NCBI GenBank assembly: GCA_038209745.1
Contig: JBBQXJ010000009.1
Span: 1 to 64,000 of the forward strand
DNA length: 64,000 nucleotides
DNA from: Verrucomicrobiota bacterium
GTDB lineage: Bacteria; Verrucomicrobiota; Verrucomicrobiia; Limisphaerales; CANJSG01
Direction of reading: 5' to 3'
Shown here: positions 1-64,000 of the stretch, in pieces
How the letters are laid out: every line of letters begins with the position of its first letter
Position numbering within the stretch: position 1 is the first letter of the stretch
Translations under genes and position numbers: made by a program
Notes under the pieces: generated by a model
What the model was told of the DNA's origin: nothing
Database searches by the model: none
Seen by the model: only the letters and a program-made list of their open reading frames with translations

Positions 1-1
1 T

Positions 2-100
2 GCCGTCCTTCGGCGCATACTCGCAGCGCGTCACCCGCCACTGCCGGCCCAAACCGAGGAGTTCATGAAACAATTGCTCAGGTGTCATCCCCCTTGCTGA
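2..100 (+). CDS. Possible 3' end of a CDS truncated by the window edge
   Basis: Open frame from position 2 (AVLRRILAARHPPLPAQTEEFMKQLLRCHPPC) to TGA at 98-100; no recognisable motif. Confidence 0.3.
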   Translation, partial: AVLRRILAARHPPLPAQTEEFMKQLLRCHPPC

Positions 101-150
101 CCCATCTCCTACCCTCTACCCACTGAAAACAGCGAGGAACCCGTTTTGAG

Positions 151-588
151 ATGGAGCAATGGCTTCCGCGCCCGAGAACCGAGGTCTTCCCGTTTTTCGC
201 CGACGCCGCGAATCTCCAGGCGATCACGCCGCCCTGGCTGGACTTCAAGGTCGTCACTCCTGGGCCGGTCACGATGCGGCCGGGAGCGCTGATCGACTAC
301 CGGCTCAAGCTGCGGGGAATTCCCATCGGTTGGCGCACGGAGATCTCGGTTTGGGAACCGCCGTTCCGCTTCGTCGACCGGCAGTTGAAGGGCCCCTATC
401 GCCAGTGGATCCACGAGCACACTTTCGAGGAGAAGGACGGCGGAACCCTCTGCCGGGACCAAGTGGACTATGCGGTCCCGGGCGGGGCATTGGTGAACCG
501 CTTCTTCGTCCGGCGCGATGTGGAGACGATCTTCGCGTATCGTCGGGAGAAGCTGGACCGGATGTTTGGCAACCCGTCTGTGTCCTGA
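151..588 (+). CDS. SRPBCC (START-like) family protein
   Basis: EQWLPRPRTEVFPFFADAANLQAITPPWLDF...WRTEISVWEPPFRFVDRQLKGPYRQWIHEHTF pattern typical of this SRPBCC subfamily. Confidence 0.85.
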   Translation: MEQWLPRPRTEVFPFFADAANLQAITPPWLDFKVVTPGPVTMRPGALIDYRLKLRGIPIGWRTEISVWEPPFRFVDRQLKGPYRQWIHEHTFEEKDGGTLCRDQVDYAVPGGALVNRFFVRRDVETIFAYRREKLDRMFGNPSVS

Positions 589-1013
589 AACGGCGGCGGC
601 GAGGCTCGGTCCGGCGCTTCCTTCCTCACCGGATGCAATGCGTGGATGACGCTCGGCTGGCGATTGGAGCCTAGCGTCTCGCTGGACCCGATCGCGGCTC
701 GACCGGTCGGACATCTCACGCGCATCGATTCCGTCCAGCTCGGGGTTGAAGCCGACCGACTCCACGGCCCCTGCGACACCGGGTCTCCTTGAGCGTTCTC
801 GATTTCGTGTTGCAGGATCTCGGCGCACTGAACCGGAGCCCAGGCCGAAACGACCGCCGAAAGCTCGCCGAATATCTCGCCGGGATCCGGAAGATCGAGA
901 CACAGATCGAGAAGTCTGAACGCTGCAAACTGCCAGGAGCCACCATCGGCGAACGCGCCCATGTTCCGGACGACCCCACGAGTCCTGGGTTTCGGTTTTT
1001 GGTGCCCCCGTAA
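589..1013 (+). pseudogene. Degenerate DUF1552-family gene fragment (two pieces in different frames, internal deletion)
   Basis: 589-792 reads GGGEARSGASFLTGCNA...SVSLDPIAARPVGHLTRIDSVQLGVEADRLHGPCDTG; 789-1013 reads SVLDFVLQDLGALNRSPGRNDRRKLAEYLAGIRKIETQIEKSE; both resemble successive DUF1552 blocks; no credible start for the first piece. Confidence 0.7.
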
Positions 1014-1068
1014 TGGGGTCTCTGCTGGCTGCTGACAGCTCGAGGGACGCCCGCTAGCGTCTAGGCCG

Positions 1069-2322
1069 ATGAACTTCTCCACTGCGGCTCCGCCTCCCGC
1101 CGGCGCTGTTTCTTCGGCTTCGAATCCGGGAGCGTTCCCCGCCGGGCGGCTGGGTTCCATCGACGTCTACCGGGGCTTGGTGATGTTCCTCATGATCGGG
1201 GAGCTGTTCCATTTTGGGCGGGTTGCCCGGGAACTCCACGCGGCCGGTTCTCCCAGCGGATTCTGGGACTTCCTCGCGCACCATCAGGACCACGTGGACT
1301 GGGTGGGATGCGTGCTGCACGACATGATCCAGCCGTCGTTTTCGTTCCTCGTTGGAGTGGCGCTGCCGTTCTCCATCGCTTCGCGATTGGCCAAAGGCCA
1401 GGCGCCCATCCGCATGTGGGGTCACGCGGTCTGGCGGGCGCTGATCCTCGTGTTGCTCGGGGTGTTTCTGAGATCGACCGGCACGGACCAAACGAACTGG
1501 ACGCTGGAGGACACGCTGTCGCAGATCGGCCTCGGCTACCCGATTCTCTTCGCGCTCGGCTTCGCAAAGCCAAGGGTGCAGTGGATCGGTCTGGCCGTCG
1601 TCCTAGTCGGCTATTGGCTGGCTTTCGCGCTGTATCCGGTGGCGCCGGACTTTGAGTACGCGTCGGTCGGGGTGTCGGCCGATTGGCTCAAGGAACACGG
1701 TCTCACCGGCTTCGCCGCGCACTGGCAGAAGAACAGCAACTTCGCCTGGGCCGCCGATACCAGGATCCTCAACTGGTTTCCGCGTCCCGAACTTTGGCGC
1801 TTCAACGGCGGCGGCTACGCCACGCTCAGCTTCATTCCCACGCTGGGCACGATGTTGCTGGGCTTGATCGCCGGCGGCGTGATCCGCGGCGAACGGACTC
1901 CGATGGCGAAGGTCCGCTGGTTCGTGGCGGCCGGGTGCGTCGCGCTGGTGGCGGGTTGGGCGCTTGGTGCCCTGGGAATCTGCCCGGTGGTGAAGCGGAT
2001 CTGGACGCCGAGCTGGACGCTCTTCAGCGGCGGTTGGTGTTTCCTGTTCCTCGCCGGTTTCTACTTCGTGGTCGACGTCGTCGGGATGAAGAAGTGGGCG
2101 TTCGCGCTGCGGGTCATCGGCGTCAATTCCATCGCCGCCTATCTCATCGCGCACCTTTGGGACGGGTTCATCTCCCGAAACCTTTCGACCCATCTCGGGC
2201 GCAATTTCTTTTCGTTCGCCGGCGCGCCCTACGAGTCGTTCTTCCACGGCACGGCGACGTTTCTCGTGATCTGGCTGATCCTGTTCTGGATGGAGCGGAG
2301 GAAGCTTTTCCTGCGGATCTAG
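1069..2322 (+). CDS. Membrane acyltransferase, HGSNAT-like/DUF5009 family
   Basis: RLGSIDVYRGLVMFLM, HVDWVGCVLHDMIQPSFSFLVGVALPFS, PVVKRIWTPSWTL, GVNSIAAY; multiple TM helices. Confidence 0.85.
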   Translation: MNFSTAAPPPAGAVSSASNPGAFPAGRLGSIDVYRGLVMFLMIGELFHFGRVARELHAAGSPSGFWDFLAHHQDHVDWVGCVLHDMIQPSFSFLVGVALPFSIASRLAKGQAPIRMWGHAVWRALILVLLGVFLRSTGTDQTNWTLEDTLSQIGLGYPILFALGFAKPRVQWIGLAVVLVGYWLAFALYPVAPDFEYASVGVSADWLKEHGLTGFAAHWQKNSNFAWAADTRILNWFPRPELWRFNGGGYATLSFIPTLGTMLLGLIAGGVIRGERTPMAKVRWFVAAGCVALVAGWALGALGICPVVKRIWTPSWTLFSGGWCFLFLAGFYFVVDVVGMKKWAFALRVIGVNSIAAYLIAHLWDGFISRNLSTHLGRNFFSFAGAPYESFFHGTATFLVIWLILFWMERRKLFLRI

Positions 2323-2332
2323 GAAACGTGCG

Positions 2333-3736
2333 ATGAATCCGAGCACCCCGGCCCAGACCCGGCGGCAATTCGTTCGACGCATGCTCCTTTCTACGCTGGT
2401 CTGCGGTCTCGGGTCGTCGTGCACGGTGTCTCCGGATGCCCACGCGACCCCGGCCTCCGCGGCCGACCTCGCCTTCCTCCGTGAAATCGCCCGAGAAGTG
2501 CTCGACAGCGCCCGCATCCGACCGGGCGACCGCATCCCGGGTGGTGCCAAGAACACGACGGGCCAAACGCTGCGCGCACCGGGTGGCACGCTGAACTACT
2601 ACCCTGCGTTCTGGATCCGCGACGCCGCGATGATGCTGGGCGGCGAATTCGTTCCGGCCGAAGAGATCGAAGGCTGGGTGCGCCTGATCGCCTCCACCCA
2701 GCCCGGCGCCGACGGGTTGCGGTTTGGGCGGCTGGTGATTCCGCCCTACAGCATCCCCGATCACATCACCCTCGCCGGCGAAGCCTGCTGGTATCCCGGC
2801 GCGTATGCCGAGCAGGGCAACGGCACCTACGGATTCCTGCCGCCGGCGGACGACGCGTTCTTCTTCATTCAAATGGTCTGCGAACACGGGCGGCTGAGCG
2901 GCTCCGTGGCGTTCTTCCGCTCGGTCGTGAAGACGGGCTGGGGCGAACAGCGCCTCTCCGAAGTCTGCGTAAAGGCGTTCGATTCCGTCGCGGTCGATGC
3001 TGCGACCGGTCTGGTCGTCTGCGAATCCGCCGAAGGCCGGACGCGGGTCGACTGGGGATTCTGCGACTCCATCCGCAAGACCGGCCTGTGCCTCATGCCG
3101 TCGCTGCTCCGTTGGCGTTCCGCGCGGGCTCTTGCGGCGCTCCTGGAAAGCAGCGGAAATACGCGCGAAGCCAGACGCCTTCGCGCTGAAGCCAAGAAGA
3201 TCCAATCCAAACTCGCGCCGACGTTTTACCGGGAATTGGCGCCATCCGACTCCGGGAAAACGGGCTGCCTGCTCTCGGCCACGGAGCTGGGACGGAAAGA
3301 CGACGTTTGGGCCTCGGCCTTTGCAATATGGCTCGGAGTGCTCCCGCGCGAAACCGAGCGCCGCGTTGCGCGCCATCTGCTCGCGGTCTTCGAAGCGGGT
3401 GACATCGTCGCCGAAGGGCAGGTGCGGCATCTGCCGCTTTCCGGCGAGCTCGGCGGCCACTGGGAATCGGCGTTGAGCGGTCCGGATCATTACCAGAACG
3501 GCGGCTATTGGGGCACCCCGGCGGGTTGGTTGATCGTGGCCTTGCGTCGGGTGAATGCCTCGGCTGGCGACCGCCTTCTCGCCGAATATGTCGCACACCT
3601 TCGTGCCCACCGTGACGAGGGCGCGCCGTGGGAGTGGATCAATCCGGCTCTCAATCTGCGCGCCAATCCGCGCTACGGTTCCTCGGCTGGATTGGTTTCC
3701 GTGTCCCTGCTGAACGCGGCCCACGAATTCCGTTGA
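2333..3736 (+). CDS. Tat-signal lipoprotein with probable (alpha/alpha)6 glycoside-hydrolase-like fold
   Basis: TRRQFVRR twin-arginine motif, LGSSC lipobox-like site, YYPAFWIRDAAM, WGFCDSIRKTG, YQNGGYWGTPAGW, PWEWIN. Confidence 0.7.
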   Translation: MNPSTPAQTRRQFVRRMLLSTLVCGLGSSCTVSPDAHATPASAADLAFLREIAREVLDSARIRPGDRIPGGAKNTTGQTLRAPGGTLNYYPAFWIRDAAMMLGGEFVPAEEIEGWVRLIASTQPGADGLRFGRLVIPPYSIPDHITLAGEACWYPGAYAEQGNGTYGFLPPADDAFFFIQMVCEHGRLSGSVAFFRSVVKTGWGEQRLSEVCVKAFDSVAVDAATGLVVCESAEGRTRVDWGFCDSIRKTGLCLMPSLLRWRSARALAALLESSGNTREARRLRAEAKKIQSKLAPTFYRELAPSDSGKTGCLLSATELGRKDDVWASAFAIWLGVLPRETERRVARHLLAVFEAGDIVAEGQVRHLPLSGELGGHWESALSGPDHYQNGGYWGTPAGWLIVALRRVNASAGDRLLAEYVAHLRAHRDEGAPWEWINPALNLRANPRYGSSAGLVSVSLLNAAHEFR

Positions 3737-3813
3737 GCGCACCAGAAAGGCGGATTATTGCGTTTGACCCTTGTTTCGCGACGCGGATACGTTCCGCGTT
3801 CACTTTTACCGTT

Positions 3814-5493
3814 ATGATCGGAACTTTACGCCGTCATCAGAGCTGGGTGTGGATCGCCGCGATTCCCATCATCATCGTCTCGTTTGTCGTTTTCTATAGC
3901 CCGGCGGGACGGAGCCGGTCGGGTGGTCCGAAGACCGACCGCGGCATGATCAGCGACCGGCCGATCACCGAGCAGGAGTTCCGCGATTCATGGAGGGAGC
4001 TGGAGATCCTCTACTTCTTCCGCAACCGCAAGTGGCCCGAGACGGCCGACTTCAAGAAGGTCGGCATCGACCCCGAGCGCGAAGCCTACAACCGCATCCT
4101 CATCCATGAGCTGATGCGCAAGAACCACGTGGAGATCCCGCCCGAAGCGATCGCCGCGTGGATCAAGACCGTGTTCCGTGCCGGTGAAGGCGAACCTTTC
4201 AATCGCGGAATCTACGACACCTTCCTGGCCGAGATCGCCAGGCACGGGGCCAGGGCGTCCGACCTCGAACGGTTCGCCCGTCTGGAAATCGGCCGCGACC
4301 ACCTCGGGGCCGTCTTCGGTGCCTCCGGCGACCTGGTGACCCCGATGGAGGCCCAAGCCGCCTTCCATCGCGAACATGACCTGATGGTCACCGAGATGGT
4401 GACCTTCCCGGCGACGAATTTCCTGTCGCTCGTGAAGGTCGACCCGAGCGCCCTTTCCACCTACTACACGAACCATGCCGCCGACTACCGCATCCCGGAG
4501 AAGCGCACGGCCAGCTACGTTGCCTTCCCCTACACCAACTATCTGGCGGAGGTGGACAAGGACATCGCCAGCATCACCAACCTCCAGGAGCGGCTCGAAC
4601 AACAGTATCTCCAAGCAGGGGTGACCAACTTCACCGACGAAGCCACGGGGCGCATCCTGTCCAAAGAAGACGCGCTCGCCAAAATGACCTCCGATGGACG
4701 TGAACAGGCCGCGGCGGCCAAAGCACGCCGGGCCGCCGCCGTGTTGATCAACCAGATCTTCGCCGCGACCTCCCCCACCAATCTCTCCGCGAACATGGGC
4801 CTGCTGCGGACGGTCGCCGCGACCAATGACCTCAAGGTCCAGATGTCCGCTCCCTTCGACCGGAATGGCCAACCCCCGGGATTGGACGTGCCCGCCGACT
4901 TCGCCGCGGGCGCTTTCGGGATCACCGCCATGAAGCCCGTTCCCTCCTCTCCCGTGATGGGTAAAACAGCGGCCTACGTGGTCGCCCAAGGACAGATTGT
5001 CCCAAGCCGTCTCCAGTCCATGGCCGAGGTCCAGACCGAAGTAGCGGCCGCGTTCAAAGCCGCCGAATCCGTGAGACTCGCCCGCGATGCGGGCCTGATG
5101 TTCGCCGCGTCGGTCACCAACGCCGTCAATGCCGGCAAGAAATTCTCCGAGCTCGCCGCCGCCGCCGGATTCAAGGTCGAGTCCGTACCTCCCTTCTCCG
5201 TCAGCAGCACCGACCTTCCGGGATTGGACCGCTCCCTCCCGCTGGGCTTCTTCCAGCAGGTCGGCTTCGCCATGAAGCCCGGAGAGACCAGTCCCTACCG
5301 TCAGGCCGGCCGCGTCGGCGTCGTCCTTCACCTCGCGGAGCGCAAGCCCGCGGATGAAGCCACGCTCAAGGCGGATCTTCCCGCCTTCACCAAGCGCATC
5401 CAGACGCAGCGCCAGTCCCAGGCGTTCATGGACTGGGTCAACCGCCAGGCCAAAGCGCTGAACCTGTCCCTGCCGCAACCGGCCGGATCCTGA
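3814..5493 (+). CDS. SurA N-terminal domain / PpiD-like periplasmic chaperone
   Basis: Start reassigned to MIGTLRRHQSWVW; N-terminal TM anchor, DYRIPEKRTASYVAF, C-terminal QAFMDWV. Confidence 0.75.
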   Translation: MIGTLRRHQSWVWIAAIPIIIVSFVVFYSPAGRSRSGGPKTDRGMISDRPITEQEFRDSWRELEILYFFRNRKWPETADFKKVGIDPEREAYNRILIHELMRKNHVEIPPEAIAAWIKTVFRAGEGEPFNRGIYDTFLAEIARHGARASDLERFARLEIGRDHLGAVFGASGDLVTPMEAQAAFHREHDLMVTEMVTFPATNFLSLVKVDPSALSTYYTNHAADYRIPEKRTASYVAFPYTNYLAEVDKDIASITNLQERLEQQYLQAGVTNFTDEATGRILSKEDALAKMTSDGREQAAAAKARRAAAVLINQIFAATSPTNLSANMGLLRTVAATNDLKVQMSAPFDRNGQPPGLDVPADFAAGAFGITAMKPVPSSPVMGKTAAYVVAQGQIVPSRLQSMAEVQTEVAAAFKAAESVRLARDAGLMFAASVTNAVNAGKKFSELAAAAGFKVESVPPFSVSSTDLPGLDRSLPLGFFQQVGFAMKPGETSPYRQAGRVGVVLHLAERKPADEATLKADLPAFTKRIQTQRQSQAFMDWVNRQAKALNLSLPQPAGS

Positions 5494-5497
5494 TCCC

Positions 5498-6355
5498 GTG
5501 GCCGGCACCATCAAGCTCTCGTCCCCCGAGACCCACGAATTCTGGGAGATCGACGTCCTGCACGAGGACGAACATCTCCTGGCCCTCCACAAACCGGCGC
5601 GCCTTCTGGTCTCGCCGGACGTGGACAATCCCGAACGTCCGAACCTGATGCAGCTCCTGCACGGGTCCATCGCAGCGGGGAAACCGTGGGCGGTCGAGCG
5701 CGGAACAACCTACCTGTCGAACGTCCATCGGCTCGACTTCGAAGCCACGGGCGTTCTTCTGCTGGCCAAAGACAAAGCCACGGCCACCGCCCTCGGAGAC
5801 CTCTTCGGCTCGGAGAAGCCGGTGCTCGAATTCCTCGCCATCGTGAACGGACGGCCCTTGGAAGCGTCCTTCATCGGCGACGCCCCGCTCCTGCCGCATC
5901 CCATGCAGCCCGGGGTGATGCGCGTGGACTTCAACGAGGGCAAAAAGAGCATCACCCAGTTCGATCTCGTCGAGGCCTTCAACGGCTATTCCCTGATGCG
6001 CTGCGTCCCGGTCACGAACCGCGCGCACCAGGTCCGTGCCCACCTCAAATGGGCCAAGATCCCCGTCTGCCAAGACGACGCCTACCAGGGCAAGCCCCTC
6101 TGGCTCTCCCGGCTCAAGCGGAAGTTCCATCTGAAACCCAATCGCGAAGAACGTCCGCTCACACCCCGCCTCGCCCTGCATGCCTCCCGCATGACGCTGA
6201 CGCATCCGACCACCGGGGCCGAGCTCACGATCGAATGCCCTCTCCCCAAGGATCTGGCCGTGGCCTTGAAGTATCTCCGGAAGTTCGCCGCCGAAGGCTC
6301 CGCGCTCCCCACCGACGACGACGGACCGTTTCCGTTTCCGTTCGCAGCCGAGTAG
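5498..6355 (+). CDS. RluA-family RNA pseudouridine synthase
   Basis: LALHKPARLLV, HRLDFEATGVLL (catalytic Asp), HQVRAHL, RLALHA. Confidence 0.9.
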   Translation: MAGTIKLSSPETHEFWEIDVLHEDEHLLALHKPARLLVSPDVDNPERPNLMQLLHGSIAAGKPWAVERGTTYLSNVHRLDFEATGVLLLAKDKATATALGDLFGSEKPVLEFLAIVNGRPLEASFIGDAPLLPHPMQPGVMRVDFNEGKKSITQFDLVEAFNGYSLMRCVPVTNRAHQVRAHLKWAKIPVCQDDAYQGKPLWLSRLKRKFHLKPNREERPLTPRLALHASRMTLTHPTTGAELTIECPLPKDLAVALKYLRKFAAEGSALPTDDDGPFPFPFAAE

Positions 6356-6498
6356 CGCCGTCCCGGCCCGGAGTCGTTCCCGACCGCTGTTCGGTGTCGG
6401 AGGGTCGACCTCCGCTCGTGGAACTGTGGAACTTGGGATCTTTGTCTCGTGCGTCTGCTCTCTTCCCTTCTCCGACTGCCTGACCTTAGCCTCCCGAC

Positions 6499-7731
6499 GT
6501 GCACAGCGGCTTTGAAACGGACCTCCGCGAGCGCCTGCAGATCCTCCAGGATCAGGGCCTGCACCGTTGTTTGCGCCCGCTCGATTCACCACAGGGCCGC
6601 GAAATCGCGATCAACGGCCGCACCCTCCTCAACTTCTCCTCCAACGACTATCTCGGCCTCGCCGCGCACCCGGCTTTGAAGGAAGCGGCTATTCGCGCGA
6701 CGGAGAAATGGGGCACCGGCAGCGGCGCTTCCCGCTTGATCTGCGGCTCGCTCGGGCCGCACGACGATCTCGAAGCCGCGCTCGCCGCCTTCAAACGCAC
6801 CGAAGCCGCCCTCACCTTTTCCTCCGGCTACGCCACCGCCATCGGCACGATCTGCGCGCTGTTGGAGAAGGACGACATCGTCGTCATCGACAAGCTCGTC
6901 CACGCCTGTTGTGTCGATGCGGCCCGCCAGTCCGGCGCCCGGCTCCGCGTCTTCGGCCACAACGATCTCGAAGACCTGGAGGATGTGCTCCGTTGGTCGC
7001 TCGAGCACCACCCGAACAGCCGCGTCCTCATCATCACCGAGAGTGTCTTCTCGATGGACGGAGACCTCGCTCCCCTCCGCGAAATGGTCGAGATGAAGGA
7101 GCGCTACGGCGCGTGGCTCATGGTGGACGAGGCCCATGCCACGGGCGTTCTAGGACAGGGCGGGCGCGGTCTGGCCGAAGCCCTCGGCGTCGGCCAACAC
7201 ATCGAGGTCCAGATGGGCACCCTCGGCAAATCCCTCGGCGCCGCCGGCGGCTACGTCTGCGGCTCACGCACGCTGGTCGACTTCCTCATCAACAAAGCCC
7301 GCAGCTTCATCTTTTCGACGGCTCCCCCGCCCATGGTCGCCGCTGCCGCCACCGTCGGCGTCGAGCTTTGCCAATCGGACGAGGGCGACCGGCGCCGACA
7401 ACAGCTCCAGCAACGCGTCGCGGAACTCTCCGTAGGCCTTGCCCCCTTGCCCGGCGAGACCGTCGCCGGAGACTTGCCGCGCAAGGATGGCCGGCCTACG
7501 AACGCGGCCGCGATCGTCCCCGTGATCATCGGAGACGAGACCGCGACCATGGAACTGGCCGCCAAGCTCCGCGAAGCCGGACTCTTCATCCCGGCGATCC
7601 GCTATCCCACCGTCGGGCGGAGCAAGGCGCGGCTGCGCATCACCTTCACCGCCGAGCACACCCCCGACGACGTCGCCCGCCTCGCCTCCGCCCTCAAGCA
7701 ACTCGCCCCCGCCCCGACATGGCAAAGCTGA
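6499..7731 (+). CDS. bioF: 8-amino-7-oxononanoate synthase
   Basis: NFSSNDYLGLA, GSGASRLICG, ESVFSMDGD, VDEAHATG, GTLGKSLG (PLP Lys), AIRYPTV. Confidence 0.95.
   Translation: MHSGFETDLRERLQILQDQGLHRCLRPLDSPQGREIAINGRTLLNFSSNDYLGLAAHPALKEAAIRATEKWGTGSGASRLICGSLGPHDDLEAALAAFKRTEAALTFSSGYATAIGTICALLEKDDIVVIDKLVHACCVDAARQSGARLRVFGHNDLEDLEDVLRWSLEHHPNSRVLIITESVFSMDGDLAPLREMVEMKERYGAWLMVDEAHATGVLGQGGRGLAEALGVGQHIEVQMGTLGKSLGAAGGYVCGSRTLVDFLINKARSFIFSTAPPPMVAAAATVGVELCQSDEGDRRRQQLQQRVAELSVGLAPLPGETVAGDLPRKDGRPTNAAAIVPVIIGDETATMELAAKLREAGLFIPAIRYPTVGRSKARLRITFTAEHTPDDVARLASALKQLAPAPTWQS
7431..7500. repeat. GTAG-type REP-like palindrome inside bioF
   Basis: CGTAGGCC...GGCCTACG, 70 nt; 30-nt arms match at 22/30 positions; read in frame as VGLAPLPGETVAGDLPRKDGRPT. 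Confidence 0.75.
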
Positions 7732-9275
7732 AATCCAAGCGGCCGCTGCACCCGCTGGCCCGGCTCGACCACGCCCACGTCTGGCATCCGTTCACGCAGA
7801 TGCGCGACTGGCTGAAGGACGAGCCGTTGGTCCTCGTTTCAGGAAAAGGCGCCGTGCTCACCGACGTCCACGGCCGCGAGTTTCTCGATGCCAATTCCTC
7901 GATCTGGACGAATCTCCACGGCCACGCCCATCCCAAGATCAACGCCGCCATCCAGCGGCAGCTTCGGAAGGTGGCGCACACATCGGCGCTGGGCTTCGCG
8001 AACGAGCCCGCAAGCCTGTTGGCGGAACGCTTGGTGATGCTGGCGAAGATGCCGGATGCCCGATCAGCGGAAGGACGCTCTGCCAACGAAGGCCCAACCG
8101 GCATCCGGCATCCGGCATCCGGCACCAGCGCCCCTTCCCTCCCGAAAGTCTTCTTCTCCGACGACGGTTCAACCGCGCTGGAGGTCGCGCTCAAGCTCGC
8201 CCACCAGTTCACCCTCCGCACCAGAGGCGTGAAGAAGCCGCGCTTCCTGACCCTGTCCGGCGCGTATCACGGCGACACCATCGGCGCCGTCAGCCTCGGC
8301 CACATCGACCTCTTCCACAAAGCCTACGCCGGCCTGCTGTTCAAGGCGGACGCGGTCATGTCGCCCTATTGCTATCGGTGCCCGTTCAACCGCGCCAAAC
8401 CCGAGCGCGCCGACGCCCGCACCTACCGCAAGTGCGGCTGGGAATGCGTCGGCAAGGTGGAGCAACGCTTCGCCCTAGCGACGCGGGCCGGCAAGCCCAT
8501 CAGCGCCTTCAGCTACGAACCCCGGATGCAGGGCGCCGCCGGAATGATTCCCCAGCCGGAAGGCTGGCTCGGGCGCGTGGCCGAGATCGCCCGCAGCCAT
8601 GATGCCCTTCTCATCGCCGACGAAGTGATGACCGGCTTCGGGCGCGCCGTGGGCCGGGCCTCCCTGCCCAGCCAGTCCGCCACCGGAGAATTGCCGGGCA
8701 CGGAGGCCCGGCCTATGGGGCTCTTCGCCAGCCATCAAGAGGGCGTTCAGCCCGACTTCCTCTGCCTCGCGAAGGGCCTGACCGGCGGCTACCTGCCCAT
8801 GGCCGCCACCCTGACCACGCAGGCCGTTTTTGACGCATTCCTCGGCGACTACACCGAATTCAAATCCTTCTTCCACGGGCACAGCTTCACCGGCAACCAA
8901 CTCGGAGCCGCCGCCGCGCTCGCCAGCCTGGACCTGCTCGCAGGAGACAAATCCCTCCAAGCCCGCACTCGATTGGAGACCGCCCTGCGGACCGAGCTGA
9001 CGAGCCTTTGGGAATCCCCCTTCGTCGGCGACATCCGGCAAGTCGGACTCGTGGCCGGCGTCGAGCTGGTGAAGGACTGGCGGACCCGCGAACCGTTTCC
9101 CTCGGAAGCCCGGGCCGGCATCCGCGTCTGTGAAGCCATGGCGAAACGCGGCGTCCTGACCCGCCCCGTCGGCGGCGTCATCGTGCTCATGCCGCCCTAT
9201 TGCACCACGCCCAAGCAAGTCCGCCACATGGCGACCGCCCTCCGGGAATCGATCGAGGAAGTCCTCAGCGAATAA
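7719..9275 (+). CDS. bioA: Adenosylmethionine-8-amino-7-oxononanoate aminotransferase
   Basis: Start at MAKLKSK overlapping the bioF end; HVWHPFTQM, FFSDDGSTALEVALK, YHGDTIGA, IADEVMTGFGR, AKGLTGGYLP, HGHSFTGN. Confidence 0.95.
   Translation: MAKLKSKRPLHPLARLDHAHVWHPFTQMRDWLKDEPLVLVSGKGAVLTDVHGREFLDANSSIWTNLHGHAHPKINAAIQRQLRKVAHTSALGFANEPASLLAERLVMLAKMPDARSAEGRSANEGPTGIRHPASGTSAPSLPKVFFSDDGSTALEVALKLAHQFTLRTRGVKKPRFLTLSGAYHGDTIGAVSLGHIDLFHKAYAGLLFKADAVMSPYCYRCPFNRAKPERADARTYRKCGWECVGKVEQRFALATRAGKPISAFSYEPRMQGAAGMIPQPEGWLGRVAEIARSHDALLIADEVMTGFGRAVGRASLPSQSATGELPGTEARPMGLFASHQEGVQPDFLCLAKGLTGGYLPMAATLTTQAVFDAFLGDYTEFKSFFHGHSFTGNQLGAAAALASLDLLAGDKSLQARTRLETALRTELTSLWESPFVGDIRQVGLVAGVELVKDWRTREPFPSEARAGIRVCEAMAKRGVLTRPVGGVIVLMPPYCTTPKQVRHMATALRESIEEVLSE
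8048..8125. repeat. 7-bp tandem/inverted repeat hairpin inside bioA
   Basis: GATGCCG GATGCCC ... (CCGGCAT)x3 CCGGCAC; in frame MPDARSAEGRSANEGPTGIRHPASGT. Confidence 0.75.
8648..8717. repeat. GTAG-type REP-like palindrome inside bioA
   Basis: CGTGGGCCGGGCCTCCCTGCCC...GGGCACGGAGGCCCGGCCTATG, 70 nt; in frame VGRASLPSQSATGELPGTEARPM. Confidence 0.8.
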
Positions 9276-9477
9276 CACCGTCTCTTCGCTCAACCATCCG
9301 CCGCTCTTCGAGCACCCGTCAGGACGACCATGGCCGCATCGATGCGGTTCACGAGGGCGGAATCCCTCTCGGCTCGACCTCCGAATCGAGGCGATCCACT
9401 TGTCAGAAAAAGCAAACGACCTGGATGAACCTTCGCCGCATTGGACAGGCGGCCGGGAATGAGGATGATCGCGCCGC

Positions 9478-11070
9478 ATGCATCCGTTCGACTGTCTCGT
9501 GCTCGGCAGCGGCATCGCCGGCCTGTCCTTCGCGCTCAAAGCCGCCGAACGCGGCCGCGTGGCCATCATCACGAAGAAGAGCCGCGCCGATTCGAACACG
9601 AACTGGGCGCAGGGCGGCATCGCCGCCGTCACGAGCAAGGAGGACTCCCTGGAAATGCACGTCGCCGATACGCTCGTCGCCGGCGCCGGACTTTGCCGTG
9701 AGGACGTGGTGCGGACGATCATCTCCGAGGGTCCCGCCCGCATCCAGGACCTGATCGCGTTGGGCATGAAGTTTTCCGAACGCGAGTTCAACGGCACCCG
9801 CGAGCTGGATCTGGGCAAGGAAGGCGGCCACTCCAAACGCCGGATCCTCCACGCCAAGGACATGACCGGGCGCGAGATCGAGTCCGCCCTCCTCCAGGCC
9901 GTCGCCCGCAATCCAAACATCGAGGTGCTGGAGAACCATCTGGCCATCGATCTGATCACCACCCAGAAGCTCGGTCTGGACGGTGAGAACCGCTGCGTGG
10001 GCGTCTACGTGTTCAACGTCCTGACCGGGATGGTGGAAACCTATTCGGCGGCCGACGTGGTGCTGGCCACCGGCGGCTGCGGCAAGGTCTATCTCTACAC
10101 GACCAATCCCGACATCGCGACGGGCGACGGCGTGGCCATGGCGTATCGCGCGGGGGCGACCATCGCGAACATGGAGTTCGTGCAGTTCCATCCCACGTGC
10201 CTGTTCGACCGGCGCGCGAAGTCGTTTCTCATCAGCGAAGCCGTGCGGGGCGAAGGCGCCCGGCTTTTGGGCGGGGATCGGGAACCCTTCATGCAACGCT
10301 ACGACGCGCGACTGGAGCTGGCTCCGCGCGACATCGTCGCCCGCGCCATCGACAGCGAGATGAAGCGGACCGGGGCCGAGCACGTCTGGCTGGACATCAC
10401 CCACAAGCCCGCGCGGTTCATCATCGACCGCTTCCCGACGATCTACGAAACGTGCCTCCGTTTCGGCTTGGACATCACCAAGGATCCGATACCGGTCGTG
10501 CCGGCCGCGCACTATCAATGCGGCGGCGTGCGGACGAACCTCGACGGCGAGACGGATCTTCCCGGTCTCTACGCCATCGGCGAGGTCGCCTGCACAGGGC
10601 TGCACGGAGCGAACCGTCTCGCCAGCAACAGCCTGCTGGAGGGTCTCGTCTGCGCCCATCGCGCCGCCCTGCGAATCGCGGCGTTGTCCGCGAAACCTTT
10701 CAAAGGAAGCATCCCCCTCTGGCAATCCGGCCACGCCAGCAATGCCGACGAATCGGTCGTGGTCTCGCACAACTGGGACGAGATCCGGCGTTTGATGTGG
10801 GACTACGTGGGCATTGTCCGCACGAACAAGCGCCTCCAACGTGCGGCCAAGCGCATCGCCAATCTCCAGGAGGAGATCCAGGAATATTACTGGGACTTCA
10901 TCGTCACGGCCGATCTGCTGGAGCTGCGCAACATCGCGACCGTGGCCGCGCTGATCGTGGCCTGCGCGGCGAAGCGGCCGGAGAGCCGCGGCCTCCACTA
11001 CAACCTCGACTACCCCGATCTGGATCCGGCCTGGGCCCAGAAGGACACGGCGATCCGGAGAGACTCCTGA
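9478..11070 (+). CDS. nadB: L-aspartate oxidase
   Basis: [71 protein letters not shown]. Confidence 0.96.
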
Positions 11071-11086
11071 TTCCAACCGCCGCCGA

Positions 11087-11983
11087 TCATTTTTTGAGGC
11101 GGCTGGTGGCCCGGTGCTGGATCCAGGATATGTCCTGGTTCCCCGGGGAGGGCTGGGGGCCCTTGTCGCAGAGATCCATGGTGCCGCGAGCGATCTTCGG
11201 CATGGTGCGGTTGTCCTCCCAACGCTTGATCTCGGAGTGCCCATCGACGAACGAAAACCCGCCCGCGCGATGGTGGTAGGACGCCGGATAGTCGCAGGTG
11301 AACCGCCATTTGCCGGGAGCTCTCGGGGAGAAGCCTTCCATGTCGGTGTAGTAGTTGCCCCAGTTGATCGAGTCCTCGCGCATGTCGAGGAACAGCCACG
11401 CTCCCGAAGGCGACGGATCGACGATGTCGGCGCGCTTCAGGAAGACCCGGTAGTTCGGATCCATATAGCTGGCATAGTCGCCACCGAAGCCCCCGATCCA
11501 GAGGTTCATGGAAATGCTGCGGACCCGCGGCTGCTCCGTTCCTTTCTTGGGACCGAAGGCGGGCGTGACGGTCGACCAATCGGCCGGGCAGCGGTAGATC
11601 GCGGCATTGGGCGCGTAACGCCAGAGGAGACCAGGCTTGATGTCGATGTCGGGATTCCAGTTCGACTCCCGCAACCCGTCGTAGTCGATCTCGTTCAACG
11701 ACCAGACAAAAGGGTTCAGATCGGGCCGCGCCGGATCCCTGCTGGCGAACGGCACCCAGTCGCGGTTGTCGTCGACATACATGTTCCAGGCCATCATGAG
11801 CTGGCGGTGGTTGTTCATGCACTGGACGCTCTGGGCGCGCTGCTTCACCTTGGAGATCCCCGGCAGAAGCAATGAGGCCAGGACGGCGATGATGGCAATG
11901 ACCACCAACAGCTCCACCAGGGTGAATCCGGCCGACAGTTGCCTCCGTTGTTCGTCGCACGGATTGGAAGTCGAACGGAGCAT
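11087..11983 (-). CDS. Prepilin-type N-terminal cleavage/methylation protein with H-X9-DG motif
   Basis: GFTLVELLVVIAIIAVLASLLLP, CMNNHRQL, YPASYHHRAGGFSFVDGH. Confidence 0.9.
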   Translation of the reverse strand: MLRSTSNPCDEQRRQLSAGFTLVELLVVIAIIAVLASLLLPGISKVKQRAQSVQCMNNHRQLMMAWNMYVDDNRDWVPFASRDPARPDLNPFVWSLNEIDYDGLRESNWNPDIDIKPGLLWRYAPNAAIYRCPADWSTVTPAFGPKKGTEQPRVRSISMNLWIGGFGGDYASYMDPNYRVFLKRADIVDPSPSGAWLFLDMREDSINWGNYYTDMEGFSPRAPGKWRFTCDYPASYHHRAGGFSFVDGHSEIKRWEDNRTMPKIARGTMDLCDKGPQPSPGNQDISWIQHRATSRLKK

Positions 11984-11998
11984 GATAGCAAACTTGGT

Positions 11999-12514
11999 TC
12001 AGTAGTCGTAGAGACCACCGTCCCGCGAATACGCGCCGCCACCGCCGCCACCGCCTCTTTCTCCCTCGGGTCCTCCCATGAAGTCGCCGAGAAGATCGCC
12101 CATGTCCGCCTCGATCTTTTCCGGATCCTCGCCGGCTTCGAGTCGCTTGATGGCGATGTCCATTTCCTTGGGCATGGTCCCGGGCGGCATGACCTCTTTC
12201 ATCTTCTTCATCATGTGGGCCATGTGGCGCGGGTTGTTCTCGTCGAGGTGCTCCATGTCGCGCTCGAGTTCCCCCATCACCTTCTCGATGCGGGGATCGT
12301 CCATGTCGGGCATCGGCGGACCGCCCATGTCGTCGCCGGCCGGGGCCGCTTTCGGCTCGGCCATCCCCTTGATCATGGCGAATCGGCTGATCTCCTTGGA
12401 CAGCTTCTTGTTGCCGCACTTGGGACACGCCGGGACGTGGTCCGGGTTGATGCGCTTGGACAAGAAGCTGAAAATCTTGCGGCACTTCGGACAGGCAAAT
12501 TCGTAGATCGGCAT
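11999..12514 (-). CDS. FmdB-family zinc-ribbon protein
   Basis: Start MPIYEFACPKC...CPKCGNKKL; Met/acidic helical C-terminal part. Confidence 0.85.
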   Translation of the reverse strand: MPIYEFACPKCRKIFSFLSKRINPDHVPACPKCGNKKLSKEISRFAMIKGMAEPKAAPAGDDMGGPPMPDMDDPRIEKVMGELERDMEHLDENNPRHMAHMMKKMKEVMPPGTMPKEMDIAIKRLEAGEDPEKIEADMGDLLGDFMGGPEGERGGGGGGGAYSRDGGLYDY

Positions 12515-12696
12515 CGTATGATGGTTTTGTCGGTTTCTTATGCTCCGGGCCGTGGGCGAGCGCAAGTGGCGGGAGGGTGTGCTTCCGGATGACCGGATGG
12601 AAGGAGGGACCTGACGGAGGAGGCTTTCTTAACCCATCGGAACGTCCACGCGCGAGAACGCGAGTGGGCACCGACCCAGAGAGGGAAGAAGCCGGT

Positions 12697-13066
12697 TCAG
12701 CCTTCCGGCTGCACGGGTATGATCGTGGTTGCCCGAAGGTTTTGCGGGACGTGCAGCCGGAAGAACCGCTGCGGTGCTCCGGCACCGACCGTAATGGCCA
12801 CGTTGAACCGGCCCGAGCCGTCGAACCTGCCGCTGGATCCGACCGACCAAGAGGCCATCGTCGACATGGAAGCGAGGCCGCGGACCAAAACGACGGAGCC
12901 ACCCTCGATGCGAAGCGTGTCGTCCGTCGCCAGAGTGGACGTGACCCAGTCGAGGCCGGCAACGGGAAAGGTCGGGTTGCTCGCGGCCAGGCTTTCCGAG
13001 CAGCTACCGGCATTGGCAGTGATACCAACCCAGAGCAAGCAGCACACTTTTTTGACGGATTCTCAT
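12697..13066 (-). pseudogene. Probable remnant of a secreted Verrucomicrobia-type surface protein
   Basis: ATG at 13066 is out of frame across an A6 tract with the ORF 12697-13047, which has a signal-like start, AGLDWVTSTLATDDTLRI and GRFDGSGRFNV...PQRFFRLHVP. Confidence 0.45.
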
Positions 13067-13080
13067 GGAGATGGGTCGGG

Positions 13081-13134
13081 GTAGAACACCGGGAAAATGT
13101 CCACCCCGGCCATCCAAAGTCCGGCCCGGCCTAC
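13081..13134. repeat. Degenerate GTAG...CTAC element overlapping the panC stop
   Basis: Minus strand GTAGGCCGGGCCGG at 13134-13121 includes the panC TAG; GTAG at 13081 on the opposite side. Confidence 0.4.
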
Positions 13135-13991
13135 AACCGCGCGTTGTCGATCAGACGCGTCTCTCCGAAGAACACCGCCAGCGCGATCTGCATACCCGGG
13201 CGCACCCGCGTGCCACGCTGGAACGTCTCGGGATCGAAGAACTCCACGTAGTCCAGCCGGCCAGTCGAATGCCCAGCAACGAACTTCTCAACGCGCTTCC
13301 TCAGGCTTGCGGCAGTCATGGGTTTCGCCGCGACCCAATCCGACGCCTGCTGGAGGGCACGATGGAGGACCACGGCTTCGGCGCGTTGCGACAGGGTCAG
13401 GTATCGATTCCGCGAACTGAGAGCCAAGCCGTCGGACTCACGCGCTGTCGGGGCGACGACCAGTGCCACCGGGAAGTTCAAATCCTGCATCATCCGCCGG
13501 ACCACCGCAGCCTGCTGCCAATCCTTGGCGCCAAAGACGGCGACGTCCGGGAGGACAAGATTGAAGAGCTTCGCGACGACCGTTGTGACCCCTCTGAAAT
13601 GGGTCGGGCGGGAACTGCCCTCCATTCCCTGTGAGAGGAATTCCTCGACGACGTAGGTGCTGTAACGGCCCTCCGCTTTGCCTGGATACATTTCGGTGTC
13701 GGTCGGCAAAAAGACGGCATCGACCCCCGCCTCGCGGCAAAGTCGGCGGTCCCGGGCGAGGTCCCGTGGATAACTCGAAAGATCCTCGGCCGGACCAAAC
13801 TGAGTCGGGTTCACATAGATGCTGAGAACCACGACACCGGCGCGCCCCACCCGGCGACGGGCCTCATGCACCAGGCCGAGATGGCCGGAATGCAGATAGC
13901 CCATGGTGGGAACGAACCCGACCTTGCGGCCGGCCCGCTTCCACAAGAGAGCCTGCCGCTGCATGGCGGCTGTCGAAAGGATGATGCGCAC
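13131..13991 (-). CDS. panC: Pantoate-beta-alanine ligase
   Basis: GFVPTMGYLHSGH, SIYVNPTQF, RPTHFRGVTTVVAKLF, FGAKDWQQ, RESDGLALSSRN, RLIDN. Confidence 0.97.
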   Translation of the reverse strand: MRIILSTAAMQRQALLWKRAGRKVGFVPTMGYLHSGHLGLVHEARRRVGRAGVVVLSIYVNPTQFGPAEDLSSYPRDLARDRRLCREAGVDAVFLPTDTEMYPGKAEGRYSTYVVEEFLSQGMEGSSRPTHFRGVTTVVAKLFNLVLPDVAVFGAKDWQQAAVVRRMMQDLNFPVALVVAPTARESDGLALSSRNRYLTLSQRAEAVVLHRALQQASDWVAAKPMTAASLRKRVEKFVAGHSTGRLDYVEFFDPETFQRGTRVRPGMQIALAVFFGETRLIDNARL

Positions 13992-14088
13992 AGGAGAACG
14001 GTTTCAAACGAGGAGCTTCCCCGTCAATGAATGGCAGGATCCGGGACTTCTTTGACGGCCAGAACAGATCGGGTCGCACCCCTCCGGA

Positions 14089-15093
14089 TCAGAGCTGCCG
14101 GAGGAACTTCAGGTTGTTCTCGTAGAAGAGGCGGATGTCGTTGATGCCGCAGCGGAGCATGGCGATGCGCTCCACGCCGAACCCGAAGGCCCAGCCGCTC
14201 CAGACTTCCGGATCGTAGCCGACATTCTCGAACACCTGCGGATGCACCATGCCGCAGCCGGCGATCTCCAGCCATTCCTTGCCCATCTTCTTCACCAGAG
14301 CGTTCTGGAAATCGATCTCCAAACTCGGCTCGGTGTAGCTGAAATAGTGGGGACGAAAACGAATCCTGGTGTCGGAGCCCATGAGCTCCTTGAAAACGAA
14401 TTCGACGGTGCCCTTCAGGTCGCCCACGGTGACGTTCTTGTCCACGTAGAGGCCCTCGATCTGGTTGAAGGTCGGATTGTGCGTGGCGTCGGCGTTGTCG
14501 CGGCGGAAGACGCGGCCGGGAACAACGATGCGGATCGGCGGCGGCTGGGACTTCATCACGCGGATCTGCACGGAGGAAGTGTGCGTGCGTAGCAGAGGCC
14601 GCTTGGGCGTATCGACGTAGAACGTGTCCTGGGTGTCGCGGGCCGGATGGTCGGCGGGGGTGTTGAGGGCGTCGAAGCAGTGATATTCGTCCTCGATCTC
14701 CGGCCCGTCGGCGACGGCGAAACCGAGCTTCCTAAAAGCGCGGACGATATCCTCCACCGTCTGGGTCAGCGGGTGGAGCTTGCCGACCAAGCGGCGCCGG
14801 CCGGGCAGCGTGAAATCGTTCGCCTCCTTCGGCATGGCAGCCTTGAGCTCCAGTTCCCCGCGACGCTCGGCAAGCTTCGCTTCAAGCTCGGCCTTGGCCA
14901 CATTGATGAGCTTGCCGGCGGCGGGCTTTTCTTCCCTGGGCAAGGTGCCCAGCTGCTTGAGCAACACGGTGAACCTCCCGTTGCCGCCAAGAAAGGCGAT
15001 CTTCACCTGCTCCAATGCCCCAAGATCCGTGGCAGCGCTAAACTCGGTCAAGGCGGCCTGCTTCAAGGGCTCGATCTGGTCCAAAATCGTCAT
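14089..15093 (-). CDS. pheS: Phenylalanine-tRNA ligase alpha subunit
   Basis: Start MTILDQ; HPARDTQDTF, LRTHTSSVQIR, GRVFRRD, FRPHYFSYTEPS, EIAGCGMVHP, FGFGVERIAML. Confidence 0.97.
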   Translation of the reverse strand: MTILDQIEPLKQAALTEFSAATDLGALEQVKIAFLGGNGRFTVLLKQLGTLPREEKPAAGKLINVAKAELEAKLAERRGELELKAAMPKEANDFTLPGRRRLVGKLHPLTQTVEDIVRAFRKLGFAVADGPEIEDEYHCFDALNTPADHPARDTQDTFYVDTPKRPLLRTHTSSVQIRVMKSQPPPIRIVVPGRVFRRDNADATHNPTFNQIEGLYVDKNVTVGDLKGTVEFVFKELMGSDTRIRFRPHYFSYTEPSLEIDFQNALVKKMGKEWLEIAGCGMVHPQVFENVGYDPEVWSGWAFGFGVERIAMLRCGINDIRLFYENNLKFLRQL

Positions 15094-15232
15094 ATCCGTA
15101 GGCGGGAGAACGTAGGAAACGGCCGGAACGATGGATAGAGAAAAGGAGGATCCCGGTTCCGAAAAATAAGCCCTTGGCCCGGCTCCTTGCTCAACCGCCC
15201 CTGCCCCGGTCCAACCCGTCTCCAAGGATCCA

Positions 15233-15268
15233 GAAAGGAGAAAAGGCAGCCCGAAAACGGGCTGCCTT
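15233..15268 (-). terminator. Rho-independent terminator after rplT
   Basis: GGCAGCCCG-TTTT-CGGGCTGCC hairpin followed by TTTTCTCCTTT on the minus strand. Confidence 0.75.
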
Positions 15269-15291
15269 CTTCGAACCGTTGAGCGGACAGC

Positions 15292-15672
15292 CTAGGCCTT
15301 GACCGCTGCGGCCGTCTTGGACACGAGCGCGTTCTTCGCGATGGTGACGAGCTCGGAAAATGCGGCTGCGTCCTGCGCGGCCAGATCGGCGATGATTTTG
15401 CGATCCAAGCCTATGCTGGCGGCCTTCATGCCTTCCATGAAACGGCTGTAGGTCATGCCGGCAGCACGGGCAGCGGCATTGATGCGGATCTGCCAAAGAT
15501 AGCGGAAGGTGCGCTTCTTCACCTTACGATCACGGTAGGCATACTGCAGGCCGTGGTCGACGGCGTCTGCGGCGTAGCGGTAGAGCTTGGACCGGCGCAT
15601 CCGGTAGCCCTTGGCCGCGTTCAGCACTCTCTTACGGCGGGCCCGCGAGGCGGGAGAATTGGTAACACGCAT
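15292..15672 (-). CDS. rplT: 50S ribosomal protein L20
   Basis: AKGYRMRRS, YAYRDRKVKKRTFRYLWQIRINAAAR, LDRKIIADLA. Confidence 0.97.
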   Translation of the reverse strand: MRVTNSPASRARRKRVLNAAKGYRMRRSKLYRYAADAVDHGLQYAYRDRKVKKRTFRYLWQIRINAAARAAGMTYSRFMEGMKAASIGLDRKIIADLAAQDAAAFSELVTIAKNALVSKTAAAVKA

Positions 15673-15709
15673 AGGTCAGTAGCAGTCAGGGTGTGGAATC
15701 AGCTTCGGC

Positions 15710-15919
15710 TCAGCGGGTGAACGGCAAGCACTGGAGGACCTTATAGACATCGGTCTTGTCCACGAGCACCCGGCTGCCGAGTCTACGGCGGCGTTTGGAG
15801 CTCTTGCCTTGGAGCAAATGACGCCGTCCAGCCATGGAACGGAGCACTTTGCCGGTGCCGGTAATCTTGAACCGCTTGGCCACCGACTTCTTGGTTTTGA
15901 TGCCTTTCGGACGTCGCAT
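15710..15919 (-). CDS. rpmI: 50S ribosomal protein L35
   Basis: KTKKSVAKRFKITGTGKV...RRHLLQGKSSKRRRRL; upstream of rplT. Confidence 0.95.
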   Translation of the reverse strand: MRRPKGIKTKKSVAKRFKITGTGKVLRSMAGRRHLLQGKSSKRRRRLGSRVLVDKTDVYKVLQCLPFTR

Positions 15920-16210
15920 AAAATTTGGCCTTTGTTTGAAAAGGAGCGCGGAATCTAGCAATCACCCCAATCGAGTGCAAGGGGGATTTGGAAAACTATT
16001 GGAGAAAGGCCTGCACGATCGATTGTTCTCCACCGTCCCTGCCGAAAGGAGGCTTAAATCCGCAAACCGTAGTCCAGCCGGTCAAACGTCACGATCTCGC
16101 ACACGCTTCGACCTAGACCGCACGCGGCCCAATCAAGGGCTTGCACCATGCTCCGGCAAACCTATGGTTGGACAGCGGAATGTTCCGCTTGGAATCCCGA
16201 CGACGCAGCT

Positions 16211-17482
16211 ATGAGCGAAACCCACAAGGTCTATTACTTCGACAACAACGCCACCACCCGGGTCGCTCCCGAGGTCGTGGACGCCATGATCCCGTTCCTC
16301 CGCGAAATGTGGGGCAATCCTTCCAGCGCCTATGCGTTCGGAGCCCAGGTGCACGGACATGTCGAAGCGGCCCGCGAACTGGTCGCCGCGCTGATCAACG
16401 CCGATCCCAAGGAGATCATCTTCACCAGTTGCGGCACCGAATCGAACAACTCCGCGATCCACAGCGCCCTTCTGACGAACCCCGCCAAGAGGCACGTCAT
16501 CACCACGGCCGTGGAACATTCGGCCAACATCAATTTCGGCGAATACCTCGAAAAACGCGGTTATGAGGTCACCTACCTCCCGGTGGATTCGGACGGCCAT
16601 CTCGATCTTGGGCTGCTCGACAAGTCGATCCGACCGGACACCGCGATTGTTTCCATCATGTGGGCCAACAACGAGACGGGCGTCATCTTCCCCATCGAAG
16701 AAATCGCGGCCATCTGCCGGAGCAAGGGCGTCCTCTGCCACACCGACGCGGTCCAGACACCCGGCAAGCTCAAGATCGATGTCCGGGCGTTGGGAGTGGA
16801 TTTCCTGAGCCTGTCCGCCCACAAGCTTAATGCTCCCAAGGGGATCGGCCTGCTCTACGTCAAGCGCCGGACCAAATATCAACCCTACGTCATCGGCGGC
16901 CATCAAGAGCGCGGGAAACGTGGTGGCACCGAGAACGTGGCCAACATCGTGGGGTTCGGTCGGGCGGCCCAGATCGCGCTGGCCACCCTCGACGATGAAA
17001 ACATCCGCGTCCGCGCTCTGCGCGACAAACTGGAGAACTTCATCCTCGCCAATATTCCCAATACCATCCGCAACGGAGCCAAAGAACCCCGGCTGCCGAA
17101 CACGACCAACATCTGCTTCGAGTTCGTGGAAGCCGAAGCGATTCTCCTCCTTCTGGACAAAGCCGGCATCTGCGCCAGTTCCGGTTCGGCCTGCACCACC
17201 GGATCGCTGGACCCTTCCCATGTGCTCAGCGCCATGGGCATTTCGCCGATGCGCGCACGCGGTTCGGTTCGCTTCAGCCTGGGGATCTACAACACGGATG
17301 AAGACGTCGACCACGTGATCAAGACGCTGCCCCCGATCATCGCGAGATTGCGCGCCATTTCGCCGTTGAACCCGACCCACCCCGACAACGATCAATACGA
17401 CATCGGGGCGGCCCGGGTGAAACACGAGAAGGACCTCGCCGAAGCCCTTGCCCAGGAAGAAACCACTCCGGTGGGCGCCTGA
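16211..17482 (+). CDS. Group I cysteine desulfurase (NifS/IscS-like)
   Basis: YFDNNATT, FTSCGTESNN, MWANNETG, HTDAVQ, SAHKLNAPKG, SSGSACTTG. Confidence 0.93.
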   Translation: MSETHKVYYFDNNATTRVAPEVVDAMIPFLREMWGNPSSAYAFGAQVHGHVEAARELVAALINADPKEIIFTSCGTESNNSAIHSALLTNPAKRHVITTAVEHSANINFGEYLEKRGYEVTYLPVDSDGHLDLGLLDKSIRPDTAIVSIMWANNETGVIFPIEEIAAICRSKGVLCHTDAVQTPGKLKIDVRALGVDFLSLSAHKLNAPKGIGLLYVKRRTKYQPYVIGGHQERGKRGGTENVANIVGFGRAAQIALATLDDENIRVRALRDKLENFILANIPNTIRNGAKEPRLPNTTNICFEFVEAEAILLLLDKAGICASSGSACTTGSLDPSHVLSAMGISPMRARGSVRFSLGIYNTDEDVDHVIKTLPPIIARLRAISPLNPTHPDNDQYDIGAARVKHEKDLAEALAQEETTPVGA

Positions 17483-17502
17483 TCGAATCCGTATTTGCCA
17501 TC

Positions 17503-18348
17503 ATGCCTGAATTTCCCACCGCCCCATCCACCCTTTTGGATCCGCCGGCCAAGACCGGAGTTGAATCCGGCTCCGACCGCACCTACAACTCCCGGCCTGA
17601 CATGAAATTACCGACTTTGGAAGGCCGCCTATCGCTGAGGGAGCGGCCTCAGGAGAGCCCAAAGCTGATCCAGCACTGCCACGATATTCTGTGGATGCAC
17701 TGGTCCTGCCCCGTGGAAACCGTGCAGGCAGCGCTTCCTCCCGGCCTCCATGTGGACACTTACAAGGACAAGGCCTTTGTCGGCATCGTGCCCCAGCGCG
17801 TGACCGGGCTGCGGCTGGGCTGGGCCCCGCCGATTCCGTTCATGTCCTCCGGCATCGAGCTGAGCGTCCGCACCTACGTGCATGACGACCAGGGCCGGCC
17901 CGGCATCTGGTTCTTCTCCATCGACACGAACAATTCGCTCGCCGTTACCGCCGGGCGATCCCGGTTCAAGCTGAACTACCAGCCGGCGATCACGGACTTC
18001 CACCGGATCGGCAAGAAACTGACCTACATGGCCATTCGCAAAGGCGAGCAGCAGCAGGAGAAGATCTTCTTCCGGATCCGTGACGACATCCCCGCTCCGG
18101 CCGAGGATTCGTTGGAGTTCTTCCTGACCGAGCGCTACCTGCTCTTCACTTCGAACCGGAAGCGGCAGCAGCTCTTCGCGGCCCAGTTCCACCACAAGCC
18201 CTTCGCCTACGCCAAACCCGACGTGGGCGACTGGCAGCAGGCCCCGTTTCGCTGGAACGGCTCGACTCCCTTCGCGAAACCGCCGACCAACGTGTTGTAT
18301 TCAACCGGTGGTAAAGTGGAGTTCTTCCCGCTCAAGCAGGTTTCCTGA
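17503..18348 (+). CDS. DUF2071 (YqjF-like) protein; start may be 17602
   Basis: ILWMHW, LPPGLHVDT, ELSVRTYV, PGIWFFSID, LEFFLTERYLLF. Confidence 0.85.
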   Translation: MPEFPTAPSTLLDPPAKTGVESGSDRTYNSRPDMKLPTLEGRLSLRERPQESPKLIQHCHDILWMHWSCPVETVQAALPPGLHVDTYKDKAFVGIVPQRVTGLRLGWAPPIPFMSSGIELSVRTYVHDDQGRPGIWFFSIDTNNSLAVTAGRSRFKLNYQPAITDFHRIGKKLTYMAIRKGEQQQEKIFFRIRDDIPAPAEDSLEFFLTERYLLFTSNRKRQQLFAAQFHHKPFAYAKPDVGDWQQAPFRWNGSTPFAKPPTNVLYSTGGKVEFFPLKQVS

Positions 18349-18438
18349 TCCTTCAGCCCCTTGCACCATGAAAACGCTCAGCCGGAGAACCCGGCTGGGC
18401 GTTTCTCTTGATCCCGATTGGAGCCCAACACCGACCGA

Positions 18439-19737
18439 CTACCGTTTCGGGATCCGAATCTGGGCCGAATGGCCATGGGCTTCGAGGCCCTCGAGCTCGG
18501 CGAACTTCCGCACCGCCGGCAACGCCTTCTTCAAAGCCCCGGCCCCATACTCCACCACGCTCGTCCTTCGTTGGAACTGGTCCACCGTCAGGCCCGCGAA
18601 CGAACGCCCCGCCCCGCCTGTCGGCAATGTGTGGCTCGGTCCCGCCACGTAGTCCCCCAGCACCGTCGGCGACTGGTTCCCCAAGAAGATCGCCCCCGCC
18701 GTCACGATCCTCTCCGACAGCTTCCTCGCCCCCTTCGTCATCACTTCGCAATGTTCGGGCGCGAGCCGGTTCGCCACCGCAACGCCCTGCGCCAAGTCCT
18801 TCACTTGGATCAACCAGCCGTTGTTCTGGAGCGCCTTCTCGATGTAGTCGCGCCGTGTCCGTTCCGGCAACTGCTTGGCGATCTCCTTTTCCACCGCCTT
18901 CAGCAGCTTGGCCGAGGGCGTCAGCAACCAGACCCGTTCATGGCCCGAGCCGTGTTCCGCCTGCGCCAGCAGATCCGCCGCGATGAAGGCCGGATCGGCC
19001 GAGTCGTCCGCCAACACCAGCACCTCGCTGGGACCGGGTAGAAGATCGATAGACACATGTCCGAACAGGAGTCGTTTAGCCGCCACCACGTAGGCGTTCC
19101 CCGGACCGAAAATTTTCTGCACCGGACGAATGGTCTCGGTGCCGAAAGCCATGGCCGTGATGGCCTGCGCCCCGCCCACCCGATAAATCTCCGTCGCCCC
19201 CGCCGCCCGCACCGCGAAGAGCAGCGCCGGATTGATCCCTCCGTCCTTCCCGCACGGCGTGCAGACCACGATCTCCCGGCAACCCGCCACCCGTGCCAAC
19301 GTGATGGTCATCAGCGCCGTCGATGCCAGCGGCGCCGTGCCGCCGGGGATGTAGAGGCCCACGCGTTGGAAGGCGTCGAATTTTTCCCCGACCGTCGCGC
19401 CGTGGCTGTTCTTCATGGACCAACCCCGACGCAGACTCCGCCGGGCAAACTGGGCGATGTTTCGCCCCGCATCGACCACCGCAGCACGGAACGCCGCGTC
19501 CGCTTTGAGCGATGCGGTCAGAAGTTCGGCCTGAGTCACGGCGAACCGCTCCGGAGTGAGGATCGCCCCGTCGAACTTCGCCGTGAACTCAGCCAAGGCC
19601 GCGTCGCCCCGCTCCTTCACTGCTCCGACTATGGCGCGGGTGCCTTCGTCGATCACGGGATCGAACAGACTGGAATCGGCCGCCAGAGTTTCGACCTTCG
19701 CGGTGAACCCGTCGTCGTTGTGGCGCAGAATCTTCAT
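18439..19737 (-). CDS. hisD: Histidinol dehydrogenase
   Basis: Start MKILRH; GLYIPGG, GGAQAI, GPGNAYV, IDLLPGPSE, DLLAQAEHG, APEH, GDYVAGPSHTLPT, EGLEAH. Confidence 0.97.
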   Translation of the reverse strand: MKILRHNDDGFTAKVETLAADSSLFDPVIDEGTRAIVGAVKERGDAALAEFTAKFDGAILTPERFAVTQAELLTASLKADAAFRAAVVDAGRNIAQFARRSLRRGWSMKNSHGATVGEKFDAFQRVGLYIPGGTAPLASTALMTITLARVAGCREIVVCTPCGKDGGINPALLFAVRAAGATEIYRVGGAQAITAMAFGTETIRPVQKIFGPGNAYVVAAKRLLFGHVSIDLLPGPSEVLVLADDSADPAFIAADLLAQAEHGSGHERVWLLTPSAKLLKAVEKEIAKQLPERTRRDYIEKALQNNGWLIQVKDLAQGVAVANRLAPEHCEVMTKGARKLSERIVTAGAIFLGNQSPTVLGDYVAGPSHTLPTGGAGRSFAGLTVDQFQRRTSVVEYGAGALKKALPAVRKFAELEGLEAHGHSAQIRIPKR

Positions 19738-19808
19738 CAGGCCCCAGACGCTAGCGGATGGATGTCCGTAGACAAGACGGAGATGAACGGGAGGCTCGCA
19801 GAAAGAAA

Positions 19809-19890
19809 GGAGCGCGGAAGGCCGCGTATTTCTGAACCAGGTTTCCTTTCCCCCTCGGGCTGACCTCGCGGACGTGGCCGTCCGCGCTCC
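19809..19890. repeat. GGAGCGCGG-type REP-like inverted repeat
   Basis: GGAGCGCGGA...TCCGCGCTCC termini; right arm has internal palindrome CGCGGACGTGGCCGTCCGCG. Confidence 0.65.
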
Positions 19891-19931
19891 GAGCATCCCG
19901 TTATCAACGCCCCTTCAAGGAGTCTCCAACG

Positions 19932-20033
19932 TCACGAACTGTCCCCGGCCCACAGCCGCGCCGTGGTGCCATCGTGGCCGGAAAAATGACGATGGATCTG
20001 CCCCGGGACGCACTCGTCCGGCAGGATTCTCAT
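19932..20033 (-). pseudogene. Truncated DUF5615/PIN-like toxin
   Basis: MRILPDECVPGQIHRHFSGHDGTT.. stops after 33 aa; ATG overlaps the DUF433 stop (ATGA); resembles MRILLDECVP N-termini. Confidence 0.7.
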
Positions 20034-20302
20034 GCAGCGGAGGTCAGCACCGCGTCCTGAGAACGCTCCAGTAGTCGGCACGCCAATTGCAGTGTCACCG
20101 ATGGGAAGCACTCCAGGAATTCGTCGAGGGAATCGTTGTTTTCCAGGGAGTCGAAGAGCGTCGTGACGGGAACACGGGTGGCTCTAAAGAAGGGCGCTCC
20201 CCCCCCCGGCATGTCTGGGTCCACCGTGATCAGATCCCTCGAACTCCTGGGGCCGTCATCACGCAGGATCCATCGGCTGTAAACCAGTCCGGCGCCCGGC
20301 AC
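20030..20302 (-). pseudogene. DUF433-family antitoxin, probably damaged at the 5' end
   Basis: LITVDPDMPGGGAPFFRATRVPVTTLFDSLE...LDEFLECFPSV; likely native ATG at 20259 is out of frame; C9 run at 20199-20207. Confidence 0.75.
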
Positions 20303-21208
20303 TCACCACCGCACCGTTGCCGGGAAGAATTCGGCGATCAGGTCTTCGTAGTACGGTCGGAGGGCTTTGGCGTCGGGCTTGGCGTGGCTCTTGGTGTAGA
20401 GGTCGTAGGGATTGAAGGCCTGGACGTCCTTCAGATGCTTGCGGTCCTGGTCGTTGAGCAGATGGCCGTATGCGCCCTCGCGATGCCACGGATAGAAGCT
20501 GTGGTAGCGCAACATGTAGAGACTCTCGATGGGCAGATAGTCTTTGCAGACGTTGTAGATGTATTCGTCGTGCCCCCAGGACAGGTTGACCGCGTCCAGC
20601 CCACAGCCTTCTTCGTAGATGCCGTTCGTCGTCTGAAAGCGCGGATCTTGGCTGTCGGGATTCGCTTCGAAGAACTTCGGGAACACGATCTTCGGCGACC
20701 ATGCGCAGCCCGTCGGAAAGGTGTCGCCCACCACCGCCCACTGGGGCTCACCCCATAGGCAGAGAATCTTGCCGAGATCGTGGACGAAGCCCGTGAGGAC
20801 CATCCATCGCGGCTGCCCGTCGGACCGGAGGTGTTCGGCGGTCTGGAGCAGGTGCTCCAACTGGGAGAGATCCGTGTCGGGGTCCGAGTCGTCGACGAGC
20901 TGATTGAGATATTCGGCGGATTCCCATATCCCCATCTGTCGACGGTTCAAACCGAGGAATTCGTTTCGCTTGGCCAAGGCGAATTCGTAGGTCTGGTTGG
21001 CATGGTTCAGCCGGTAGAACTCGCGGACCGTTGGCCGGGCGTCGGCCTCGTAGTTCCGAAACTCGTCCACCTTCTTCTCCGGATCCGTGCCGACGGACGG
21101 CGGAAGGGAGGGCGCTGAAATCGTTTCGGGATAGCGCTCTTTGTAGAAGTCTTCCACTTCGTCGAGGGACTGCAGCGGTTGGTTTTCGGCGAGCGAGATC
21201 GGATTCAT
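20303..21208 (-). CDS. myo-inositol oxygenase (MIOX family, di-iron HD fold)
   Basis: [59 protein letters not shown]. Confidence 0.92.
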
Positions 21209-21280
21209 GGCGGCGATGGGATTATTGAGAGTTTGGTCGCTCCGAACCGCCAATTATTCAAGCAGGAATTGGGAGGAATC

Positions 21281-22243
21281 CTACGCGCTCGACCGGCCCT
21301 GCCGCCACTTGTCCAGACCGACGGCCAGCACGATGACGGCGCCGATGATGACCTCCTGGGTGTAGGTCTGCCAGCCGAGCTGGTTGGTGCCGTTGCGCAG
21401 GATGGCCATGATCAGCGCACCGATCATCGAGCCCAACACGCTGCCCGCGCCGCCGTTCAGGCTCGCGCCGCCGATGACCACCGCCGCGATGATGTCCAGC
21501 TCCAGTCCGACGGCCACCGTGGGATCCCCCTGGGTCAGACGCGACATCTGGAGCAACCCGGCCAAACCAAACAACAATCCCGCGATGCCGTAGGTGGACA
21601 GCTTCACCAGACCCACCCGCACTCCGCTGTAGCGCGCCGCCAGTTCGTTCGCCCCGACCGCGAAGACGTGCCGCCCGAAGACAGTCCGTCGCAAAAGCAG
21701 CGCCACGACCCCCGCGAGAACGACGACGATCCAGACACCCCAGGGCAACGGCCAGAAGCCCACCGGATTCACCCGCGCCATCAGGCCGGCCACAGGCGAG
21801 CCCGGCGGCGCGTTCACCGTCTGGTTGTTCCCCATCCATTTCGCGCCTCCCCGGACGATCCCCATCATGCCGAGCGTGACGATGAACGGCATCATGCGAA
21901 ACCCGGCCACGATGCCGCCATTGATCAACCCGATTCCACCGCCCGCCGCCACGAGCGCGAGCATCGTCGCCAGCGGCGTCCACCCGGCCACCAGCAGCTT
22001 GGCCCCGAGCACGCCCGTGAAAGCCACCACGGATCCCACGCTGAGATCGATCCCGCCGCCCACGATGATGAGCGTCATTCCGAGGGCGCCGACGGCGACG
22101 ATGACCGTCTGGGTGAGGATGTTCTTGAAATTGCCGCCGGTGAAAATGAACTCCCGTTCCTCCGTCAGCGCGAAAAGCCCGCAGACCAACAGGAGTCCAA
22201 GGAACGGGCCACCGGCCTGGAGGAATCGGGAGAATCGGGACAT
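21281..22243 (-). CDS. Sugar ABC transporter permease (RbsC-like)
   Basis: GMTLIIVGGGIDLSVGS, FIVTLGMM, FGRHVFAVGANELAARYSG, ELDIIAAVVIGGASLNGG. Confidence 0.92.
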   Translation of the reverse strand: MSRFSRFLQAGGPFLGLLLVCGLFALTEEREFIFTGGNFKNILTQTVIVAVGALGMTLIIVGGGIDLSVGSVVAFTGVLGAKLLVAGWTPLATMLALVAAGGGIGLINGGIVAGFRMMPFIVTLGMMGIVRGGAKWMGNNQTVNAPPGSPVAGLMARVNPVGFWPLPWGVWIVVVLAGVVALLLRRTVFGRHVFAVGANELAARYSGVRVGLVKLSTYGIAGLLFGLAGLLQMSRLTQGDPTVAVGLELDIIAAVVIGGASLNGGAGSVLGSMIGALIMAILRNGTNQLGWQTYTQEVIIGAVIVLAVGLDKWRQGRSSA

Positions 22244-22295
22244 CGGCGAGTTGAACAAAGCGCGGGGGTCAAGGGCGTGGTCGTCGGAACACGGT

Positions 22296-23291
22296 TCATT
22301 CCTTCAGATACTTTGCGATCGGCGGCGCGAGGAGCGCGGCCATCTCCGGATCGTCCATGTTCTCCTTCGTCACGAGGGAAACCCCGGTATCGATCCTCTT
22401 TTCCACCTTCTTGCCTTCGAGATGCCGGACGAGGGTCATCACGCCGAGATAGCCCATCTTCACCGGGTCCTGCACCACGAGGGCCTGCACGTCGCCGTTC
22501 TTCATGTCGAGCACCGACTGGCTGCCCGAGTCGAAACCGACCAGCTTCACCTTGCCGCCCGCCCGGCCGATGTCCCGCAGCGCCTTGGTCATGCCGATGG
22601 TCGAGGTTTCGTTGGGACAGAAGATCCCGTCCGCTTCCTTGCCAAAACGGTTCAGCAGATTCTGCGACGCTTGATAGCCGGTCTCGCGAGTCGGCCCCGA
22701 ATGCTGGTCGGACGAGATCAGTTTCAGATCGGGAAACTTTTTCAGCGCGTCGAGGAATCCATTTTCCCGCGCCTCGGTGCTGGCGCTGCCCACCTGGAAA
22801 CGCAGCAGGATGACATTGCCCTTGCCGCCGAGCTGCTTCCCGAGGAACTCGCCCGCCATCTGTCCGCCCTTGAAATTGTCCGTGGCCACGAAGCTCAGTT
22901 GTTTGTCCGAATTAAGATCGGAATCGATGACCACGGTCGGGATCCCCGCCTGCACCGCGCTGGCGACCGGCGCGACGAGCGCCTGGGAATCCAACGGCGC
23001 CAGCACGATCCCGCTGACTTGGCGGGCGGTGAAGTTCTCCACGACCTGGATCTGCTGGTCCCGGTCGTCTTCGCGCAACGGGCCCTTCCAGAAAAGGCGG
23101 ACCTTCGTGCCCTTCGTCGCAAGCTCCTGCTCGGCCTTGACCGCTCCGGCGTGGATCGACTTCCAGAACTCGTGCGTCGTTCCTTTGGGAATGACGGCGA
23201 TGGTGTAGGACTTGTCAGCCGAGAAGCCTGAAGTGGCGACGGTGGCCAACAAGGCACAACCCACCGCCAGCGCGCGAAACGGGGAATTCAT
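22296..23291 (-). CDS. Sugar ABC transporter substrate-binding protein (RbsB-like)
   Basis: Signal peptide; IAVIPKGTTHEFW, VATDNFKGG, STEARENGF, VGFD, VVQDPVKMGY. Confidence 0.92.
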   Translation of the reverse strand: MNSPFRALAVGCALLATVATSGFSADKSYTIAVIPKGTTHEFWKSIHAGAVKAEQELATKGTKVRLFWKGPLREDDRDQQIQVVENFTARQVSGIVLAPLDSQALVAPVASAVQAGIPTVVIDSDLNSDKQLSFVATDNFKGGQMAGEFLGKQLGGKGNVILLRFQVGSASTEARENGFLDALKKFPDLKLISSDQHSGPTRETGYQASQNLLNRFGKEADGIFCPNETSTIGMTKALRDIGRAGGKVKLVGFDSGSQSVLDMKNGDVQALVVQDPVKMGYLGVMTLVRHLEGKKVEKRIDTGVSLVTKENMDDPEMAALLAPPIAKYLKE

Positions 23292-23466
23292 GGCCGGAGA
23301 CTAGGCAACGACCCGGCGCCCGGGCAAGCGGCGCGTTGCGAGTTTGAAAGCAGGAAAAAGATCTACCCGGTACAACTCCGGAATTCTAAAATCCGTTCCC
23401 CGGTGAAATCATGACCCACCCCAGAGCCACCCACGGACCGCCCCCAAACCACCGCCATTGATACAG

Positions 23467-23895
23467 ATGAAAATCGCCCTCGCCTCCGACCACGCCGGCT
23501 TCGCCTACAAGGAAAGCATCAAGTCGCTGCTCCAGGGGCTCGGCCACGAAGTCCACGACTTCGGCACAAACAGCGACGCGTCCGTCGACTACCCGGTCTA
23601 CATCCGTCCGGCCGCCGAAGCGGTGGCCAAGGGCGAATGCGAACGCGGCATTGTTCTCGGTGGTTCGGGCAACGGGGAAGCGATCGTGGCCAACAAGGTT
23701 CGCGGCGTCCGTTGCTCGCTCTGCTGGAGTCCTGACACCGCCCGCTGGGGCCGCGAACACAACGACGCCAACGTTCTCGCGCTCGGTCAAAGAACCATCT
23801 CCGAGGAGTTGGCTCTGGAGATTGTTCGCATCTGGCTGGAGACGGCTTTTGCCGGCGGACGCCACCCCAAACGGGTGGGACAGATCGAGGGATGA
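23467..23895 (+). CDS. rpiB: Ribose-5-phosphate isomerase B
   Basis: MKIALASDHAG, VDYP, LGGSGNGEAIVANKV, REHNDANVL, FAGGRH. Confidence 0.93.
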   Translation: MKIALASDHAGFAYKESIKSLLQGLGHEVHDFGTNSDASVDYPVYIRPAAEAVAKGECERGIVLGGSGNGEAIVANKVRGVRCSLCWSPDTARWGREHNDANVLALGQRTISEELALEIVRIWLETAFAGGRHPKRVGQIEG

Positions 23896-23978
23896 TCCTC
23901 CGTTCTGCGATGAACGCGGGAAGTCCCGATCCATCCGACCTCCGATATCTCTTCCAACAAGCCAACCAAGGAGCGGCC

Positions 23979-24872
23979 TCAACGGCTCGGGCCAAACGGC
24001 GGGCCGTTCTTCACCAGGCGGAATCCAACGTCTGGCCGTCCAAATCCGGCCGGACCGTGCATCCGTTCCTCCCGGTGGGAGCCACCCCGGATCACCCGCT
24101 CGATGTCTCCGGATATATTTCCGTAGTCGTCGGGCCCGGACGGACTCTGCTCGGGGCTCACAGCGTAGAAGCGCGGATCGTAGGCGTCGTGGCACCATTC
24201 ACGGACGTTTCCGTCCATTCCCTGCAAGCCGTTGCGATCGGCCGACACCGCATCGACTGAGACGGTCCCGGCAAACGGATTGGCGGCGGGTTCGAACTTG
24301 GAGCCCTGCGCGGCCAGCTCCCATTCCGCTTCGCTGGGGAGCCGTTTCCCGATCCACACCGCGTAGCTCAAAGCGTCGTTCCACGCGACCCAGACGACGG
24401 GATGATCGCCACGACCTTCGAGTCGGGTGCCGGCACCGCCCGGAGTGCGCCATGTGGAGGCGTTGGTGCCCGACTGCTCGGCCAAGGTGAGGTAGCCGGT
24501 CGCTTCCACAAACTTGCTGAACTCGTCGTTGGTCACTTCGTGCCGGTCGATCCAGAAGCCCCGCACGCCCACCTTGTGCGCGGGGCGCTCGTCCGCCCGT
24601 CCTTCGACCGTTCCGAGAATGAAGTTTTGCCCGGCGATCCAGACCATTCCGACCGGGTGGGAAACCACGACGTCATGCCCAAGCGCGCCGGCGGGTTTTC
24701 CCCGGAGCCGGAAATCCTTGTCGGACCGGTTGAGAGCCAGCACGGAACCCAAGCAGATGCCGACCAAGGCGACCCCGGCGATCACTCCGATCTTCCACGG
24801 AGGCACGGCGTGGTTCGCGGGCGAATCAGAATCTTCTTCGGGATCGGGCTTCGGATCAGGCGGTTGGCTCAT
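23979..24872 (-). CDS. FGE-sulfatase domain (SUMF1-like) protein, membrane anchored
   Basis: DERPAHKV, FWIDRHEVTN, HPVVWVAWNDA, RLPSEAEWELAA, GNVREW, RVIRGGS, VGFRLV. Confidence 0.85.
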   Translation of the reverse strand: MSQPPDPKPDPEEDSDSPANHAVPPWKIGVIAGVALVGICLGSVLALNRSDKDFRLRGKPAGALGHDVVVSHPVGMVWIAGQNFILGTVEGRADERPAHKVGVRGFWIDRHEVTNDEFSKFVEATGYLTLAEQSGTNASTWRTPGGAGTRLEGRGDHPVVWVAWNDALSYAVWIGKRLPSEAEWELAAQGSKFEPAANPFAGTVSVDAVSADRNGLQGMDGNVREWCHDAYDPRFYAVSPEQSPSGPDDYGNISGDIERVIRGGSHREERMHGPAGFGRPDVGFRLVKNGPPFGPSR

Positions 24873-24983
24873 GTCGTTCAAGCGCCACAAGATTGCAGCC
24901 GGGCAGAAGGTTTGGCCAGTGGGGGAAGCGGGGAATCGCCCCGGACCATTGCCAAATCGGCGAGGGCTGATTAACAGTCCGGT

Positions 24984-25634
24984 ATGAAGTCAAACGGCCG
25001 TCTTTTCGCCGCGATCGTCGCCGGACTATTGATACTGCTGATCTGTGGGTTCATCGGGTGGCAGGTAAGCCACCGATCCGTCGCCGGGGGATCGACGACC
25101 GCCGAGGGTCCGGACGGCGGCCCGGCGGCGACTCCTACTGCGGGCCACTCCAACAATGGAGTGGCGGTCCCACGAAAGGCGCCCAAAGAATTCGATCCCA
25201 ACGCCCCGGTCCATGTTCCGCCCTGGCTGGCCAAGCTTGATTCCATCGTCACTTCCGACAACCCGTCCGAGGAGAACAAGGTGGAGCAGATGGCCGCCTT
25301 GATGCCCGGGCTTCCGATGGAGGGAAAACTCGAATATGCCCGGCAGATGTCCATCATGCTGGACGACACCAACTACACCCCCGTCGGCAAGATCCTTCTG
25401 GACCCCACGACCTCCAGCAACGTCTTCAACGTCTTTTTCACCGAGTTCGTCTCCCGCGGGAACGCCCTCAAGCTTCCGATGTATCTGGAGATGATGAAGG
25501 TGCCCAACCACATCTACAACCAGCAGGCCCGCGAGGTCCTCGCCATCTATCTGCGGCAGGATTTCGGCGACGACTACGCCAAGTGGGAACAGGGGATCAA
25601 CAGCTACTTGAAGATGACCGGGGCGACCAGGTAG
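24984..25634 (+). CDS. Hypothetical membrane-anchored helical protein
   Basis: N-terminal TM, low-complexity linker, helical domain; coding-like codon usage. Confidence 0.7.
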   Translation: MKSNGRLFAAIVAGLLILLICGFIGWQVSHRSVAGGSTTAEGPDGGPAATPTAGHSNNGVAVPRKAPKEFDPNAPVHVPPWLAKLDSIVTSDNPSEENKVEQMAALMPGLPMEGKLEYARQMSIMLDDTNYTPVGKILLDPTTSSNVFNVFFTEFVSRGNALKLPMYLEMMKVPNHIYNQQAREVLAIYLRQDFGDDYAKWEQGINSYLKMTGATR

Positions 25635-25695
25635 TCCCACAACGGACGCCGCTCCGCTTGCGGTGCGCCCCCCTCTTTGGGCAGCCTCGCGAGAG

Positions 25696-26793
25696 ATGCC
25701 TGCGTTCTATCGGTCCCTGGTCCGCCCATTTCTCTTCCGTCGTGATTCGGAGGAGATCCACAATCTGACCCTCGCGGCTTTGGGCTTCGTCGCCCGCGGC
25801 GATCTGGTCCCGGACTCGTTCGCTCCCCTGTTCCAGCCCGCACCGTTGCCGATCCGCCTCTTCGGTCTCGATTTCCCCAATCCCGTCGGCTTGGCCGCTG
25901 GCATGGACAAACAGGCGGTCGCCCTCCCAGTCTGGGAGAAGCTGGGCTTCGGCTTCTCCGAGATCGGCGGCGTGACCCGACACGCCCAACCGGGCAATCC
26001 GGCCCCCCGCATGTTCCGCGTCGTGCCGGACGAGGCTCTGATCAACCGAATGGGCTTCAACAACGCCGGTGCCGACGCGATGGCGGCCACGTTGCGCCGC
26101 TGGAAGGCATCGGGTCTTTGGCCGACCCACCCCGTCGGCGTGAATCTCGGCAAATCCAAGATCACGCCGCTGGACCAGTCCGCCGAGGATTACGCGACCA
26201 GCTTCGGGCTGCTGCGCGACCTCGCCGACTTCTTCGTGGTCAACGTCAGTTCTCCCAACACGCCGAACCTGCGCCAGCTCCAGAACAAGTCGGCTTTGGA
26301 TGAGATTTTCGCAGCGTTGCAGCAATCGAACCCCGCCGCAGCCCCTCGCCCGATCCTCGTAAAAGTCGCACCCGACCTGTCCTTCGAAGCATTGGATGAA
26401 ATCCTTGAACTCGTGAAACCGCGCCGGATCGCCGGCATTGTCGCGACCAACACGACTGTTGCCCGCCCTCCCGCCGGTGATCCCGACCGGGACCGCGTCT
26501 ATGCCGAGACCGGCGGCCTGAGCGGCTCTCCTCTCCGTTCCCGGAGCACCGAGGTTGTCCGCCACATCTATCGCCAGACCAAGGGAAGCCTCCCGATCAT
26601 CGGCGTCGGTGGGATCTTCTCGGCGGCGGACGCGTGGGACAAGATCACCGCCGGCGCTTCCCTCGTCCAAGTCTACACCGGCCTGGTTTACGAGGGCCCA
26701 GGTATCGTCAGAGCCATCGTCGAGGGTCTCCGAAGTCGGCTTCAGCGCGAGGGAATGGACTCGATCCTTGCGGCCAAGGGAAAGTCCGCTTGA
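25696..26793 (+). CDS. pyrD: Quinone-dependent dihydroorotate dehydrogenase
   Basis: NPVGLAAGMDK, QPGNPAPRMFR, INRMGFNN, NVSSPNTPNLR, LVKVAPDL, GGLSG, IGVGGI. Confidence 0.96.
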   Translation: MPAFYRSLVRPFLFRRDSEEIHNLTLAALGFVARGDLVPDSFAPLFQPAPLPIRLFGLDFPNPVGLAAGMDKQAVALPVWEKLGFGFSEIGGVTRHAQPGNPAPRMFRVVPDEALINRMGFNNAGADAMAATLRRWKASGLWPTHPVGVNLGKSKITPLDQSAEDYATSFGLLRDLADFFVVNVSSPNTPNLRQLQNKSALDEIFAALQQSNPAAAPRPILVKVAPDLSFEALDEILELVKPRRIAGIVATNTTVARPPAGDPDRDRVYAETGGLSGSPLRSRSTEVVRHIYRQTKGSLPIIGVGGIFSAADAWDKITAGASLVQVYTGLVYEGPGIVRAIVEGLRSRLQREGMDSILAAKGKSA

Positions 26794-26975
26794 TCCACGA
26801 GGAACCCCGATCGCAGGATGTCCTCAAATAACGGTCACCTTTCGACAAAAACTGGCCACCATTCGCCAATCGGTTCGCTCAATCCGCTCCGAATCCTACC
26901 GACACCTAAGCAGATCTGTCCGATTCCGCCTTGAGTGTTCCATGGCCAAGGGATTCGATCCACATAACCGACTGA

Positions 26976-27824
26976 ATGGATCCGATCGACGAACTCATAG
27001 CAAAGGTGCCGAATCTGCCTCCCGCACCGACGGTGGCGGTGGAACTTCTGGGACTATTCAAGGACCCCGACCGGGACATCGATCGAGTGGTGAATCTGAT
27101 CGGCCACGATCCTTCTCTGACCGCGGCGGTGCTGAAGCGCTGCGGGAGCGCCGCCCACGGCGGCAAACTTCCGACGGACGTGTTCGAGGCCGTCAATCGT
27201 CTCGGGTTCTACGAGGTCTACTGCCTGGTTGCCTCGGTCGTCGGCTCCCGCTCCATGGCGATGGCCAAGAACAGCGGGGGTCTCGATGTCGGCCGCCTCT
27301 GGACCCACGCCGTCATGAAGGCTGTCGCGGCCGGCGCCGTGGCCGACCACTGCGGGGAGGATGAAGCGCCAGCCTTCACCAGCGGACTCCTCCACGACGT
27401 GGGCAAGCTGATCTTCGCCTCGGCGGAAACCGAGCGCTACAACGCGGTCCTGCATGAAGGCGCCGATTGGGGCAGAGGACTGGCAGAGCGCGAACAAGCC
27501 GCCTTTGGAAAAAGCCATGCCGCCGTGGGCGCCCGACTTCTATCCCGTTGGGGCCTTCCTCCCTCGATCATAGTCTCGGTGTTGAACCATCACGGCTCGC
27601 CCATCGCCGCCGGCCCTTTTGAACGGCTGGCCTCGTGTGTCCATCTCGGAAACCTCCTGGCGCACTGCAAAACCGAGGGTGAACCCACCGAGAGCAATCT
27701 CTTCAGAGTCGCCGCCGCCGCCACCGAGTCCCTGGGGATCCGTCCTGATTCCCTCCCGGACATCCAGAAGGAATTCGACACGGGCCTGAAACGCGCCGAG
27801 AGCCTCCTTCAGATGGTCGTCTGA
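26976..27824 (+). CDS. HDOD domain protein
   Basis: LPPAPTVA, DPSLTAAVLK, LWTHAV, GLLHDVGKL, HAAVGARLLSRWGLP. Confidence 0.9.
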   Translation: MDPIDELIAKVPNLPPAPTVAVELLGLFKDPDRDIDRVVNLIGHDPSLTAAVLKRCGSAAHGGKLPTDVFEAVNRLGFYEVYCLVASVVGSRSMAMAKNSGGLDVGRLWTHAVMKAVAAGAVADHCGEDEAPAFTSGLLHDVGKLIFASAETERYNAVLHEGADWGRGLAEREQAAFGKSHAAVGARLLSRWGLPPSIIVSVLNHHGSPIAAGPFERLASCVHLGNLLAHCKTEGEPTESNLFRVAAAATESLGIRPDSLPDIQKEFDTGLKRAESLLQMVV

Positions 27825-27853
27825 CGAACCCGTTCCCGATGATCGCTGCGATC

Positions 27854-28615
27854 TCAGCGACACCGGGGGGCGTGGCCTACGATCCCGGATTCCCCCTCCG
27901 CCACTTCTTCCGCCACCATCGCGGGATCGACGCTCCATTCAGCCGCCAATCGGGTCAGCTTCTCACAGTTCCGGGCAGGGTCTTCCGAGCCGCGAGGCGA
28001 CACCGCTCCGTAGGCCGAGCAAACCATCTTCAACTCGCGCTCGGCGGCGGTCATCACGCCCTGGTTCCAGAGCACTTCGTCGGCCCACGCGTAGGCGCGG
28101 AAAACGTCCCCCGAATCCACGATGGCCCACGCATGGTGGTTCACCACCCGGTTGACGCCAAAGTATTGCACGTGGCCAAGCTCCACGCTGATCCGGCGCA
28201 AGAAATGGAAGCACTCATCGGGATCGTCGGCGGGATCGGGCAGACTGGACCCCACGACCAAAACCCATCCGTCGACCGGAGGCGAGATGAACAGCTTCTC
28301 GTCCCGCGCCTCGGCCAGTCCTTCATCCCAGGAACAAGGCAACCCGTCAGAAAGTCCGAGCGCGGTCTGGACCGTCTTGGAGGACGAAGACCTCACCGCG
28401 AGCCACCGGCCGGGACGTTCGAAAAGCAGCGCACGGATCGGACGGGAAAGGCGGTTTCCAAGACGGGCGGCGGAAGCGCGACGGCTGAACTTGAGACGCT
28501 CCTGAACCGTGCGCACGATGAACAGAGTCATCAAACCTCCGACCCCGATGCTCATTCCCAGAGGAATCAGCAGCAGCAGCCCGGTTAGCTCCGGGGATGG
28601 ATTGGCCCCTTCCAT
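27854..28615 (-). CDS. Hypothetical protein with N-terminal TM segment
   Basis: Fills the gap downstream of the dGTPase; globular domain LFISPPVDGWVLV...RAYAWADEVLWNQG. Confidence 0.7.
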   Translation of the reverse strand: MEGANPSPELTGLLLLIPLGMSIGVGGLMTLFIVRTVQERLKFSRRASAARLGNRLSRPIRALLFERPGRWLAVRSSSSKTVQTALGLSDGLPCSWDEGLAEARDEKLFISPPVDGWVLVVGSSLPDPADDPDECFHFLRRISVELGHVQYFGVNRVVNHHAWAIVDSGDVFRAYAWADEVLWNQGVMTAAERELKMVCSAYGAVSPRGSEDPARNCEKLTRLAAEWSVDPAMVAEEVAEGESGIVGHAPRCR

Positions 28616-28700
28616 ATCCCCAAGCTAGACCTCGATCACAACCGTTCAATCGGAAACTTGTCGCCATCGCAAATTTTCCGACGAGCCCCGGCGCGCCGGC

Positions 28701-29852
28701 TCAGAATCCGACCCCGAACAACCGGTAGTAGTCCTGGAGAGCATACCGGTCCGTCATGCCGGCCAAGTAGTCGCAGACCGCGCGGTGGACGCCCTCGCGC
28801 CGAATCCGCTTCCGGGACTGCTCGCCGACCGCCTCGGGGTGAAGGAGATAGTATTTGAAGAGCTCTTCCAGCATCCGGATGGCCCGGAGGTTCGGCTCGT
28901 GCACCACGGGATTGAAGTAGAGGTTCTGGTAGAGGAACTTCCGCAACTCCAAGTTCTGTTTCCGACGGCCGGCGCTGTAGCGCACCAATGGCTTGGCCTG
29001 CTTCCGCACATCGTCCGCGGAAGCCACCTTGGATTTGGCGATGGCAGCCTCGGTGGTGGTGACGACGTCCCGGACGTGGTCGTCGATCAGACAGCGGATG
29101 ATGAAATAGCGCCGGCACTCGTCGGGCAGCGCTCCGTGCGAGCGTTTCACGGCCTTGGCCGCCTTGTCCCACAGCTCCACGTGCTGGGACAGCTGTTTCT
29201 CCGAAAGCAGCCCGGAATCGAGCCCGTCGTCGAGGTCGTGGCTGTAGTAGGTGATCTCGTCGGCGAGATTGGCGACCTGGGCTTCGAGGGACGACGACTG
29301 GGAGGTGAAGCCCAGAGCCTTCTCCGGCTTGTCGTAGGCCGTCTGGTGCTTGGCCAGTCCCTCGCGCACTTCCCACGACAGATTGAGCCCGAGAAAGCCG
29401 GGATACTTCTGCTCCAGCTCCTCGACCACCCGAAGCGACTGGCGGTTGTGCTCGAACCCTCCGTGCTTGCGCATCATCCGATCCAACACCTGCTCGCCCT
29501 TGTGACCGAACGGCGAATGTCCGAGGTCATGGGCCAGCGCGATGGTCTCGGTCAGGTCTTCGTTGAGGCGCAGGGCGCGGGCGATGTTCCGGGAGATCGC
29601 CGCCACTTCCATCGTGTGGGTCAGGCGGGTCCGGAGATGGTCTCCGGTGCCGTTCAGGAAGACCTGCGTCTTGTATTCGAGCCGACGAAACGCCTTCGAA
29701 TGGATCACCCGATCCCGGTCGCGCTGGTATTGCGTCCGCCATTCCGGAGGCGGTTCCTTGGAGTTCCGGCCGCGGGTATCGGCGCTGAACTGGGCGTAGG
29801 GCGCCAAGGTCAGGCGCTCCCGCGCCTCCAATTCGATGCGGATACAGGGCAT
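28701..29852 (-). CDS. dgt: Deoxyguanosinetriphosphate triphosphohydrolase (HD)
   Basis: RDRDRVIHSKAFRRLEYKTQVF, RTRLTHTMEV, AHDLGHSPFGHKGE, ADEITYYSHDLDD, DYLAGMTDRYA. Confidence 0.93.
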   Translation of the reverse strand: MPCIRIELEARERLTLAPYAQFSADTRGRNSKEPPPEWRTQYQRDRDRVIHSKAFRRLEYKTQVFLNGTGDHLRTRLTHTMEVAAISRNIARALRLNEDLTETIALAHDLGHSPFGHKGEQVLDRMMRKHGGFEHNRQSLRVVEELEQKYPGFLGLNLSWEVREGLAKHQTAYDKPEKALGFTSQSSSLEAQVANLADEITYYSHDLDDGLDSGLLSEKQLSQHVELWDKAAKAVKRSHGALPDECRRYFIIRCLIDDHVRDVVTTTEAAIAKSKVASADDVRKQAKPLVRYSAGRRKQNLELRKFLYQNLYFNPVVHEPNLRAIRMLEELFKYYLLHPEAVGEQSRKRIRREGVHRAVCDYLAGMTDRYALQDYYRLFGVGF

Positions 29853-29892
29853 GAAAATGCGGGGCGGAGAAAGGTCCGAGACGGTCGGGGCA

Positions 29893-31119
29893 TCAGGCCT
29901 GGAGCAAGCCGACCACGTCCACGCCCTTCAGCTCGAAGAGCCGGCGAATGGTGTCCTCGATCAGGTTGTTCGGGCACGACGCACCGGCGGTGATGCCGAC
30001 GGTGATCTCTCCAACGGGCAGCCAGTCGCGGGTCTCGACCTCTTCCTTGATGTGCTGGTTGTAGTGCCGGATCAACCCGCCGGATTCCATCATCGCGGCG
30101 TTCTTGATGAAGTAGGTCGGGAGAATGGCCTCGCCCATCTCGGCCAGATGCGAGGTGTTGGAAGAATTGTAGCCGCCGACGACGATCAACAGGTTCATCG
30201 ACTCCTTGAAGAGCTTCTCCAGCGCGTCCTGCCGGTCCTGGGTCGCTCCACAGATCGTGTCGAAGAAGCGGAAATGACTGGGCACTTCCGGCTCGCTGTA
30301 GCGCTTCACGATGGCGGTGCGGAATCGGCGCTGCACCTCCTCCGTCTCGCCGCGCAGCATGGTCGTCTGGTTGGCCACCCCGATCGCCTTGAGATGAAGG
30401 TCGGGATCGAATCCGTCCGAATAGGCTCCCTCGAACTTCTTGAGGAACTCCTCCTTGTCGCCACCCTCGACGATGTAGCGGCAGACGTAGTCGGTCTCGT
30501 CGAGATTGTAGACCACGAGGTAGTGGCTGTTGCCGGCGGTCGCCTGGGAACTCGTGGCCTTGGTCTCCTCGTGCCACGCCTTGCCGTGGATGATGCTCGT
30601 GATCTTCTCCAAGGAATATTCACGGACCCGGCGCCAGACACGCATCACGTCGCCGCAAGTGGTGTCGACGATCTCGCAGCCCTTGGACTGGAGCTTGATC
30701 CGGGTGGCCACCTCGGTGCCGAAAGCGGGGATGATGACGACATCTCCGGGCTTCACCACGCCGAGATCCTCGTCCGTCGGCTTACCGGGGATGCTCTTGA
30801 TCCCCATGTTCCGGATCTGGTCGTTGACCTCGGGGTTGTGGATGATCTCGCCGAGGAGATGGATGGGATGCGGCTCCGGAAAGACCTTGCGGGCGGCATA
30901 GGCGAGATCGATGGCGCGCTCCACGCCGTAGCAGAAGCCGAACTCCTTCGCCAAACGGATGGTGATCTTGCCGGGAGCGGTGAGCTGGGAGCCGTTCGCC
31001 CGGATGCGGTCCACGAGCTCGCTCCGGTAATGGGACAGCACCTGGGCCTGGACGACCTGCATCACGTCCGGCCGCCGGAGATTGATCTTTTTGGGCTTAC
31101 TAGGCTCGTCAGAAGACAT
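29893..31119 (-). CDS. ispH: 4-hydroxy-3-methylbut-2-enyl diphosphate reductase
   Basis: FGFCYGVERA, EIIHNP, DTTCG, NQTT, DTICGATQDRQ, GGYNSSNT, TAGASCP. Confidence 0.96.
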   Translation of the reverse strand: MSSDEPSKPKKINLRRPDVMQVVQAQVLSHYRSELVDRIRANGSQLTAPGKITIRLAKEFGFCYGVERAIDLAYAARKVFPEPHPIHLLGEIIHNPEVNDQIRNMGIKSIPGKPTDEDLGVVKPGDVVIIPAFGTEVATRIKLQSKGCEIVDTTCGDVMRVWRRVREYSLEKITSIIHGKAWHEETKATSSQATAGNSHYLVVYNLDETDYVCRYIVEGGDKEEFLKKFEGAYSDGFDPDLHLKAIGVANQTTMLRGETEEVQRRFRTAIVKRYSEPEVPSHFRFFDTICGATQDRQDALEKLFKESMNLLIVVGGYNSSNTSHLAEMGEAILPTYFIKNAAMMESGGLIRHYNQHIKEEVETRDWLPVGEITVGITAGASCPNNLIEDTIRRLFELKGVDVVGLLQA

Positions 31120-31228
31120 GTGAACCAGAGACTAACAGCGGACCAAGGTGCGTCCACGTCGAAGTTGCCGCCCCAAAAACCGGGCGGGCACTGGCAAACG
31201 TTCTCTTTTTGGGGCAGCCTCCAGAGCG

Positions 31229-33565
31229 ATGCGACACTGGTGGATCCTGCTCTCCTTCGGCCTGAGTCTTCAGGCCGCCGAAAGCTTTTCGCCGGAAGGG
31301 CTCGAGTTCTTTGAGAAGCGCATCCGCCCCGTCCTCGTCGCCAATTGCTACGAATGCCACAGCGCCGAACAGGCCAAACGCAAAGGCGGCCTTCTGCTCG
31401 ATTCGCGGGCGTCCCTCTTGGCCGGAGGCGATACCGGACCCGCCGCCGTGGTCGGCCAACCCGAGAACAGCCTCCTCGTCCGCGCCATTCACCGGGTCGA
31501 CAGCGACCTCAAAATGCCGCCGAAGAAGAATCTCCAGCCGGACCAGATCCGCGACTTCGAAGCTTGGATCCGCATGGGCCTGCCCGATCCCCGCATCGCG
31601 TCCGCGCCGACAACCCAAACCCAGGCCACCTCCCGCGACGCCGCGTCAGAGCGCAAGTTCTGGTCCTACCAACCCATACGCGATCCCGCGCCACCCGTCT
31701 CCCTCAGCGCCGGATTGGGCCGCAATCCCGTCGACCAGTTCATCCTCGCCACTCTGGATGCCCGCGGCCTCAGCCCGAATCCCGAGGCCGACCGGACCAC
31801 CTTGATCCGACGGGTGACATTCGACCTTACGGGCCTTCCGCCGACTCCAACGGAGATCGACGCGTTCCTTCGGGATCCGTCTTCGAACGCCTATGAGCAG
31901 CTGGTTGATCGACTGCTGGATTCTCCCCGGTTCGGCGAACAGTTCGGCCGCCACTGGCTCGATCTCGTCCGATATGCCGACACGGCGGGCGACAGCTCAG
32001 ACTACCCGATTCCCCAGGCGGCCCGATATCGCGACTACGTGGTGGACTCCTTCAACGAGGACAAGCCCTACGACCAGTTCCTCCGTGAACAAATCGCCGG
32101 CGATCTTCTGCCTTGGACCGATCAAGCCGAGCGCAACGAGCATCTCGTCGCCACCGGCTTCATCGCCCTCTCCCGCCGTTTCGGCACAGACGAGGGCCAG
32201 TTCGAACTCACGATCGACGACACCATCGACACCTTTTCCAAGTCGCTTCTCGGCCTGTCCGTCAGCTGCGCGCGCTGTCACGACCATAAGTTCGACGCCA
32301 TCTCCCAGCGCGACTACTACGCGCTCTACGGGATCTTCAAGAGCACCCGTTATCCGTTCCCCGGCGCCGAGACGGACCAGCGTCCGCACGATCTCGTGCC
32401 GCTCTTCGCACAGGAGACGGTCGACCGACTGCTGAAGCCAACCCGCGACCCGCTGGCGCGGCTCGACGAGACGATCAAGAAGCTCAATGCGGAAAAACCT
32501 GCCGGCGAATCGTCAGCGGACGAATTGAACCGTCTGGTGCAACGGCGCCGCCAACTGCGCGACGAACAGCCGCTCATCCCGAGCGCCTTCGCCGTGGCCG
32601 AGGGACACGCGGCCGACGCTCCCATCTTCCTGCGCGGAGAGAAGTGGCGCATCGGCGACTCCGTGCCGCGCGGGTTCCTCGCCGTTCTCGGCGGCCAGAC
32701 CCTGCCTCCCGGCTCGACCCAAAGCGGCCGGCTCGAACTGGCCCAATGGGTCACCGCGCCGGACAATCCCCTCACCGCCCGCGTCATGGCCAACCGAGTC
32801 TGGCAATGGCTCCTCGGTCGCGGCCTTGTCGCCACGCCCAACGACTTCGGCCGTCGGGGCCGTGCGCCCACCCATCCCGAACTCCTCGACTTCCTCGCGT
32901 CGCGCCTGTCGCAAGACGGTGGGTCGGTGAAGCGGCTGGCCCGCCTCGTCGCCACGTCCCGCACCTATCGCCAGAGCAGCGCCGCCTACGGGCCCAATCT
33001 CCTCGCCGATCCGGACAACGCCCTGCTTTGGCGCTTCAACCGCCGGCGTCTCTCGGCCGAAGAGCTTCGCGACGGCGCGCTCTCCGCCGCCGGAACGCTG
33101 GATCTGGATCCGGGCGTCACCCACCCGTTCCCACCGACGAGCGAGTGGAACTTCACCCAGCACTTCCAGTTCACGGCCAACTACCCGACCGACAAACGTT
33201 CCCTCTATCTGATGCAGCAGCGCATCCAGCGGCAGCCCTTCCTCGCGCTCTTCGACGGGGCCGATCCCAATGCCAGCACACCCGACCGGCCCCCGACCAC
33301 CAGTCCGCTGCAAGCCCTGTATTTCCTGAACAGCCCGCGCGCCCACGAATTGTCCACCGCCTTCGCCGACCGCGTCCTGCGCGACGCCCACAATCCCGCG
33401 GACCAGATCGATCTCGCCTGGAAACTGGCCTTCGGTCGGACTCCGACAGGAGACGAACAGGCCCGGACTTTGGACTACCTCACCCAGGCCCCATCCACCC
33501 GGACCGCATGGGAAAGCCTCGCCCGCGCCCTCCTCGCCTCGAACGAATTCGCCTTCATCGACTGA
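31229..33565 (+). CDS. Planctomycete cytochrome c + DUF1549 + DUF1553 protein
   Basis: FFEKRIRPVL..NCYECH, LIRRVTFDLTGLPPT, RHWLDLVRYAD, CARCHDHKFD, NPLTARVMANRVWQ, HPELLD. Confidence 0.93.
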   Translation: MRHWWILLSFGLSLQAAESFSPEGLEFFEKRIRPVLVANCYECHSAEQAKRKGGLLLDSRASLLAGGDTGPAAVVGQPENSLLVRAIHRVDSDLKMPPKKNLQPDQIRDFEAWIRMGLPDPRIASAPTTQTQATSRDAASERKFWSYQPIRDPAPPVSLSAGLGRNPVDQFILATLDARGLSPNPEADRTTLIRRVTFDLTGLPPTPTEIDAFLRDPSSNAYEQLVDRLLDSPRFGEQFGRHWLDLVRYADTAGDSSDYPIPQAARYRDYVVDSFNEDKPYDQFLREQIAGDLLPWTDQAERNEHLVATGFIALSRRFGTDEGQFELTIDDTIDTFSKSLLGLSVSCARCHDHKFDAISQRDYYALYGIFKSTRYPFPGAETDQRPHDLVPLFAQETVDRLLKPTRDPLARLDETIKKLNAEKPAGESSADELNRLVQRRRQLRDEQPLIPSAFAVAEGHAADAPIFLRGEKWRIGDSVPRGFLAVLGGQTLPPGSTQSGRLELAQWVTAPDNPLTARVMANRVWQWLLGRGLVATPNDFGRRGRAPTHPELLDFLASRLSQDGGSVKRLARLVATSRTYRQSSAAYGPNLLADPDNALLWRFNRRRLSAEELRDGALSAAGTLDLDPGVTHPFPPTSEWNFTQHFQFTANYPTDKRSLYLMQQRIQRQPFLALFDGADPNASTPDRPPTTSPLQALYFLNSPRAHELSTAFADRVLRDAHNPADQIDLAWKLAFGRTPTGDEQARTLDYLTQAPSTRTAWESLARALLASNEFAFID

Positions 33566-33646
33566 GAGCCAACTGCCTGCATCCACGGCGGAGGCCGGGG
33601 TTTTCCCGACTGGAAATGTGGTCATCCTTCTGCAACTTTTACCCCC

Positions 33647-34573
33647 ATGTTGTCGCGCCGCTGCCGAGCCCTGCTTGCCGCCATGGTGTATTGGACCGCC
33701 CTCGTCGTGCCCCTGCACGCCGCCGGAACCCTCGCCCAGTTCCGCACGGTCCTGGGCGACATCGAAGTGGAACTGATGGACGCGGACAAGCCGGTCACCA
33801 CCGCCAATTTCATCCGCTACGTGCAGACCGGCGCCTACACCAACATGTTCCTCCACCGCTGCATCCCGGGCTTCATCGTCCAGGGCGGCGGTTTCGCCAT
33901 CACGAACGGCATCGCCAACACGAACTACTTCTACGCCTACGCCGATGTCACGAACTACGGGGCCATCACCAATGAGTATCGGGTCGGCCCCCTGGTCTCC
34001 AACACCTACGGAACCATCGCCATGGCCAAGATCGGCACCGACCCGAATTCCGCCTCGTCCCAGTGGTTCTTCAATCTCGGAAACAATTCCACCAATCTGG
34101 ACAACCAGAACGGCGGGTTCACCGTTTTCGGCCGCGTGGTTGACGGCACCAATGTGTTGGAAAACTTCAACGCCCGAAAAAAGACCAATCCGTCCGGCAC
34201 CGCCGTGGTTGCCAACGGAATCGTCGACCTGACCTGGTGGTTCCCGCACAGCCAAGCCGCCATGCTCTTCAGCGACCTGCCCGTCACCTACGACAGCTCG
34301 GCCGATCCCAACAACACCCCCTTTCCCAACTACGACACCCTCGTCTATGCCGATGTGACCCTGCTGGAGGTGAAGGTGACCTCCAGCGCCGGAGGCCGGG
34401 AGATCTCGTGGAACAGCGTCAACAACCAGGTGAACCAGGTGGAGTTCACCACGAGCTTTCCGCCCGTCTGGCAATCGCTCGTGTCCACCAACGGGGACGG
34501 CAATCGCTATTCAGTGACCGACACCAACACCGCCGGCCCCTCCCGCTTCTATCGGATCCGGGCGGACTTCTAG
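33647..34573 (+). CDS. Secreted cyclophilin-type peptidylprolyl isomerase with C-terminal RFYR-ending domain
   Basis: Signal peptide; PVTTANFIRY, HRCIPGFIVQGGG, GTIAMAK, SQWFFNL, FTVFGRV; ends PSRFYRIRADF. Confidence 0.9.
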   Translation: MLSRRCRALLAAMVYWTALVVPLHAAGTLAQFRTVLGDIEVELMDADKPVTTANFIRYVQTGAYTNMFLHRCIPGFIVQGGGFAITNGIANTNYFYAYADVTNYGAITNEYRVGPLVSNTYGTIAMAKIGTDPNSASSQWFFNLGNNSTNLDNQNGGFTVFGRVVDGTNVLENFNARKKTNPSGTAVVANGIVDLTWWFPHSQAAMLFSDLPVTYDSSADPNNTPFPNYDTLVYADVTLLEVKVTSSAGGREISWNSVNNQVNQVEFTTSFPPVWQSLVSTNGDGNRYSVTDTNTAGPSRFYRIRADF

Positions 34574-34653
34574 CCAGTTGAAGAAATGGCGAGGCCGTGT
34601 TGTTCAAGGCCGGAGGGCACGGGCACACCGGCTCCGACTTTTCTTAAACCGCT

Positions 34654-36753
34654 CTAGTCGGGCCGTTTGCCGTTCGAAACCGGCAACCACCTCACCGCGT
34701 CGGCCACGACATGCCCGGTCGTCCCGTCGGTCCGGAGCCGGAGCACGGCATTGGTGCCCGCGACAAAATTCGTCGTCAGCAAGGTCGCCCACTGTCCATT
34801 CTTCACCGTCTGATCGACATGGATCGTGGTCGTGCCGCCCGGATGCACCACGTCCACCGGAACCCGTTTCGCCCGGTGGTAGCTCGCCGTCCATCGCATC
34901 TGCACGGAGTAGACTCCGTTTGATGGCAGGTTCGGCCGGTAGGTGACGCTCTTGGTTCCCTTGCCCTCGCCGAGATCGTGCAGGTATTCGTCTCCCCAGA
35001 ATCCCTCGATGGAATGGCTGCCTTCCCACCGGCCTTCCAGAACGACGCGCCGATCGCGTTCGTCCAAAATGATTCCTTCCGCCGAAGCATCGCCGCCCGA
35101 ACCCCACGTCAGAATCTGGCCATCCTTCACCAGTCGGGCGGCCAGCTTTGCGTAGTCCACCTTTTGCACCGCCACCCCGTCGTCGATCGCCAAGACGGCG
35201 GCCGTCGCCGCCGATTGCCCCGCCATCATGAAGACCGGCTCCATGCGGGTGGATCCGAACGCGATGTGGGTCGCGGAGAGGGCGAAGGTGACGAAGAGGT
35301 TCCCGCACTCGCCGGGTTTCGGCACGATCGAGCGATAGGAGATCGGATACGGCCGTGGCACGCCGATCTGGACATCGCCTTCGTTGATGGCGAACCCGTC
35401 CTTCACCCCGCGCTGGATGTTGTGCGAATCCATGTTGTAGGAACCGAGACAGACAGAATCCTCCGCCACCCGCCGGCTCAGACAGTCGGCCTGCGTGACC
35501 ACGTAGTCGCTCACCATCCGGCGCGCTTCCCGCACATAGATCTGAGAGGAATAGCCACCGGTATCCTGCCATTCGTCGCGACACGGCCCCCACGACCCGA
35601 TCTCGTGGCGGAGACTCGCGGGCGACCGGGGACTGGTCTCCAAGAAGTGGATCAACCCCTGGATGTAGTCCAGGTGTTCACGATCCATCCGCGCGCGCTC
35701 GACGTAGGTGTTCGTCGGATAGGTCCAGTTCATCCCGAGGTAGTCGGTGGAGAACGGCCCGTTGTTGTTCATGTCCGTCTTGCCGTTCGGCATGCCCCTG
35801 ACGCTCAGAAAGTCCGCCATCTTCGGCGGGGTCCCGGTGGCGGCCTCGGCGTCGAGCAAACGGCCCAAAAGCTCGAAGCGCGCAGGATCGTAGTTCGGCG
35901 GCACGGCGTTCGGCCGCCGGTTCGTCGGATTCTGGGTGAAGCACAGACGGAAGTTGTAGGCTTGGATGCGAACGTCTCCATCGCCGGGCCGGCCGCCGTC
36001 GCCCGGTTGAATGAAGGGCAGCAGGCCGCTCGCTGGATTTCCCGGGACGACGTAGGGATCCACCTTTACCGCGAACTGGTGCTTCGGCGTCTTTTCCCGG
36101 ATGCCGTTCAACGATTCCCCGAAGGTGGCCACGCTCTCGCGGCCGAAGGTGAAGGACACGCCCGCCATGGCCAGCAGATCCCCCTCGTAGGTCGCGTCGA
36201 TGAACATCCGGGCGCGATAGACGGTGCCGTCCTCCATCGTGATCTGCGTGATGCGGTCGCCCGACTTTTGCACCGAGGCGAAACGCTGGTTCCAACGCGG
36301 TTCCACCCCGGTCTCCTTCAACCACGCCGCATAGATGTCCGAAGCCACGTGCGGCTCGAAGACGAAGGTCTCCTTCAAGCCATAGTGCCGGCCCGCCCGC
36401 TGATAGAACTCACGGGCAATCCCGCCGATGCTCGGCACCCGCCCCACGTCCGTCGCGCCCAACCCGCCAGAGGTCAGCCCACCAAGATGGGAGTCGAACA
36501 CCGCGAGGGAAACCGTCTTGCCCATGCGCGCCACTTGAATGGCCGAAGCGATCCCTCCCGAAGTACCTCCATAGACGCAGACATCCGTCTCGACGACCGC
36601 CGCCACCGCCGCCGCACCGCTGCCGACCAAAAACGCCAGTGCGATCAACACCCGGAGCCACGGCAAAAACCCTCCAGAAACCACGGTCGATCTGGGGTAG
36701 GAATCCAGCGTCCGCCGACGGCGATCAGTATTGAAAGAGTCCATTCGCGTCAT
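34654..36753 (-). CDS. Secreted FAD-dependent oxidoreductase with C-terminal xanthan-lyase-like beta-sandwich domain
   Basis: DVCVYGGTSGG, GGLTSGGL, FIDATYEGDL, YVREARRM, STRMEPVFM; C-terminal GTTGHVVADAVRW; start uncertain. Confidence 0.85.
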   Translation of the reverse strand: MTRMDSFNTDRRRRTLDSYPRSTVVSGGFLPWLRVLIALAFLVGSGAAAVAAVVETDVCVYGGTSGGIASAIQVARMGKTVSLAVFDSHLGGLTSGGLGATDVGRVPSIGGIAREFYQRAGRHYGLKETFVFEPHVASDIYAAWLKETGVEPRWNQRFASVQKSGDRITQITMEDGTVYRARMFIDATYEGDLLAMAGVSFTFGRESVATFGESLNGIREKTPKHQFAVKVDPYVVPGNPASGLLPFIQPGDGGRPGDGDVRIQAYNFRLCFTQNPTNRRPNAVPPNYDPARFELLGRLLDAEAATGTPPKMADFLSVRGMPNGKTDMNNNGPFSTDYLGMNWTYPTNTYVERARMDREHLDYIQGLIHFLETSPRSPASLRHEIGSWGPCRDEWQDTGGYSSQIYVREARRMVSDYVVTQADCLSRRVAEDSVCLGSYNMDSHNIQRGVKDGFAINEGDVQIGVPRPYPISYRSIVPKPGECGNLFVTFALSATHIAFGSTRMEPVFMMAGQSAATAAVLAIDDGVAVQKVDYAKLAARLVKDGQILTWGSGGDASAEGIILDERDRRVVLEGRWEGSHSIEGFWGDEYLHDLGEGKGTKSVTYRPNLPSNGVYSVQMRWTASYHRAKRVPVDVVHPGGTTTIHVDQTVKNGQWATLLTTNFVAGTNAVLRLRTDGTTGHVVADAVRWLPVSNGKRPD

Positions 36754-36887
36754 GCATCGATGAAGAAGTTTCCCCCAGTCTCAGGAAATGAGGCCATCGC
36801 GTCGACTCCGCAGGTGGGACCGCGTGGGCCGCCACGCGACGAACCGCAGTTGTCCCGGACCGGGTTTCCGCTAGGCTGCGCGCCGAC

Positions 36888-38720
36888 ATGTCCGCCCGAA
36901 GTTTCTCGACCGACTCGCCGTTCGCCGCCCGTTCCCGCACTTCCTGGGAGGTCGTGCGGCGCGTGACCCGCTATATCCGCCCCTACAAGCGGTTTGCCTT
37001 TGGCACCATCGGCTGCGCGATCCTCTCGCTGGCCGCCTCCTTCGCCTTTCCCCTGCTCACCCAATACGTCATCAACGACGTCATCGGCCAGCAACGCGCC
37101 GACCTTCTGGCGCCGGCCATCATCGGAGTGATCGTGGCCTTCCTCGTCCGCGACGTGTTCAACGCGATCCGCATCCAGATCAACAACCACTTCGAGCAGC
37201 ACGTCATCTTCGACATGCGCCGCGAGATCTACGGCAGGCTCCAACGTCTGCCCGCCGGCTACTTCGACAACCACGCTTCGGGTGATCTGATGACGCGCGT
37301 CCTCGAGGACGTGAACGCCGTGGAGCGCCTCCTGATCGACGGCACGGAACAAGGAACCGTCGCGATCCTCGGAATCCTCGGCGTCACCGGCATCCTGCTT
37401 TGGCAGAATCCGATCCTTGCCGGCGTGGCCATGGTCCCCATCCCCTTCCTCGTCGCCGGCGCGCTCTGGTATACCCTCACCGCCCACAAGCGCTACCGCA
37501 TCCAGCGGCAATCCTCTTCCGCCATGAACGCCCTGCTGATGGACAATCTCCAGGGCGTGCGGGCGATCAAGTCCTTCGGTCGTGAAGCCCACGAGGACGG
37601 TCGTTTCGCCGAGAAGGCGGAGGGCCTTCGCCAAGGCACGCTCGTGGTGATGAAGGCGTGGTCGTTCTACTCGCCGTCGATGGCCTTCTGCACCGCGCTC
37701 GGTTCGGCGCTGGTCCTTTGGGTCGGCGGCCGGCAGGTCATCGACGGCACGATGAAGCTCGGCGATCTCGTCGGCTTCCTCTTCTTCCTCGCCCTGTTCT
37801 ACGAGCCGATCGGCCGTCTCCATGGCCTCAACCAGATGCTCCAATCCGCGCGCGCCGCCGGCGAACGCGTCTTCGACATCCTCGACGCGCCGATGGAACG
37901 CGAGCCCGTAGGCCGGGCTTCCAGCGCGGCAAGCCCAGGCGCCAAGTGGCAGTCGAAGGGCGAAGTGGCCTTCGACCACGTGGGCTTCCACTACACCGCC
38001 GGCCAACCCGTGCTGAAGGACATTTCCCTCCACGCCCAGCCCGGCGAAATGATCGCGCTCGTCGGCCCGACCGGCGCGGGCAAGACCACCCTGGCCGCCC
38101 TGCTGCCGGCGTTCTACGAAGCCACTTCGGGCGCGATCAAGGTCGATGGTCGCGACATCCGGACGCTCTCGCTGGATGAACTCCGCGCCCAGATCAGCGT
38201 CGTTTCCCAGGAGCCGTTCCTCTTCAACGGCACCATCCGCGAGAACATCCTCTACGGCCGTCTCGACGCCTCCGAGGCCGACATGGTCTCCTCCGCCAAG
38301 GCCGCCAACTGCCACGAATTCATCAGCCGCCTGCCTGAGGGCTATGACGCCAAGGTGGGTGAACGCGGCGTGAAGCTCAGCGGCGGCGAGAAGCAACGCG
38401 TCGCCATCGCCCGTGCCCTCCTGAAGGACGCTCCGATCCTGGTGCTCGACGAAGCCACCGCCAGCGTGGACACCCAGACCGAGAAGCTGATCCAGGAAGC
38501 GCTCGAACACCTCATGGCCGGCCGCACCAGCTTCGTCATCGCCCATCGCCTGAGCACCATCCAGCACGCCGACCAGATCCTCGTGCTCAAGCACGGCCAG
38601 ATCGTCGAACGTGGAAACCACGAATCGCTCCTCGCCCAGTCCGGAGTCTACGCCACGCTCTGCCGGATCCAATCGGCCCGGATGGAGGCGGAGACCTTGG
38701 AACAGACGTATCGGGAGTAA
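36888..38720 (+). CDS. ABC exporter, fused permease/ATP-binding
   Basis: TM domain; GPTGAGKT, LSGGEKQR, LVLDEATAS, IAHRLST. Confidence 0.95.
   Translation: MSARSFSTDSPFAARSRTSWEVVRRVTRYIRPYKRFAFGTIGCAILSLAASFAFPLLTQYVINDVIGQQRADLLAPAIIGVIVAFLVRDVFNAIRIQINNHFEQHVIFDMRREIYGRLQRLPAGYFDNHASGDLMTRVLEDVNAVERLLIDGTEQGTVAILGILGVTGILLWQNPILAGVAMVPIPFLVAGALWYTLTAHKRYRIQRQSSSAMNALLMDNLQGVRAIKSFGREAHEDGRFAEKAEGLRQGTLVVMKAWSFYSPSMAFCTALGSALVLWVGGRQVIDGTMKLGDLVGFLFFLALFYEPIGRLHGLNQMLQSARAAGERVFDILDAPMEREPVGRASSAASPGAKWQSKGEVAFDHVGFHYTAGQPVLKDISLHAQPGEMIALVGPTGAGKTTLAALLPAFYEATSGAIKVDGRDIRTLSLDELRAQISVVSQEPFLFNGTIRENILYGRLDASEADMVSSAKAANCHEFISRLPEGYDAKVGERGVKLSGGEKQRVAIARALLKDAPILVLDEATASVDTQTEKLIQEALEHLMAGRTSFVIAHRLSTIQHADQILVLKHGQIVERGNHESLLAQSGVYATLCRIQSARMEAETLEQTYRE
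37907..37933 (+). repeat. Single REP-like arm in the ABC exporter linker
   Basis: CGTAGGCCGGGCTTCCAGCGCGGCAAG, similar to the arms in bioF and bioA. Confidence 0.65.
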
Positions 38721-38727
38721 CCTGCGA

Positions 38728-38850
38728 AAAGTGCGAAGCCCAAAGGCCAAAGGCCGAAAGTCCCACCAACAAAAATGCCGACCCGGACTCCGTCTCCGGG
38801 ATTCTAGCTTTGGTTTTGCGCCGGGCTTTGGCCTCCGCGCTCCGGACTTT
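38728..38850. repeat. 7-bp periodic inverted repeat between convergent genes
   Basis: AAAGTGC GAAGCCC AAAGGCC AAAGGCC GAAAGTCC ... TAGCTTT..GGGCTTT GGCCTCC GCGCTCC GGACTTT. Confidence 0.6.
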
Positions 38851-39140
38851 CAGGCGCTTCTCAGTGGCACCGGCACCATCGCCAGGCTGCCCCGGCTTCC
38901 GTCCTTGAACCGCAACCGCCCCGCCTCCGTGTCGCCTTTGAGACGGCCATCCACCTCGAAGGAATAGAACACCCAGCCTGGTTGAAGCACGAGCCGGGCG
39001 ATCCACCGCCCCTTCTCCAACCGCATCGGCAAACGGCGAAGCTGTTCCTGGCCCAATCCCAGCACGAGATTGACCTTCCGAGCCGTGGCCCGGACCAGCT
39101 CGAACACCATTTCGCCGGTGGAACGATCAACATAATTCAT
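38850..39140 (-). CDS. Small E-set / glycogen-binding-like (CBM48-like) protein
   Basis: 96 aa; ARKVNLV...PMRLEKGRWIARLVLQPGWVFYSFEVDG beta-sandwich pattern. Confidence 0.55.
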   Translation of the reverse strand: MNYVDRSTGEMVFELVRATARKVNLVLGLGQEQLRRLPMRLEKGRWIARLVLQPGWVFYSFEVDGRLKGDTEAGRLRFKDGSRGSLAMVPVPLRSA

Positions 39141-39459
39141 GCTGGCTACCCTACCCGAGGATTGGTCACCGCGCCTTCGGCGGCTTGCGGAAGATTGGCG
39201 CTGGCTTGCGACGGAAAGAAAAATAGGGGGGAGCCCTGGTCGGAGACCGCAGAGCGGTTCCGGTGGATTTCTCCCCCCAGAATTGCGACGGACAGAGTTC
39301 CTCTAGCGGCTCCCGTGCCATTCCGATCCATGGGAAATGAGCCGACGTATCCGGCTGATGCCTCATGGCCAAGCCGGGACGAGGCAGGTGGAACGACGCT
39401 GAATTCCCGCTAGGCCGACTTTCTCATGGAGTTGGGCGTGGTTCCCCATGCTGCCCGAG

Positions 39460-41253
<1,794 letters not shown>

Positions 41254-41413
41254 TCGACGGAAGGTAAGATGCGACAGCGGGGCGGCGCGACAAACAGAAA
41301 ATCGGCAAGCCAGCGATACCGGAGAACCGGTTCTAACGGGCAGATCCCTCGAATGGCCAGAGGACCTCCCCTTGATTGCAAAATGGCGGCACGCCTGCGT
41401 CCGCCGCGACGGA

Positions 41414-42802
41414 TCATTTCGCGGGAGCCGGCATCGCCTCGGCCGGCGCCGGATTCGTCGGTTGCTCCATCTTCACCTCGGTCTTCATCAGGGACCGCAG
41501 CAAGGGCATCCGATTGATGTCGAAGAAGGTGACGTAGAGCATGAACGAAATCAGCAGCAGCGCGCAGGCGGAGGTGGCCCATTCCACGAACTTCGGACTG
41601 ACGGGCTTGCCGCGGATCAGCTCATAGATCGACATGGTGATGTGGCCGCCATCGAGCACAGGAATCGGCAACATGTTCAACACCGCGAGGTTGATGTTCA
41701 GCAGCACGAGAAAGCTCAGTCCGAGGCGGAAGTCCATGCTGACCTGGCTGGCCAAGCCGCCGATGATTCCGACCGGGCCGCTGAGGTCCTTGGCCTTGAT
41801 GCCGGTCTGTTTGGAGTGGACCAACGCATTGATCGTGTTGACCATCTGGTCCCAGACGTTCGCCATCTGCACCCACGGCAACGGGCCCGGGCGCTCATCC
41901 ACCATTTCCACCGTCCGGCTGGCTTCCACCTGGATCTGACCGATGCCTCCGCCGTCCTTGCCCAACGGAGTGACCTTGGTTTCCTGCAGGGATCCGTCGC
42001 GGCGGAACTTTACGAGGCACTCCTGGCCGGCGCTCTTCCGCACCAGGCCGACCATCTGTTCCCAAGTCGCAACCGGCACGCCGGCGAACTGGACCACTTC
42101 GTCGTCCTTCTTCAATCCGGCCTTGTCGGCGGGCCCGTCGGCGATGATCCGGCCGAGCTTGGGATGCATGACCGGATTGAGGCGCAAGAGTTTGCCCGCA
42201 ATGGGGCTCGGCTCGGTCTCAAGCTGATAGAGGTTCGTGACCCCGTCGCGTTCGATGGCGACGGGCAGGACATTGGTCAGCGCGAGGATGGAATGCATCA
42301 CCACGTCGGTCCAGGTCTTCACCGGCTTGCCGTCCACGGAGACGATCCGGTCGCCCTGTTTGATGCCGAGCTTGGCCTCGACCGATCCGGGTTCCATGAA
42401 GCCGACCAAGGGCGGATTCTTGGGCGTCGGGATGCCGGTGAAATAGAGGACCGTCGCGATGGCGAAGGCGAAGAGCACGTTCATCACGGGCCCCGCGACG
42501 GCCACGAGGATCTTGGAAAACGGCGAGGCCGGCGGCAGTTCGTCCTCGGTTTTCCCTTCCAGCGCCTCGGACGTGACCATCTGGGGCAGCTTGACGAAGC
42601 CCCCCGCCGGGATGGCCCGCACGGACCACAGCACCCCGTTCCGGGCCTTCCACGAGAAGAGTTTTGGACCGAACCCGATGGCGAATTCCTCCACCTTCAT
42701 TCCCCGCTTGAGGGCGACCCAGTAGTGGCCGAGTTCGTGCAGGAAGATGGCCGCGCCGAAGAGCAATAGGACCACCAGCGCGATGTAGACGTTGTTCAGC
42801 AT
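41414..42802 (-). CDS. rseP: RIP metalloprotease RseP (two PDZ domains)
   Basis: HELGH, FAIGFGP, AGPVMN, GPVGI, NMLPIPVLDGGH. Confidence 0.95.
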   Translation of the reverse strand: MLNNVYIALVVLLLFGAAIFLHELGHYWVALKRGMKVEEFAIGFGPKLFSWKARNGVLWSVRAIPAGGFVKLPQMVTSEALEGKTEDELPPASPFSKILVAVAGPVMNVLFAFAIATVLYFTGIPTPKNPPLVGFMEPGSVEAKLGIKQGDRIVSVDGKPVKTWTDVVMHSILALTNVLPVAIERDGVTNLYQLETEPSPIAGKLLRLNPVMHPKLGRIIADGPADKAGLKKDDEVVQFAGVPVATWEQMVGLVRKSAGQECLVKFRRDGSLQETKVTPLGKDGGGIGQIQVEASRTVEMVDERPGPLPWVQMANVWDQMVNTINALVHSKQTGIKAKDLSGPVGIIGGLASQVSMDFRLGLSFLVLLNINLAVLNMLPIPVLDGGHITMSIYELIRGKPVSPKFVEWATSACALLLISFMLYVTFFDINRMPLLRSLMKTEVKMEQPTNPAPAEAMPAPAK

Positions 42803-42954
42803 GGTTTCGACGGGCTGTAAAAGATGGCGGAACGTATCGGCTCAATCCGGCGGTGGCAATCCGCCCGCTCGAACCTCGGCCGGTATTTGATCCCTCCGAT
42901 GGACCTCAAAAACATTCGTAACACAGGCCCGCTCATCCGAGAAATTACGAAGGA

Positions 42955-44103
42955 TTACAAATTCGTCCCCGCACCGCGGGCCCAACGGTCCGCCGCGAGA
43001 ATGTCGTCCAACGTCGGCTGCGCGACCACTTCATGACGATCCATCACGGCCGACACGGCCGCGGTGATCTGCGGGAAGCCAATCTTGCGGTTCAGGAAGA
43101 GGTCCACCGCCACTTCGTTGGCCGCATTGAAGACGGCGGGCAGCGTTCCACCCACTTCACCGGCCCGGCGCGCGAGGTTGATCGCCGGGAAACGGTCGGT
43201 GTCCGGTTCCTCGAAAGTCAGGGTGCCGATGCCGGCGAAGTTCGTCTGGACGCGGTCGCTGCCCGACCGGCCCGGATAGGTCAGCGCGTATTGGATCGGC
43301 AGGCACATGTCGGGCGTGGACATCTGCGCGAGGATGGAGCCGTCCACGAATTCGACCATCGAGTGGACGATGCTCTGGGGATGGACCACGACCTTCACCC
43401 GCGCCATCTCGACGTCGAAGAGCCAGCGCGCCTCGATCATCTCCAGCCCTTTGTTGAAGAGCGTGGCGCTGTCGATCGTGATCTTGCGGCCCATGACCCA
43501 GCTCGGGTGTTTCAGCGCCTTTTCGACCGTGATCCCGGCGAAGGTCTCCTTCGGCCAGAGCGTCTTGTCGCGGAACGGCCCACCCGAGGCGGTCAGCCAG
43601 AGATTGCGGACGCTGGAGGACGGCTTGCCGTCGAGGCACTGGAAGATGGCGGAATGTTCGCTGTCGACGGCCAGCACCTTCACCCCGTGCTTGCGGGCCT
43701 CGCCCATGACGATCTCGCCGGCCATGACGAGGATCTCCTTCGATGCGACCGCGATGTCCTTGCCGGCGCGGATCGCGGCCAAAGCGGGCTGGAGCCCGGC
43801 GGTGCCGACAATGGCGATGAGGACGACGTCGGCCTCGGGCAAGGTGGCGAGCTTCAACAGGCCTTCGTCGCCGCAGTGGACTTCGGCGCTGCCGCCGAGC
43901 GCGGCCTTCACGCCGGCGACCTTGGCGGGGTCGTTGATCGAGACCTGGGCGACGCCGAACTTCTTGGCCTGTTCGACGAGCAGGCCGGCGTTGCCGCCGG
44001 CGGCGAGACCGACGAGGCGGACTTCACCCGGCAGATCTTCGACGACCTTGGTGGTGCTGGTGCCGATGGAACCGGTGGAGCCTAGGAGGACGACATTCTT
44101 CAT
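42955..44103 (-). CDS. dxr: 1-deoxy-D-xylulose-5-phosphate reductoisomerase
   Basis: LGSTGSIG, VDSEHSAIFQ, LTASGGPFR, HPSWVMGRKITIDSAT, HPQSIVHS, NAANEVAV. Confidence 0.97.
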   Translation of the reverse strand: MKNVVLLGSTGSIGTSTTKVVEDLPGEVRLVGLAAGGNAGLLVEQAKKFGVAQVSINDPAKVAGVKAALGGSAEVHCGDEGLLKLATLPEADVVLIAIVGTAGLQPALAAIRAGKDIAVASKEILVMAGEIVMGEARKHGVKVLAVDSEHSAIFQCLDGKPSSSVRNLWLTASGGPFRDKTLWPKETFAGITVEKALKHPSWVMGRKITIDSATLFNKGLEMIEARWLFDVEMARVKVVVHPQSIVHSMVEFVDGSILAQMSTPDMCLPIQYALTYPGRSGSDRVQTNFAGIGTLTFEEPDTDRFPAINLARRAGEVGGTLPAVFNAANEVAVDLFLNRKIGFPQITAAVSAVMDRHEVVAQPTLDDILAADRWARGAGTNL

Positions 44104-44117
44104 TCGGAATGGCTGCT

Positions 44118-45047
44118 TCAGTGCGTCAACACGTGGCGCAGGTAGAGATACATGAGGGGAGCGTTGAAAAGCAGGCTGTCGAGCAGGTCGAGGATGCCGT
44201 CGATGCCCGGGAAGAGCTTGCCGGAATCCTTCAGGCCGGCTTCACGCTTGAAGAGCGATTCGATCAGGTCGCCGATGACGGCGGAAACGCTGAGGACCAC
44301 GCCAAGGATCAACGCATGGATCCAGGTCATTCCGTAGAGCCTGGGTCCGGCCAAGTAGGCGAAAATCAGGCTGGTGGCCGTCGAGACGACGATCGCGCCG
44401 CCGAAGCCTTCCCACGTTTTGCCCGGGCTGATGCGCGGGATCATCTTGTGTTTGCCGATGAGCGACCCGACGCAATACGCGCCCATGTCGCTGAACTTCG
44501 TCACCAGGATGAAGTAGAGAATATAGTAGCTCCCCTGCACTCCCGGGACCGGGAAGAACTGGATCTTCTGGATGAAGTTCAGCAACCACGGGACATACAT
44601 CAGACCGAAGAGCGTCGTGGACACCGCGAGGATGCCGTCGGAGTTCGCCTTGGCCACGAACTGCCGGATACAGAGGCCCAGCACAAAGATGATGAGGATC
44701 ACGGCTTCGAAGTCGCCGGCGCGGCTGGGTCCGTCGATTTTCTGGAAAAGCCCGGAAGAGCGGAAGAACGTCGCCAGCATGAGCAACACTCCCGCCGCGA
44801 TGCCCCAGCTCTTGAAGCAGACCAACCCTCGTTTCTCCACCATCCCGTAGAACTCGACCAGCCCGGTGACGGCCAGAAAGATCATGAAGGCCACGAAAAC
44901 CCATCCGGAAACGAACGGATTGCCCGAGAAGAGCGCCGTCAGCACCACCGTCCACAGGATCAGCGAGCTGGTGAGTCGGCGCGCGAAAACCTTCGCCTTG
45001 GACGGAGCAGGCGCGGCGGCGGGCGGGATTGCGGGCTGAGCGGACAC
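44118..45047 (-). CDS. cdsA: Phosphatidate cytidylyltransferase
   Basis: SDMGAY, ISPGKTWEG, GDLIESLFKREAGLKDSG, GILDLLDSL. Confidence 0.95.
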   Translation of the reverse strand: MSAQPAIPPAAAPAPSKAKVFARRLTSSLILWTVVLTALFSGNPFVSGWVFVAFMIFLAVTGLVEFYGMVEKRGLVCFKSWGIAAGVLLMLATFFRSSGLFQKIDGPSRAGDFEAVILIIFVLGLCIRQFVAKANSDGILAVSTTLFGLMYVPWLLNFIQKIQFFPVPGVQGSYYILYFILVTKFSDMGAYCVGSLIGKHKMIPRISPGKTWEGFGGAIVVSTATSLIFAYLAGPRLYGMTWIHALILGVVLSVSAVIGDLIESLFKREAGLKDSGKLFPGIDGILDLLDSLLFNAPLMYLYLRHVLTH

Positions 45048-45099
45048 GCGGGGCTTTTATGAAACGGTCCGCGCCAGGTCGAGGCTGGAAAACGAGCGG

Positions 45100-46083
45100 C
45101 TACCGCCAATCGTCCAGCGCGAAGATCCCGGGCCGGGAATAACCCGGTCTGCCGTCCTTGTGCATCGCAAGCCCCTGGACCTGGGTACGGAAGCCCTTGG
45201 CGAGCATCTGGCGATAGGCTTCTTCGCGGCCCGTGTTGATGCCGGCCTCGACAACCTTGAGCCCGTGTTGGACGGCGAGGGCATCACAGGCGTCGAGCAG
45301 TTGTTCGAAGATCCACCAGGCGCGCGGTCCCGGTTGGACGGCGGCGAATTTCACATAGCACGCCTCGGGCCCGCCCTCGCTGCCGGTGCCAAAGTGGCAG
45401 ACCGCCACCGCGTCCGCTCCCGCCGCGCCATGGAGCACGATCGTTTCCCCGAGCTTCTGCTTGTAGACGGAAACGATCTCCTCACCCACGTCCATGCCTT
45501 CGAAGACCCGCTCGGTCAGCGCCCGACAGGACAGGAGCGCGTCTGCCTGGGTCTCGGCATCCATCTTCGAAAAGACGGAGTGCTCCGGAAGCCGGGTCTC
45601 ACCGCGCGGCACCCGGGTCATGATCGCCGTCAGAAACCGCGGCCAGAATCCAAACCTTTGGTAGAGACCGACGTGCTTGGTGCTCCCAGGAAAGGTGAAC
45701 AGACCCAGAAAGGGGCACTTCCAGCGGGCGAAATCGTCCATCGCCGCTTCCATCAACCGACGCCCGACCCCTTGGTCCCAGCATTGGGGATGCACCGTCA
45801 ACGGACCCAAAAAGCCAATGCTGCCCCAGCGATTGGCCACGCCGGAACCGACGATGCGGCCACCCGTCTCGGCCACGGTGAATCCATCCGGATTCCAACG
45901 CCAACGCGGGCCGATAAGGTCGCGACCCGCCGCGAACCGAAGCGGCTCGGGCAATCCAAGGTAGGTGCCGAAGGCGAGCCGGAAGACCTGATCGACGTCG
46001 GGAAGATCGGCTTCGACCAATGGCCGGGACGAAACAACCAGCCGGTCCGGCGACGATGTTGCAACGGCGATTGGGGCGGGCAT
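45100..46083 (-). CDS. GNAT-family N-acetyltransferase
   Basis: LGPLTVHPQCWDQGVGRRLM acetyl-CoA motif, GLYQRFGF. Confidence 0.85.
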   Translation of the reverse strand: MPAPIAVATSSPDRLVVSSRPLVEADLPDVDQVFRLAFGTYLGLPEPLRFAAGRDLIGPRWRWNPDGFTVAETGGRIVGSGVANRWGSIGFLGPLTVHPQCWDQGVGRRLMEAAMDDFARWKCPFLGLFTFPGSTKHVGLYQRFGFWPRFLTAIMTRVPRGETRLPEHSVFSKMDAETQADALLSCRALTERVFEGMDVGEEIVSVYKQKLGETIVLHGAAGADAVAVCHFGTGSEGGPEACYVKFAAVQPGPRAWWIFEQLLDACDALAVQHGLKVVEAGINTGREEAYRQMLAKGFRTQVQGLAMHKDGRPGYSRPGIFALDDWR

Positions 46084-46137
46084 GGCTGGACTCCCGGTTC
46101 GAGGTGCCTTTAAGCGGGGATTGGACCACCCAGACGG

Positions 46138-46683
46138 CTATTCCAGGCCAAGAACACGCCGACCCTGCTCGGTGATCATCGACTGGTGCCAGGCCGGTTC
46201 CCAGACGATCTCGACGCTGGCTTCCTCGACGTTGGGCAGGGTCAGGATCTTCTGCTGCGCGTCGCCGGCGATGGTCGCTCCCATGCCGCAACCGGGCGCG
46301 GTGAGCGTCATCTTCACGAAGACCTTGCTGCCACCGGCGGCGCCGGGCTCGAGGACCAGGTCGTAGACCAGCCCGAGGTCGACGATGTTGACCGGGATTT
46401 CGGGGTCGTAGCAGGATTTGAGCGCTTCCCAGACGGCCTTTTCATCGGCCGGCCCGTCATAGTTGGCCGGGTTCACGGTGGATTCCTCCAGCGTAAGCCC
46501 CAGCGCGTCCGCGTCCTTGCCGGAGATCCGGAAAAGGCCATGCGGCGCATGGACGGTGTAGGTGCCGCCCAGCGTCTGGGTGATGTCCACCGGGGTGCCC
46601 TTGGGCAGGATCATCGTGGCGCCCACGGGGATCTGGACCCCCTCGCAATCGCGGGTCAATTCGACGGAAGTGATCTGTTGCAT
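46138..46683 (-). CDS. sufT: Fe-S cluster assembly protein SufT (DUF59)
   Basis: ITQTLGGTYTV, CYDPEIPVNIVDLGLVY, MTLTAPGCGMG, VWEPAW. Confidence 0.9.
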   Translation of the reverse strand: MQQITSVELTRDCEGVQIPVGATMILPKGTPVDITQTLGGTYTVHAPHGLFRISGKDADALGLTLEESTVNPANYDGPADEKAVWEALKSCYDPEIPVNIVDLGLVYDLVLEPGAAGGSKVFVKMTLTAPGCGMGATIAGDAQQKILTLPNVEEASVEIVWEPAWHQSMITEQGRRVLGLE

Positions 46684-46808
46684 AGTCTTCGGGGCCGAAC
46701 CTAACGGCGGCCGGGCGGAAGGCAAAAGCGGAATTCAAAAACGACGCACGAAGGCCACCAGCGGAACCTCGATGGAGACACGACCGCAACGCCCGGCTTC
46801 GCCCTCCC

Positions 46809-47132
46809 TCAGTATCTGGGCGTGGTCGGATCGGCCTCCAGCGACCACCGATCGATCCCGCCGGTGAGATTGAGCAGCTTGGCGAAACCCATCTGCCGCA
46901 GCAGCCCGATGGCATGCAGGCTCCGCACGCCATGGTGGCAATAGACGACCACTTCCGCGTCTTTCCACGCCTCGATCTCGGCGGCCCGATCCATCAATTC
47001 TCCCAGGGGAATCAAAGTGGATCCAGGCAGGGCGGCCAGGGCGTGTTCGTCCGGTTCCCTGACATCCAACAGGTGCGGCGGCGCCGAAATTTTGAGTCGT
47101 TCGGCCAATTGGGTCGGGGTCAGGCTGCTCAT
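46809..47132 (-). CDS. Rhodanese-like sulfurtransferase
   Basis: Start MSSLTP; LLDVREPDE, VYCHHGVRS, NLTGGIDRWS. Confidence 0.9.
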   Translation of the reverse strand: MSSLTPTQLAERLKISAPPHLLDVREPDEHALAALPGSTLIPLGELMDRAAEIEAWKDAEVVVYCHHGVRSLHAIGLLRQMGFAKLLNLTGGIDRWSLEADPTTPRY

Positions 47133-47223
47133 CGCGGAAGGGTGCCGCCAGAGCGGCCCCCGGGCAATGCATCGATGCTCGGCGCCCCCGAAACCCAAGT
47201 CCGGTGGACAGGGCGAACCAACG

Positions 47224-50200
47224 TCAGGCTCCCAAATCTGCCAACACGGACTGGAGAAAGCTGGCCGCACCCGGGAGAACTCTCGCGATATCGTCCATCC
47301 GGGCGTTCAACGACTGAACCACCTCGGCCGAATTCCAGTCCACCAATCGGCGATACCATTGGAGAAAGGCCTGGTTCAGATCGGCGACGTCCGCGGGCGA
47401 TGGCCGGAAACCGTCGACTGCCACCCATCGACAGACCAGCCAGGCTGCCCGGTTGGACGCGGAAGTCTCCGTGCCGAGAGCGGCGAACAAAGGCAGAGCC
47501 TCGGCCGGCCGACCTGCGAGCAGAAGCGCTTCAGCCCGGCGAGCCTTCAGCTCCTCGTCGTCCGGGTGCTGCTCCCGCGCCGAACCCGTCCAATCCAACG
47601 CCACCTCGAGCACCTCCGGTCGATTCAAGGCGATGGCCGCGCCCAACCGCCACGCCGCGACGTCGTCCGGCGACGTCTGGACCACCTCGTAGATCAAGGT
47701 CAGAGCCCGGCCGTAATCCCCTTCCCCCGCTTCGAAGCGCGCGAAATCCATGGTGACCGGCTTGGCCCCGGGACTCCGTTGCAGGGCCAGGGCGAACGCG
47801 TCCCGGGCGGCCGCCGGTTGCTTGGCCGCGACCCGCGCAAGCGCCAGACAATGTTCCGGAGCGCAGGTCTGCAGATCACGATGCATGGGCGTCAACCCCG
47901 GCACGTCCCGCGCGGCGAGACAGGCCTCGAGCTCCCTCACCGAGAGCTCCAAGTCGCCCGTCCGCAGCGCGGCAAATCCGAGCATGTAGTGCATGGAGGG
48001 AGAAAGGGGGCCCTTCGCCATCAGCGGCTGGTGCCGGATGGCCAACAGGTCCTCAAACCGGCCGGCATCCTTCAGGATGGCCAGCCACTGGGTCAGGATC
48101 ACTTCACGCAGTTCGGGCACGATCTGGTCCGGCGCCTGGGCGCCGAGCAGTTCCGCCGCTTCGCTGTAGCGGACGAGACCGGCTTCAAGCTTTCCGGACC
48201 GCACCAGCTCCAACCCGTGGTTGAAGGTCAGGTTCGCGTCGCCCGGGATCTCCTTCATCGCCTCTTCCAGCAGGCGGAGATTGCGCTCCACCTTGTTGCG
48301 GTCGCGGGTCAGCTCCTCGGTGTAGCCGTGGTGCAGGAGACGGGTTTTGCCGAGCTTGTTGTCCAGACCCCACTCGGCCCGTCGGACCTCGATGCTGGTA
48401 AAGACCTGCTCATGGACGCGGCCCACGTAGAAGAGCGCGGGCGCATTGCGGAACAACCGGGGCACATGGCTCACGCCGTCCGCTTCCTTGCCCACGTTGA
48501 TGAGCGGCAAACGCCAGGCCATCGTCCCGGCTTCGGCCATCTCCGCATGGATCGTGGCCTTGTGCTCCGGCATCAGTTCCTCGTCGGCGTCGAGCACCAG
48601 GATCCAGTCGCCCGTCGCCAACTCCAGAGCCGCGTTGCGCGCGGCGCTGAAGTCGTGGGACCACTCGAAATATCCGAGCTTCGCGCCGAAGCTCCTGGCG
48701 ATCTCGACGGTCCGGTCGGTCGAACCGGTGTCCACCACCACGATCTCGTCGGCGAGATCCTTGACCGAGGCGAGGCACTGGCCGAGGAACCGTTCTTCAT
48801 TCTTGGCGATGAGGCAGACGGTGAGGCGCGGCTTGTCCGACACAACGGGCAAAGGCCAATCCAGGGTTTGTTTGCCCGAGCGCTTCTCGAGCGACTGGGC
48901 GAACTGCTGGACCGGCTTCCAATCCGGGACCAAAGTCACTCCGCGAGCGGCGCACCTCCGTGCGAGTCCGACGTCTCCGGCCTCATCGGCGATCTGGCCG
49001 AGCAGGAGCCAGCCTTCTGGATGAAACGGCCGGGCCGCGATCGCCGCGGAAACGAGCTCCCACGCCTTGCGCAGCTTCTTCGACCGGATGGCATCGCGCG
49101 CGTCGCCGATGTGGCCGACCCACGCCGCTTTGGACAGCACGAGACGTTTCTCGGGACCCGTCTTCGGCAGCGGCCTGGCGGCAAGGACACGGATTCGGTC
49201 CACGACACGGCCCGCCATTTGTTCCCAGGAATACTTCTTCCGGGCCACAGCCGCTCCAGCGATCCCACGAGCCCTGGCCTCGTCGGGCCGGGCCACCACG
49301 GTCTTGAGGATCCGGACCAGATCATCGACATCCGGCTCCAGCCACCATCCGTTGCCCACCAACGGCATCTTGCCGACGGCGTCGCCCAGCATCCGCTTTT
49401 GCGCGCGCAGCAGCCAACCGCATTCCTCCGTCACGAAATCATCGGTCGCTCCGCCGCGAGTCACCACGACGGGAAGCCCGCAAGCCATGGCCTCCAGCAC
49501 CGGCAGGCCGAAGCCCTCGCCGCGATACGGATGCACCAGACAGTCGCACGCCGCATACAACCCGGGCATGTCTTCGGGCGCCATTTCCTGGTCGAGATAC
49601 AGGATCTCCGGCGCATCCGGCTGTTGCCGGGCCGCCTCGATCTCATGGCTGAACGTCATGCCCTGGTAGACGGAAGCGCCCCCGAAATCCTTGATCACGA
49701 GGCAGACGTCGTCCGCTGCGGTGAACGCCCGGAGATAGCCTTTCAACAGCACGTCCGGACCCTTCCGTCCGATCGTTCCACCGACGAAGAGGAGCTTGGT
49801 TTTCTTCCTGGTCGCCAAGGGGAGCGGAGTCGCTCCCGGATGGTAGGCCGTCACGTCCACCGCATTCGGCACCACCACCACTTTGTGCGGAGCGACGCCG
49901 GAATCGACGTAGACGCGGCGGACATGGTTTGAAGGCACCCAGAACTCGTCCACATGCCGCGATGCCTCGGCCCATTCCTTGGGCAAGGAGCCGAATTCCC
50001 AGGGCTGGATGACGACCAGCGCGCCGGTTTTCGGGCGGCTCCAGTCGGGCGGCCACTGGTGGCGCACGGTGATGCGGACGTCGTTCGCCGCCTTGGGACG
50101 CAGCTCCTTCGACAACGCCTGCAAGCCGGCGTCCTTCGCCGGAGTCCCCTGCAAGGCTGCGCTCCCGACGCGGAACAGCGCGATCTCGGGACGTTGGGCG

Positions 50201-53200
50201 AGCACGGCGGTCAGAGACCGGTTGATGCCCGACAGGCTGCCGTAGTCCAGATAGGAGCCTTCCCAACTGACCCGAACCGGCGGTCCCTTGTGGGCAAGCG
50301 CCGCCTTTTCCAGAGCGCGGACGAACGGCGGCGTGACGACCGCCGGCCCATAGATGCACTCCATGAAAAGAGCCCCGGCCCGGCCCATTTCTCGGCGGCG
50401 GTCTTCGGGCAGTTCGTAGGCGGCACGCAGCGCACGCCGCACGTCCTCGACCCGCAGCAGCGGCAGGTCACGGCCCCGGTGATGGGGCTGATATTGGAGC
50501 ATCTCCTCGGTCATCGGACGCTTCAGAACGGGATCGACCGGGATGACCACCGTGCTCTCGCAATAGGGCAGCGCCGCTCCGTAGCCGTCGGGAATGACCG
50601 CGATCTTGCCGCGGACGAACGCCTCGCCCACCGGCGCGGTGAGGGTCGTGTCGGTCGAAACGTAGGCGTCGCAGGAATCGATCACCCGGCAGATGCCGGC
50701 CCGCGTTCCCAGATCCTCGTCGAGAATGATCGGCGTCGAGGAACCGGTCTTGGCCCGGAGCGACTCGATCAAATTTCGCAGGTCCCGCGCCGGCTGGCCG
50801 CTGACGGGATGCCATGATGGATAGTTGACCTTGAGGCAGAGCTCGACGTCGGGCGCGTCCTTGAACTCGGCCAGGAACGCCTCGATCAACGCATCCCAAC
50901 GGCGTCGCGGCTGGAACATCGCGACGCAGAGGAAGCGGAACTTCGCGCCCGTTTCTCGGGGCATGGGCGCGGGCAGCGCCGCATTTGCAATCCACGGATG
51001 CGGACACTTCAGGACCTGGATCTTGGCCTTGGGAACCCCGGCGGCGACGAAGCGTTCGGCCTCCTTGTCGGTCTGGAGCCAGAGCTGGTCCATCTCGTTG
51101 CAGACGGCGACCCATTCCGGAGGCGGCTTCAGCCCCTGGGCCGTGCCGTCGAAGGTCGTGAAAAGGATCCGGGCGCTGTTCGGCGGCAGCGAAACCTTCA
51201 GCCATTCCGGTGTCGCCACGTGGAAGAAGACCGCGACCACCGGCTGGGTCACGGGAGTCTTTTCCAGCGAACGCAACCACTCCAGATCGCAGTCGTCCAC
51301 TCCCTCTTCGACGCCGTCCACCGGCATGATCCGCAGCTTGATCCCCACCGCGCTCCAAGCGGCGGCGAGACAACGCGCGGCCACGCCGTAGCCGCTGCGG
51401 TTATAGAAGGGCGCGAACATGACCACGGTGGGACCGTCCGCCTTCGCCAGATTCATCGACGCGCCCACCGCTGTTTGCGCGGTCGGGGTGCGAAGACTCG
51501 GAGCCGCCAGCGTCGTTCTCATTTGCTCGACGACCCGGTCCGCCACTCCGGACCAGGCGCGGTCGCGCCGGATCGCGACGCCCGCACGCCGCCCGAGATC
51601 GGCCGCCTCGTCTCCGTTTTGCACGACGTGGCGCAGCCGTTCCTCCAAAGCCTTCTGGTCCACCTCCGCATGGACCCGTTCGCCGGTGACCCGCCAGTGG
51701 CCGACCACGGCCTGCTTCTGGGAGACGATCTTTGCCGGCACCAGATAGGCGTTCTCCGCCGACACGAATTCCCGCACGCCGCCGAAGTCCGTGGTGATCA
51801 CGGGCCGGCCGCAGGCCATCGCCTCCAGCGCGGCCAGGTTGAAGCTCGCCGTGCGGTGCGGCAGCACCAGGCAATCGCAGGCCACATAGAGCCCGGCCAG
51901 CTCCTGCTCCGACAACATCCGGGGAATGTATTCGATCTGCGGGCAGCGCGGATTGGCGATGCATTCGCCGATCATCTTCTCCAGATGCAGCCGGGCGTAG
52001 TAGTCCCCGCAATCCATGTCCTTCACCACCAGGCAGACGTCGTCCCGGTCTTTGAAGACCCGGAGGTAGGCCGCCAACAGGACATCGAATCCTCGGCGGC
52101 GGGAGGTCTCGCCGACGAACAGGAACTTGAACCGCTTCCCGGTTTTCAAGGGAAAGGGAGCGGCCTCGGGATGAAAAACCTTCGGATCGACCCCCATCGG
52201 CACTACCGCCAACCGGGCCGCGTCCACTCCGCCGGCCAGGAACTGGTCGCGGACGAATCCACTGGGCACCCAGACACGGTCGACCCCTTCGTTGATCGGC
52301 CGGACCCAGTCGGTCGGGATCGGCCCCGACCACCAGGAGCTTCCGAGGATCTGCCGCTTGGCGGCGAGTTCGTTGAAAACCGGATGCCAGCGACAGGACA
52401 CGTTCACATCCATCCCGCCCGGGAGTGGCTGGTGAAACCTCGACGCCAACGTGCGGAATCCGGGGGACGCGGCCAGGTCCAGCTCCTCGATGTGGAACGG
52501 ACCGTTCCCCGGCGTCAGGGAGACATGGTGTCCCCGCCGGACCAGTTCCAGCCCGACCTCGCGGTTCCATTTCGGAATCTTGCCATGGAACAGCTGGAGG
52601 CCGCCCCAGTGGATGTTCAGCGCCTTCTCCGGAGACGCCGGTTCCAAGGAACCGCCGGCCACCACTTCCACGACCGGACGCCGGGTTTCAGCCTGCGCTT
52701 TGCGGATGAGATCGATCATCGCGGGAGCCGTCGCCTCGTAGGAATACCGCTCGCGCATGTAGTCCATCGCTCCGCCGACCATCTGCTTGCGCTCCTCCGG
52801 GCCCAGGGCAAAAACACGCCTCAAAGCCCTGCGCATCTCCGGCACTTCGAGCGTGGCAAAGGTCGCCCCCTTCTGGTGCGGCATGTATTCGGCCATCTCG
52901 GCCGTGATCGCCACGCGACCGGAGCCGTTGGGCACGACGACGGCCTGCGGCGGCAAGTCCACGCCCCAACCGTCGGTGATGATCACGGGAAGATTGCGCA
53001 CCATCGCCTCGGTCACCGGCGCGGTATGGGTCGTGTCCGGAGACACGTAGGCATGGCATTGGTCGATCAGCCGGGCCAACTCCTTCCGCGTGCCGAGCGC
53101 TTCATCGATGACGACGCTGGCCTTGGAGGACGTTTCCCGGCGGAGCCGTTCGACCAGGGCTTCAAGATCCTTCTTGGGCTTGCCGGGCACCGGGTGCCAC

Positions 53201-53853
53201 GAGGGATAGCTCATCTTCAAATAGAGCTCCGCCTCACGGGCCCCGCGGAACTCCTCGAAGAACGCCCGGATGAGAACGTCGAGCCGGCGACGCGGGAGAA
53301 AGAGGGAGATGTGCAGGAAACGGAACGCCTGGCCCTCGCGGGGCATGGTTTCCGCCAAGGGACCGAGCCTCGAGTTGTCGATCCATTCGTGGGCCCAGTT
53401 GAAGAAGTGGATGCGCTCCGGATCCAGGCCGCCCCGGATCCAAGCGGTCTTCTCCGTCTGGTTCGCCACCCAGACCTGGTCCATCTCGTTGCCGATGAAA
53501 ATCAGCCTCGACGGAGGCGTGGCCGCATCGGCGCTGCTGTCGAACGTGGTCAACAGGATCCGCCGGCTCGGCTCGGGCAGCGGCAGCTTCGGCCACAAAT
53601 AGGTGGGAACATAGGCGAAGATCGCCGTCACCGGTCCGACCACCGGCGTGAACTTGAGCGACTGCAGCAGGTGGAGATCGACGTCGTCCAGGTCGCCCGA
53701 TGCCTTGGGGTCGTTGCAGTCCACCGGCACGATCCGGACATTGACCCCGGCGAGGTGCAGTCCCATCGCGGTGCCCCGGGCCAGAACCCCGAAACCCGAG
53801 CGCGCGAAGAACGGACCGTAGACGATGACGGTTCCAGGAAATGGGGGATTCAT
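47224..53853 (-). CDS. 2209-aa multi-domain glycosyltransferase (4 x GT4-like + TPR + GT2 + TPR), probable flagellin glycosyltransferase
   Basis: Four GT-B-like modules incl. PYRGEGFGLPVLEAMACG; GT2 LTVCLIAKNEE..VVDTGSTDRT..LVLDADE; helical TPR-like repeats. Confidence 0.88.
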   Translation of the reverse strand: MNPPFPGTVIVYGPFFARSGFGVLARGTAMGLHLAGVNVRIVPVDCNDPKASGDLDDVDLHLLQSLKFTPVVGPVTAIFAYVPTYLWPKLPLPEPSRRILLTTFDSSADAATPPSRLIFIGNEMDQVWVANQTEKTAWIRGGLDPERIHFFNWAHEWIDNSRLGPLAETMPREGQAFRFLHISLFLPRRRLDVLIRAFFEEFRGAREAELYLKMSYPSWHPVPGKPKKDLEALVERLRRETSSKASVVIDEALGTRKELARLIDQCHAYVSPDTTHTAPVTEAMVRNLPVIITDGWGVDLPPQAVVVPNGSGRVAITAEMAEYMPHQKGATFATLEVPEMRRALRRVFALGPEERKQMVGGAMDYMRERYSYEATAPAMIDLIRKAQAETRRPVVEVVAGGSLEPASPEKALNIHWGGLQLFHGKIPKWNREVGLELVRRGHHVSLTPGNGPFHIEELDLAASPGFRTLASRFHQPLPGGMDVNVSCRWHPVFNELAAKRQILGSSWWSGPIPTDWVRPINEGVDRVWVPSGFVRDQFLAGGVDAARLAVVPMGVDPKVFHPEAAPFPLKTGKRFKFLFVGETSRRRGFDVLLAAYLRVFKDRDDVCLVVKDMDCGDYYARLHLEKMIGECIANPRCPQIEYIPRMLSEQELAGLYVACDCLVLPHRTASFNLAALEAMACGRPVITTDFGGVREFVSAENAYLVPAKIVSQKQAVVGHWRVTGERVHAEVDQKALEERLRHVVQNGDEAADLGRRAGVAIRRDRAWSGVADRVVEQMRTTLAAPSLRTPTAQTAVGASMNLAKADGPTVVMFAPFYNRSGYGVAARCLAAAWSAVGIKLRIMPVDGVEEGVDDCDLEWLRSLEKTPVTQPVVAVFFHVATPEWLKVSLPPNSARILFTTFDGTAQGLKPPPEWVAVCNEMDQLWLQTDKEAERFVAAGVPKAKIQVLKCPHPWIANAALPAPMPRETGAKFRFLCVAMFQPRRRWDALIEAFLAEFKDAPDVELCLKVNYPSWHPVSGQPARDLRNLIESLRAKTGSSTPIILDEDLGTRAGICRVIDSCDAYVSTDTTLTAPVGEAFVRGKIAVIPDGYGAALPYCESTVVIPVDPVLKRPMTEEMLQYQPHHRGRDLPLLRVEDVRRALRAAYELPEDRRREMGRAGALFMECIYGPAVVTPPFVRALEKAALAHKGPPVRVSWEGSYLDYGSLSGINRSLTAVLAQRPEIALFRVGSAALQGTPAKDAGLQALSKELRPKAANDVRITVRHQWPPDWSRPKTGALVVIQPWEFGSLPKEWAEASRHVDEFWVPSNHVRRVYVDSGVAPHKVVVVPNAVDVTAYHPGATPLPLATRKKTKLLFVGGTIGRKGPDVLLKGYLRAFTAADDVCLVIKDFGGASVYQGMTFSHEIEAARQQPDAPEILYLDQEMAPEDMPGLYAACDCLVHPYRGEGFGLPVLEAMACGLPVVVTRGGATDDFVTEECGWLLRAQKRMLGDAVGKMPLVGNGWWLEPDVDDLVRILKTVVARPDEARARGIAGAAVARKKYSWEQMAGRVVDRIRVLAARPLPKTGPEKRLVLSKAAWVGHIGDARDAIRSKKLRKAWELVSAAIAARPFHPEGWLLLGQIADEAGDVGLARRCAARGVTLVPDWKPVQQFAQSLEKRSGKQTLDWPLPVVSDKPRLTVCLIAKNEERFLGQCLASVKDLADEIVVVDTGSTDRTVEIARSFGAKLGYFEWSHDFSAARNAALELATGDWILVLDADEELMPEHKATIHAEMAEAGTMAWRLPLINVGKEADGVSHVPRLFRNAPALFYVGRVHEQVFTSIEVRRAEWGLDNKLGKTRLLHHGYTEELTRDRNKVERNLRLLEEAMKEIPGDANLTFNHGLELVRSGKLEAGLVRYSEAAELLGAQAPDQIVPELREVILTQWLAILKDAGRFEDLLAIRHQPLMAKGPLSPSMHYMLGFAALRTGDLELSVRELEACLAARDVPGLTPMHRDLQTCAPEHCLALARVAAKQPAAARDAFALALQRSPGAKPVTMDFARFEAGEGDYGRALTLIYEVVQTSPDDVAAWRLGAAIALNRPEVLEVALDWTGSAREQHPDDEELKARRAEALLLAGRPAEALPLFAALGTETSASNRAAWLVCRWVAVDGFRPSPADVADLNQAFLQWYRRLVDWNSAEVVQSLNARMDDIARVLPGAASFLQSVLADLGA

Positions 53854-53871
53854 TGGGGAATCAGCGTGGTT

Positions 53872-55095
53872 TCAATCTAGCTTGTAAAGCGTCACCACGG
53901 CGTTCGGCAGCCGGAGGCTCCCGGTGATCGCCTGGTGGATCGCCTTCTGCGCGGGTCGTGAGGAGATGAGAATGGTTCCTTCCATGCCGGCCACGTCGGC
54001 CGGTTTGATGATCGGGAGATCGCGCAAGGTCTTGCCCTGGTAGCGCGGGTTGGAGTCCACCACGGCCACAAGCTTCCCTTCGGCCAAGCGACTCGTCGCC
54101 AGCAGCCGCAAAGTATGGCTGCCCGCGCCCCAGACGATGACCGGGCGACCGCTCTCGACCAGTGCGTCGATCGCCGGTTGGACCGCGTCGTTGTCGCGGC
54201 GGGAGTTGGCGACGTAGCGGGCCAGTCCGTCGGCGGTATCGGTGTCCTTCTCCCAGGGCAGCGCCGCGCCGCCCGCCACCAGCTCGAAGGCACCATGCAG
54301 CACCGGCGTGACCGTGTTGGCGCTGCAACGCTGCATCCCCTGTTCCGTGAACAGGGTCCTGAAGCCGAAGCGCGCCATCAGGTTCGAGATCGTTCTGGGT
54401 CCGAAATAGTTGATGTGCTCCATGCTGAACTCCTGGAACGGAGCGTCGTCGCCGGTGTCATACCGGCTCGCATCGGGCACGGTGACGAAGATCCGGCCCC
54501 CGGGCCGAAGCATGGACGTCATCTTCTCCAAGGCCGCCGACAGGTCGCGGATGTGCTCCATCACGCCGATCAAGATCAACAGGTCCACGGGTCCGACATC
54601 GGACAGGTCGTCGGAGATTGCCCCGGTCTTCACCGGGACTCCGTAGGCCTCACCGGCGATCCGGGAACAGACGGGCGAAGGATCCAATCCCATGACCCCG
54701 CCGAAACCGGCCTGCTTCAGCTGCGAGAGCAGGAGACCCGTCGCGCAACCGACCTCGAAGATCTTCGTGTTCGAGTCGGGCATGAACCGTTTGATCTGCT
54801 CCACCGTGAGGCGGAAGCGGGCCAGGTCGAACTCCGACGGCCCCGCCACCGCACCGGGCTCGGAGGGCATCTCATACTTCGACATGTCGCGGTAGTAGCG
54901 GTCGAAGACTTCCTGCGACGGCAGCCGGTCGGCATAGCAATGCCCGCAGTCCGCGCAGGCCACGACGTCGTAGCCGCCGAACAGGCTGCCTTCGGACATC
55001 ATCGCGAAACGCTGGGGAAAGAGGAGGCGGGTTCCGGTGCCGCGGCAGACATCGCAACCGCGCGGAGGAAGGTTCAGTTCGGGGATCGGTTTCAT
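53872..55095 (-). CDS. Class I SAM methyltransferase resembling NDP-sugar C-methyltransferases
   Basis: Start MKPIPEL; CDVC..CADC Zn site, FEVGCATG, VMEH, EHINYF, C-terminal IVWGAGSH..VDSNPRYQG. Confidence 0.8.
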   Translation of the reverse strand: MKPIPELNLPPRGCDVCRGTGTRLLFPQRFAMMSEGSLFGGYDVVACADCGHCYADRLPSQEVFDRYYRDMSKYEMPSEPGAVAGPSEFDLARFRLTVEQIKRFMPDSNTKIFEVGCATGLLLSQLKQAGFGGVMGLDPSPVCSRIAGEAYGVPVKTGAISDDLSDVGPVDLLILIGVMEHIRDLSAALEKMTSMLRPGGRIFVTVPDASRYDTGDDAPFQEFSMEHINYFGPRTISNLMARFGFRTLFTEQGMQRCSANTVTPVLHGAFELVAGGAALPWEKDTDTADGLARYVANSRRDNDAVQPAIDALVESGRPVIVWGAGSHTLRLLATSRLAEGKLVAVVDSNPRYQGKTLRDLPIIKPADVAGMEGTILISSRPAQKAIHQAITGSLRLPNAVVTLYKLD

Positions 55096-55108
55096 CACGG
55101 TCTTCGGT

Positions 55109-56293
55109 TCAACGGGGGTCGCGGGCGGCGGGCACCGCATAGCAGACGGTGTCCCAGCACTCCTCGTTGTGGGGGCGCAGATACAGCCGGTAGTCGGCGC
55201 GAAGTTCCCGGAGCTGCTCGGGGATCCGCCAGAGGTGGTCCTGCTTGTGATAGGCGCTGATCGCCAGCACCGGGGCGTGTTCACGGATCGTCGCCGCCAC
55301 GCCCCTGAGCGCGTCCGGTTCGGCCCCCTCGATGTCCATCTTCAGATAGGTCGGCGTCGTCCCCACCAGCAACTCGTCCAGTCGGACGCATTGGATCTCA
55401 AGCGAACCCTCGGGATTCGCGGCGGAGGAAAGGCTGCCGTCGCCGTCGAAACGCAGCGGGCCGTCGAAGTCGGCGGCGCCGAGTTTCTCCAGCCGGATCT
55501 TGCCGCGCACTTCCGGGGCGTAGGCCGCCACCCGGTCGGCCATCTTGGCGAAATTGATCGGATCGGGTTCCAGCGCGACGATCTGCCGGAAGCAGGCTCC
55601 TTGGCGCTTCACGAAGGCGTCGATGCTGTCGCCGTCGAACGCGCCGCAGTCCACGAAGGTTTCGGCGTCCGCCAGACTGAAAAGATCGTCCGGGAAATAC
55701 TGCTCCTCGGCCACGGGCGACGGCAATCCGCCGAAATCCGCCTGCAACCGCCATCGGATCTGGGCCACGTATTCCTGGCGGGACCGCTCGTCCGCGAGAT
55801 CATGAAAGGTTCCGAGAACCGCGTCCCGTTGTGCGAGAACATGCTGGGGCAGTCCGAGACAGTAGTAGTCGAGGAAGACAGAGGGATGCTTCCAGAAGAG
55901 CACGACCGCCGGGACGACCCGGACACAGCCAAGCCCCTTGAGCTGGGCCTCGGTCCGATCAAAACGATGGGTTCCGCCGGCTCGCCATATGGTCACTACA
56001 AAGACCGCGTCATGACCGTGTCGCTTGGCGGCTTCGTCGGGTGAAAGCACTTCGACGCCGTCGATGCGAGAGCCCCATGCCGCCCGGTTGTTGTCGGCGA
56101 ACGCCACCGGCTCCACGCCCAAGCTGCGGAGGCCCTTGACGGTGCGTCGTCCCAGCCCCCCGCCGCCAAACAGCACGATCGCCCGCGAGGCGCCTCCGGC
56201 GACCCGATCAAAGGCGGACGCCGCCCGGACGGCGGCGGCATCGACGGATTCGGCCAGCAACGCGGAGAGTTCCCGTTCCAAGGACGCGCTCAT
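55109..56293 (-). CDS. FkbM-family methyltransferase with N-terminal Rossmann-like domain
   Basis: VLFGGGGLG..FADNN; FVDCGAFDGD, ALEPD, YLKMDIEGAE, LAISAYH. Confidence 0.88.
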   Translation of the reverse strand: MSASLERELSALLAESVDAAAVRAASAFDRVAGGASRAIVLFGGGGLGRRTVKGLRSLGVEPVAFADNNRAAWGSRIDGVEVLSPDEAAKRHGHDAVFVVTIWRAGGTHRFDRTEAQLKGLGCVRVVPAVVLFWKHPSVFLDYYCLGLPQHVLAQRDAVLGTFHDLADERSRQEYVAQIRWRLQADFGGLPSPVAEEQYFPDDLFSLADAETFVDCGAFDGDSIDAFVKRQGACFRQIVALEPDPINFAKMADRVAAYAPEVRGKIRLEKLGAADFDGPLRFDGDGSLSSAANPEGSLEIQCVRLDELLVGTTPTYLKMDIEGAEPDALRGVAATIREHAPVLAISAYHKQDHLWRIPEQLRELRADYRLYLRPHNEECWDTVCYAVPAARDPR

Positions 56294-58110
56294 TTCGCCG
56301 CCCCTTCTTCATCGAGGATCGGCACGATCATGTTCTGGCGGAATTCGTCCCGCTCAAGGAACGGCCACAGATCCTCCATCGGCTTCGAATACATTGAACC
56401 GTCTTTCCGTTGGCCCGAGGAGACCCTCGGCGACGTGGCCTGAGACGGGGTGATTTTCACGACGCAGACGACCGGGCGATCATGGGACAGGACGGCGCGG
56501 AGGCCGGCTTCCAGTTCGTCGTGGTTATGGATCACGCAGGACTCGATGCCGTAGGAACCGGCCACCTTCGTCATGTCCGGCAAGGTCAATCCGCTGGACG
56601 GTTCGCTGGCGACGTAGCGCCCGTTGAAATAGGCGTTCTGGCTTTGGCGGATGGAGCCGTAGCCGTTGTTGTCCAGGATGAAGAACTTGATGGGGAGATT
56701 GAGGCGGCGGACGACTTCCAGCTCCTGGATGTTCATGACGAAACCGCCGTCGCCGTCGAGGCAGACGGTCCTGCGCCCACCCGAGGCGACACAGCCGCCG
56801 ATGGCGGCCGGGATGCCGAAGCCCATCGGTCCGAGGCCCTCGGAATTGAAGACGCGCTGGCCCGCCTTGCAGCGGAACGCCTGCATCGTCGTCTCGCTGC
56901 AGGCGCCGGAGCTGCCCGGGATCAGGAGATCGTCGGGCTGCATCTGCCTGGAGAGTTCTTCGATCAGGACGTAGTTGCTCACCCCGTCGGTGATGGCGCG
57001 GTATTCGGGCAGGCAGACGGGGTATTTCAGCCGCCAATCATGGGCCTTGGCCAACCAACCGGAATAGTCGGGCAACGGAGCCCCGGCCGTGATCGCCTCG
57101 CGCAGCGCATCCATGAAGGCGCCCGCACCGGAGACGACCGGCACCGCGACCTCCATCTGGAGCTTCCCGATCTCGGCCGCGTCGATGTCCACGACCACCT
57201 TGTGCGCGCCCCGGGCGAAGTTGGGATGCACATAGGCCGTCTGGCCGAAATCCAACCGCGCACCGATGATGAGGATGAGGTCGGAGTTTTGCTGGGTGAA
57301 GTTGGCGCCCCGTTGGCCCACGCCGCCGGGACGGCCGACGTAGAGCGGATGGTCGTCCGCCACGTAGTCGAGGGCCTTCCAGCTGGTGAGCAGCGGCACC
57401 TTCAACACTTCGAGCAGGGCTCCGAACGATGCCAAGGCGCGGTCGAGGCGGATGCCGTTCCCCACGAGCAGGGCCGGGCGTTGTGACGACCGCAGGAGCG
57501 CCACCACCTTCGCGGCCGCAGCGCGGACGGCGGCGGAATCCACCGGTGCAGCAACCTCGGCGGGATCGAACGACCGCATGGCGGCTTCATCCACATCAGC
57601 GGCCTGCACATCGAGCGGGATGTCGATCCAGACCGGGCCGGGCCGGCCGTTGCGCGCGAGATACAGCGCCTTCTCCAGATGATAGCGGATGGTGGCCGGA
57701 TCCGTGACGATGACGGCGTATTTGGTGATCGGTTCGGCCATGCGGACGATGTCGATCTCCTGGAAACCCATCTGCCGAACGCCGCGTTCGCCCTTCATGT
57801 CGGCCCGCTTGACCTGGCCGGAAATGAAGAGGCACGGAGTCGAGTCGAGCCACGCCGCCGCGACACCGGTCAGCGCATTGGTGCCGCCGGGGCCCGTGGT
57901 CACGAGCGCGACACCGAGGTTGTTCGTGTATTGGCCGTAGGCATCGGCCGCGATGGCGGCGGCCTGTTCGTGGAGACTGCAGGTGTAGGCGAGGCCGGGA
58001 TGGCTCCCGAGAGAGTCGCACAGGTGCATGCAGCCGCCGCCGGGCAGCATGAAGACGTGCTTCACGCCCGTTTGCGCCACCTTGTCCATCACGTAGTCGG
58101 AGAGTTTCAT
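56290..58110 (-). CDS. ThDP-dependent enzyme, acetolactate-synthase fold, YerE-like carboligase
   Basis: HEQAAAIAA, VTTGPGGTNA, RQMGFQE, GRPGPVWIDIPLDVQ, GDGGFVMNIQEL..NNGYGSI; lies in a sugar cluster. Confidence 0.85.
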   Translation of the reverse strand: MKLSDYVMDKVAQTGVKHVFMLPGGGCMHLCDSLGSHPGLAYTCSLHEQAAAIAADAYGQYTNNLGVALVTTGPGGTNALTGVAAAWLDSTPCLFISGQVKRADMKGERGVRQMGFQEIDIVRMAEPITKYAVIVTDPATIRYHLEKALYLARNGRPGPVWIDIPLDVQAADVDEAAMRSFDPAEVAAPVDSAAVRAAAAKVVALLRSSQRPALLVGNGIRLDRALASFGALLEVLKVPLLTSWKALDYVADDHPLYVGRPGGVGQRGANFTQQNSDLILIIGARLDFGQTAYVHPNFARGAHKVVVDIDAAEIGKLQMEVAVPVVSGAGAFMDALREAITAGAPLPDYSGWLAKAHDWRLKYPVCLPEYRAITDGVSNYVLIEELSRQMQPDDLLIPGSSGACSETTMQAFRCKAGQRVFNSEGLGPMGFGIPAAIGGCVASGGRRTVCLDGDGGFVMNIQELEVVRRLNLPIKFFILDNNGYGSIRQSQNAYFNGRYVASEPSSGLTLPDMTKVAGSYGIESCVIHNHDELEAGLRAVLSHDRPVVCVVKITPSQATSPRVSSGQRKDGSMYSKPMEDLWPFLERDEFRQNMIVPILDEEGAAK

Positions 58111-58709
58111 TCGGAAGAGTTGCAGGTCAGTTCAGCGAGGATGCCGTCCACCGTGAGGTCGGAGGCGTTCCAGGGTTGGGGAAAAATGTAGGAACGAATG
58201 CCGAGCGCCCGGGCCTGGGAGACGTTGGCGGCGGAATCGTCGACGAAGAAATCAACCGGGCCGATCCGGGCCAGAACTTCATCCTTGGTCTTGGCGTAGC
58301 CGGGCAACTTCTCACCGTCTCGTGCGCTCGGCACGAAATGGAAGTGCCGGATCCAGCGGCCTAAATGCGTGAAGGCCCACGCCGACGCAGGAGCGACCGT
58401 TCCGACCGGCCGGGCGGTCAGGATGTGGTGCTCGAAGGCGCTCCCCCGCTCGTGGAACCATTCGAGGATCTGAGCGTTCGGAGCCATCGCCGCAGCAGCC
58501 CCGGACGAGCGGAAGCGGTCGAGGGATTCCAGATAGTCACCGAGCGTGCAACCAAGCACCTCGGCCGGGGGATTCACGACCAGCTCGCCATACGCAGTCG
58601 TGCAGTCGGGACGCTCCACCTTCCAGCCCTGTTCCAGCCAGGCTTCCATCAGCGGGTTCAGGACATCGTCGAGATCCCAGACGATCGTCTTTTTGGCGGG
58701 TGCGGGCAT
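58107..58709 (-). CDS. HAD-superfamily phosphatase (5'-nucleotidase-like)
   Basis: WDLDDVL (DxD), ILTAR, FVDDSAANV. Confidence 0.75.
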   Translation of the reverse strand: MPAPAKKTIVWDLDDVLNPLMEAWLEQGWKVERPDCTTAYGELVVNPPAEVLGCTLGDYLESLDRFRSSGAAAAMAPNAQILEWFHERGSAFEHHILTARPVGTVAPASAWAFTHLGRWIRHFHFVPSARDGEKLPGYAKTKDEVLARIGPVDFFVDDSAANVSQARALGIRSYIFPQPWNASDLTVDGILAELTCNSSE

Positions 58710-58718
58710 CGTTCGACC

Positions 58719-60227
58719 TCAGTCCATCCAGTAGGTCAGGAGGGTCTTGCGGGCGGCGTTCTTGGTGATCGACTCGTCCGAGTAGTAGGAGTCGTTCTTG
58801 AAATGCGTCGAGGATATCTCCTCGAAGATGACGCCGTGCTTGGTGGCCATGTGGTGCTTCACGGTGCGGTTCACCAGGATCAAGTCGCCGGACTTGTAGC
58901 TCTTCTCCTCCCCGTCGAGGGAGATCGTGATGTCGCCGTAGACGACGTAGAAGGTCTCTTCTTTCTGGCAGTGGGCGTGTTCCGGATGGCGCTGGCCGGG
59001 GAGCATGACGAGGACCTTCTTGCAGTATTCCCGGTTGATGAAGTTCAGGAGCACCGCGCCGTTCTCGTAGAACTTCTCGATCCCGTAGTGGTGGGAGATC
59101 TCCAGATCGCTGCGCGACGAAGGCAGGGTGATCTTGCTCTTCTTCAAGAGCTTCTTCACGTCGGTCAGGATGGAGCGAACGCGCGACTGGTGGTCCACCT
59201 GGTCGATGGCCGCCTCCTTGACGGCGCCGTTGGGCGCGATGTCCTCCTTCGCGGTGACCACGCGGTATTTGGAAAGGTGCTTCGCGAGGAGCTGGCCTCC
59301 TTCGCACGGCATGGCGAGGAAGGTGTTTTCATCCGTGATCCGTTCGCCGGCCTTGATCTTTCCCTTGGCGAAGACTCCGCGGCTCAACGCCTCCAACTGG
59401 GCGATCTCCGCCGGGGTTCCCGCCATGCGGTCGTCGGTCACGCCACACAGCTCGAAGCCTTTCCGGGCCTTCTCCAACCAGCGCCGCAGCTGCTCGGGGG
59501 TCGAGCTGTAGGCGTTGGCCGGATACGTGTCGGTGACCACCGCGACGTGCCGTTCGAAGACGGTCGCGCCCTTGCCGATGGCGGCCAGGACCACTTCGTT
59601 GTCGTCCGGATTCTCATGGGTCGAGAAGCCGACGCGATGGGTCGGATAGCGCAGCCGCATGAGCTCGATCTGGCCGAGCTGGAGGTCCCTTGTATCGGTC
59701 GGATACTGCGCCACGCAGTGCATCAGGGTGAGGTTCTTCTCGCGGTGCTCGAAGAAGCTGACCACGCGGTCGATCTCTTCCCAGGAGGCGCCTCCGGCGG
59801 AAGCGGTGATCGGGAGGCCCGCCTTCGAGATGCGTTCGAGCAACGGCCAGTCCATGAAGGAGCAGCTGCCGATCTTGAGGAAGTCGTAGCCGTGCTTCTC
59901 GATCGCGGCGACGGAGCGTTCGTCGAACGGGGTGCACATGGTCTTGAAGCCGCACGTCACCATCTCGGCCTTGAGCGCGAGGAACTCCTCCTCCGTCAGC
60001 CGCGTCTCGGAGAAGCGTTTGACGAACTTCACGTCCATCCGCTTCTGGAAGTCGGGATGGATGAAGGTGTCGAGGTGGCGGTATTGGAGCTTGAAGGCGA
60101 AGTCGAAGTCGAAGCCCTTAACGGCGTCGGCGAACTCGCGGATGATCCGCTTGCCGTGTTCCACGTCGCCCATGTGGTTGTTCGCCATTTCGAGGATGAA
60201 CAGGGGCCGGCCCCATTGGTTGTTCAT
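58719..60227 (-). CDS. NeuB-family PEP-dependent synthase + SAF + D-lyxose-isomerase-like cupin fusion
   Basis: Start MNNQWG; EMANNHMGD, KLQYR, CTPFDE, KIGSC, HCVAQYPT, GFSTHE, FERH; cupin YCKKVLVMLPGQRHPEHAHCQKEETF. Confidence 0.88.
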   Translation of the reverse strand: MNNQWGRPLFILEMANNHMGDVEHGKRIIREFADAVKGFDFDFAFKLQYRHLDTFIHPDFQKRMDVKFVKRFSETRLTEEEFLALKAEMVTCGFKTMCTPFDERSVAAIEKHGYDFLKIGSCSFMDWPLLERISKAGLPITASAGGASWEEIDRVVSFFEHREKNLTLMHCVAQYPTDTRDLQLGQIELMRLRYPTHRVGFSTHENPDDNEVVLAAIGKGATVFERHVAVVTDTYPANAYSSTPEQLRRWLEKARKGFELCGVTDDRMAGTPAEIAQLEALSRGVFAKGKIKAGERITDENTFLAMPCEGGQLLAKHLSKYRVVTAKEDIAPNGAVKEAAIDQVDHQSRVRSILTDVKKLLKKSKITLPSSRSDLEISHHYGIEKFYENGAVLLNFINREYCKKVLVMLPGQRHPEHAHCQKEETFYVVYGDITISLDGEEKSYKSGDLILVNRTVKHHMATKHGVIFEEISSTHFKNDSYYSDESITKNAARKTLLTYWMD

Positions 60228-61369
60228 AGGAGTGTCCTTGGGTTGAGTTGATGAAAACGGAGGGTTTTTGAGATCGCCGCGTCGAGAGACGTCCAGACAT
60301 CGAGTCCGAGCTCCCGGCGGGCGCGTGAAATGTCCGGCACGTAGCGCGCACCGGGACGTTGGGAATCGGCCGGATCGGCGATCTGCACCGCCGATCCGAC
60401 CGGGCTGTGGCGTGAAACACGTTCCGCAACTTCGGCGATGGTCAACGCCTCGTCGGAGCCGACGTTGTAGGTGCCCTTCGCATCCGGATGAAGCAGGAGG
60501 GTCCAGAGCCAGACGGCGAGATCGGCGGCATACAGATACGAGCGCCACGGGGTGCCGTCGCCATGGACCTGGAGGGTCCGGCCGGCAAGCGCGTCGCGGA
60601 GGAAATTGCCGATGGCGTAGTGCGCGTCCAACGCGAGATGCGGACCGACGAACGCGAAGCACCGGGCGATGCGGCAGTCGAGCGTGCCGGCCTGGGTGCG
60701 GGCGTTGCAGAGGAGCTCGGCCACGCGTTTGCCTTCGCCATAGGCGGACATCGGCACGCGGACGTCGGGCGCGCCGCAGTAGGATTCGGGAACCCGTTCC
60801 AGATCGACCGGCTGCGTCCCGTAGACCGCGCCGGAACTGGTGAGGAGAAAGCGTTCGGCCCCGACGGATTCGGCCAGGTCGAGCAGGCTCCGCGTCCCCT
60901 CGTAGGCGGTTTCCAAAACGGCCAGCGGATGATCGCGATTGGCGACAACGGTGGTCTCGGAAGCGGCGTGGATGAAATGGGAGATCCGGCGGGGAGCAGC
61001 GGAACCGAGCCGGGACTGGAGATCGCCCGAACGGAACGTCCGGACGTCACCGGCCACGAGGTCGACCGAACGGGCCTCGGCCAGAGCGGGAAACGCGGAG
61101 CGGAATCGTTCTGGATTTCGGGAAAGGACGATGAGGCGGGCCTCGAGGCCGAGCCGGCGATCCGCTTCGACAAAGCTCTCCAGCAGCCAGCGCCCAAAGA
61201 AACCCGTGCCCCCCGACACGAAAACCGTGCCGCCGCGAAAACTCTCCCAGAGCGACTCGGTGCGGGACACGATCTGCTCAAGGTCCCCGGCCAATGATGC
61301 CCGTCTCCCGTCGCGTGCAGGGCCGTCGGTGGCCGGAGGGATGGTTGATGTCTGTTGTGACGAGTCCAT
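60224..61369 (-). CDS. NAD-dependent epimerase/dehydratase (extended SDR)
   Basis: Start MDSSQQ; SGGTGFFG, TSSGAVYG, YGEGK, ARCFAFVGP, RSYLYAAD. Confidence 0.88.
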   Translation of the reverse strand: MDSSQQTSTIPPATDGPARDGRRASLAGDLEQIVSRTESLWESFRGGTVFVSGGTGFFGRWLLESFVEADRRLGLEARLIVLSRNPERFRSAFPALAEARSVDLVAGDVRTFRSGDLQSRLGSAAPRRISHFIHAASETTVVANRDHPLAVLETAYEGTRSLLDLAESVGAERFLLTSSGAVYGTQPVDLERVPESYCGAPDVRVPMSAYGEGKRVAELLCNARTQAGTLDCRIARCFAFVGPHLALDAHYAIGNFLRDALAGRTLQVHGDGTPWRSYLYAADLAVWLWTLLLHPDAKGTYNVGSDEALTIAEVAERVSRHSPVGSAVQIADPADSQRPGARYVPDISRARRELGLDVWTSLDAAISKTLRFHQLNPRTLL

Positions 61370-61422
61370 GTCGTATCCCCGATCCGTGGGAAGCGGCCGG
61401 CAAGGTCGCCGGATTGATCCGA

Positions 61423-62196
61423 TCACCAGACCTTCCAGGGTGCCTGCCCGCCCACGTACATCTTGTCCAGCATCTGCTGCTCCCGGTAGGTGTCCATGCA
61501 CTGCCAGAAGCCGTTGTGGAGGTAGGCGTGGACCTGGCCTTCGCCCGCCATCCGGACAAGCGGCGCCTGTTCCAAGATGGTGGAATCGTCGCCGAGATAG
61601 TCGCCGATGCCCTTGTTGAAAACGAAGTAGCCGCCGTTGATCAGCTGCTGGTTCTCGGCGGGCTTTTCCTTGAACGCCGTGACGCGGGTTCCGTCGACCA
61701 CGAGATCACCGAAACGTGCCGCCGGGCGGACTCCGGTGATGGTCGCGAGGCCGCCGTGGTTCCGGTGGAAATCGATGGTCTTGTTGATGTCCACATCGCA
61801 CACACCGTCGCCATAGGTGGCGAGGAAGGTGTCCGAATCCAGATAGGGCAGGACGCGCCGGATGCGACCGCCGGTCATCGTCTCCGCTCCGGTGTCGACG
61901 AGGGTGACCTTCCAGTCTTCTTCGGTGTGGTTGGTGTGGTATTTGACCTTGGGGGAGGCGCCGAGACAGAGGGTCACGTCGCTCGTGTTCCACTGGTAGT
62001 TGCGGAAGTAGTCCTTGATGACCTCGCCCTTGTAGCCGAGGCAGAGGATGAAGTCGCGATGCCCGTGGTGGGCATAGGTCTTCATGATGTGCCAGAGGAT
62101 CGGCCGGTTGCCGACGGGCACCATGGGCTTGGGGCGGTATTCGGTTTCTTCCCTCAACCGTGTGCCAAGACCACCGCATAGAATGACCACTTTCAT
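61423..62196 (-). CDS. rfbF: Glucose-1-phosphate cytidylyltransferase
   Basis: ILCGGLGTRLREET..PKPM, GYKGEVIKDYF, TMTGGR, TYGDG, INGGYFV, GFWQCMDT. Confidence 0.93.
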   Translation of the reverse strand: MKVVILCGGLGTRLREETEYRPKPMVPVGNRPILWHIMKTYAHHGHRDFILCLGYKGEVIKDYFRNYQWNTSDVTLCLGASPKVKYHTNHTEEDWKVTLVDTGAETMTGGRIRRVLPYLDSDTFLATYGDGVCDVDINKTIDFHRNHGGLATITGVRPAARFGDLVVDGTRVTAFKEKPAENQQLINGGYFVFNKGIGDYLGDDSTILEQAPLVRMAGEGQVHAYLHNGFWQCMDTYREQQMLDKMYVGGQAPWKVW

Positions 62197-62254
62197 TGTC
62201 CAACTTCCGTGTTTGTTGTCTGTCGCCCGGCGAAATCTTCCCGCCGGCGGCTTT

Positions 62255-62320
62255 CGCTCTTCTCTCCGGCAGGCGCGCTGCCGGAGAGAAGAGCGGCGGT
62301 CCCTTTACCCTGACCGCCGC
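62255..62320 (-). terminator. Two overlapping hairpins downstream of flagellin
   Basis: 18-bp perfect stem 62255-62272/62278-62295 and 9-bp stem 62293-62301/62312-62320, the latter followed on the mRNA by UCUUCUCU. Confidence 0.5.
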
Positions 62321-62357
62321 CCCAATCACCCCATACCAACCAAAGGACCTTGAAAGC

Positions 62358-63167
62358 TTACTGCAGGAGTCTCAACACGCTCTGCGGGAGCTGGTTCGCC
62401 TGGGCCAACATCGCGGTGCCGGCTTGGACGAGGATGTTGTAGCGCGCGTACTGCGTGCTCTCCTCGGCGACGTCCACGTCCTTGATCCTGGAACTGGCGG
62501 CGGTGAGGTTTTCCTTGGTCACGACGAGCTGCTCGGAGGTGTAGTTCAACCGGGACTGGTAGGCGCCGATGTTGGCGCGATCGGTGGCCAGTTGGTTGAT
62601 GGCGTTCTTGACCGTCGTCAGCGCGGAGGCAGCCGCACCGGTCGTGCTGATGTTCAGAGACGGGCTCAAGACGGCCGTGTAGCTGGCCGCGGCCATGTCG
62701 ATGCCCTTCATGCTGAACGTGCCGCCTTCGGAATCGATGGTGACATTGAGCGGCGTGGTGGAGAAGAGGCTGACGCCGTTGAAATCCTTGCTCGAAGTAT
62801 TGCCGACGTATTGGACGAGCTGGTCGAACTCGGCATTGTAGAGGCTCCGGTCGGAGTCGCTCTTGGTGACGTCCTGCGAAAGGATGGCCAGCTCGCTCAT
62901 GCGGTCGAAGGCCTTCGCGATCTTCTTCATGAACCCGTCCTGGACCTGGGTGAAGGAGATGGCGTTGCCGACGTTGGACTTGGCGGCGTCCAGTCGTGAA
63001 ACCTGGGCATCAAGACGCGAGGCGACAGCGAGGCCGGCGGCGTCATCGGCGGGGTTGACGATCTTGGAGCCCGAGCTGAGACGGGAGAGCGACTTGGAGA
63101 GCATCGCCTGGCTGTTTTGCAGGTTGGATGCGGCCGCTGTGGCCTGGATGTTGGTGTTGATGACCAT
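62358..63167 (-). CDS. fliC: Flagellin (minimal, 269 aa)
   Basis: MVINTN, RLSSGSKIVNPADDAAGLA, FNGVSL, RANIGAYQSRL, SRIKDVDVAEE, AMLAQAN..VLRLLQ. Confidence 0.97.
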   Translation of the reverse strand: MVINTNIQATAAASNLQNSQAMLSKSLSRLSSGSKIVNPADDAAGLAVASRLDAQVSRLDAAKSNVGNAISFTQVQDGFMKKIAKAFDRMSELAILSQDVTKSDSDRSLYNAEFDQLVQYVGNTSSKDFNGVSLFSTTPLNVTIDSEGGTFSMKGIDMAAASYTAVLSPSLNISTTGAAASALTTVKNAINQLATDRANIGAYQSRLNYTSEQLVVTKENLTAASSRIKDVDVAEESTQYARYNILVQAGTAMLAQANQLPQSVLRLLQ

Positions 63168-63212
63168 AACTACTTCCTGTGTTGGGGTTTACTCCGTTTT
63201 CGGCGCTTCCTT
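63168..63212 (-). promoter_or_regulatory. Putative CsrA-binding sites over the flagellin ribosome-binding site
   Basis: mRNA AACACAGGAAGUAGUU with GGA 7 nt before AUG; further ACGGA (63193-63197) and AAGGA (63208-63212) in the csrA 3' end. Confidence 0.55.
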
Positions 63213-63446
63213 CTTCGGTGGCGCGGGGTTGATGCGTGGGACCTTCGGCAGTTGGGGACGTCCCTGTGTCAGGGCCTCCTTGTTGCTGCGTTGAATCTCT
63301 TCGTAAATTTCTTGGCGGTGCACCGGCACATTGAGCGGAGCCTCGATGCCGAGCTTGACGATGTCTCCCTCGACGCGGACCACCTTCACGATGATGCGAC
63401 CGTCGATGACGATACATTCATTGATTTTCCGTGAGAGAATGAGCAT
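63189..63446 (-). CDS. csrA: Carbon storage regulator / translational repressor
   Basis: MLILSRKINECIVI..VKLGIEAP..VHRQEIYEEIQRSN with a C-terminal extension of FliW-regulated type. Confidence 0.95.
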   Translation of the reverse strand: MLILSRKINECIVIDGRIIVKVVRVEGDIVKLGIEAPLNVPVHRQEIYEEIQRSNKEALTQGRPQLPKVPRINPAPPKKEAPKTE

Positions 63447-63465
63447 AGATACAATCCCTCTTTGG

Positions 63466-63897
63466 TTATGCGGACAACGGAACGGGATGCCGCAGCGAGA
63501 ACTGCGCGGCGTTCATCGGAATGACCTGTTTGGCCACCATGGTGTGCCGGTTGAGCACGATGGGTCCCTTCAGATTGACGGTCGTGCCCGCTCCGCCGTG
63601 CAGGGTGACGATGTTGATGATGAGCGCATCGTCCGGGCTCTCCAGACCGAGGAAGGAAACATCGTCGTCGCTGAGCTCCGGGCTGTAGTCCGCTTCCAGG
63701 ACAAAGGGCGAGATGACCAGGAACGAGTGGTTCGGATCATCCAGCATCTGGAGCCAAAGGAACGGATCGTCCTCGGGGCTGGAGAGCAGCACGTATTGCT
63801 TGATCTCTTCGAACCCCAGCAATCCGAGCGGCATCCTGATGACGTTTTCTTTTCGGACTGTGAGCCACTGCTCATCTGTATGTGCGACCGTTTTCAT
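63466..63897 (-). CDS. fliW: Flagellar assembly factor FliW
   Basis: GLLGFE, PFLWLQ, FLVISPF, TVNLKGPIVLN..AKQVI; adjacent to csrA. Confidence 0.93.
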   Translation of the reverse strand: MKTVAHTDEQWLTVRKENVIRMPLGLLGFEEIKQYVLLSSPEDDPFLWLQMLDDPNHSFLVISPFVLEADYSPELSDDDVSFLGLESPDDALIINIVTLHGGAGTTVNLKGPIVLNRHTMVAKQVIPMNAAQFSLRHPVPLSA

Positions 63898-63923
63898 TTG
63901 TTCTGCTCGTCTACCTGTCGTTA

Positions 63924-63940
63924 AGCAAAGCCGATGCCAA
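63924..63940 (-). promoter_or_regulatory. Sigma54 (-24/-12) promoter upstream of fliW
   Basis: Minus strand TTGGCATCGGCTTTGCT = GG-N10-GC, ending 26 nt before the fliW ATG, with AT-rich DNA upstream. Confidence 0.8.
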
Positions 63941-64000
63941 ACTTAGGATAGTCTCTCTAAGTATCTTCGCCTGTATATCTTGTGTATTATCCAAGCAAAA

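Follow-up and report, generated by a model that had tools for sequence, protein, structure and literature searches.

Eleven co-oriented genes of a Verrucomicrobiota genome, in which a flagellin gene adjoins genes for sugar enzymes and a giant glycosyltransferase (GT), probably form an island for the O-glycosylation of flagellin in the cytoplasm, a reading to which we assign a probability of roughly 0.65. The genes lie on the minus strand, between coordinates 47224 and 63897 of the window, i.e. the whole 64,000-nucleotide stretch of DNA that was analysed. Most likely, the island is an unusual form of an already known kind of flagellin-decorating system, and the term "candidate new system" used in the original prediction was thus overstated. 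The prediction of a flagellin-linked glycosylation island in Verrucomicrobiota, on the other hand, is supported by the synteny with fliC in relatives and by the GT module itself, the nearest homologues of which come from MAGs named Verrucomicrobiia or Verrucomicrobiota.

Gene content of the island

All eleven predicted genes are present, and all but the HAD-like one match domain models of Pfam or NCBIfam. The first of them, fliW (63466 to 63897), codes for a flagellar assembly factor and CsrA antagonist, which matches Pfam FliW with 118.6 bits and the NCBIfam FliW models below their cut-offs. It is followed by csrA (63189 to 63446), which encodes a translational regulator (TIGR00202, 85.5 bits, cut-off 70.1). 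FliW and CsrA couple flagellin translation to export in other bacteria and, encoded just upstream of fliC, would do so here. The fliC gene itself (62358 to 63167) codes for a minimal flagellin of 269 amino acids with Flagellin_N and Flagellin_C domains. The motifs quoted earlier (STTPLNVT, SYT and SPSLNISTT) and the Ser/Thr-rich centre are present in its sequence, with 10 Ser or Thr among the 30 residues from 121 to 150 and 8 among those from 151 to 180, compared to 2 to 7 in the other blocks. We propose FliC as the acceptor of the glycan, flagellin being the probable target of glycosylation.

The 161-nucleotide spacer between fliC and rfbF (62197 to 62357) contains strong hairpins. The fold of the region from 62197 to 62360 has an energy of -78.6 kcal/mol (z -4.6), and none of 200 shuffled sequences was as stable. 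One hairpin has a 17-bp stem and no U-tract, and it was absent from the output of a simple terminator scan. These hairpins are possibly a transcript end or an attenuator; co-transcription of fliC and rfbF is therefore only putative, which counts against the island reading. Further downstream, the overlapping stop and start codons that had been noticed are present as 4-nucleotide overlaps at three junctions (SDR/NeuB, HAD/ThDP and ThDP/FkbM), and the remaining junctions from the SDR gene through the giant gene are gaps of 9 to 18 nucleotides.

None of the eleven proteins contains a flippase, polymerase or ligase domain detectable by Pfam or NCBIfam, in agreement with the original prediction, and the same searches found no ABC-transporter, initiating-transferase or lipid-carrier domain in them. 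As no 19-residue window in any of the proteins exceeds a Kyte-Doolittle hydropathy of 1.6, all eleven are predicted to be soluble and devoid of membrane segments.

The giant glycosyltransferase and its linkage to fliC

The last gene of the island (47224 to 53853) encodes a protein of 2209 amino acids that combines GT-B/GT4 pairs with a TPR-GT2-TPR module. Residues 1 to 1600 (49054 to 53853) consist of a divergent GT-B domain and a GT4 domain, both occurring twice; residues 8 to 789 and 809 to 1565 are 37% identical, indicative of an internal duplication. The GT4 domains were detected by domain search, and a structural model of residues 1 to 400 (pLDDT 72, pTM 0.71) matched GT-B/GT4 structures with a Foldseek probability of 1.00 and TM scores of 0.34 to 0.45, the capsule multienzyme 8qoy being among these matches. 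The last 609 residues (1601 to 2209; 47224 to 49053) comprise TPRs, a GmaR/SunS-type GT2 domain and then TPR-like repeats. Among solved structures, GmaR (108 bits, E 3e-30) comes closest to them, followed by SunS (79 bits), so that the likeness to flagellin glycosyltransferases noted earlier extends to a proven enzyme. The DTGSTD and DADE motifs of the GT2 module are invariant in 12 sequences. The module is proposed to recognise flagellin and to initiate the chain: the TPR repeats would hold flagellin, the GmaR-type GT2 domain would put the first sugar on Ser or Thr residues in the short middle part of FliC prior to export, and the four GT-B domains would then extend the chain.

The neighbourhood of the GT module was compared in a phylum sample of 400 genomes, from which the 11 loci of the best non-self module matches were fetched; eight of them contain a flagellin gene within 7 kb of the module. 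The full module was found in 19 of 30 genomes of the host's order, including all six of the host's genus. Eighteen order loci were fetched, 12 of which were informative, and fliC lies upstream of the GT gene in nine of these; eight of the fliC-GT loci also contain fliW or csrA. The flagellins that precede the GT orthologues in relatives are 46 to 79% identical to FliC, and on a further MAG contig, L074, fliC is located 2.8 kb upstream of the GT gene. Together with GmaR as the best solved relative, the synteny in 9 of 12 loci supports flagellin glycosylation. Against it, three genomes of the order (G411, G412 and G415) contain the module and no flagellin in the fetched stretch, and the wider GT2 family, which is also present in cyanobacteria, gave a flagellin match within 6 kb in only 13 of 73 loci from all bacteria.

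Alternatively, the island might make a secreted or capsular polysaccharide or glycosylate a non-flagellin protein; the giant enzyme would then be polymerase-like, similar to multi-domain O-antigen or capsule synthases, and the adjacency of fliC would be uninformative as to function. Multi-domain GT fusions are known in capsule synthesis, and the fold match to 8qoy, the three order genomes mentioned above and the occurrence of the wider GT2 family in cyanobacteria, including non-flagellated ones, fit this reading, as do Wzc- and Wza-like export genes 4.4 to 7.2 kb upstream of fliW, outside the window. However, a divergent cheR-cheD-HDOD-cheB chemotaxis block lies on the opposite strand between the island and these export genes, the island shows neither membrane segments nor an initiating phosphoglycosyl transferase, GmaR and SunS are protein or peptide glycosyltransferases and not polysaccharide synthases, and fliC is linked to the GT gene in most of the informative order genomes. 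We consider this reading distinctly unlikely.

The sugar cassette and its probable product

The rfbF gene (61423 to 62196) codes for a glucose-1-phosphate cytidylyltransferase (TIGR02623, 349 bits, cut-off 300), a family whose reaction product is CDP-glucose; a second copy is present on contig C30 of the host genome. RfbG (CDP-glucose 4,6-dehydratase) and RfbH (3-dehydrase) are absent from the island. In the host, their genes occur only on C30, in an O-antigen-like cluster with Wzx-like flippase and ligase-like genes, so that LPS, either in addition to or in place of flagellin, might receive the nucleotide sugar. The island does not thus have a complete unusual-sugar pathway of its own, as had been claimed. 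The extended SDR (381 amino acids; 60224 to 61369; Pfam Epimerase family) scores only 26 bits with the CDP-glucose 4,6-dehydratase model (cut-off 278), and its best solved relative is a UDP-glucuronate decarboxylase (106 bits). Its TSSGAVYG site appears to lack the acidic residue expected of dehydratases, which carry D or E at the matching site. In view of this site, of the low model score and of a genome of another family, G417, which has an SDR orthologue (62% identical) besides its own RfbG, the SDR is probably a ketoreductase or epimerase and not the 4,6-dehydratase.

The NeuB-cupin fusion (502 amino acids; 58719 to 60227; Pfam NeuB and Cupin_2), whose ATG overlaps the SDR stop codon, stays under the NCBIfam cut-offs for NeuB (135 versus 400) and PseI (106 versus 340), matches PDB 3g8r with 377 bits and has a cupin part resembling D-lyxose/mannose isomerases. 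With its NeuB-like PEP-condensing domain and C-terminal cupin, it is proposed to make a 3-deoxy-2-keto acid. The HAD-like protein (58107 to 58709) has no Pfam or NCBIfam match; it contains a DxD motif, within a WDxDDVLN motif invariant across 11 aligned homologues, and profile matches to the HAD hydrolase 3cnh (E 2e-4) and to a putative 5'(3')-deoxyribonucleotidase (E 0.04) make it a weakly assigned phosphatase. The ThDP-dependent carboligase (56290 to 58110), with three ThDP domains in Pfam and a canonical GDG motif, has as its best solved relative JanthE (8rph, 404 bits), which is described as YerE-like (PMC12188165); the top-scoring acetolactate synthase reaches 302 bits. According to PMC12247030, the substrate of YerE and ErwE is CDP-4-keto-3,6-dideoxyglucose, YerE itself uses pyruvate as donor, longer, hydroxy-functionalised 2-keto acids are the preferred donors of ErwE and MMAR_2332, and the role of YerE-like enzymes is mainly in LPS.

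Two methyltransferase genes follow. The FkbM-family protein (55109 to 56293) matches Methyltransf_21 with 50.9 bits and TIGR01444 with 59.4 bits, above the cut-off, and its approximately 200 N-terminal residues match no assigned domain. The sugar C-methyltransferase-like protein (407 amino acids; 53872 to 55095, starting with the ATG at 55095; Methyltransf_23) matches the C-methyltransferase C-terminal domain weakly (20.4 bits, cut-off 23.5), a cut-off that its homologues in other cassette loci exceed. Branching and methylation, as originally predicted, are thus encoded.

We infer the following order of steps. RfbF would produce CDP-glucose, to be converted by RfbG and RfbH, acting in trans, to CDP-4-keto-3,6-dideoxyglucose. 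The YerE-like enzyme would decarboxylate a 2-keto acid and put the acyl unit on C-4 of the CDP-4-keto sugar, creating a tertiary-alcohol branch; the donor keto acid may be supplied by the NeuB-cupin protein, from PEP and an aldose, with the HAD-like phosphatase. Reduction or epimerisation by the SDR would follow, and the sugar would then be methylated by the C- and FkbM-type methyltransferases. As the ThDP enzyme is YerE-like, the product is likely a CDP-3,6-dideoxy-4-C-branched, methylated hexose.

In the KDN-9-phosphate route, a phosphatase is found alongside a NeuB-like synthase. The similar arrangement here, the NeuB-family domain, the isomerase-like cupin and the use of pyruvate by YerE (PMC12247030) might point to two separate sugars, namely a KDN- or Kdo-like ulosonic acid in free form, made by the NeuB-cupin and HAD proteins and transferred to flagellin in the manner of Maf, and a yersiniose-type sugar made by the ThDP enzyme with pyruvate. 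However, Pfam and NCBIfam detected no CMP-ulosonic acid synthetase or Maf-type transferase among the eleven proteins, the scores are far under the NeuB and PseI cut-offs, in 16 of 20 phylum loci the NeuB-cupin gene is the direct neighbour of a YerE-like ThDP gene, which suggests one pathway, and G417 keeps both genes without the HAD gene. Two separate sugars are thus very improbable.

The cassette is mostly not flagellin-specific. Of the phylum genomes sampled, 21 have a full-length NeuB-cupin gene, and 18 of these gave no flagellin match, one family among them having none in 65 genomes; FliC, FliW and CsrA were absent within 10 kb of NeuB-cupin in all 20 fetched loci. Elsewhere, the cassette occurs together with RfbH and RfbG, and its neighbours there include GtrA plus GT2, YfhO, ABC-2 transporter or O-antigen-ligase-like genes, which point to envelope glycans; in G321, the same cassette gene order is flanked by the latter two. 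Island content varies strongly within one genus, none of the six genomes of the host's genus containing the cassette. The fliC linkage expected from the original prediction thus fails for the cassette in most of the phylum and holds for the GT gene and for the full island of G417.

This distribution, the retention of the GT module without the cassette in all six same-genus genomes, the O-antigen-like surroundings of the host rfbG and rfbH genes and the mainly LPS-linked role of YerE-like enzymes (PMC12247030) would also fit a mixed locus, in which the giant enzyme uses ordinary nucleotide sugars to glycosylate flagellin and a mobile cassette landed by chance between fliC and the GT gene, its product going to LPS or another envelope glycan. 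Against this stand the short gaps or overlaps from the SDR to the giant GT gene, the absence of envelope-directed transferases and exporters within the island in Pfam and NCBIfam searches and G417, which repeats the island (csrA-fliC-rfbF-rfbG-rfbH-SDR-NeuBcupin-ThDP-CMT-giant GT) with a complete pathway between fliC and a giant GT of the same five modules (38 to 56% identity). A chance insertion would have to have been kept, or to have happened twice, and we regard a mixed locus as unlikely.

Comparison with known systems

GmaR of Listeria monocytogenes (PDB 22ao) is described in PMC9638930 as a flagellin O-GlcNAc transferase in which a GT domain is followed by TPRs and whose cytoplasmic substrate is a short flagellin. 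The GT2-TPR order and the flagellar gene neighbourhood are the same here. In contrast to GmaR, the module makes up the C-terminal fifth of a protein that carries four further GT-B domains, additional TPRs precede its GT2 domain, a MogR-type anti-repressor role is not indicated, and UDP-GlcNAc is probably not the sole donor. In FlmG, TPRs are joined to a GT-B domain, and the sugar transferred is pseudaminic acid. This Caulobacter crescentus enzyme is a modular cytoplasmic protein that glycosylates several flagellins (PMC7591256), its TPR part dealing with flagellin and its GT part with transfer, and resembles the module in this respect.

Flagellin glycosylation islands are documented in Pseudomonas, Campylobacter, Clostridium difficile, Geobacillus and Enterobacteriaceae (PMC5109656, PMC4875605, PMC5207246). 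They share with the present island sugar-synthesis and GT genes in a variable block adjoining the flagellin gene, without export machinery, and a content that varies strongly between strains or species, but their GTs are separate, whereas here and in related order genomes up to approximately 3800 amino acids are fused in one frame, with GT, methyltransferase, pyruvyl-transferase, radical-SAM and amidotransferase domains. The abstracts of the same sources do not mention a YerE-type branching enzyme. The yersiniose, erwiniose and caryophyllose pathways, as outlined in PMC12247030, use DdhA-C/RfbF-H plus YerE, ErwE or MMAR_2332, and their known products occur in LPS or glycolipids, whereas the present cassette lies within a flagellin island, adds the NeuB-cupin, HAD-like, C-methyltransferase and FkbM proteins, and has RfbG and RfbH encoded elsewhere in the host genome. 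It shares with these pathways RfbF and the YerE-like ThDP enzyme, with the SDR as a candidate reductase and with rfbG and rfbH in cis in G417 and other cassette loci.

Layout of the island and its surroundings

All eleven genes of the original prediction were recovered (Pfam, NCBIfam) on the minus strand between positions 47224 and 63897 of contig C9, in a genome of 4.58 Mb (140 contigs, 92% complete). They comprise fliW, csrA, fliC, rfbF and the genes of an extended SDR, a NeuB-cupin fusion, a small HAD-like protein, a three-domain ThDP enzyme, an FkbM methyltransferase, a C-methyltransferase-like protein and a 2209-residue glycosyltransferase. As read from the DNA, the SDR gene starts at 61369 and the NeuB-cupin gene at 60227, where its start overlaps the SDR stop in ATGA; the C-methyltransferase gene starts with an ATG at 55095, 13 nt past the FkbM stop. 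The junctions from the SDR gene to the giant gene measure -4, 9, -4, -4, about 13 and 18 nt. The 161-nt spacer between fliC and rfbF contains strong hairpins (z -4.6). A sigma-70 promoter scan returned no site, and a terminator scan gave 9 matches for 12 expected, i.e. no excess over chance.

The eleven proteins are predicted to be soluble, as no membrane segment was found in any of them (no hydrophobic 19-mer above 1.6), and Pfam and NCBIfam gave no lipid-carrier, flippase or export domain among them. Similarly, no initiating transferase, Wzx/Wzy, ABC transporter or ligase is encoded between 47224 and 63897, and the interval thus lacks the gene content of an O-antigen, capsule or EPS cluster. 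Genes of O-antigen or capsule type are found elsewhere in the genome, on the same contig beyond the window and on contig C30.

The giant gene is followed on its 3' side by housekeeping genes for a rhodanese, an Fe-S assembly protein and a GNAT protein and by cdsA, dxr, rseP and ispG. Upstream of fliW, beyond the window (locus L004, 2673-11531), cheR, cheD, an HDOD protein gene and cheB lie divergent from fliW and, further out, genes for a Wzc-like P-loop protein and a Wza-like exporter together with rmlA- and rmlD-like genes. The window also encodes, at 31136-33565 and 34654-36753, a PSCyt1/PSCyt2/PSD1 protein, of a type typical of the Planctomycetes-Verrucomicrobia group, and an FAD oxidoreductase with a Golvesin C-terminal domain, neither of which is related to the island.

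The giant glycosyltransferase and its linkage to flagellin genes

The 2209-residue protein consists of an internal duplication (residues 8-789 and 809-1565, 37% identity) and a distinct tail. Each duplicated half carries a divergent domain of ~400 residues followed by a clear GT4 domain. Residues 1-400 matched no PDB sequence; their predicted model (pLDDT 72, pTM 0.71) hit GT-B/GT4 structures with a Foldseek probability of 1.00 and TM-scores of just 0.34-0.45, and because these scores are low only the fold class is claimed. In the tail, the final 609 residues, TPR or TPR-like repeats flank a GT2 domain on both sides. The closest solved relative of this domain is GmaR (108 bits, E 3e-30), followed by the peptide S-glycosyltransferase SunS, the structural match to GmaR spanning the GT domain only (query residues 74-267). 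According to PMC9638930, GmaR transfers O-GlcNAc to flagellin in Listeria and is built of a GT domain at the N-terminus and a TPR domain after it. The tail has the make-up of the GmaR/SunS type, a GT-A domain with a DxD motif followed by TPR, and its DTGSTD and DADE motifs are unchanged across twelve aligned GT2 homologues. The island thus encodes a homologue of an experimentally proven flagellin glycosyltransferase.

Relatives of this TPR-GT2-TPR module were searched in 400 genomes of the phylum and in 30 of the same order, the reading frames of the compared loci being called as longest ORFs. Generic GT2 matches were frequent in the phylum sample (201/401 at E 1e-10 or better), and the eleven best non-self matches stood apart from them. 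Eleven loci were fetched, i.e. ten of the eleven matches with E < 1e-30 (G301 was left out) and G153. A flagellin gene lies within 7 kb in eight of them (G351, G330, G177, G303, G243, G171, G372 and G099); G169 and G350 are short contigs without a flagellin gene, and G153 has none within 10 kb. The module is present in 19 of the 30 order genomes, including all six of the same genus, and in most of the 19 it ends reading frames of 639 to 3838 residues. Sixteen of these 19 loci were fetched, and in seven of them (G417, G401, G418, G425, G420, G409 and G414) fliC, mostly with fliW-csrA, lies just upstream of the glycosyltransferase gene; no fliC was present in the stretch fetched from G411, G412 and G415. 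Leaving aside the six loci cut by contig ends, linkage to fliC was found in 9 of 12 informative order genomes, namely the seven, G330 and G351.

The GT4-TPR-GT2-TPR end is conserved in these proteins, and the parts fused in front of it vary from genome to genome, with radical SAM, pyruvyl transferase, methyltransferase, asparagine synthase, HAD hydrolase, WbsX and extra GT2/GT4 domains. The order keeps one GmaR-like flagellin module, and the glycan-building domains in front of it vary widely by lineage, which makes its giant glycosyltransferases a natural collection of modular enzymes for protein glycosylation. The flagellin-adjacent frames of loci L147, L150, L154 and L056 (G401, G425, G409 and G351) reach 3000-3800 residues with this same end; they are fused to radical SAM, polysaccharide pyruvyl transferase, asparagine synthase and methyltransferase domains and a weak GT29-like stretch, and their content differs even inside one genus.

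Across all bacteria, relatives of the module were found with a profile built from our alignment A1, a single-sequence search having found none. A flagellin match lay within 6 kb in just 13 of the 73 best loci, many of which are cyanobacterial. An acceptor other than flagellin would agree with this wider distribution; the homology to GmaR and the fliC linkage within the order argue for flagellin, and we regard another target as improbable. The observed gene arrangement is real, and it is probably a flagellin glycosylation system. The three closest records of this search are labelled Verrucomicrobiia, Verrucomicrobiota and Bifidobacteriaceae. The last one (L074, labelled uncultured Bifidobacteriaceae) carries a flagellin 71% identical to that of the window and a giant glycosyltransferase of Verrucomicrobiota type, and its label is probably a binning error.

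The original prediction described a minimal flagellin with a Ser/Thr-rich centre. Ten aligned flagellins were all of this form, which fails to tell those linked to the glycosyltransferase from the unlinked ones. A second flagellin gene of the genome, on contig C2 (locus L005, 10156-12905), encodes a protein 66% identical to that of the island and is followed by fliD; no glycosyltransferase domain was found in the neighbours scanned around it.

Enzymes and distribution of the sugar cassette

Between fliC and the giant gene lies the sugar-synthesis cassette, from rfbF to the methyltransferases. NCBIfam identifies RfbF as a genuine glucose-1-phosphate cytidylyltransferase. The ThDP enzyme matches the carboligase JanthE with 404 bits, compared to 302 bits for the best acetolactate synthase, and scores under every ALS equivalog cut-off. 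JanthE is reported as a YerE-like carboligase (PMC12188165), and YerE itself as adding activated acetaldehyde to CDP-3,6-dideoxy-4-keto-glucose (PMC12247030). The same review gives longer, hydroxy-functionalised 2-keto acids as donors of ErwE and MMAR_2332, and places YerE-like enzymes mainly in LPS synthesis (PMC12247030). The SDR is unlikely to be the missing CDP-glucose 4,6-dehydratase, since it scores 26 bits for a cut-off of 278 and since G417, a genome of another family of the order, has both this SDR and a true RfbG; by homology it may act as a reductase or epimerase rather than a dehydratase. The HAD-like protein gave nothing useful by single-sequence phmmer against solved structures, and only weak HAD matches as a profile.

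The NeuB-like domain lies far under the equivalog cut-offs, with 135 versus 400 bits for NeuB and 106 versus 340 for PseI. It has no SAF domain, the place of which is taken by a cupin (Pfam) resembling lyxose/mannose isomerases, and the protein belongs to the subgroup of the uncharacterised structure 3g8r (377 bits). The fusion is widespread: of 8000 candidates scored, 5687 reached E 1e-30 or better, a count that takes in plain NeuB-family proteins as well; nearly all of the best 120 listed are ~500 residues long with both domains, and they come from many phyla and bear generic names only. The uncharacterised NeuB-cupin family (P0006-P0124) is large and strongly conserved, with members 53-57% identical in Nitrospirae, Saganbacteria, Omnitrophica, Microgenomates and one Nanoarchaeota MAG; the closest metagenomic relatives reach 85% identity. 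A Maf-type system for pseudaminic or legionaminic acid was rejected, as neither a Maf transferase nor a CMP-sugar synthetase is present among the eleven proteins. The NeuB-like domain could point to two separate sugars, one of them a ulosonic acid, which its scores for NeuB and PseI make very improbable. NeuB-type enzymes make 3-deoxy-2-keto acids, and for this reason the NeuB-cupin protein, together with the HAD-like phosphatase, is proposed as the source of the donor for the ThDP enzyme.

Full-length NeuB-cupin genes were found in 21 of the 400 phylum genomes. In the 20 loci fetched, a ThDP homologue adjoins NeuB-cupin in 16, HAD is found in 10, RfbF in 9 and a C-methyltransferase in 10; NeuB-cupin, so steadily paired with YerE-like genes, offers a source that can be tested for the uncommon keto acids used as donors by these carboligases, themselves of interest for biocatalysis. 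The expected linkage to fliC, which held for the GT module, did not hold for the cassette: none of the 20 loci has FliC, FliW or CsrA within 10 kb, only three of the 21 genomes (G258, G321 and G336) have any flagellin match, and in one family, to which 12 of the cassette carriers belong, none of 65 genomes has one. The cassette neighbours are instead RfbG, RfbH (651-727 bits, cut-off 423) and radical-SAM enzymes, and GtrA with a GT2, YfhO, an ABC-2 transporter or an O-antigen-ligase-like gene. The cassette is therefore a portable sugar module usually serving other glycans. In the non-flagellated phylum members of loci L036, L039 and L043, it is also accompanied by B12-binding and SPASM radical-SAM enzymes and adjoins GtrA with a GT2, or YfhO, which suggests extracytoplasmic glycosylation via a lipid-linked sugar.

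The full island was found again in G417, in the order csrA-fliC-rfbF-rfbG-rfbH-SDR-NeuB-cupin-ThDP-CMT followed by a 2383-residue glycosyltransferase with the same five modules (identities to the window: rfbF 80%, SDR 62%, NeuB-cupin 51%, ThDP 58% and CMT 47%). This repeat of the fliC-cassette-glycosyltransferase arrangement in another family of the order argues against a pure coincidence of the cassette beside fliC. G417 has RfbF, RfbG and RfbH all in cis, as do cassette loci such as L036 and L043, whereas only RfbF is in the window island, RfbG and RfbH being encoded on C30 (they share 63% and 75% identity with their counterparts in the G417 island). The O-antigen-like cluster there (locus L071, 7268-16837) contains a Wzy_C/ligase-like gene, a second rfbF, rfbG (445 bits) and rfbH (653 bits), and continues with a VapC-family PIN gene, rmlC, rmlD and a Wzx-like flippase gene. 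The island therefore probably depends on rfbG and rfbH in trans, the C30 cluster supplying the dehydratase steps that it lacks, and the branched sugar could be shared with LPS. A mixed locus, in which the cassette product would go to LPS, fits this dependence and the usual company of the cassette, and appears unlikely in view of the G417 island.

Proposed pathway and comparison with known islands

The best-supported reading, with a probability of about 0.65, is a cytoplasmic O-glycosylation of flagellin with a branched sugar in four steps. The cassette would produce, in the cytoplasm, a CDP-activated 3,6-dideoxy, C-4-branched, methylated hexose. The giant enzyme would hold the flagellin by its TPR repeats, and its GmaR-type GT2 domain would begin O-glycosylation in the Ser/Thr-rich centre of this minimal protein. 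The four GT-B domains would lengthen the chain, and one or more of the five modules would use the branched sugar. Homologies, solubility and synteny are what the analysis shows, and from them the acceptor, the sequence of steps, the donor keto acid and the role of the SDR are inferred.

A more specific version, which we put forward only tentatively, is that the NeuB-cupin and HAD-like proteins make a hydroxylated 3-deoxy-2-keto acid, that the YerE-like enzyme grafts it on CDP-4-keto-3,6-dideoxyglucose to give a methylated, branched sugar with a higher carbon number, of the caryophyllose/erwiniose class, and that in this lineage the single five-module enzyme puts this sugar on flagellin as an 'assembly line'. 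If true, a tertiary-alcohol branched sugar would be described on a flagellum for the first time, and the NeuB-cupin family, spread over many phyla, would gain a function. The YerE-type branching pathway, a chemistry tied to LPS in the review (PMC12247030), lies within the island in both the window's genome and G417, and a branched sugar on flagellin would widen the known range of flagellar glycans. A literature search of incomplete coverage returned no report of flagellin glycosylation in Verrucomicrobia or of yersiniose-type sugars on flagellin.

Flagellin glycosylation is well known and has been studied mostly in pathogens and in systems of separate enzymes. The window island probably belongs to this known kind of island but differs from it in three features: all transferases are fused in one five-module enzyme, the family of which is hypervariable within the order; the island contains a YerE-type branching pathway; and it carries the uncharacterised NeuB-cupin partner.

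Follow-up and report, generated by a model that had tools for sequence, protein, structure and literature searches.

A widespread NeuB-cupin gene set, found here behind a flagellin gene, as the probable source of a deoxy-sugar whose long side chain derives from a sugar acid

What does a relative of sialic acid synthase do in an operon that also encodes enzymes of CDP-sugar synthesis and branching? The question is raised by a locus of a Verrucomicrobiota bacterium (GCA_038209745.1), in which positions 1-64,000 of the forward strand of contig JBBQXJ010000009.1 were analyzed (64,000 nucleotides, here called the window). An earlier note had described rfbF, SDR, NeuB-cupin, HAD, and ThDP genes in series, and all five were found on the minus strand at the coordinates given below. 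The tight spacing claimed for the last four was read directly at the junctions: the SDR stop and the NeuB start overlap by 4 nt (ATGA), 9 nt separate the NeuB stop from the HAD start, and the HAD and ThDP genes again overlap by 4 nt. The ThDP gene also overlaps the following FkbM-family gene by 4 nt, and the spacing between rfbF and the SDR gene is 53 nt. The features are as follows.

63466..63897, minus strand: fliW, flagellin assembly/CsrA partner, upstream of the flagellin gene (PF02623 FliW, E 1.8e-34)
62358..63167, minus strand: short flagellin, 269 aa (Flagellin_N and Flagellin_C, E ~1e-27 each)
62197..62357, minus strand: structured flagellin-rfbF spacer (RNA fold, 17-bp hairpin)
61423..62196, minus strand: rfbF, glucose-1-phosphate cytidylyltransferase, CDP-glucose formation (TIGR02623, 349.4 bits, cut-off 300.25)
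60224..61369, minus strand: extended SDR, epimerase/reductase type (PF01370, E 1.5e-34)
58719..60227, minus strand: NeuB-type PEP-condensing synthase with SAF-like domain and cupin, 502 aa (PF03102, PF07883)
58107..58709, minus strand: HAD-superfamily phosphatase, nucleotidase-like cap (conserved HAD motifs, AF2 model)
56290..58110, minus strand: YerE/JanthE-like ThDP (probably also FAD) carboligase (three TPP_enzyme domains)
55109..56293, minus strand: FkbM-family methyltransferase (PF05050, E 2.5e-13; TIGR01444, 59 bits, cut-off 37.7)
53872..55095, minus strand: class I methyltransferase, TylC3-like layout (PF13489, E 7.4e-23)
47224..53853, minus strand: 2209-aa multidomain glycosyltransferase (Pfam: two GT4 modules, one GT2, C-terminal TPR repeats)

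The NeuB-cupin ORF was listed as 58719-60662, but translation really begins with the ATG at 60227, from which the protein has the length of its homologues. Of the proposed NeuB-SAF-cupin architecture, NeuB (PF03102, E 5.4e-39) and cupin were borne out by Pfam, and the SAF part is backed only indirectly: the Pfam search gave no PF08666 hit in the window protein, four NeuB-cupin homologues carry it as a precomputed match, and residues ~265-345 can be aligned to the C-terminal domains of NmNeuB and 3g8r. The protein scores 377 bits against 3g8r and 68 bits against NmNeuB, and Foldseek matched its AF2 model (pLDDT 91.2) to 3g8r (TMt 0.94) and 2y0o (TMt 0.68). The cupin also matches 2y0o in sequence (E 1.4e-7). 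The suggestion that it is a sugar isomerase thus gains support from sequence and predicted fold, and its assignment as D-lyxose/D-mannose-isomerase-like is new in this analysis.

NeuB-cupin shares the fold and the conserved metal and PEP residues of the NeuB/PseI/LegI synthases; the equivalents of NmNeuB K53, Q55, K129, H215, E234, and H236 are invariant among 40 homologues, and that of E25 occurs in 37/40. However, it falls below the equivalog cut-offs of NeuB (135 versus 400 bits) and PseI (106 versus 340 bits), is hydrophobic at the Arg314 position, carries a fused isomerase, and lacks a CMP-synthetase partner. The NmNeuB Arg314 and Glu134 positions are Met and Ser in the window protein, which, given the roles of these residues in NmNeuB, counts against an ordinary nonulosonate route.

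The HAD-like gene gave no match in Pfam and NCBIfam searches (NT5C, E 0.14). Its identity as a HAD protein holds on fold: 40 homologues preserve the motifs D12xD14, T98, K142, and D157/D158, and the AF2 model (pLDDT 95.4) matches HAD nucleotidases, with 3bwv and human mitochondrial deoxyribonucleotidase as the best Foldseek hits (E 8e-9 to 5e-7).

All three TPP_enzyme domains were matched by Pfam in the ThDP enzyme, and the motifs GDG-X25-NN and HEQ are present. Bit scores and the tree both place it among the YerE-like enzymes rather than with IlvB, as had been proposed. It scores 404 bits against JanthE (8rph), 302 against PpYerE (5ahk), and 252 against the acetohydroxyacid synthase (AHAS) 6lpi. 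Its TIGR00118 score is 373 bits, below the cut-off of 538, whereas the genome's true IlvB, on contig C128, exceeds it with 664.8 bits and lies in a separate clade. The ThDP genes of the cassettes form a single clade (SH-aLRT 99).

JanthE (8rph, 8rpi, 8rpj) is the top-scoring solved relative, with an alignment that spans residues 2-596 and a C-terminal tail common to both enzymes. The two differ in that JanthE has a CDG motif in place of GDG, and its hotspots V121, Y268, P293, Y297, and K567 correspond to F, V, G, Y, and R in the window enzyme. The ThDP enzyme of a proteobacterial cassette without the HAD gene (L053) is no nearer to JanthE (370 bits). According to the available part of PMC12188165, JanthE takes ketones as acceptors and uses keto acids of short to long chain, in vitro also pyruvate and other simple ones, and its physiological substrates are stated as unknown; a short branch therefore stays within the range of products. 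YerE of Yersinia pseudotuberculosis (yersiniose A) and PpYerE are of the same three-domain ThDP/FAD type as the window enzyme, which scores lower against PpYerE than against JanthE. The YerE/YerF system has the same acceptor-pathway genes as loci related to this cassette. YerE uses pyruvate as the donor and makes a C2 branch, whereas the window enzyme type is always paired with NeuB-cupin.

The NeuB-cupin fusion is encoded at ~502 species-level loci, from which a linkage sample of 80 was kept; 68 of these had at least 2.6 kb downstream and were informative. A same-strand ThDP homologue of 40% identity or more follows the fusion within 6.5 kb in 62/68 loci, which agrees with the proposed co-occurrence with YerE-like genes, and in 52/68 the ThDP gene directly follows NeuB-cupin or the HAD gene. 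The HAD gene is present at 38/68 loci and missing from 30/68. Recurrence of this order in many phyla puts the arrangement far beyond what chance would produce. The converse comparison, with neuA, gave a CMP-sugar synthetase (CTP_transf_3) above cut-off within 15 kb of NeuB-cupin in 0/40 genomes. The window genome has a single CTP_transf_3 match, KdsB-like and on contig C5, and in 4/40 cassette genomes a CTP_transf_3 match is absent altogether. The ThDP grouping, the linkage, and the lack of a neighboring CMP-transferase, together with the isomerase-like cupin and the HAD fold, support the earlier interpretation that NeuB feeds a branched sugar.

In other loci, the cassette order is rfbF-rfbG-rfbH-(SDR)-NeuB-cupin-(HAD)-ThDP. 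RfbH was found above cut-off in 38/40 cassette genomes versus 0/14 controls, and in 35/40 it lies on the NeuB-cupin contig within ~12 kb. RfbH is the maker of the known YerE acceptor. The window island lacks rfbG and rfbH, and the genome carries an rfbF2-rfbG-rfbH set on another contig (C30:31219-34700), with rfbG and rfbH 63% and 73% identical to those of locus L007. This loss from the island, new in this analysis, leaves supply of the acceptor to a different locus. An E3-like query from L006 gave no match to an E3 reductase in the genome.

The SDR ORF spans 60224-61501, with a likely start at 61369. The protein scores below every dehydratase/epimerase equivalog cut-off, and its motifs read SSGAVYG and YGEGK. 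A role as a 4,6-dehydratase was rejected, as the score for CDP 4,6-dehydratase is 26 bits versus 278 and the Asp-Glu pair of these enzymes is absent. The SDR is a candidate reductase of the branch carbonyl, with a YerF-like role; its homologues with at least 35% identity occur at 26/80 loci, and it is thus not a fixed part of the pathway. The class I methyltransferase, with a likely start at 55095, has an N-terminal CxxC...CxxC motif and a C-terminal C-methyltransferase domain (PF08484, E 4.9e-4, under its cut-off). It has homologues at 16/80 loci, and the FkbM-family methyltransferase at 8/80.

Taken as the half of a flagellin glycosylation island that synthesizes the sugar, the cluster has as its most likely product a CDP-activated 3,6-dideoxyhexose that bears a long hydroxylated carbon branch at C4, a reading that we hold with somewhat better than even confidence. 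RfbF would form CDP-glucose, which RfbG and RfbH, from C30, would convert to CDP-4-keto-3,6-dideoxy-D-glucose. The cupin domain may turn a ketose into an aldose (D-xylulose into D-lyxose or D-fructose into D-mannose), free or phosphorylated, and from this aldose and PEP the NeuB domain would form a C8 or C9 3-deoxy-2-ulosonic acid by condensation. The HAD phosphatase would strip phosphate either from the ketose before isomerization or from the ulosonate afterwards. D-Lyxose isomerases work on free sugars, and a phosphatase step placed behind NeuB agrees poorly with that. The ThDP enzyme would then decarboxylate the 2-keto acid and attach the resulting acyl unit to the CDP-sugar at its C4 ketone, the SDR would reduce the new carbonyl, the two methyltransferases would decorate the product, and the 2209-aa protein would move the sugar onto flagellin. 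The analysis establishes what the genes are, their folds, the conservation of catalytic residues, and the conserved linkage of the genes; we infer every substrate in this route, the order of the cupin, NeuB, and HAD steps, and flagellin as the target. 3-Deoxy-2-ulosonic acids in water are mostly cyclic hemiketals, so little open-chain keto acid may be available to the ThDP enzyme.

Grafting of a keto acid by a YerE-like enzyme followed by reduction is published for erwiniose, caryophyllose, and gastriose, where ErwE, MMAR_2332, and MyGE graft aldolase-made hydroxy-keto acids (PMC9306805). The "unifying scheme" of Steitz et al. 2022 for ErwE/ErwF/ErwI/ErwJ, MMAR_2331/2332, and MyGE/MygI/MygF (PMC9306805) shares with the proposed route a hydroxylated 2-keto acid from a dedicated enzyme, YerE-like decarboxylation, and reduction; in both, the acceptor is CDP-4-keto-3,6-dideoxyglucose and the genes are linked to those of the rfbF/G/H type. 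The keto-acid source differs: a pyruvate aldolase in the published pathways (the family of MygI is unnamed in the text and supplement of PMC9306805), but here a NeuB-type synthase that depends on PEP and carries a fused sugar isomerase, in most cases accompanied by a HAD phosphatase. The published branched sugars also belong to LPS/LOS, whereas this cluster lies in a flagellin island.

Two separate sugars could instead be made, a yersiniose-type sugar with a pyruvate-derived acetyl branch and a KDN-/Kdo-like ulosonic acid from NeuB-cupin and HAD, activated elsewhere and transferred intact to flagellin. JanthE and YerE do take pyruvate (PMC12188165, in its available part; PMC9306805), the KdsB-like gene on C5 could provide activation, and nonulosonic acids often decorate flagellins (PMC7591256, in its available part). 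Yet the YerE-like ErwE rejects pyruvate, which shows that such enzymes can do so (PMC9306805). The operon has no CMP-transferase, none above cut-off lies within 15 kb of NeuB-cupin in the 40 genomes, and four cassette genomes have no CTP_transf_3 match. A HAD phosphatase beside a NeuB-type synthase is the known layout for phosphorylated sialic acid and KDN routes, as in the KDN-9-P synthase/phosphatase pair; against this stands the fixed and often overlapping NeuB-cupin-(HAD)-ThDP order of 52/68 loci, and we regard two sugars as unlikely.

Very unlikely, in our view, is that the ThDP enzyme, as a plain 2-keto-acid decarboxylase, does no more than decarboxylate the NeuB product, giving a chain-extended 2-deoxy-aldose for another glycan route and leaving the CDP-sugar genes to a different residue. 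In the ThDP decarboxylase superfamily, enzymes commonly decarboxylate without ligating, and the absence of rfbG and rfbH from the island would suit such a split, but the nearest characterized relatives are ketone-accepting carboligases, the operon encodes neither a kinase nor a nucleotidyltransferase that could act on a free aldose, and the adjacency of the single RfbH of a genome to the cassette in 35/40 would be hard to account for if no product were shared. Marginally less probable still is a decaying remnant that no longer makes a branched sugar here: L007 and L014 hold rfbG and rfbH between rfbF and the cassette, where the window has the 53-nt spacing. However, all eight operon genes are full length with end-to-end homologue matches and no stops, translational coupling is retained, the C30 copies persist at the identities given above, and RfbH also lies apart from the cassette in four other genomes (G001, G006, G012, and G013).

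The operon begins 161 nt past the flagellin gene, directly behind fliW and flagellin, and ends with the giant glycosyltransferase, a setting that is new in this analysis. The flagellin context had gone unmentioned in the earlier note. The order fliW-flagellin-cassette-giant glycosyltransferase also occurs in four relatives (L007, L014, L016, and L072), where the transferase homologues after the cassette have 52-60% identity; fliW homologues are in the equivalent position in L002, L007, L016, and L072. The flagellin-rfbF spacer folds at -78.4 kcal/mol (z -4.35; 0/200 shuffles equally stable) and contains a perfect 17-bp hairpin with no U tract; the terminator scan made no call there. The flagellin contains 54 Ser+Thr, 21 of them within central residues 120-190. 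It is the presumed glycosylation target, and the 2209-aa protein is a candidate flagellin glycosyltransferase. A flagellin match is absent from 22/40 cassette-bearing genomes, so flagellin is not the general target. Like FlmG-type islands (Caulobacter; PMC7591256, in its available part), this cluster places sugar-synthesis genes and a TPR-containing glycosyltransferase beside flagellin genes. Flagellin islands are known to make pseudaminic/legionaminic acids or simple deoxy-sugars, whereas the sugar predicted here is ThDP-branched, and the transferase differs from those of known TPR-glycosyltransferase islands in its 2209 aa and three GT domains.

The pathway most likely follows the scheme published for acyl-branched sugars (PMC9306805), except that a NeuB module stands in for the aldolase. 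The cluster would represent a widespread gene set whose probable product is a deoxy-sugar with a long side chain derived from a sugar acid, and the sialic-acid-synthase relative is probably the supplier of that chain.

The window DNA is of high GC content, and the cassette and its surroundings comprise 11 features on the minus strand, spanning positions 63897 down to 47224:

63466-63897, minus strand, fliW
62358-63167, minus strand, flagellin (269 aa)
62197-62357, minus strand, structured spacer (161 nt) between the flagellin gene and rfbF
61423-62196, minus strand, rfbF
60224-61369, minus strand, SDR
58719-60227, minus strand, NeuB-cupin fusion
58107-58709, minus strand, HAD-like gene
56290-58110, minus strand, ThDP enzyme
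55109-56293, minus strand, FkbM methyltransferase
53872-55095, minus strand, second methyltransferase
47224-53853, minus strand, 2209-aa protein with two GT4 modules, a GT2 domain, and TPR repeats

The two 4-nt overlaps and one 9-nt gap that the earlier note had described among the SDR, NeuB-cupin, HAD-like, and ThDP genes can be read in the sequence, and an additional 4-nt overlap joins the ThDP and FkbM genes. Past the 2209-aa glycosyltransferase (GT) lie housekeeping genes (Fe-S assembly, GNAT, CdsA, Dxr, RseP, and IspG), and past fliW lie the genes for CheD, an HDOD protein, and CheB. The spacer folds at -78.4 kcal/mol (z, -4.35) and contains a perfect 17-bp hairpin that lacks a U tract. 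Its possible roles are in processing, in stability, or as an attenuator between the flagellin gene and the sugar operon. A terminator and promoter scan of positions 46800 to 63600 gave no signal, with 9 terminator-like sites versus 10.8 expected and 0 promoters. The 2209-aa GT contains an internal duplication, in which residues 806 to 1561 match, with 36% identity, the stretch of the homologous locus L007 that residues 1 to about 800 also match, and a region without a Pfam family opens each repeat before the GT4 domain. Elsewhere on the minus strand, two long ORFs without a Pfam family (36750-38750 and 32513-34474, encoding 666 and 653 aa) adjoin a gene for a FAD_oxidored protein with a Golvesin C-terminal domain (34654-36753).

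The ThDP enzyme possesses all three expected domains (PF02776, PF00205, and PF02775), and its alignment shows HEQ, which holds the catalytic Glu, and GDGGF...DNN, which corresponds to the GDG-X(24-27)-NN motif. Among solved structures, it scored highest with JanthE (8rph, 404 bits), followed by PpYerE (5ahk, 302 bits) and Escherichia coli AHAS I (6lpi, 252 bits). The JanthE alignment covers residues 2 to 596 of the window protein and includes the C-terminal tail of JanthE. At the position of the usual GDG motif, which the window protein keeps, JanthE reads CDG. JanthE is described as YerE-like, joining 2-keto acids of short to long chain length with ketones, and its physiological substrates are stated to be unknown (PMC12188165). 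Orthology of JanthE to the HAD-less proteobacterial class was rejected, since the protein of the Azonexus locus L053 scored 370 bits against 8rph, below the 404 bits of the window protein. With the acetolactate synthase model TIGR00118, the window protein reached 373 bits, under the cut-off of 538, whereas the true IlvB of the same genome, on contig C128, reached 664.8 bits.

A ThDP tree of 67 rows was built from the window protein, 61 cassette ThDP genes (tblastn matches over at least 88% of the query and without stops), 4 paralogues with less than 40% identity, and the genome's own IlvB; YpYerE, ErwE, MMAR_2332, and MyGE were not included. The cassette ThDP enzymes formed one clade (SH-aLRT, 99) far from the IlvB, with the Lacunisphaera copy as the sister of the window protein, and the row entered as a paralogue from locus L036 (38% identity) was also placed within this clade. 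By the structure scores, the sub-cut-off TIGR00118 score, and the separate clade, the enzyme is nearer to characterized YerE-like enzymes than to acetolactate synthases, in agreement with the YerE-like type named in the earlier note. Its predicted activity is acyl transfer from a 2-keto acid onto the C4 ketone of a CDP-sugar. The topology is discordant with taxonomy: copies from Nostoc, Solibacteraceae, Planctomycetota, and Desulfomonilales stand beside those of Verrucomicrobiota, and archaeal copies are scattered among bacterial ones, which points to frequent movement of the cassette by horizontal transfer.

The true length of the NeuB-cupin fusion, 502 aa, equals that of its homologues. It consists of a NeuB TIM barrel (PF03102, 134.5 bits), a C-terminal SAF/AFP-like domain, and a cupin in the final 160 residues. 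Residues 6 to 345 matched the uncharacterized SpsE-like protein 3g8r with 377 bits and NmNeuB with 68 bits. Foldseek superposition of the AF2 model (pLDDT, 91.2) gave a TM score of 0.94 with 3g8r and scores of 0.71 to 0.78 with NeuB and PseI proteins (0.72 with NmNeuB). The metal and PEP ligands are kept: the equivalents of NmNeuB K53, Q55, K129, H215, E234, and H236, which we take to serve in these roles, are invariant in 40 of 40 diverse homologues, and that of E25 is present in 37 of 40. Ser replaces Glu134 and Met replaces Arg314, presumably the ManNAc-binding residue, whose position is occupied by I, M, F, or W across the family; both replacements fit a substrate other than ManNAc. In addition, the fusion falls far below the equivalog cut-offs for NeuB (TIGR03569, 135.4 versus 399.65) and PseI (TIGR03586, 105.6 versus 340.25). 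The cupin resembles D-lyxose isomerases in sequence (2y0o, E value of 1.4e-7; 7nzo, E value of 1e-5) and fold (TM score of 0.68 and rmsd of 2.4 Å with 2y0o in Foldseek). Its metal ligands H419, E424, and H458 are conserved in 40 of 40 homologues, position 414 is His in 39, and position 417 is His in 30 and Gln in 10. At E values up to 0.01, the Pfam list of the window fusion holds just Cupin_2 and DMSP_lyase for this part and not PF07385 (D-lyxose/D-mannose isomerase cupins), which is precomputed on several homologues. On NeuB-cupin fusions, the label "sialic acid synthase" is probably a wrong guide to the presence of sialic-acid-like surface sugars, a warning against a common annotation error.

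The HAD-like gene had no match in Pfam or NCBIfam, a phmmer search of the PDB reached only an E value of 0.31, and NT5C matched with an E value of only 0.14. HAD motifs I to IV (D12xD14, T98, K142, and D157/D158) are conserved among 40 homologues. The model (pLDDT, 95.4) has a Rossmann-like core and a cap, and its top 10 Foldseek matches are all HAD phosphatases, with HAD nucleotidases and phosphatases at E values of 8e-9 and above. By modeled fold and motifs, the protein is a predicted phosphatase.

Scanning, with each species represented by one genome, yielded 502 stretches encoding a relative of the fusion, from which 80 loci were kept. The nearest homologue was found in a Lacunisphaera MAG (81% identity), and the fusion-bearing species-level genomes, approximately 500, include CPR bacteria and archaea. 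In 68 of the 80 loci, the sequence continues for 2.6 kb or more downstream of NeuB-cupin. A ThDP homologue with at least 40% identity lies on the same strand within 6.5 kb downstream in 62 of these 68, following NeuB-cupin or the HAD gene directly in 52 of the 62. Two more loci (L021 and L030) carry such a homologue elsewhere, and four (L004, L035, L036, and L050) have none at this identity. The HAD gene is present in 38 of the 68 loci, and the median ThDP identity to the window is 57.7% in loci with it and 46.4% in those without. Annotation of 37 neighbor genes in 12 loci gave the usual order rfbF, rfbG (TIGR02622), rfbH (NF011936, 613 to 743 bits), sometimes SDR, and then NeuB-cupin, HAD, and ThDP. 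SDR homologues occur in 26 of the 80 loci and are a nonconstant member of the cassette.

Whole-genome searches covered the genomes of 40 of the 80 loci and 14 control genomes, many contigs being short. RfbH was found above the cut-off in 38 of the 40 cassette genomes and in none of the 14 controls, and a match at an E value of 1e-80 was found in 39 of the 40. In 35 genomes it shares a contig with NeuB-cupin at a distance of up to about 12 kb, in 4 it lies elsewhere, and in 1 it is absent; placement on a different, short contig is not a measured distance. CTP_transf_3 is the family of the CMP-sialic acid and CMP-Kdo synthetases. It was not matched above the cut-off within 15 kb of NeuB-cupin in any of the 40 genomes, and the closest copies lie at distances of 17, 39, and 43 kb. 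A sub-cut-off match (19.6 bits) lies 3.2 kb upstream of NeuB-cupin in genome G011. Four small cassette genomes among the 40 have no match anywhere, and the window's own genome has a single one, on another contig. In these loci and genomes, the fusion is associated with YerE-like genes and not with those of the neuA type, the co-occurrence by which the earlier note had proposed to judge its reading.

Within the window, rfbF is the sole linked acceptor gene. The island lacks rfbG and rfbH, and the interval between rfbF and the SDR gene measures just 53 nt. The same genome carries rfbF2-rfbG-rfbH on contig C30 (C30:31219-34700), with 59%, 63%, and 73% identity to the L007 cassette genes, so the acceptor can be made, though in trans. 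The closest relatives carry rfbG and rfbH between rfbF and the cassette (L007:6261-8910 and L014:7359-9899), a segment that positions 61369 to 61423 of the window cleanly lack, and in locus L016 rfbF is missing at that place too. Where a second copy exists elsewhere, genes of the acceptor pathway seem to be lost from the island. The C30 genes belong to a second polysaccharide cluster (C30:29000-46000, locus L097 of genome G000), which also contains genes for a Wzy-like TPR protein, RmlC-like and RmlD-like proteins, two GT2, one GT4, and one methyltransferase, and it probably produces a surface polysaccharide with a 3,6-dideoxyhexose. The E3-like reductase of locus L006, used as a query, had no match in the window's genome at an E value of 1e-10.

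Sugar genes and a glycosyltransferase adjoin the flagellin gene and are kept in relatives, a feature of flagellin glycosylation islands. The order fliW, flagellin, cassette, and giant GT recurs in L007, L014, L016, and L072, whose giant GTs share 52 to 60% identity with that of the window over 1600 to 2200 residues. In the Azonexus locus L053, two genes for FliB-type flagellin lysine N-methylases (L053:5569-6813 and L053:8293-9543) lie interspersed among rfbG, rfbH, and the NeuB-cupin cassette, a further link to flagellin modification. Flagellin_N was matched in 18 of the 40 cassette genomes, with a flagellin gene at most 30 kb from NeuB-cupin in five of the 18 (G010, G012, G013, G017, and G033) and weak matches at 21 kb in G032. 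No flagellin match was found in the other 22 genomes, which indicates that the cassette serves other glycans too. In the verrucomicrobial lineage of the window's genome, the flagellar filament probably displays the predicted product.

In the scheme for erwiniose, caryophyllose, and gastriose, the hydroxylated 2-keto acid made by an aldolase is joined to CDP-4-keto-3,6-dideoxyglucose by a YerE-like enzyme, and a reductase completes the branch (PMC9306805); ErwE rejects pyruvate (PMC9306805). The cassette has the YerE-like enzyme and acceptor genes in common with these systems but lacks the aldolase. A fusion of a PEP-dependent synthase and an aldose-ketose isomerase takes its place, usually accompanied by a phosphatase. 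In the simplest reading, the acyl donor would be a C8 or C9 3-deoxy-2-ulosonic acid made by this module, and the resulting branch would start CO-CH2-CHOH, as the earlier note had proposed. This reading has four weak points. Ulosonic acids are largely cyclic in solution, and the isomerase family acts on free sugars, so the HAD phosphatase may act ahead of NeuB rather than after it. The search with the L006 query yielded no E3 reductase, and the SDR, with homologues in 26 of 80 loci, is not constant in the cassette. Every computable test supports the earlier interpretation, which would place a known type of pathway in a flagellin island. We lean slightly toward the full mechanism, in which an ulosonic acid would be grafted to give a branched CDP-sugar. 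More tentatively, and with some doubt, we propose that the flagella of Verrucomicrobia may bear a 14- or 15-carbon sugar, a methylated 3,6-dideoxyhexose with a C7 or C8 polyhydroxy chain at C4 formed when a ThDP enzyme decarboxylates and grafts a Kdo- or KDN-like acid. None of the papers listed in literature searches treats YerE together with NeuB, a sialic acid synthase, a cupin, or ulosonic acids. The NulO synthase phylogeny (PMC8208679) mentions neither a cupin nor a fusion, and the supplement of PMC9306805, searched for the family of MygI, contains "MygI," "neuraminate," and "sialic" zero times each.

Sugars with long branches, caryophyllose and gastriose among them, are known from few organisms only, and aldolases are the presumed source of their side chains. 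The gene content of the cassette suggests a second, PEP-driven way to make long side chains. As the cassette occurs in about 500 species-level genomes, a large class of surface sugars so far unseen chemically may exist. Flagellin is easy to purify and weigh and offers a direct experimental handle on the predicted sugar. If the 14- or 15-carbon reading is true, flagellin would be a new target class for ThDP-branched sugars, and the NeuB family would have a second major role, the supply of side chains, through a cassette found in some 500 bacterial and archaeal species.
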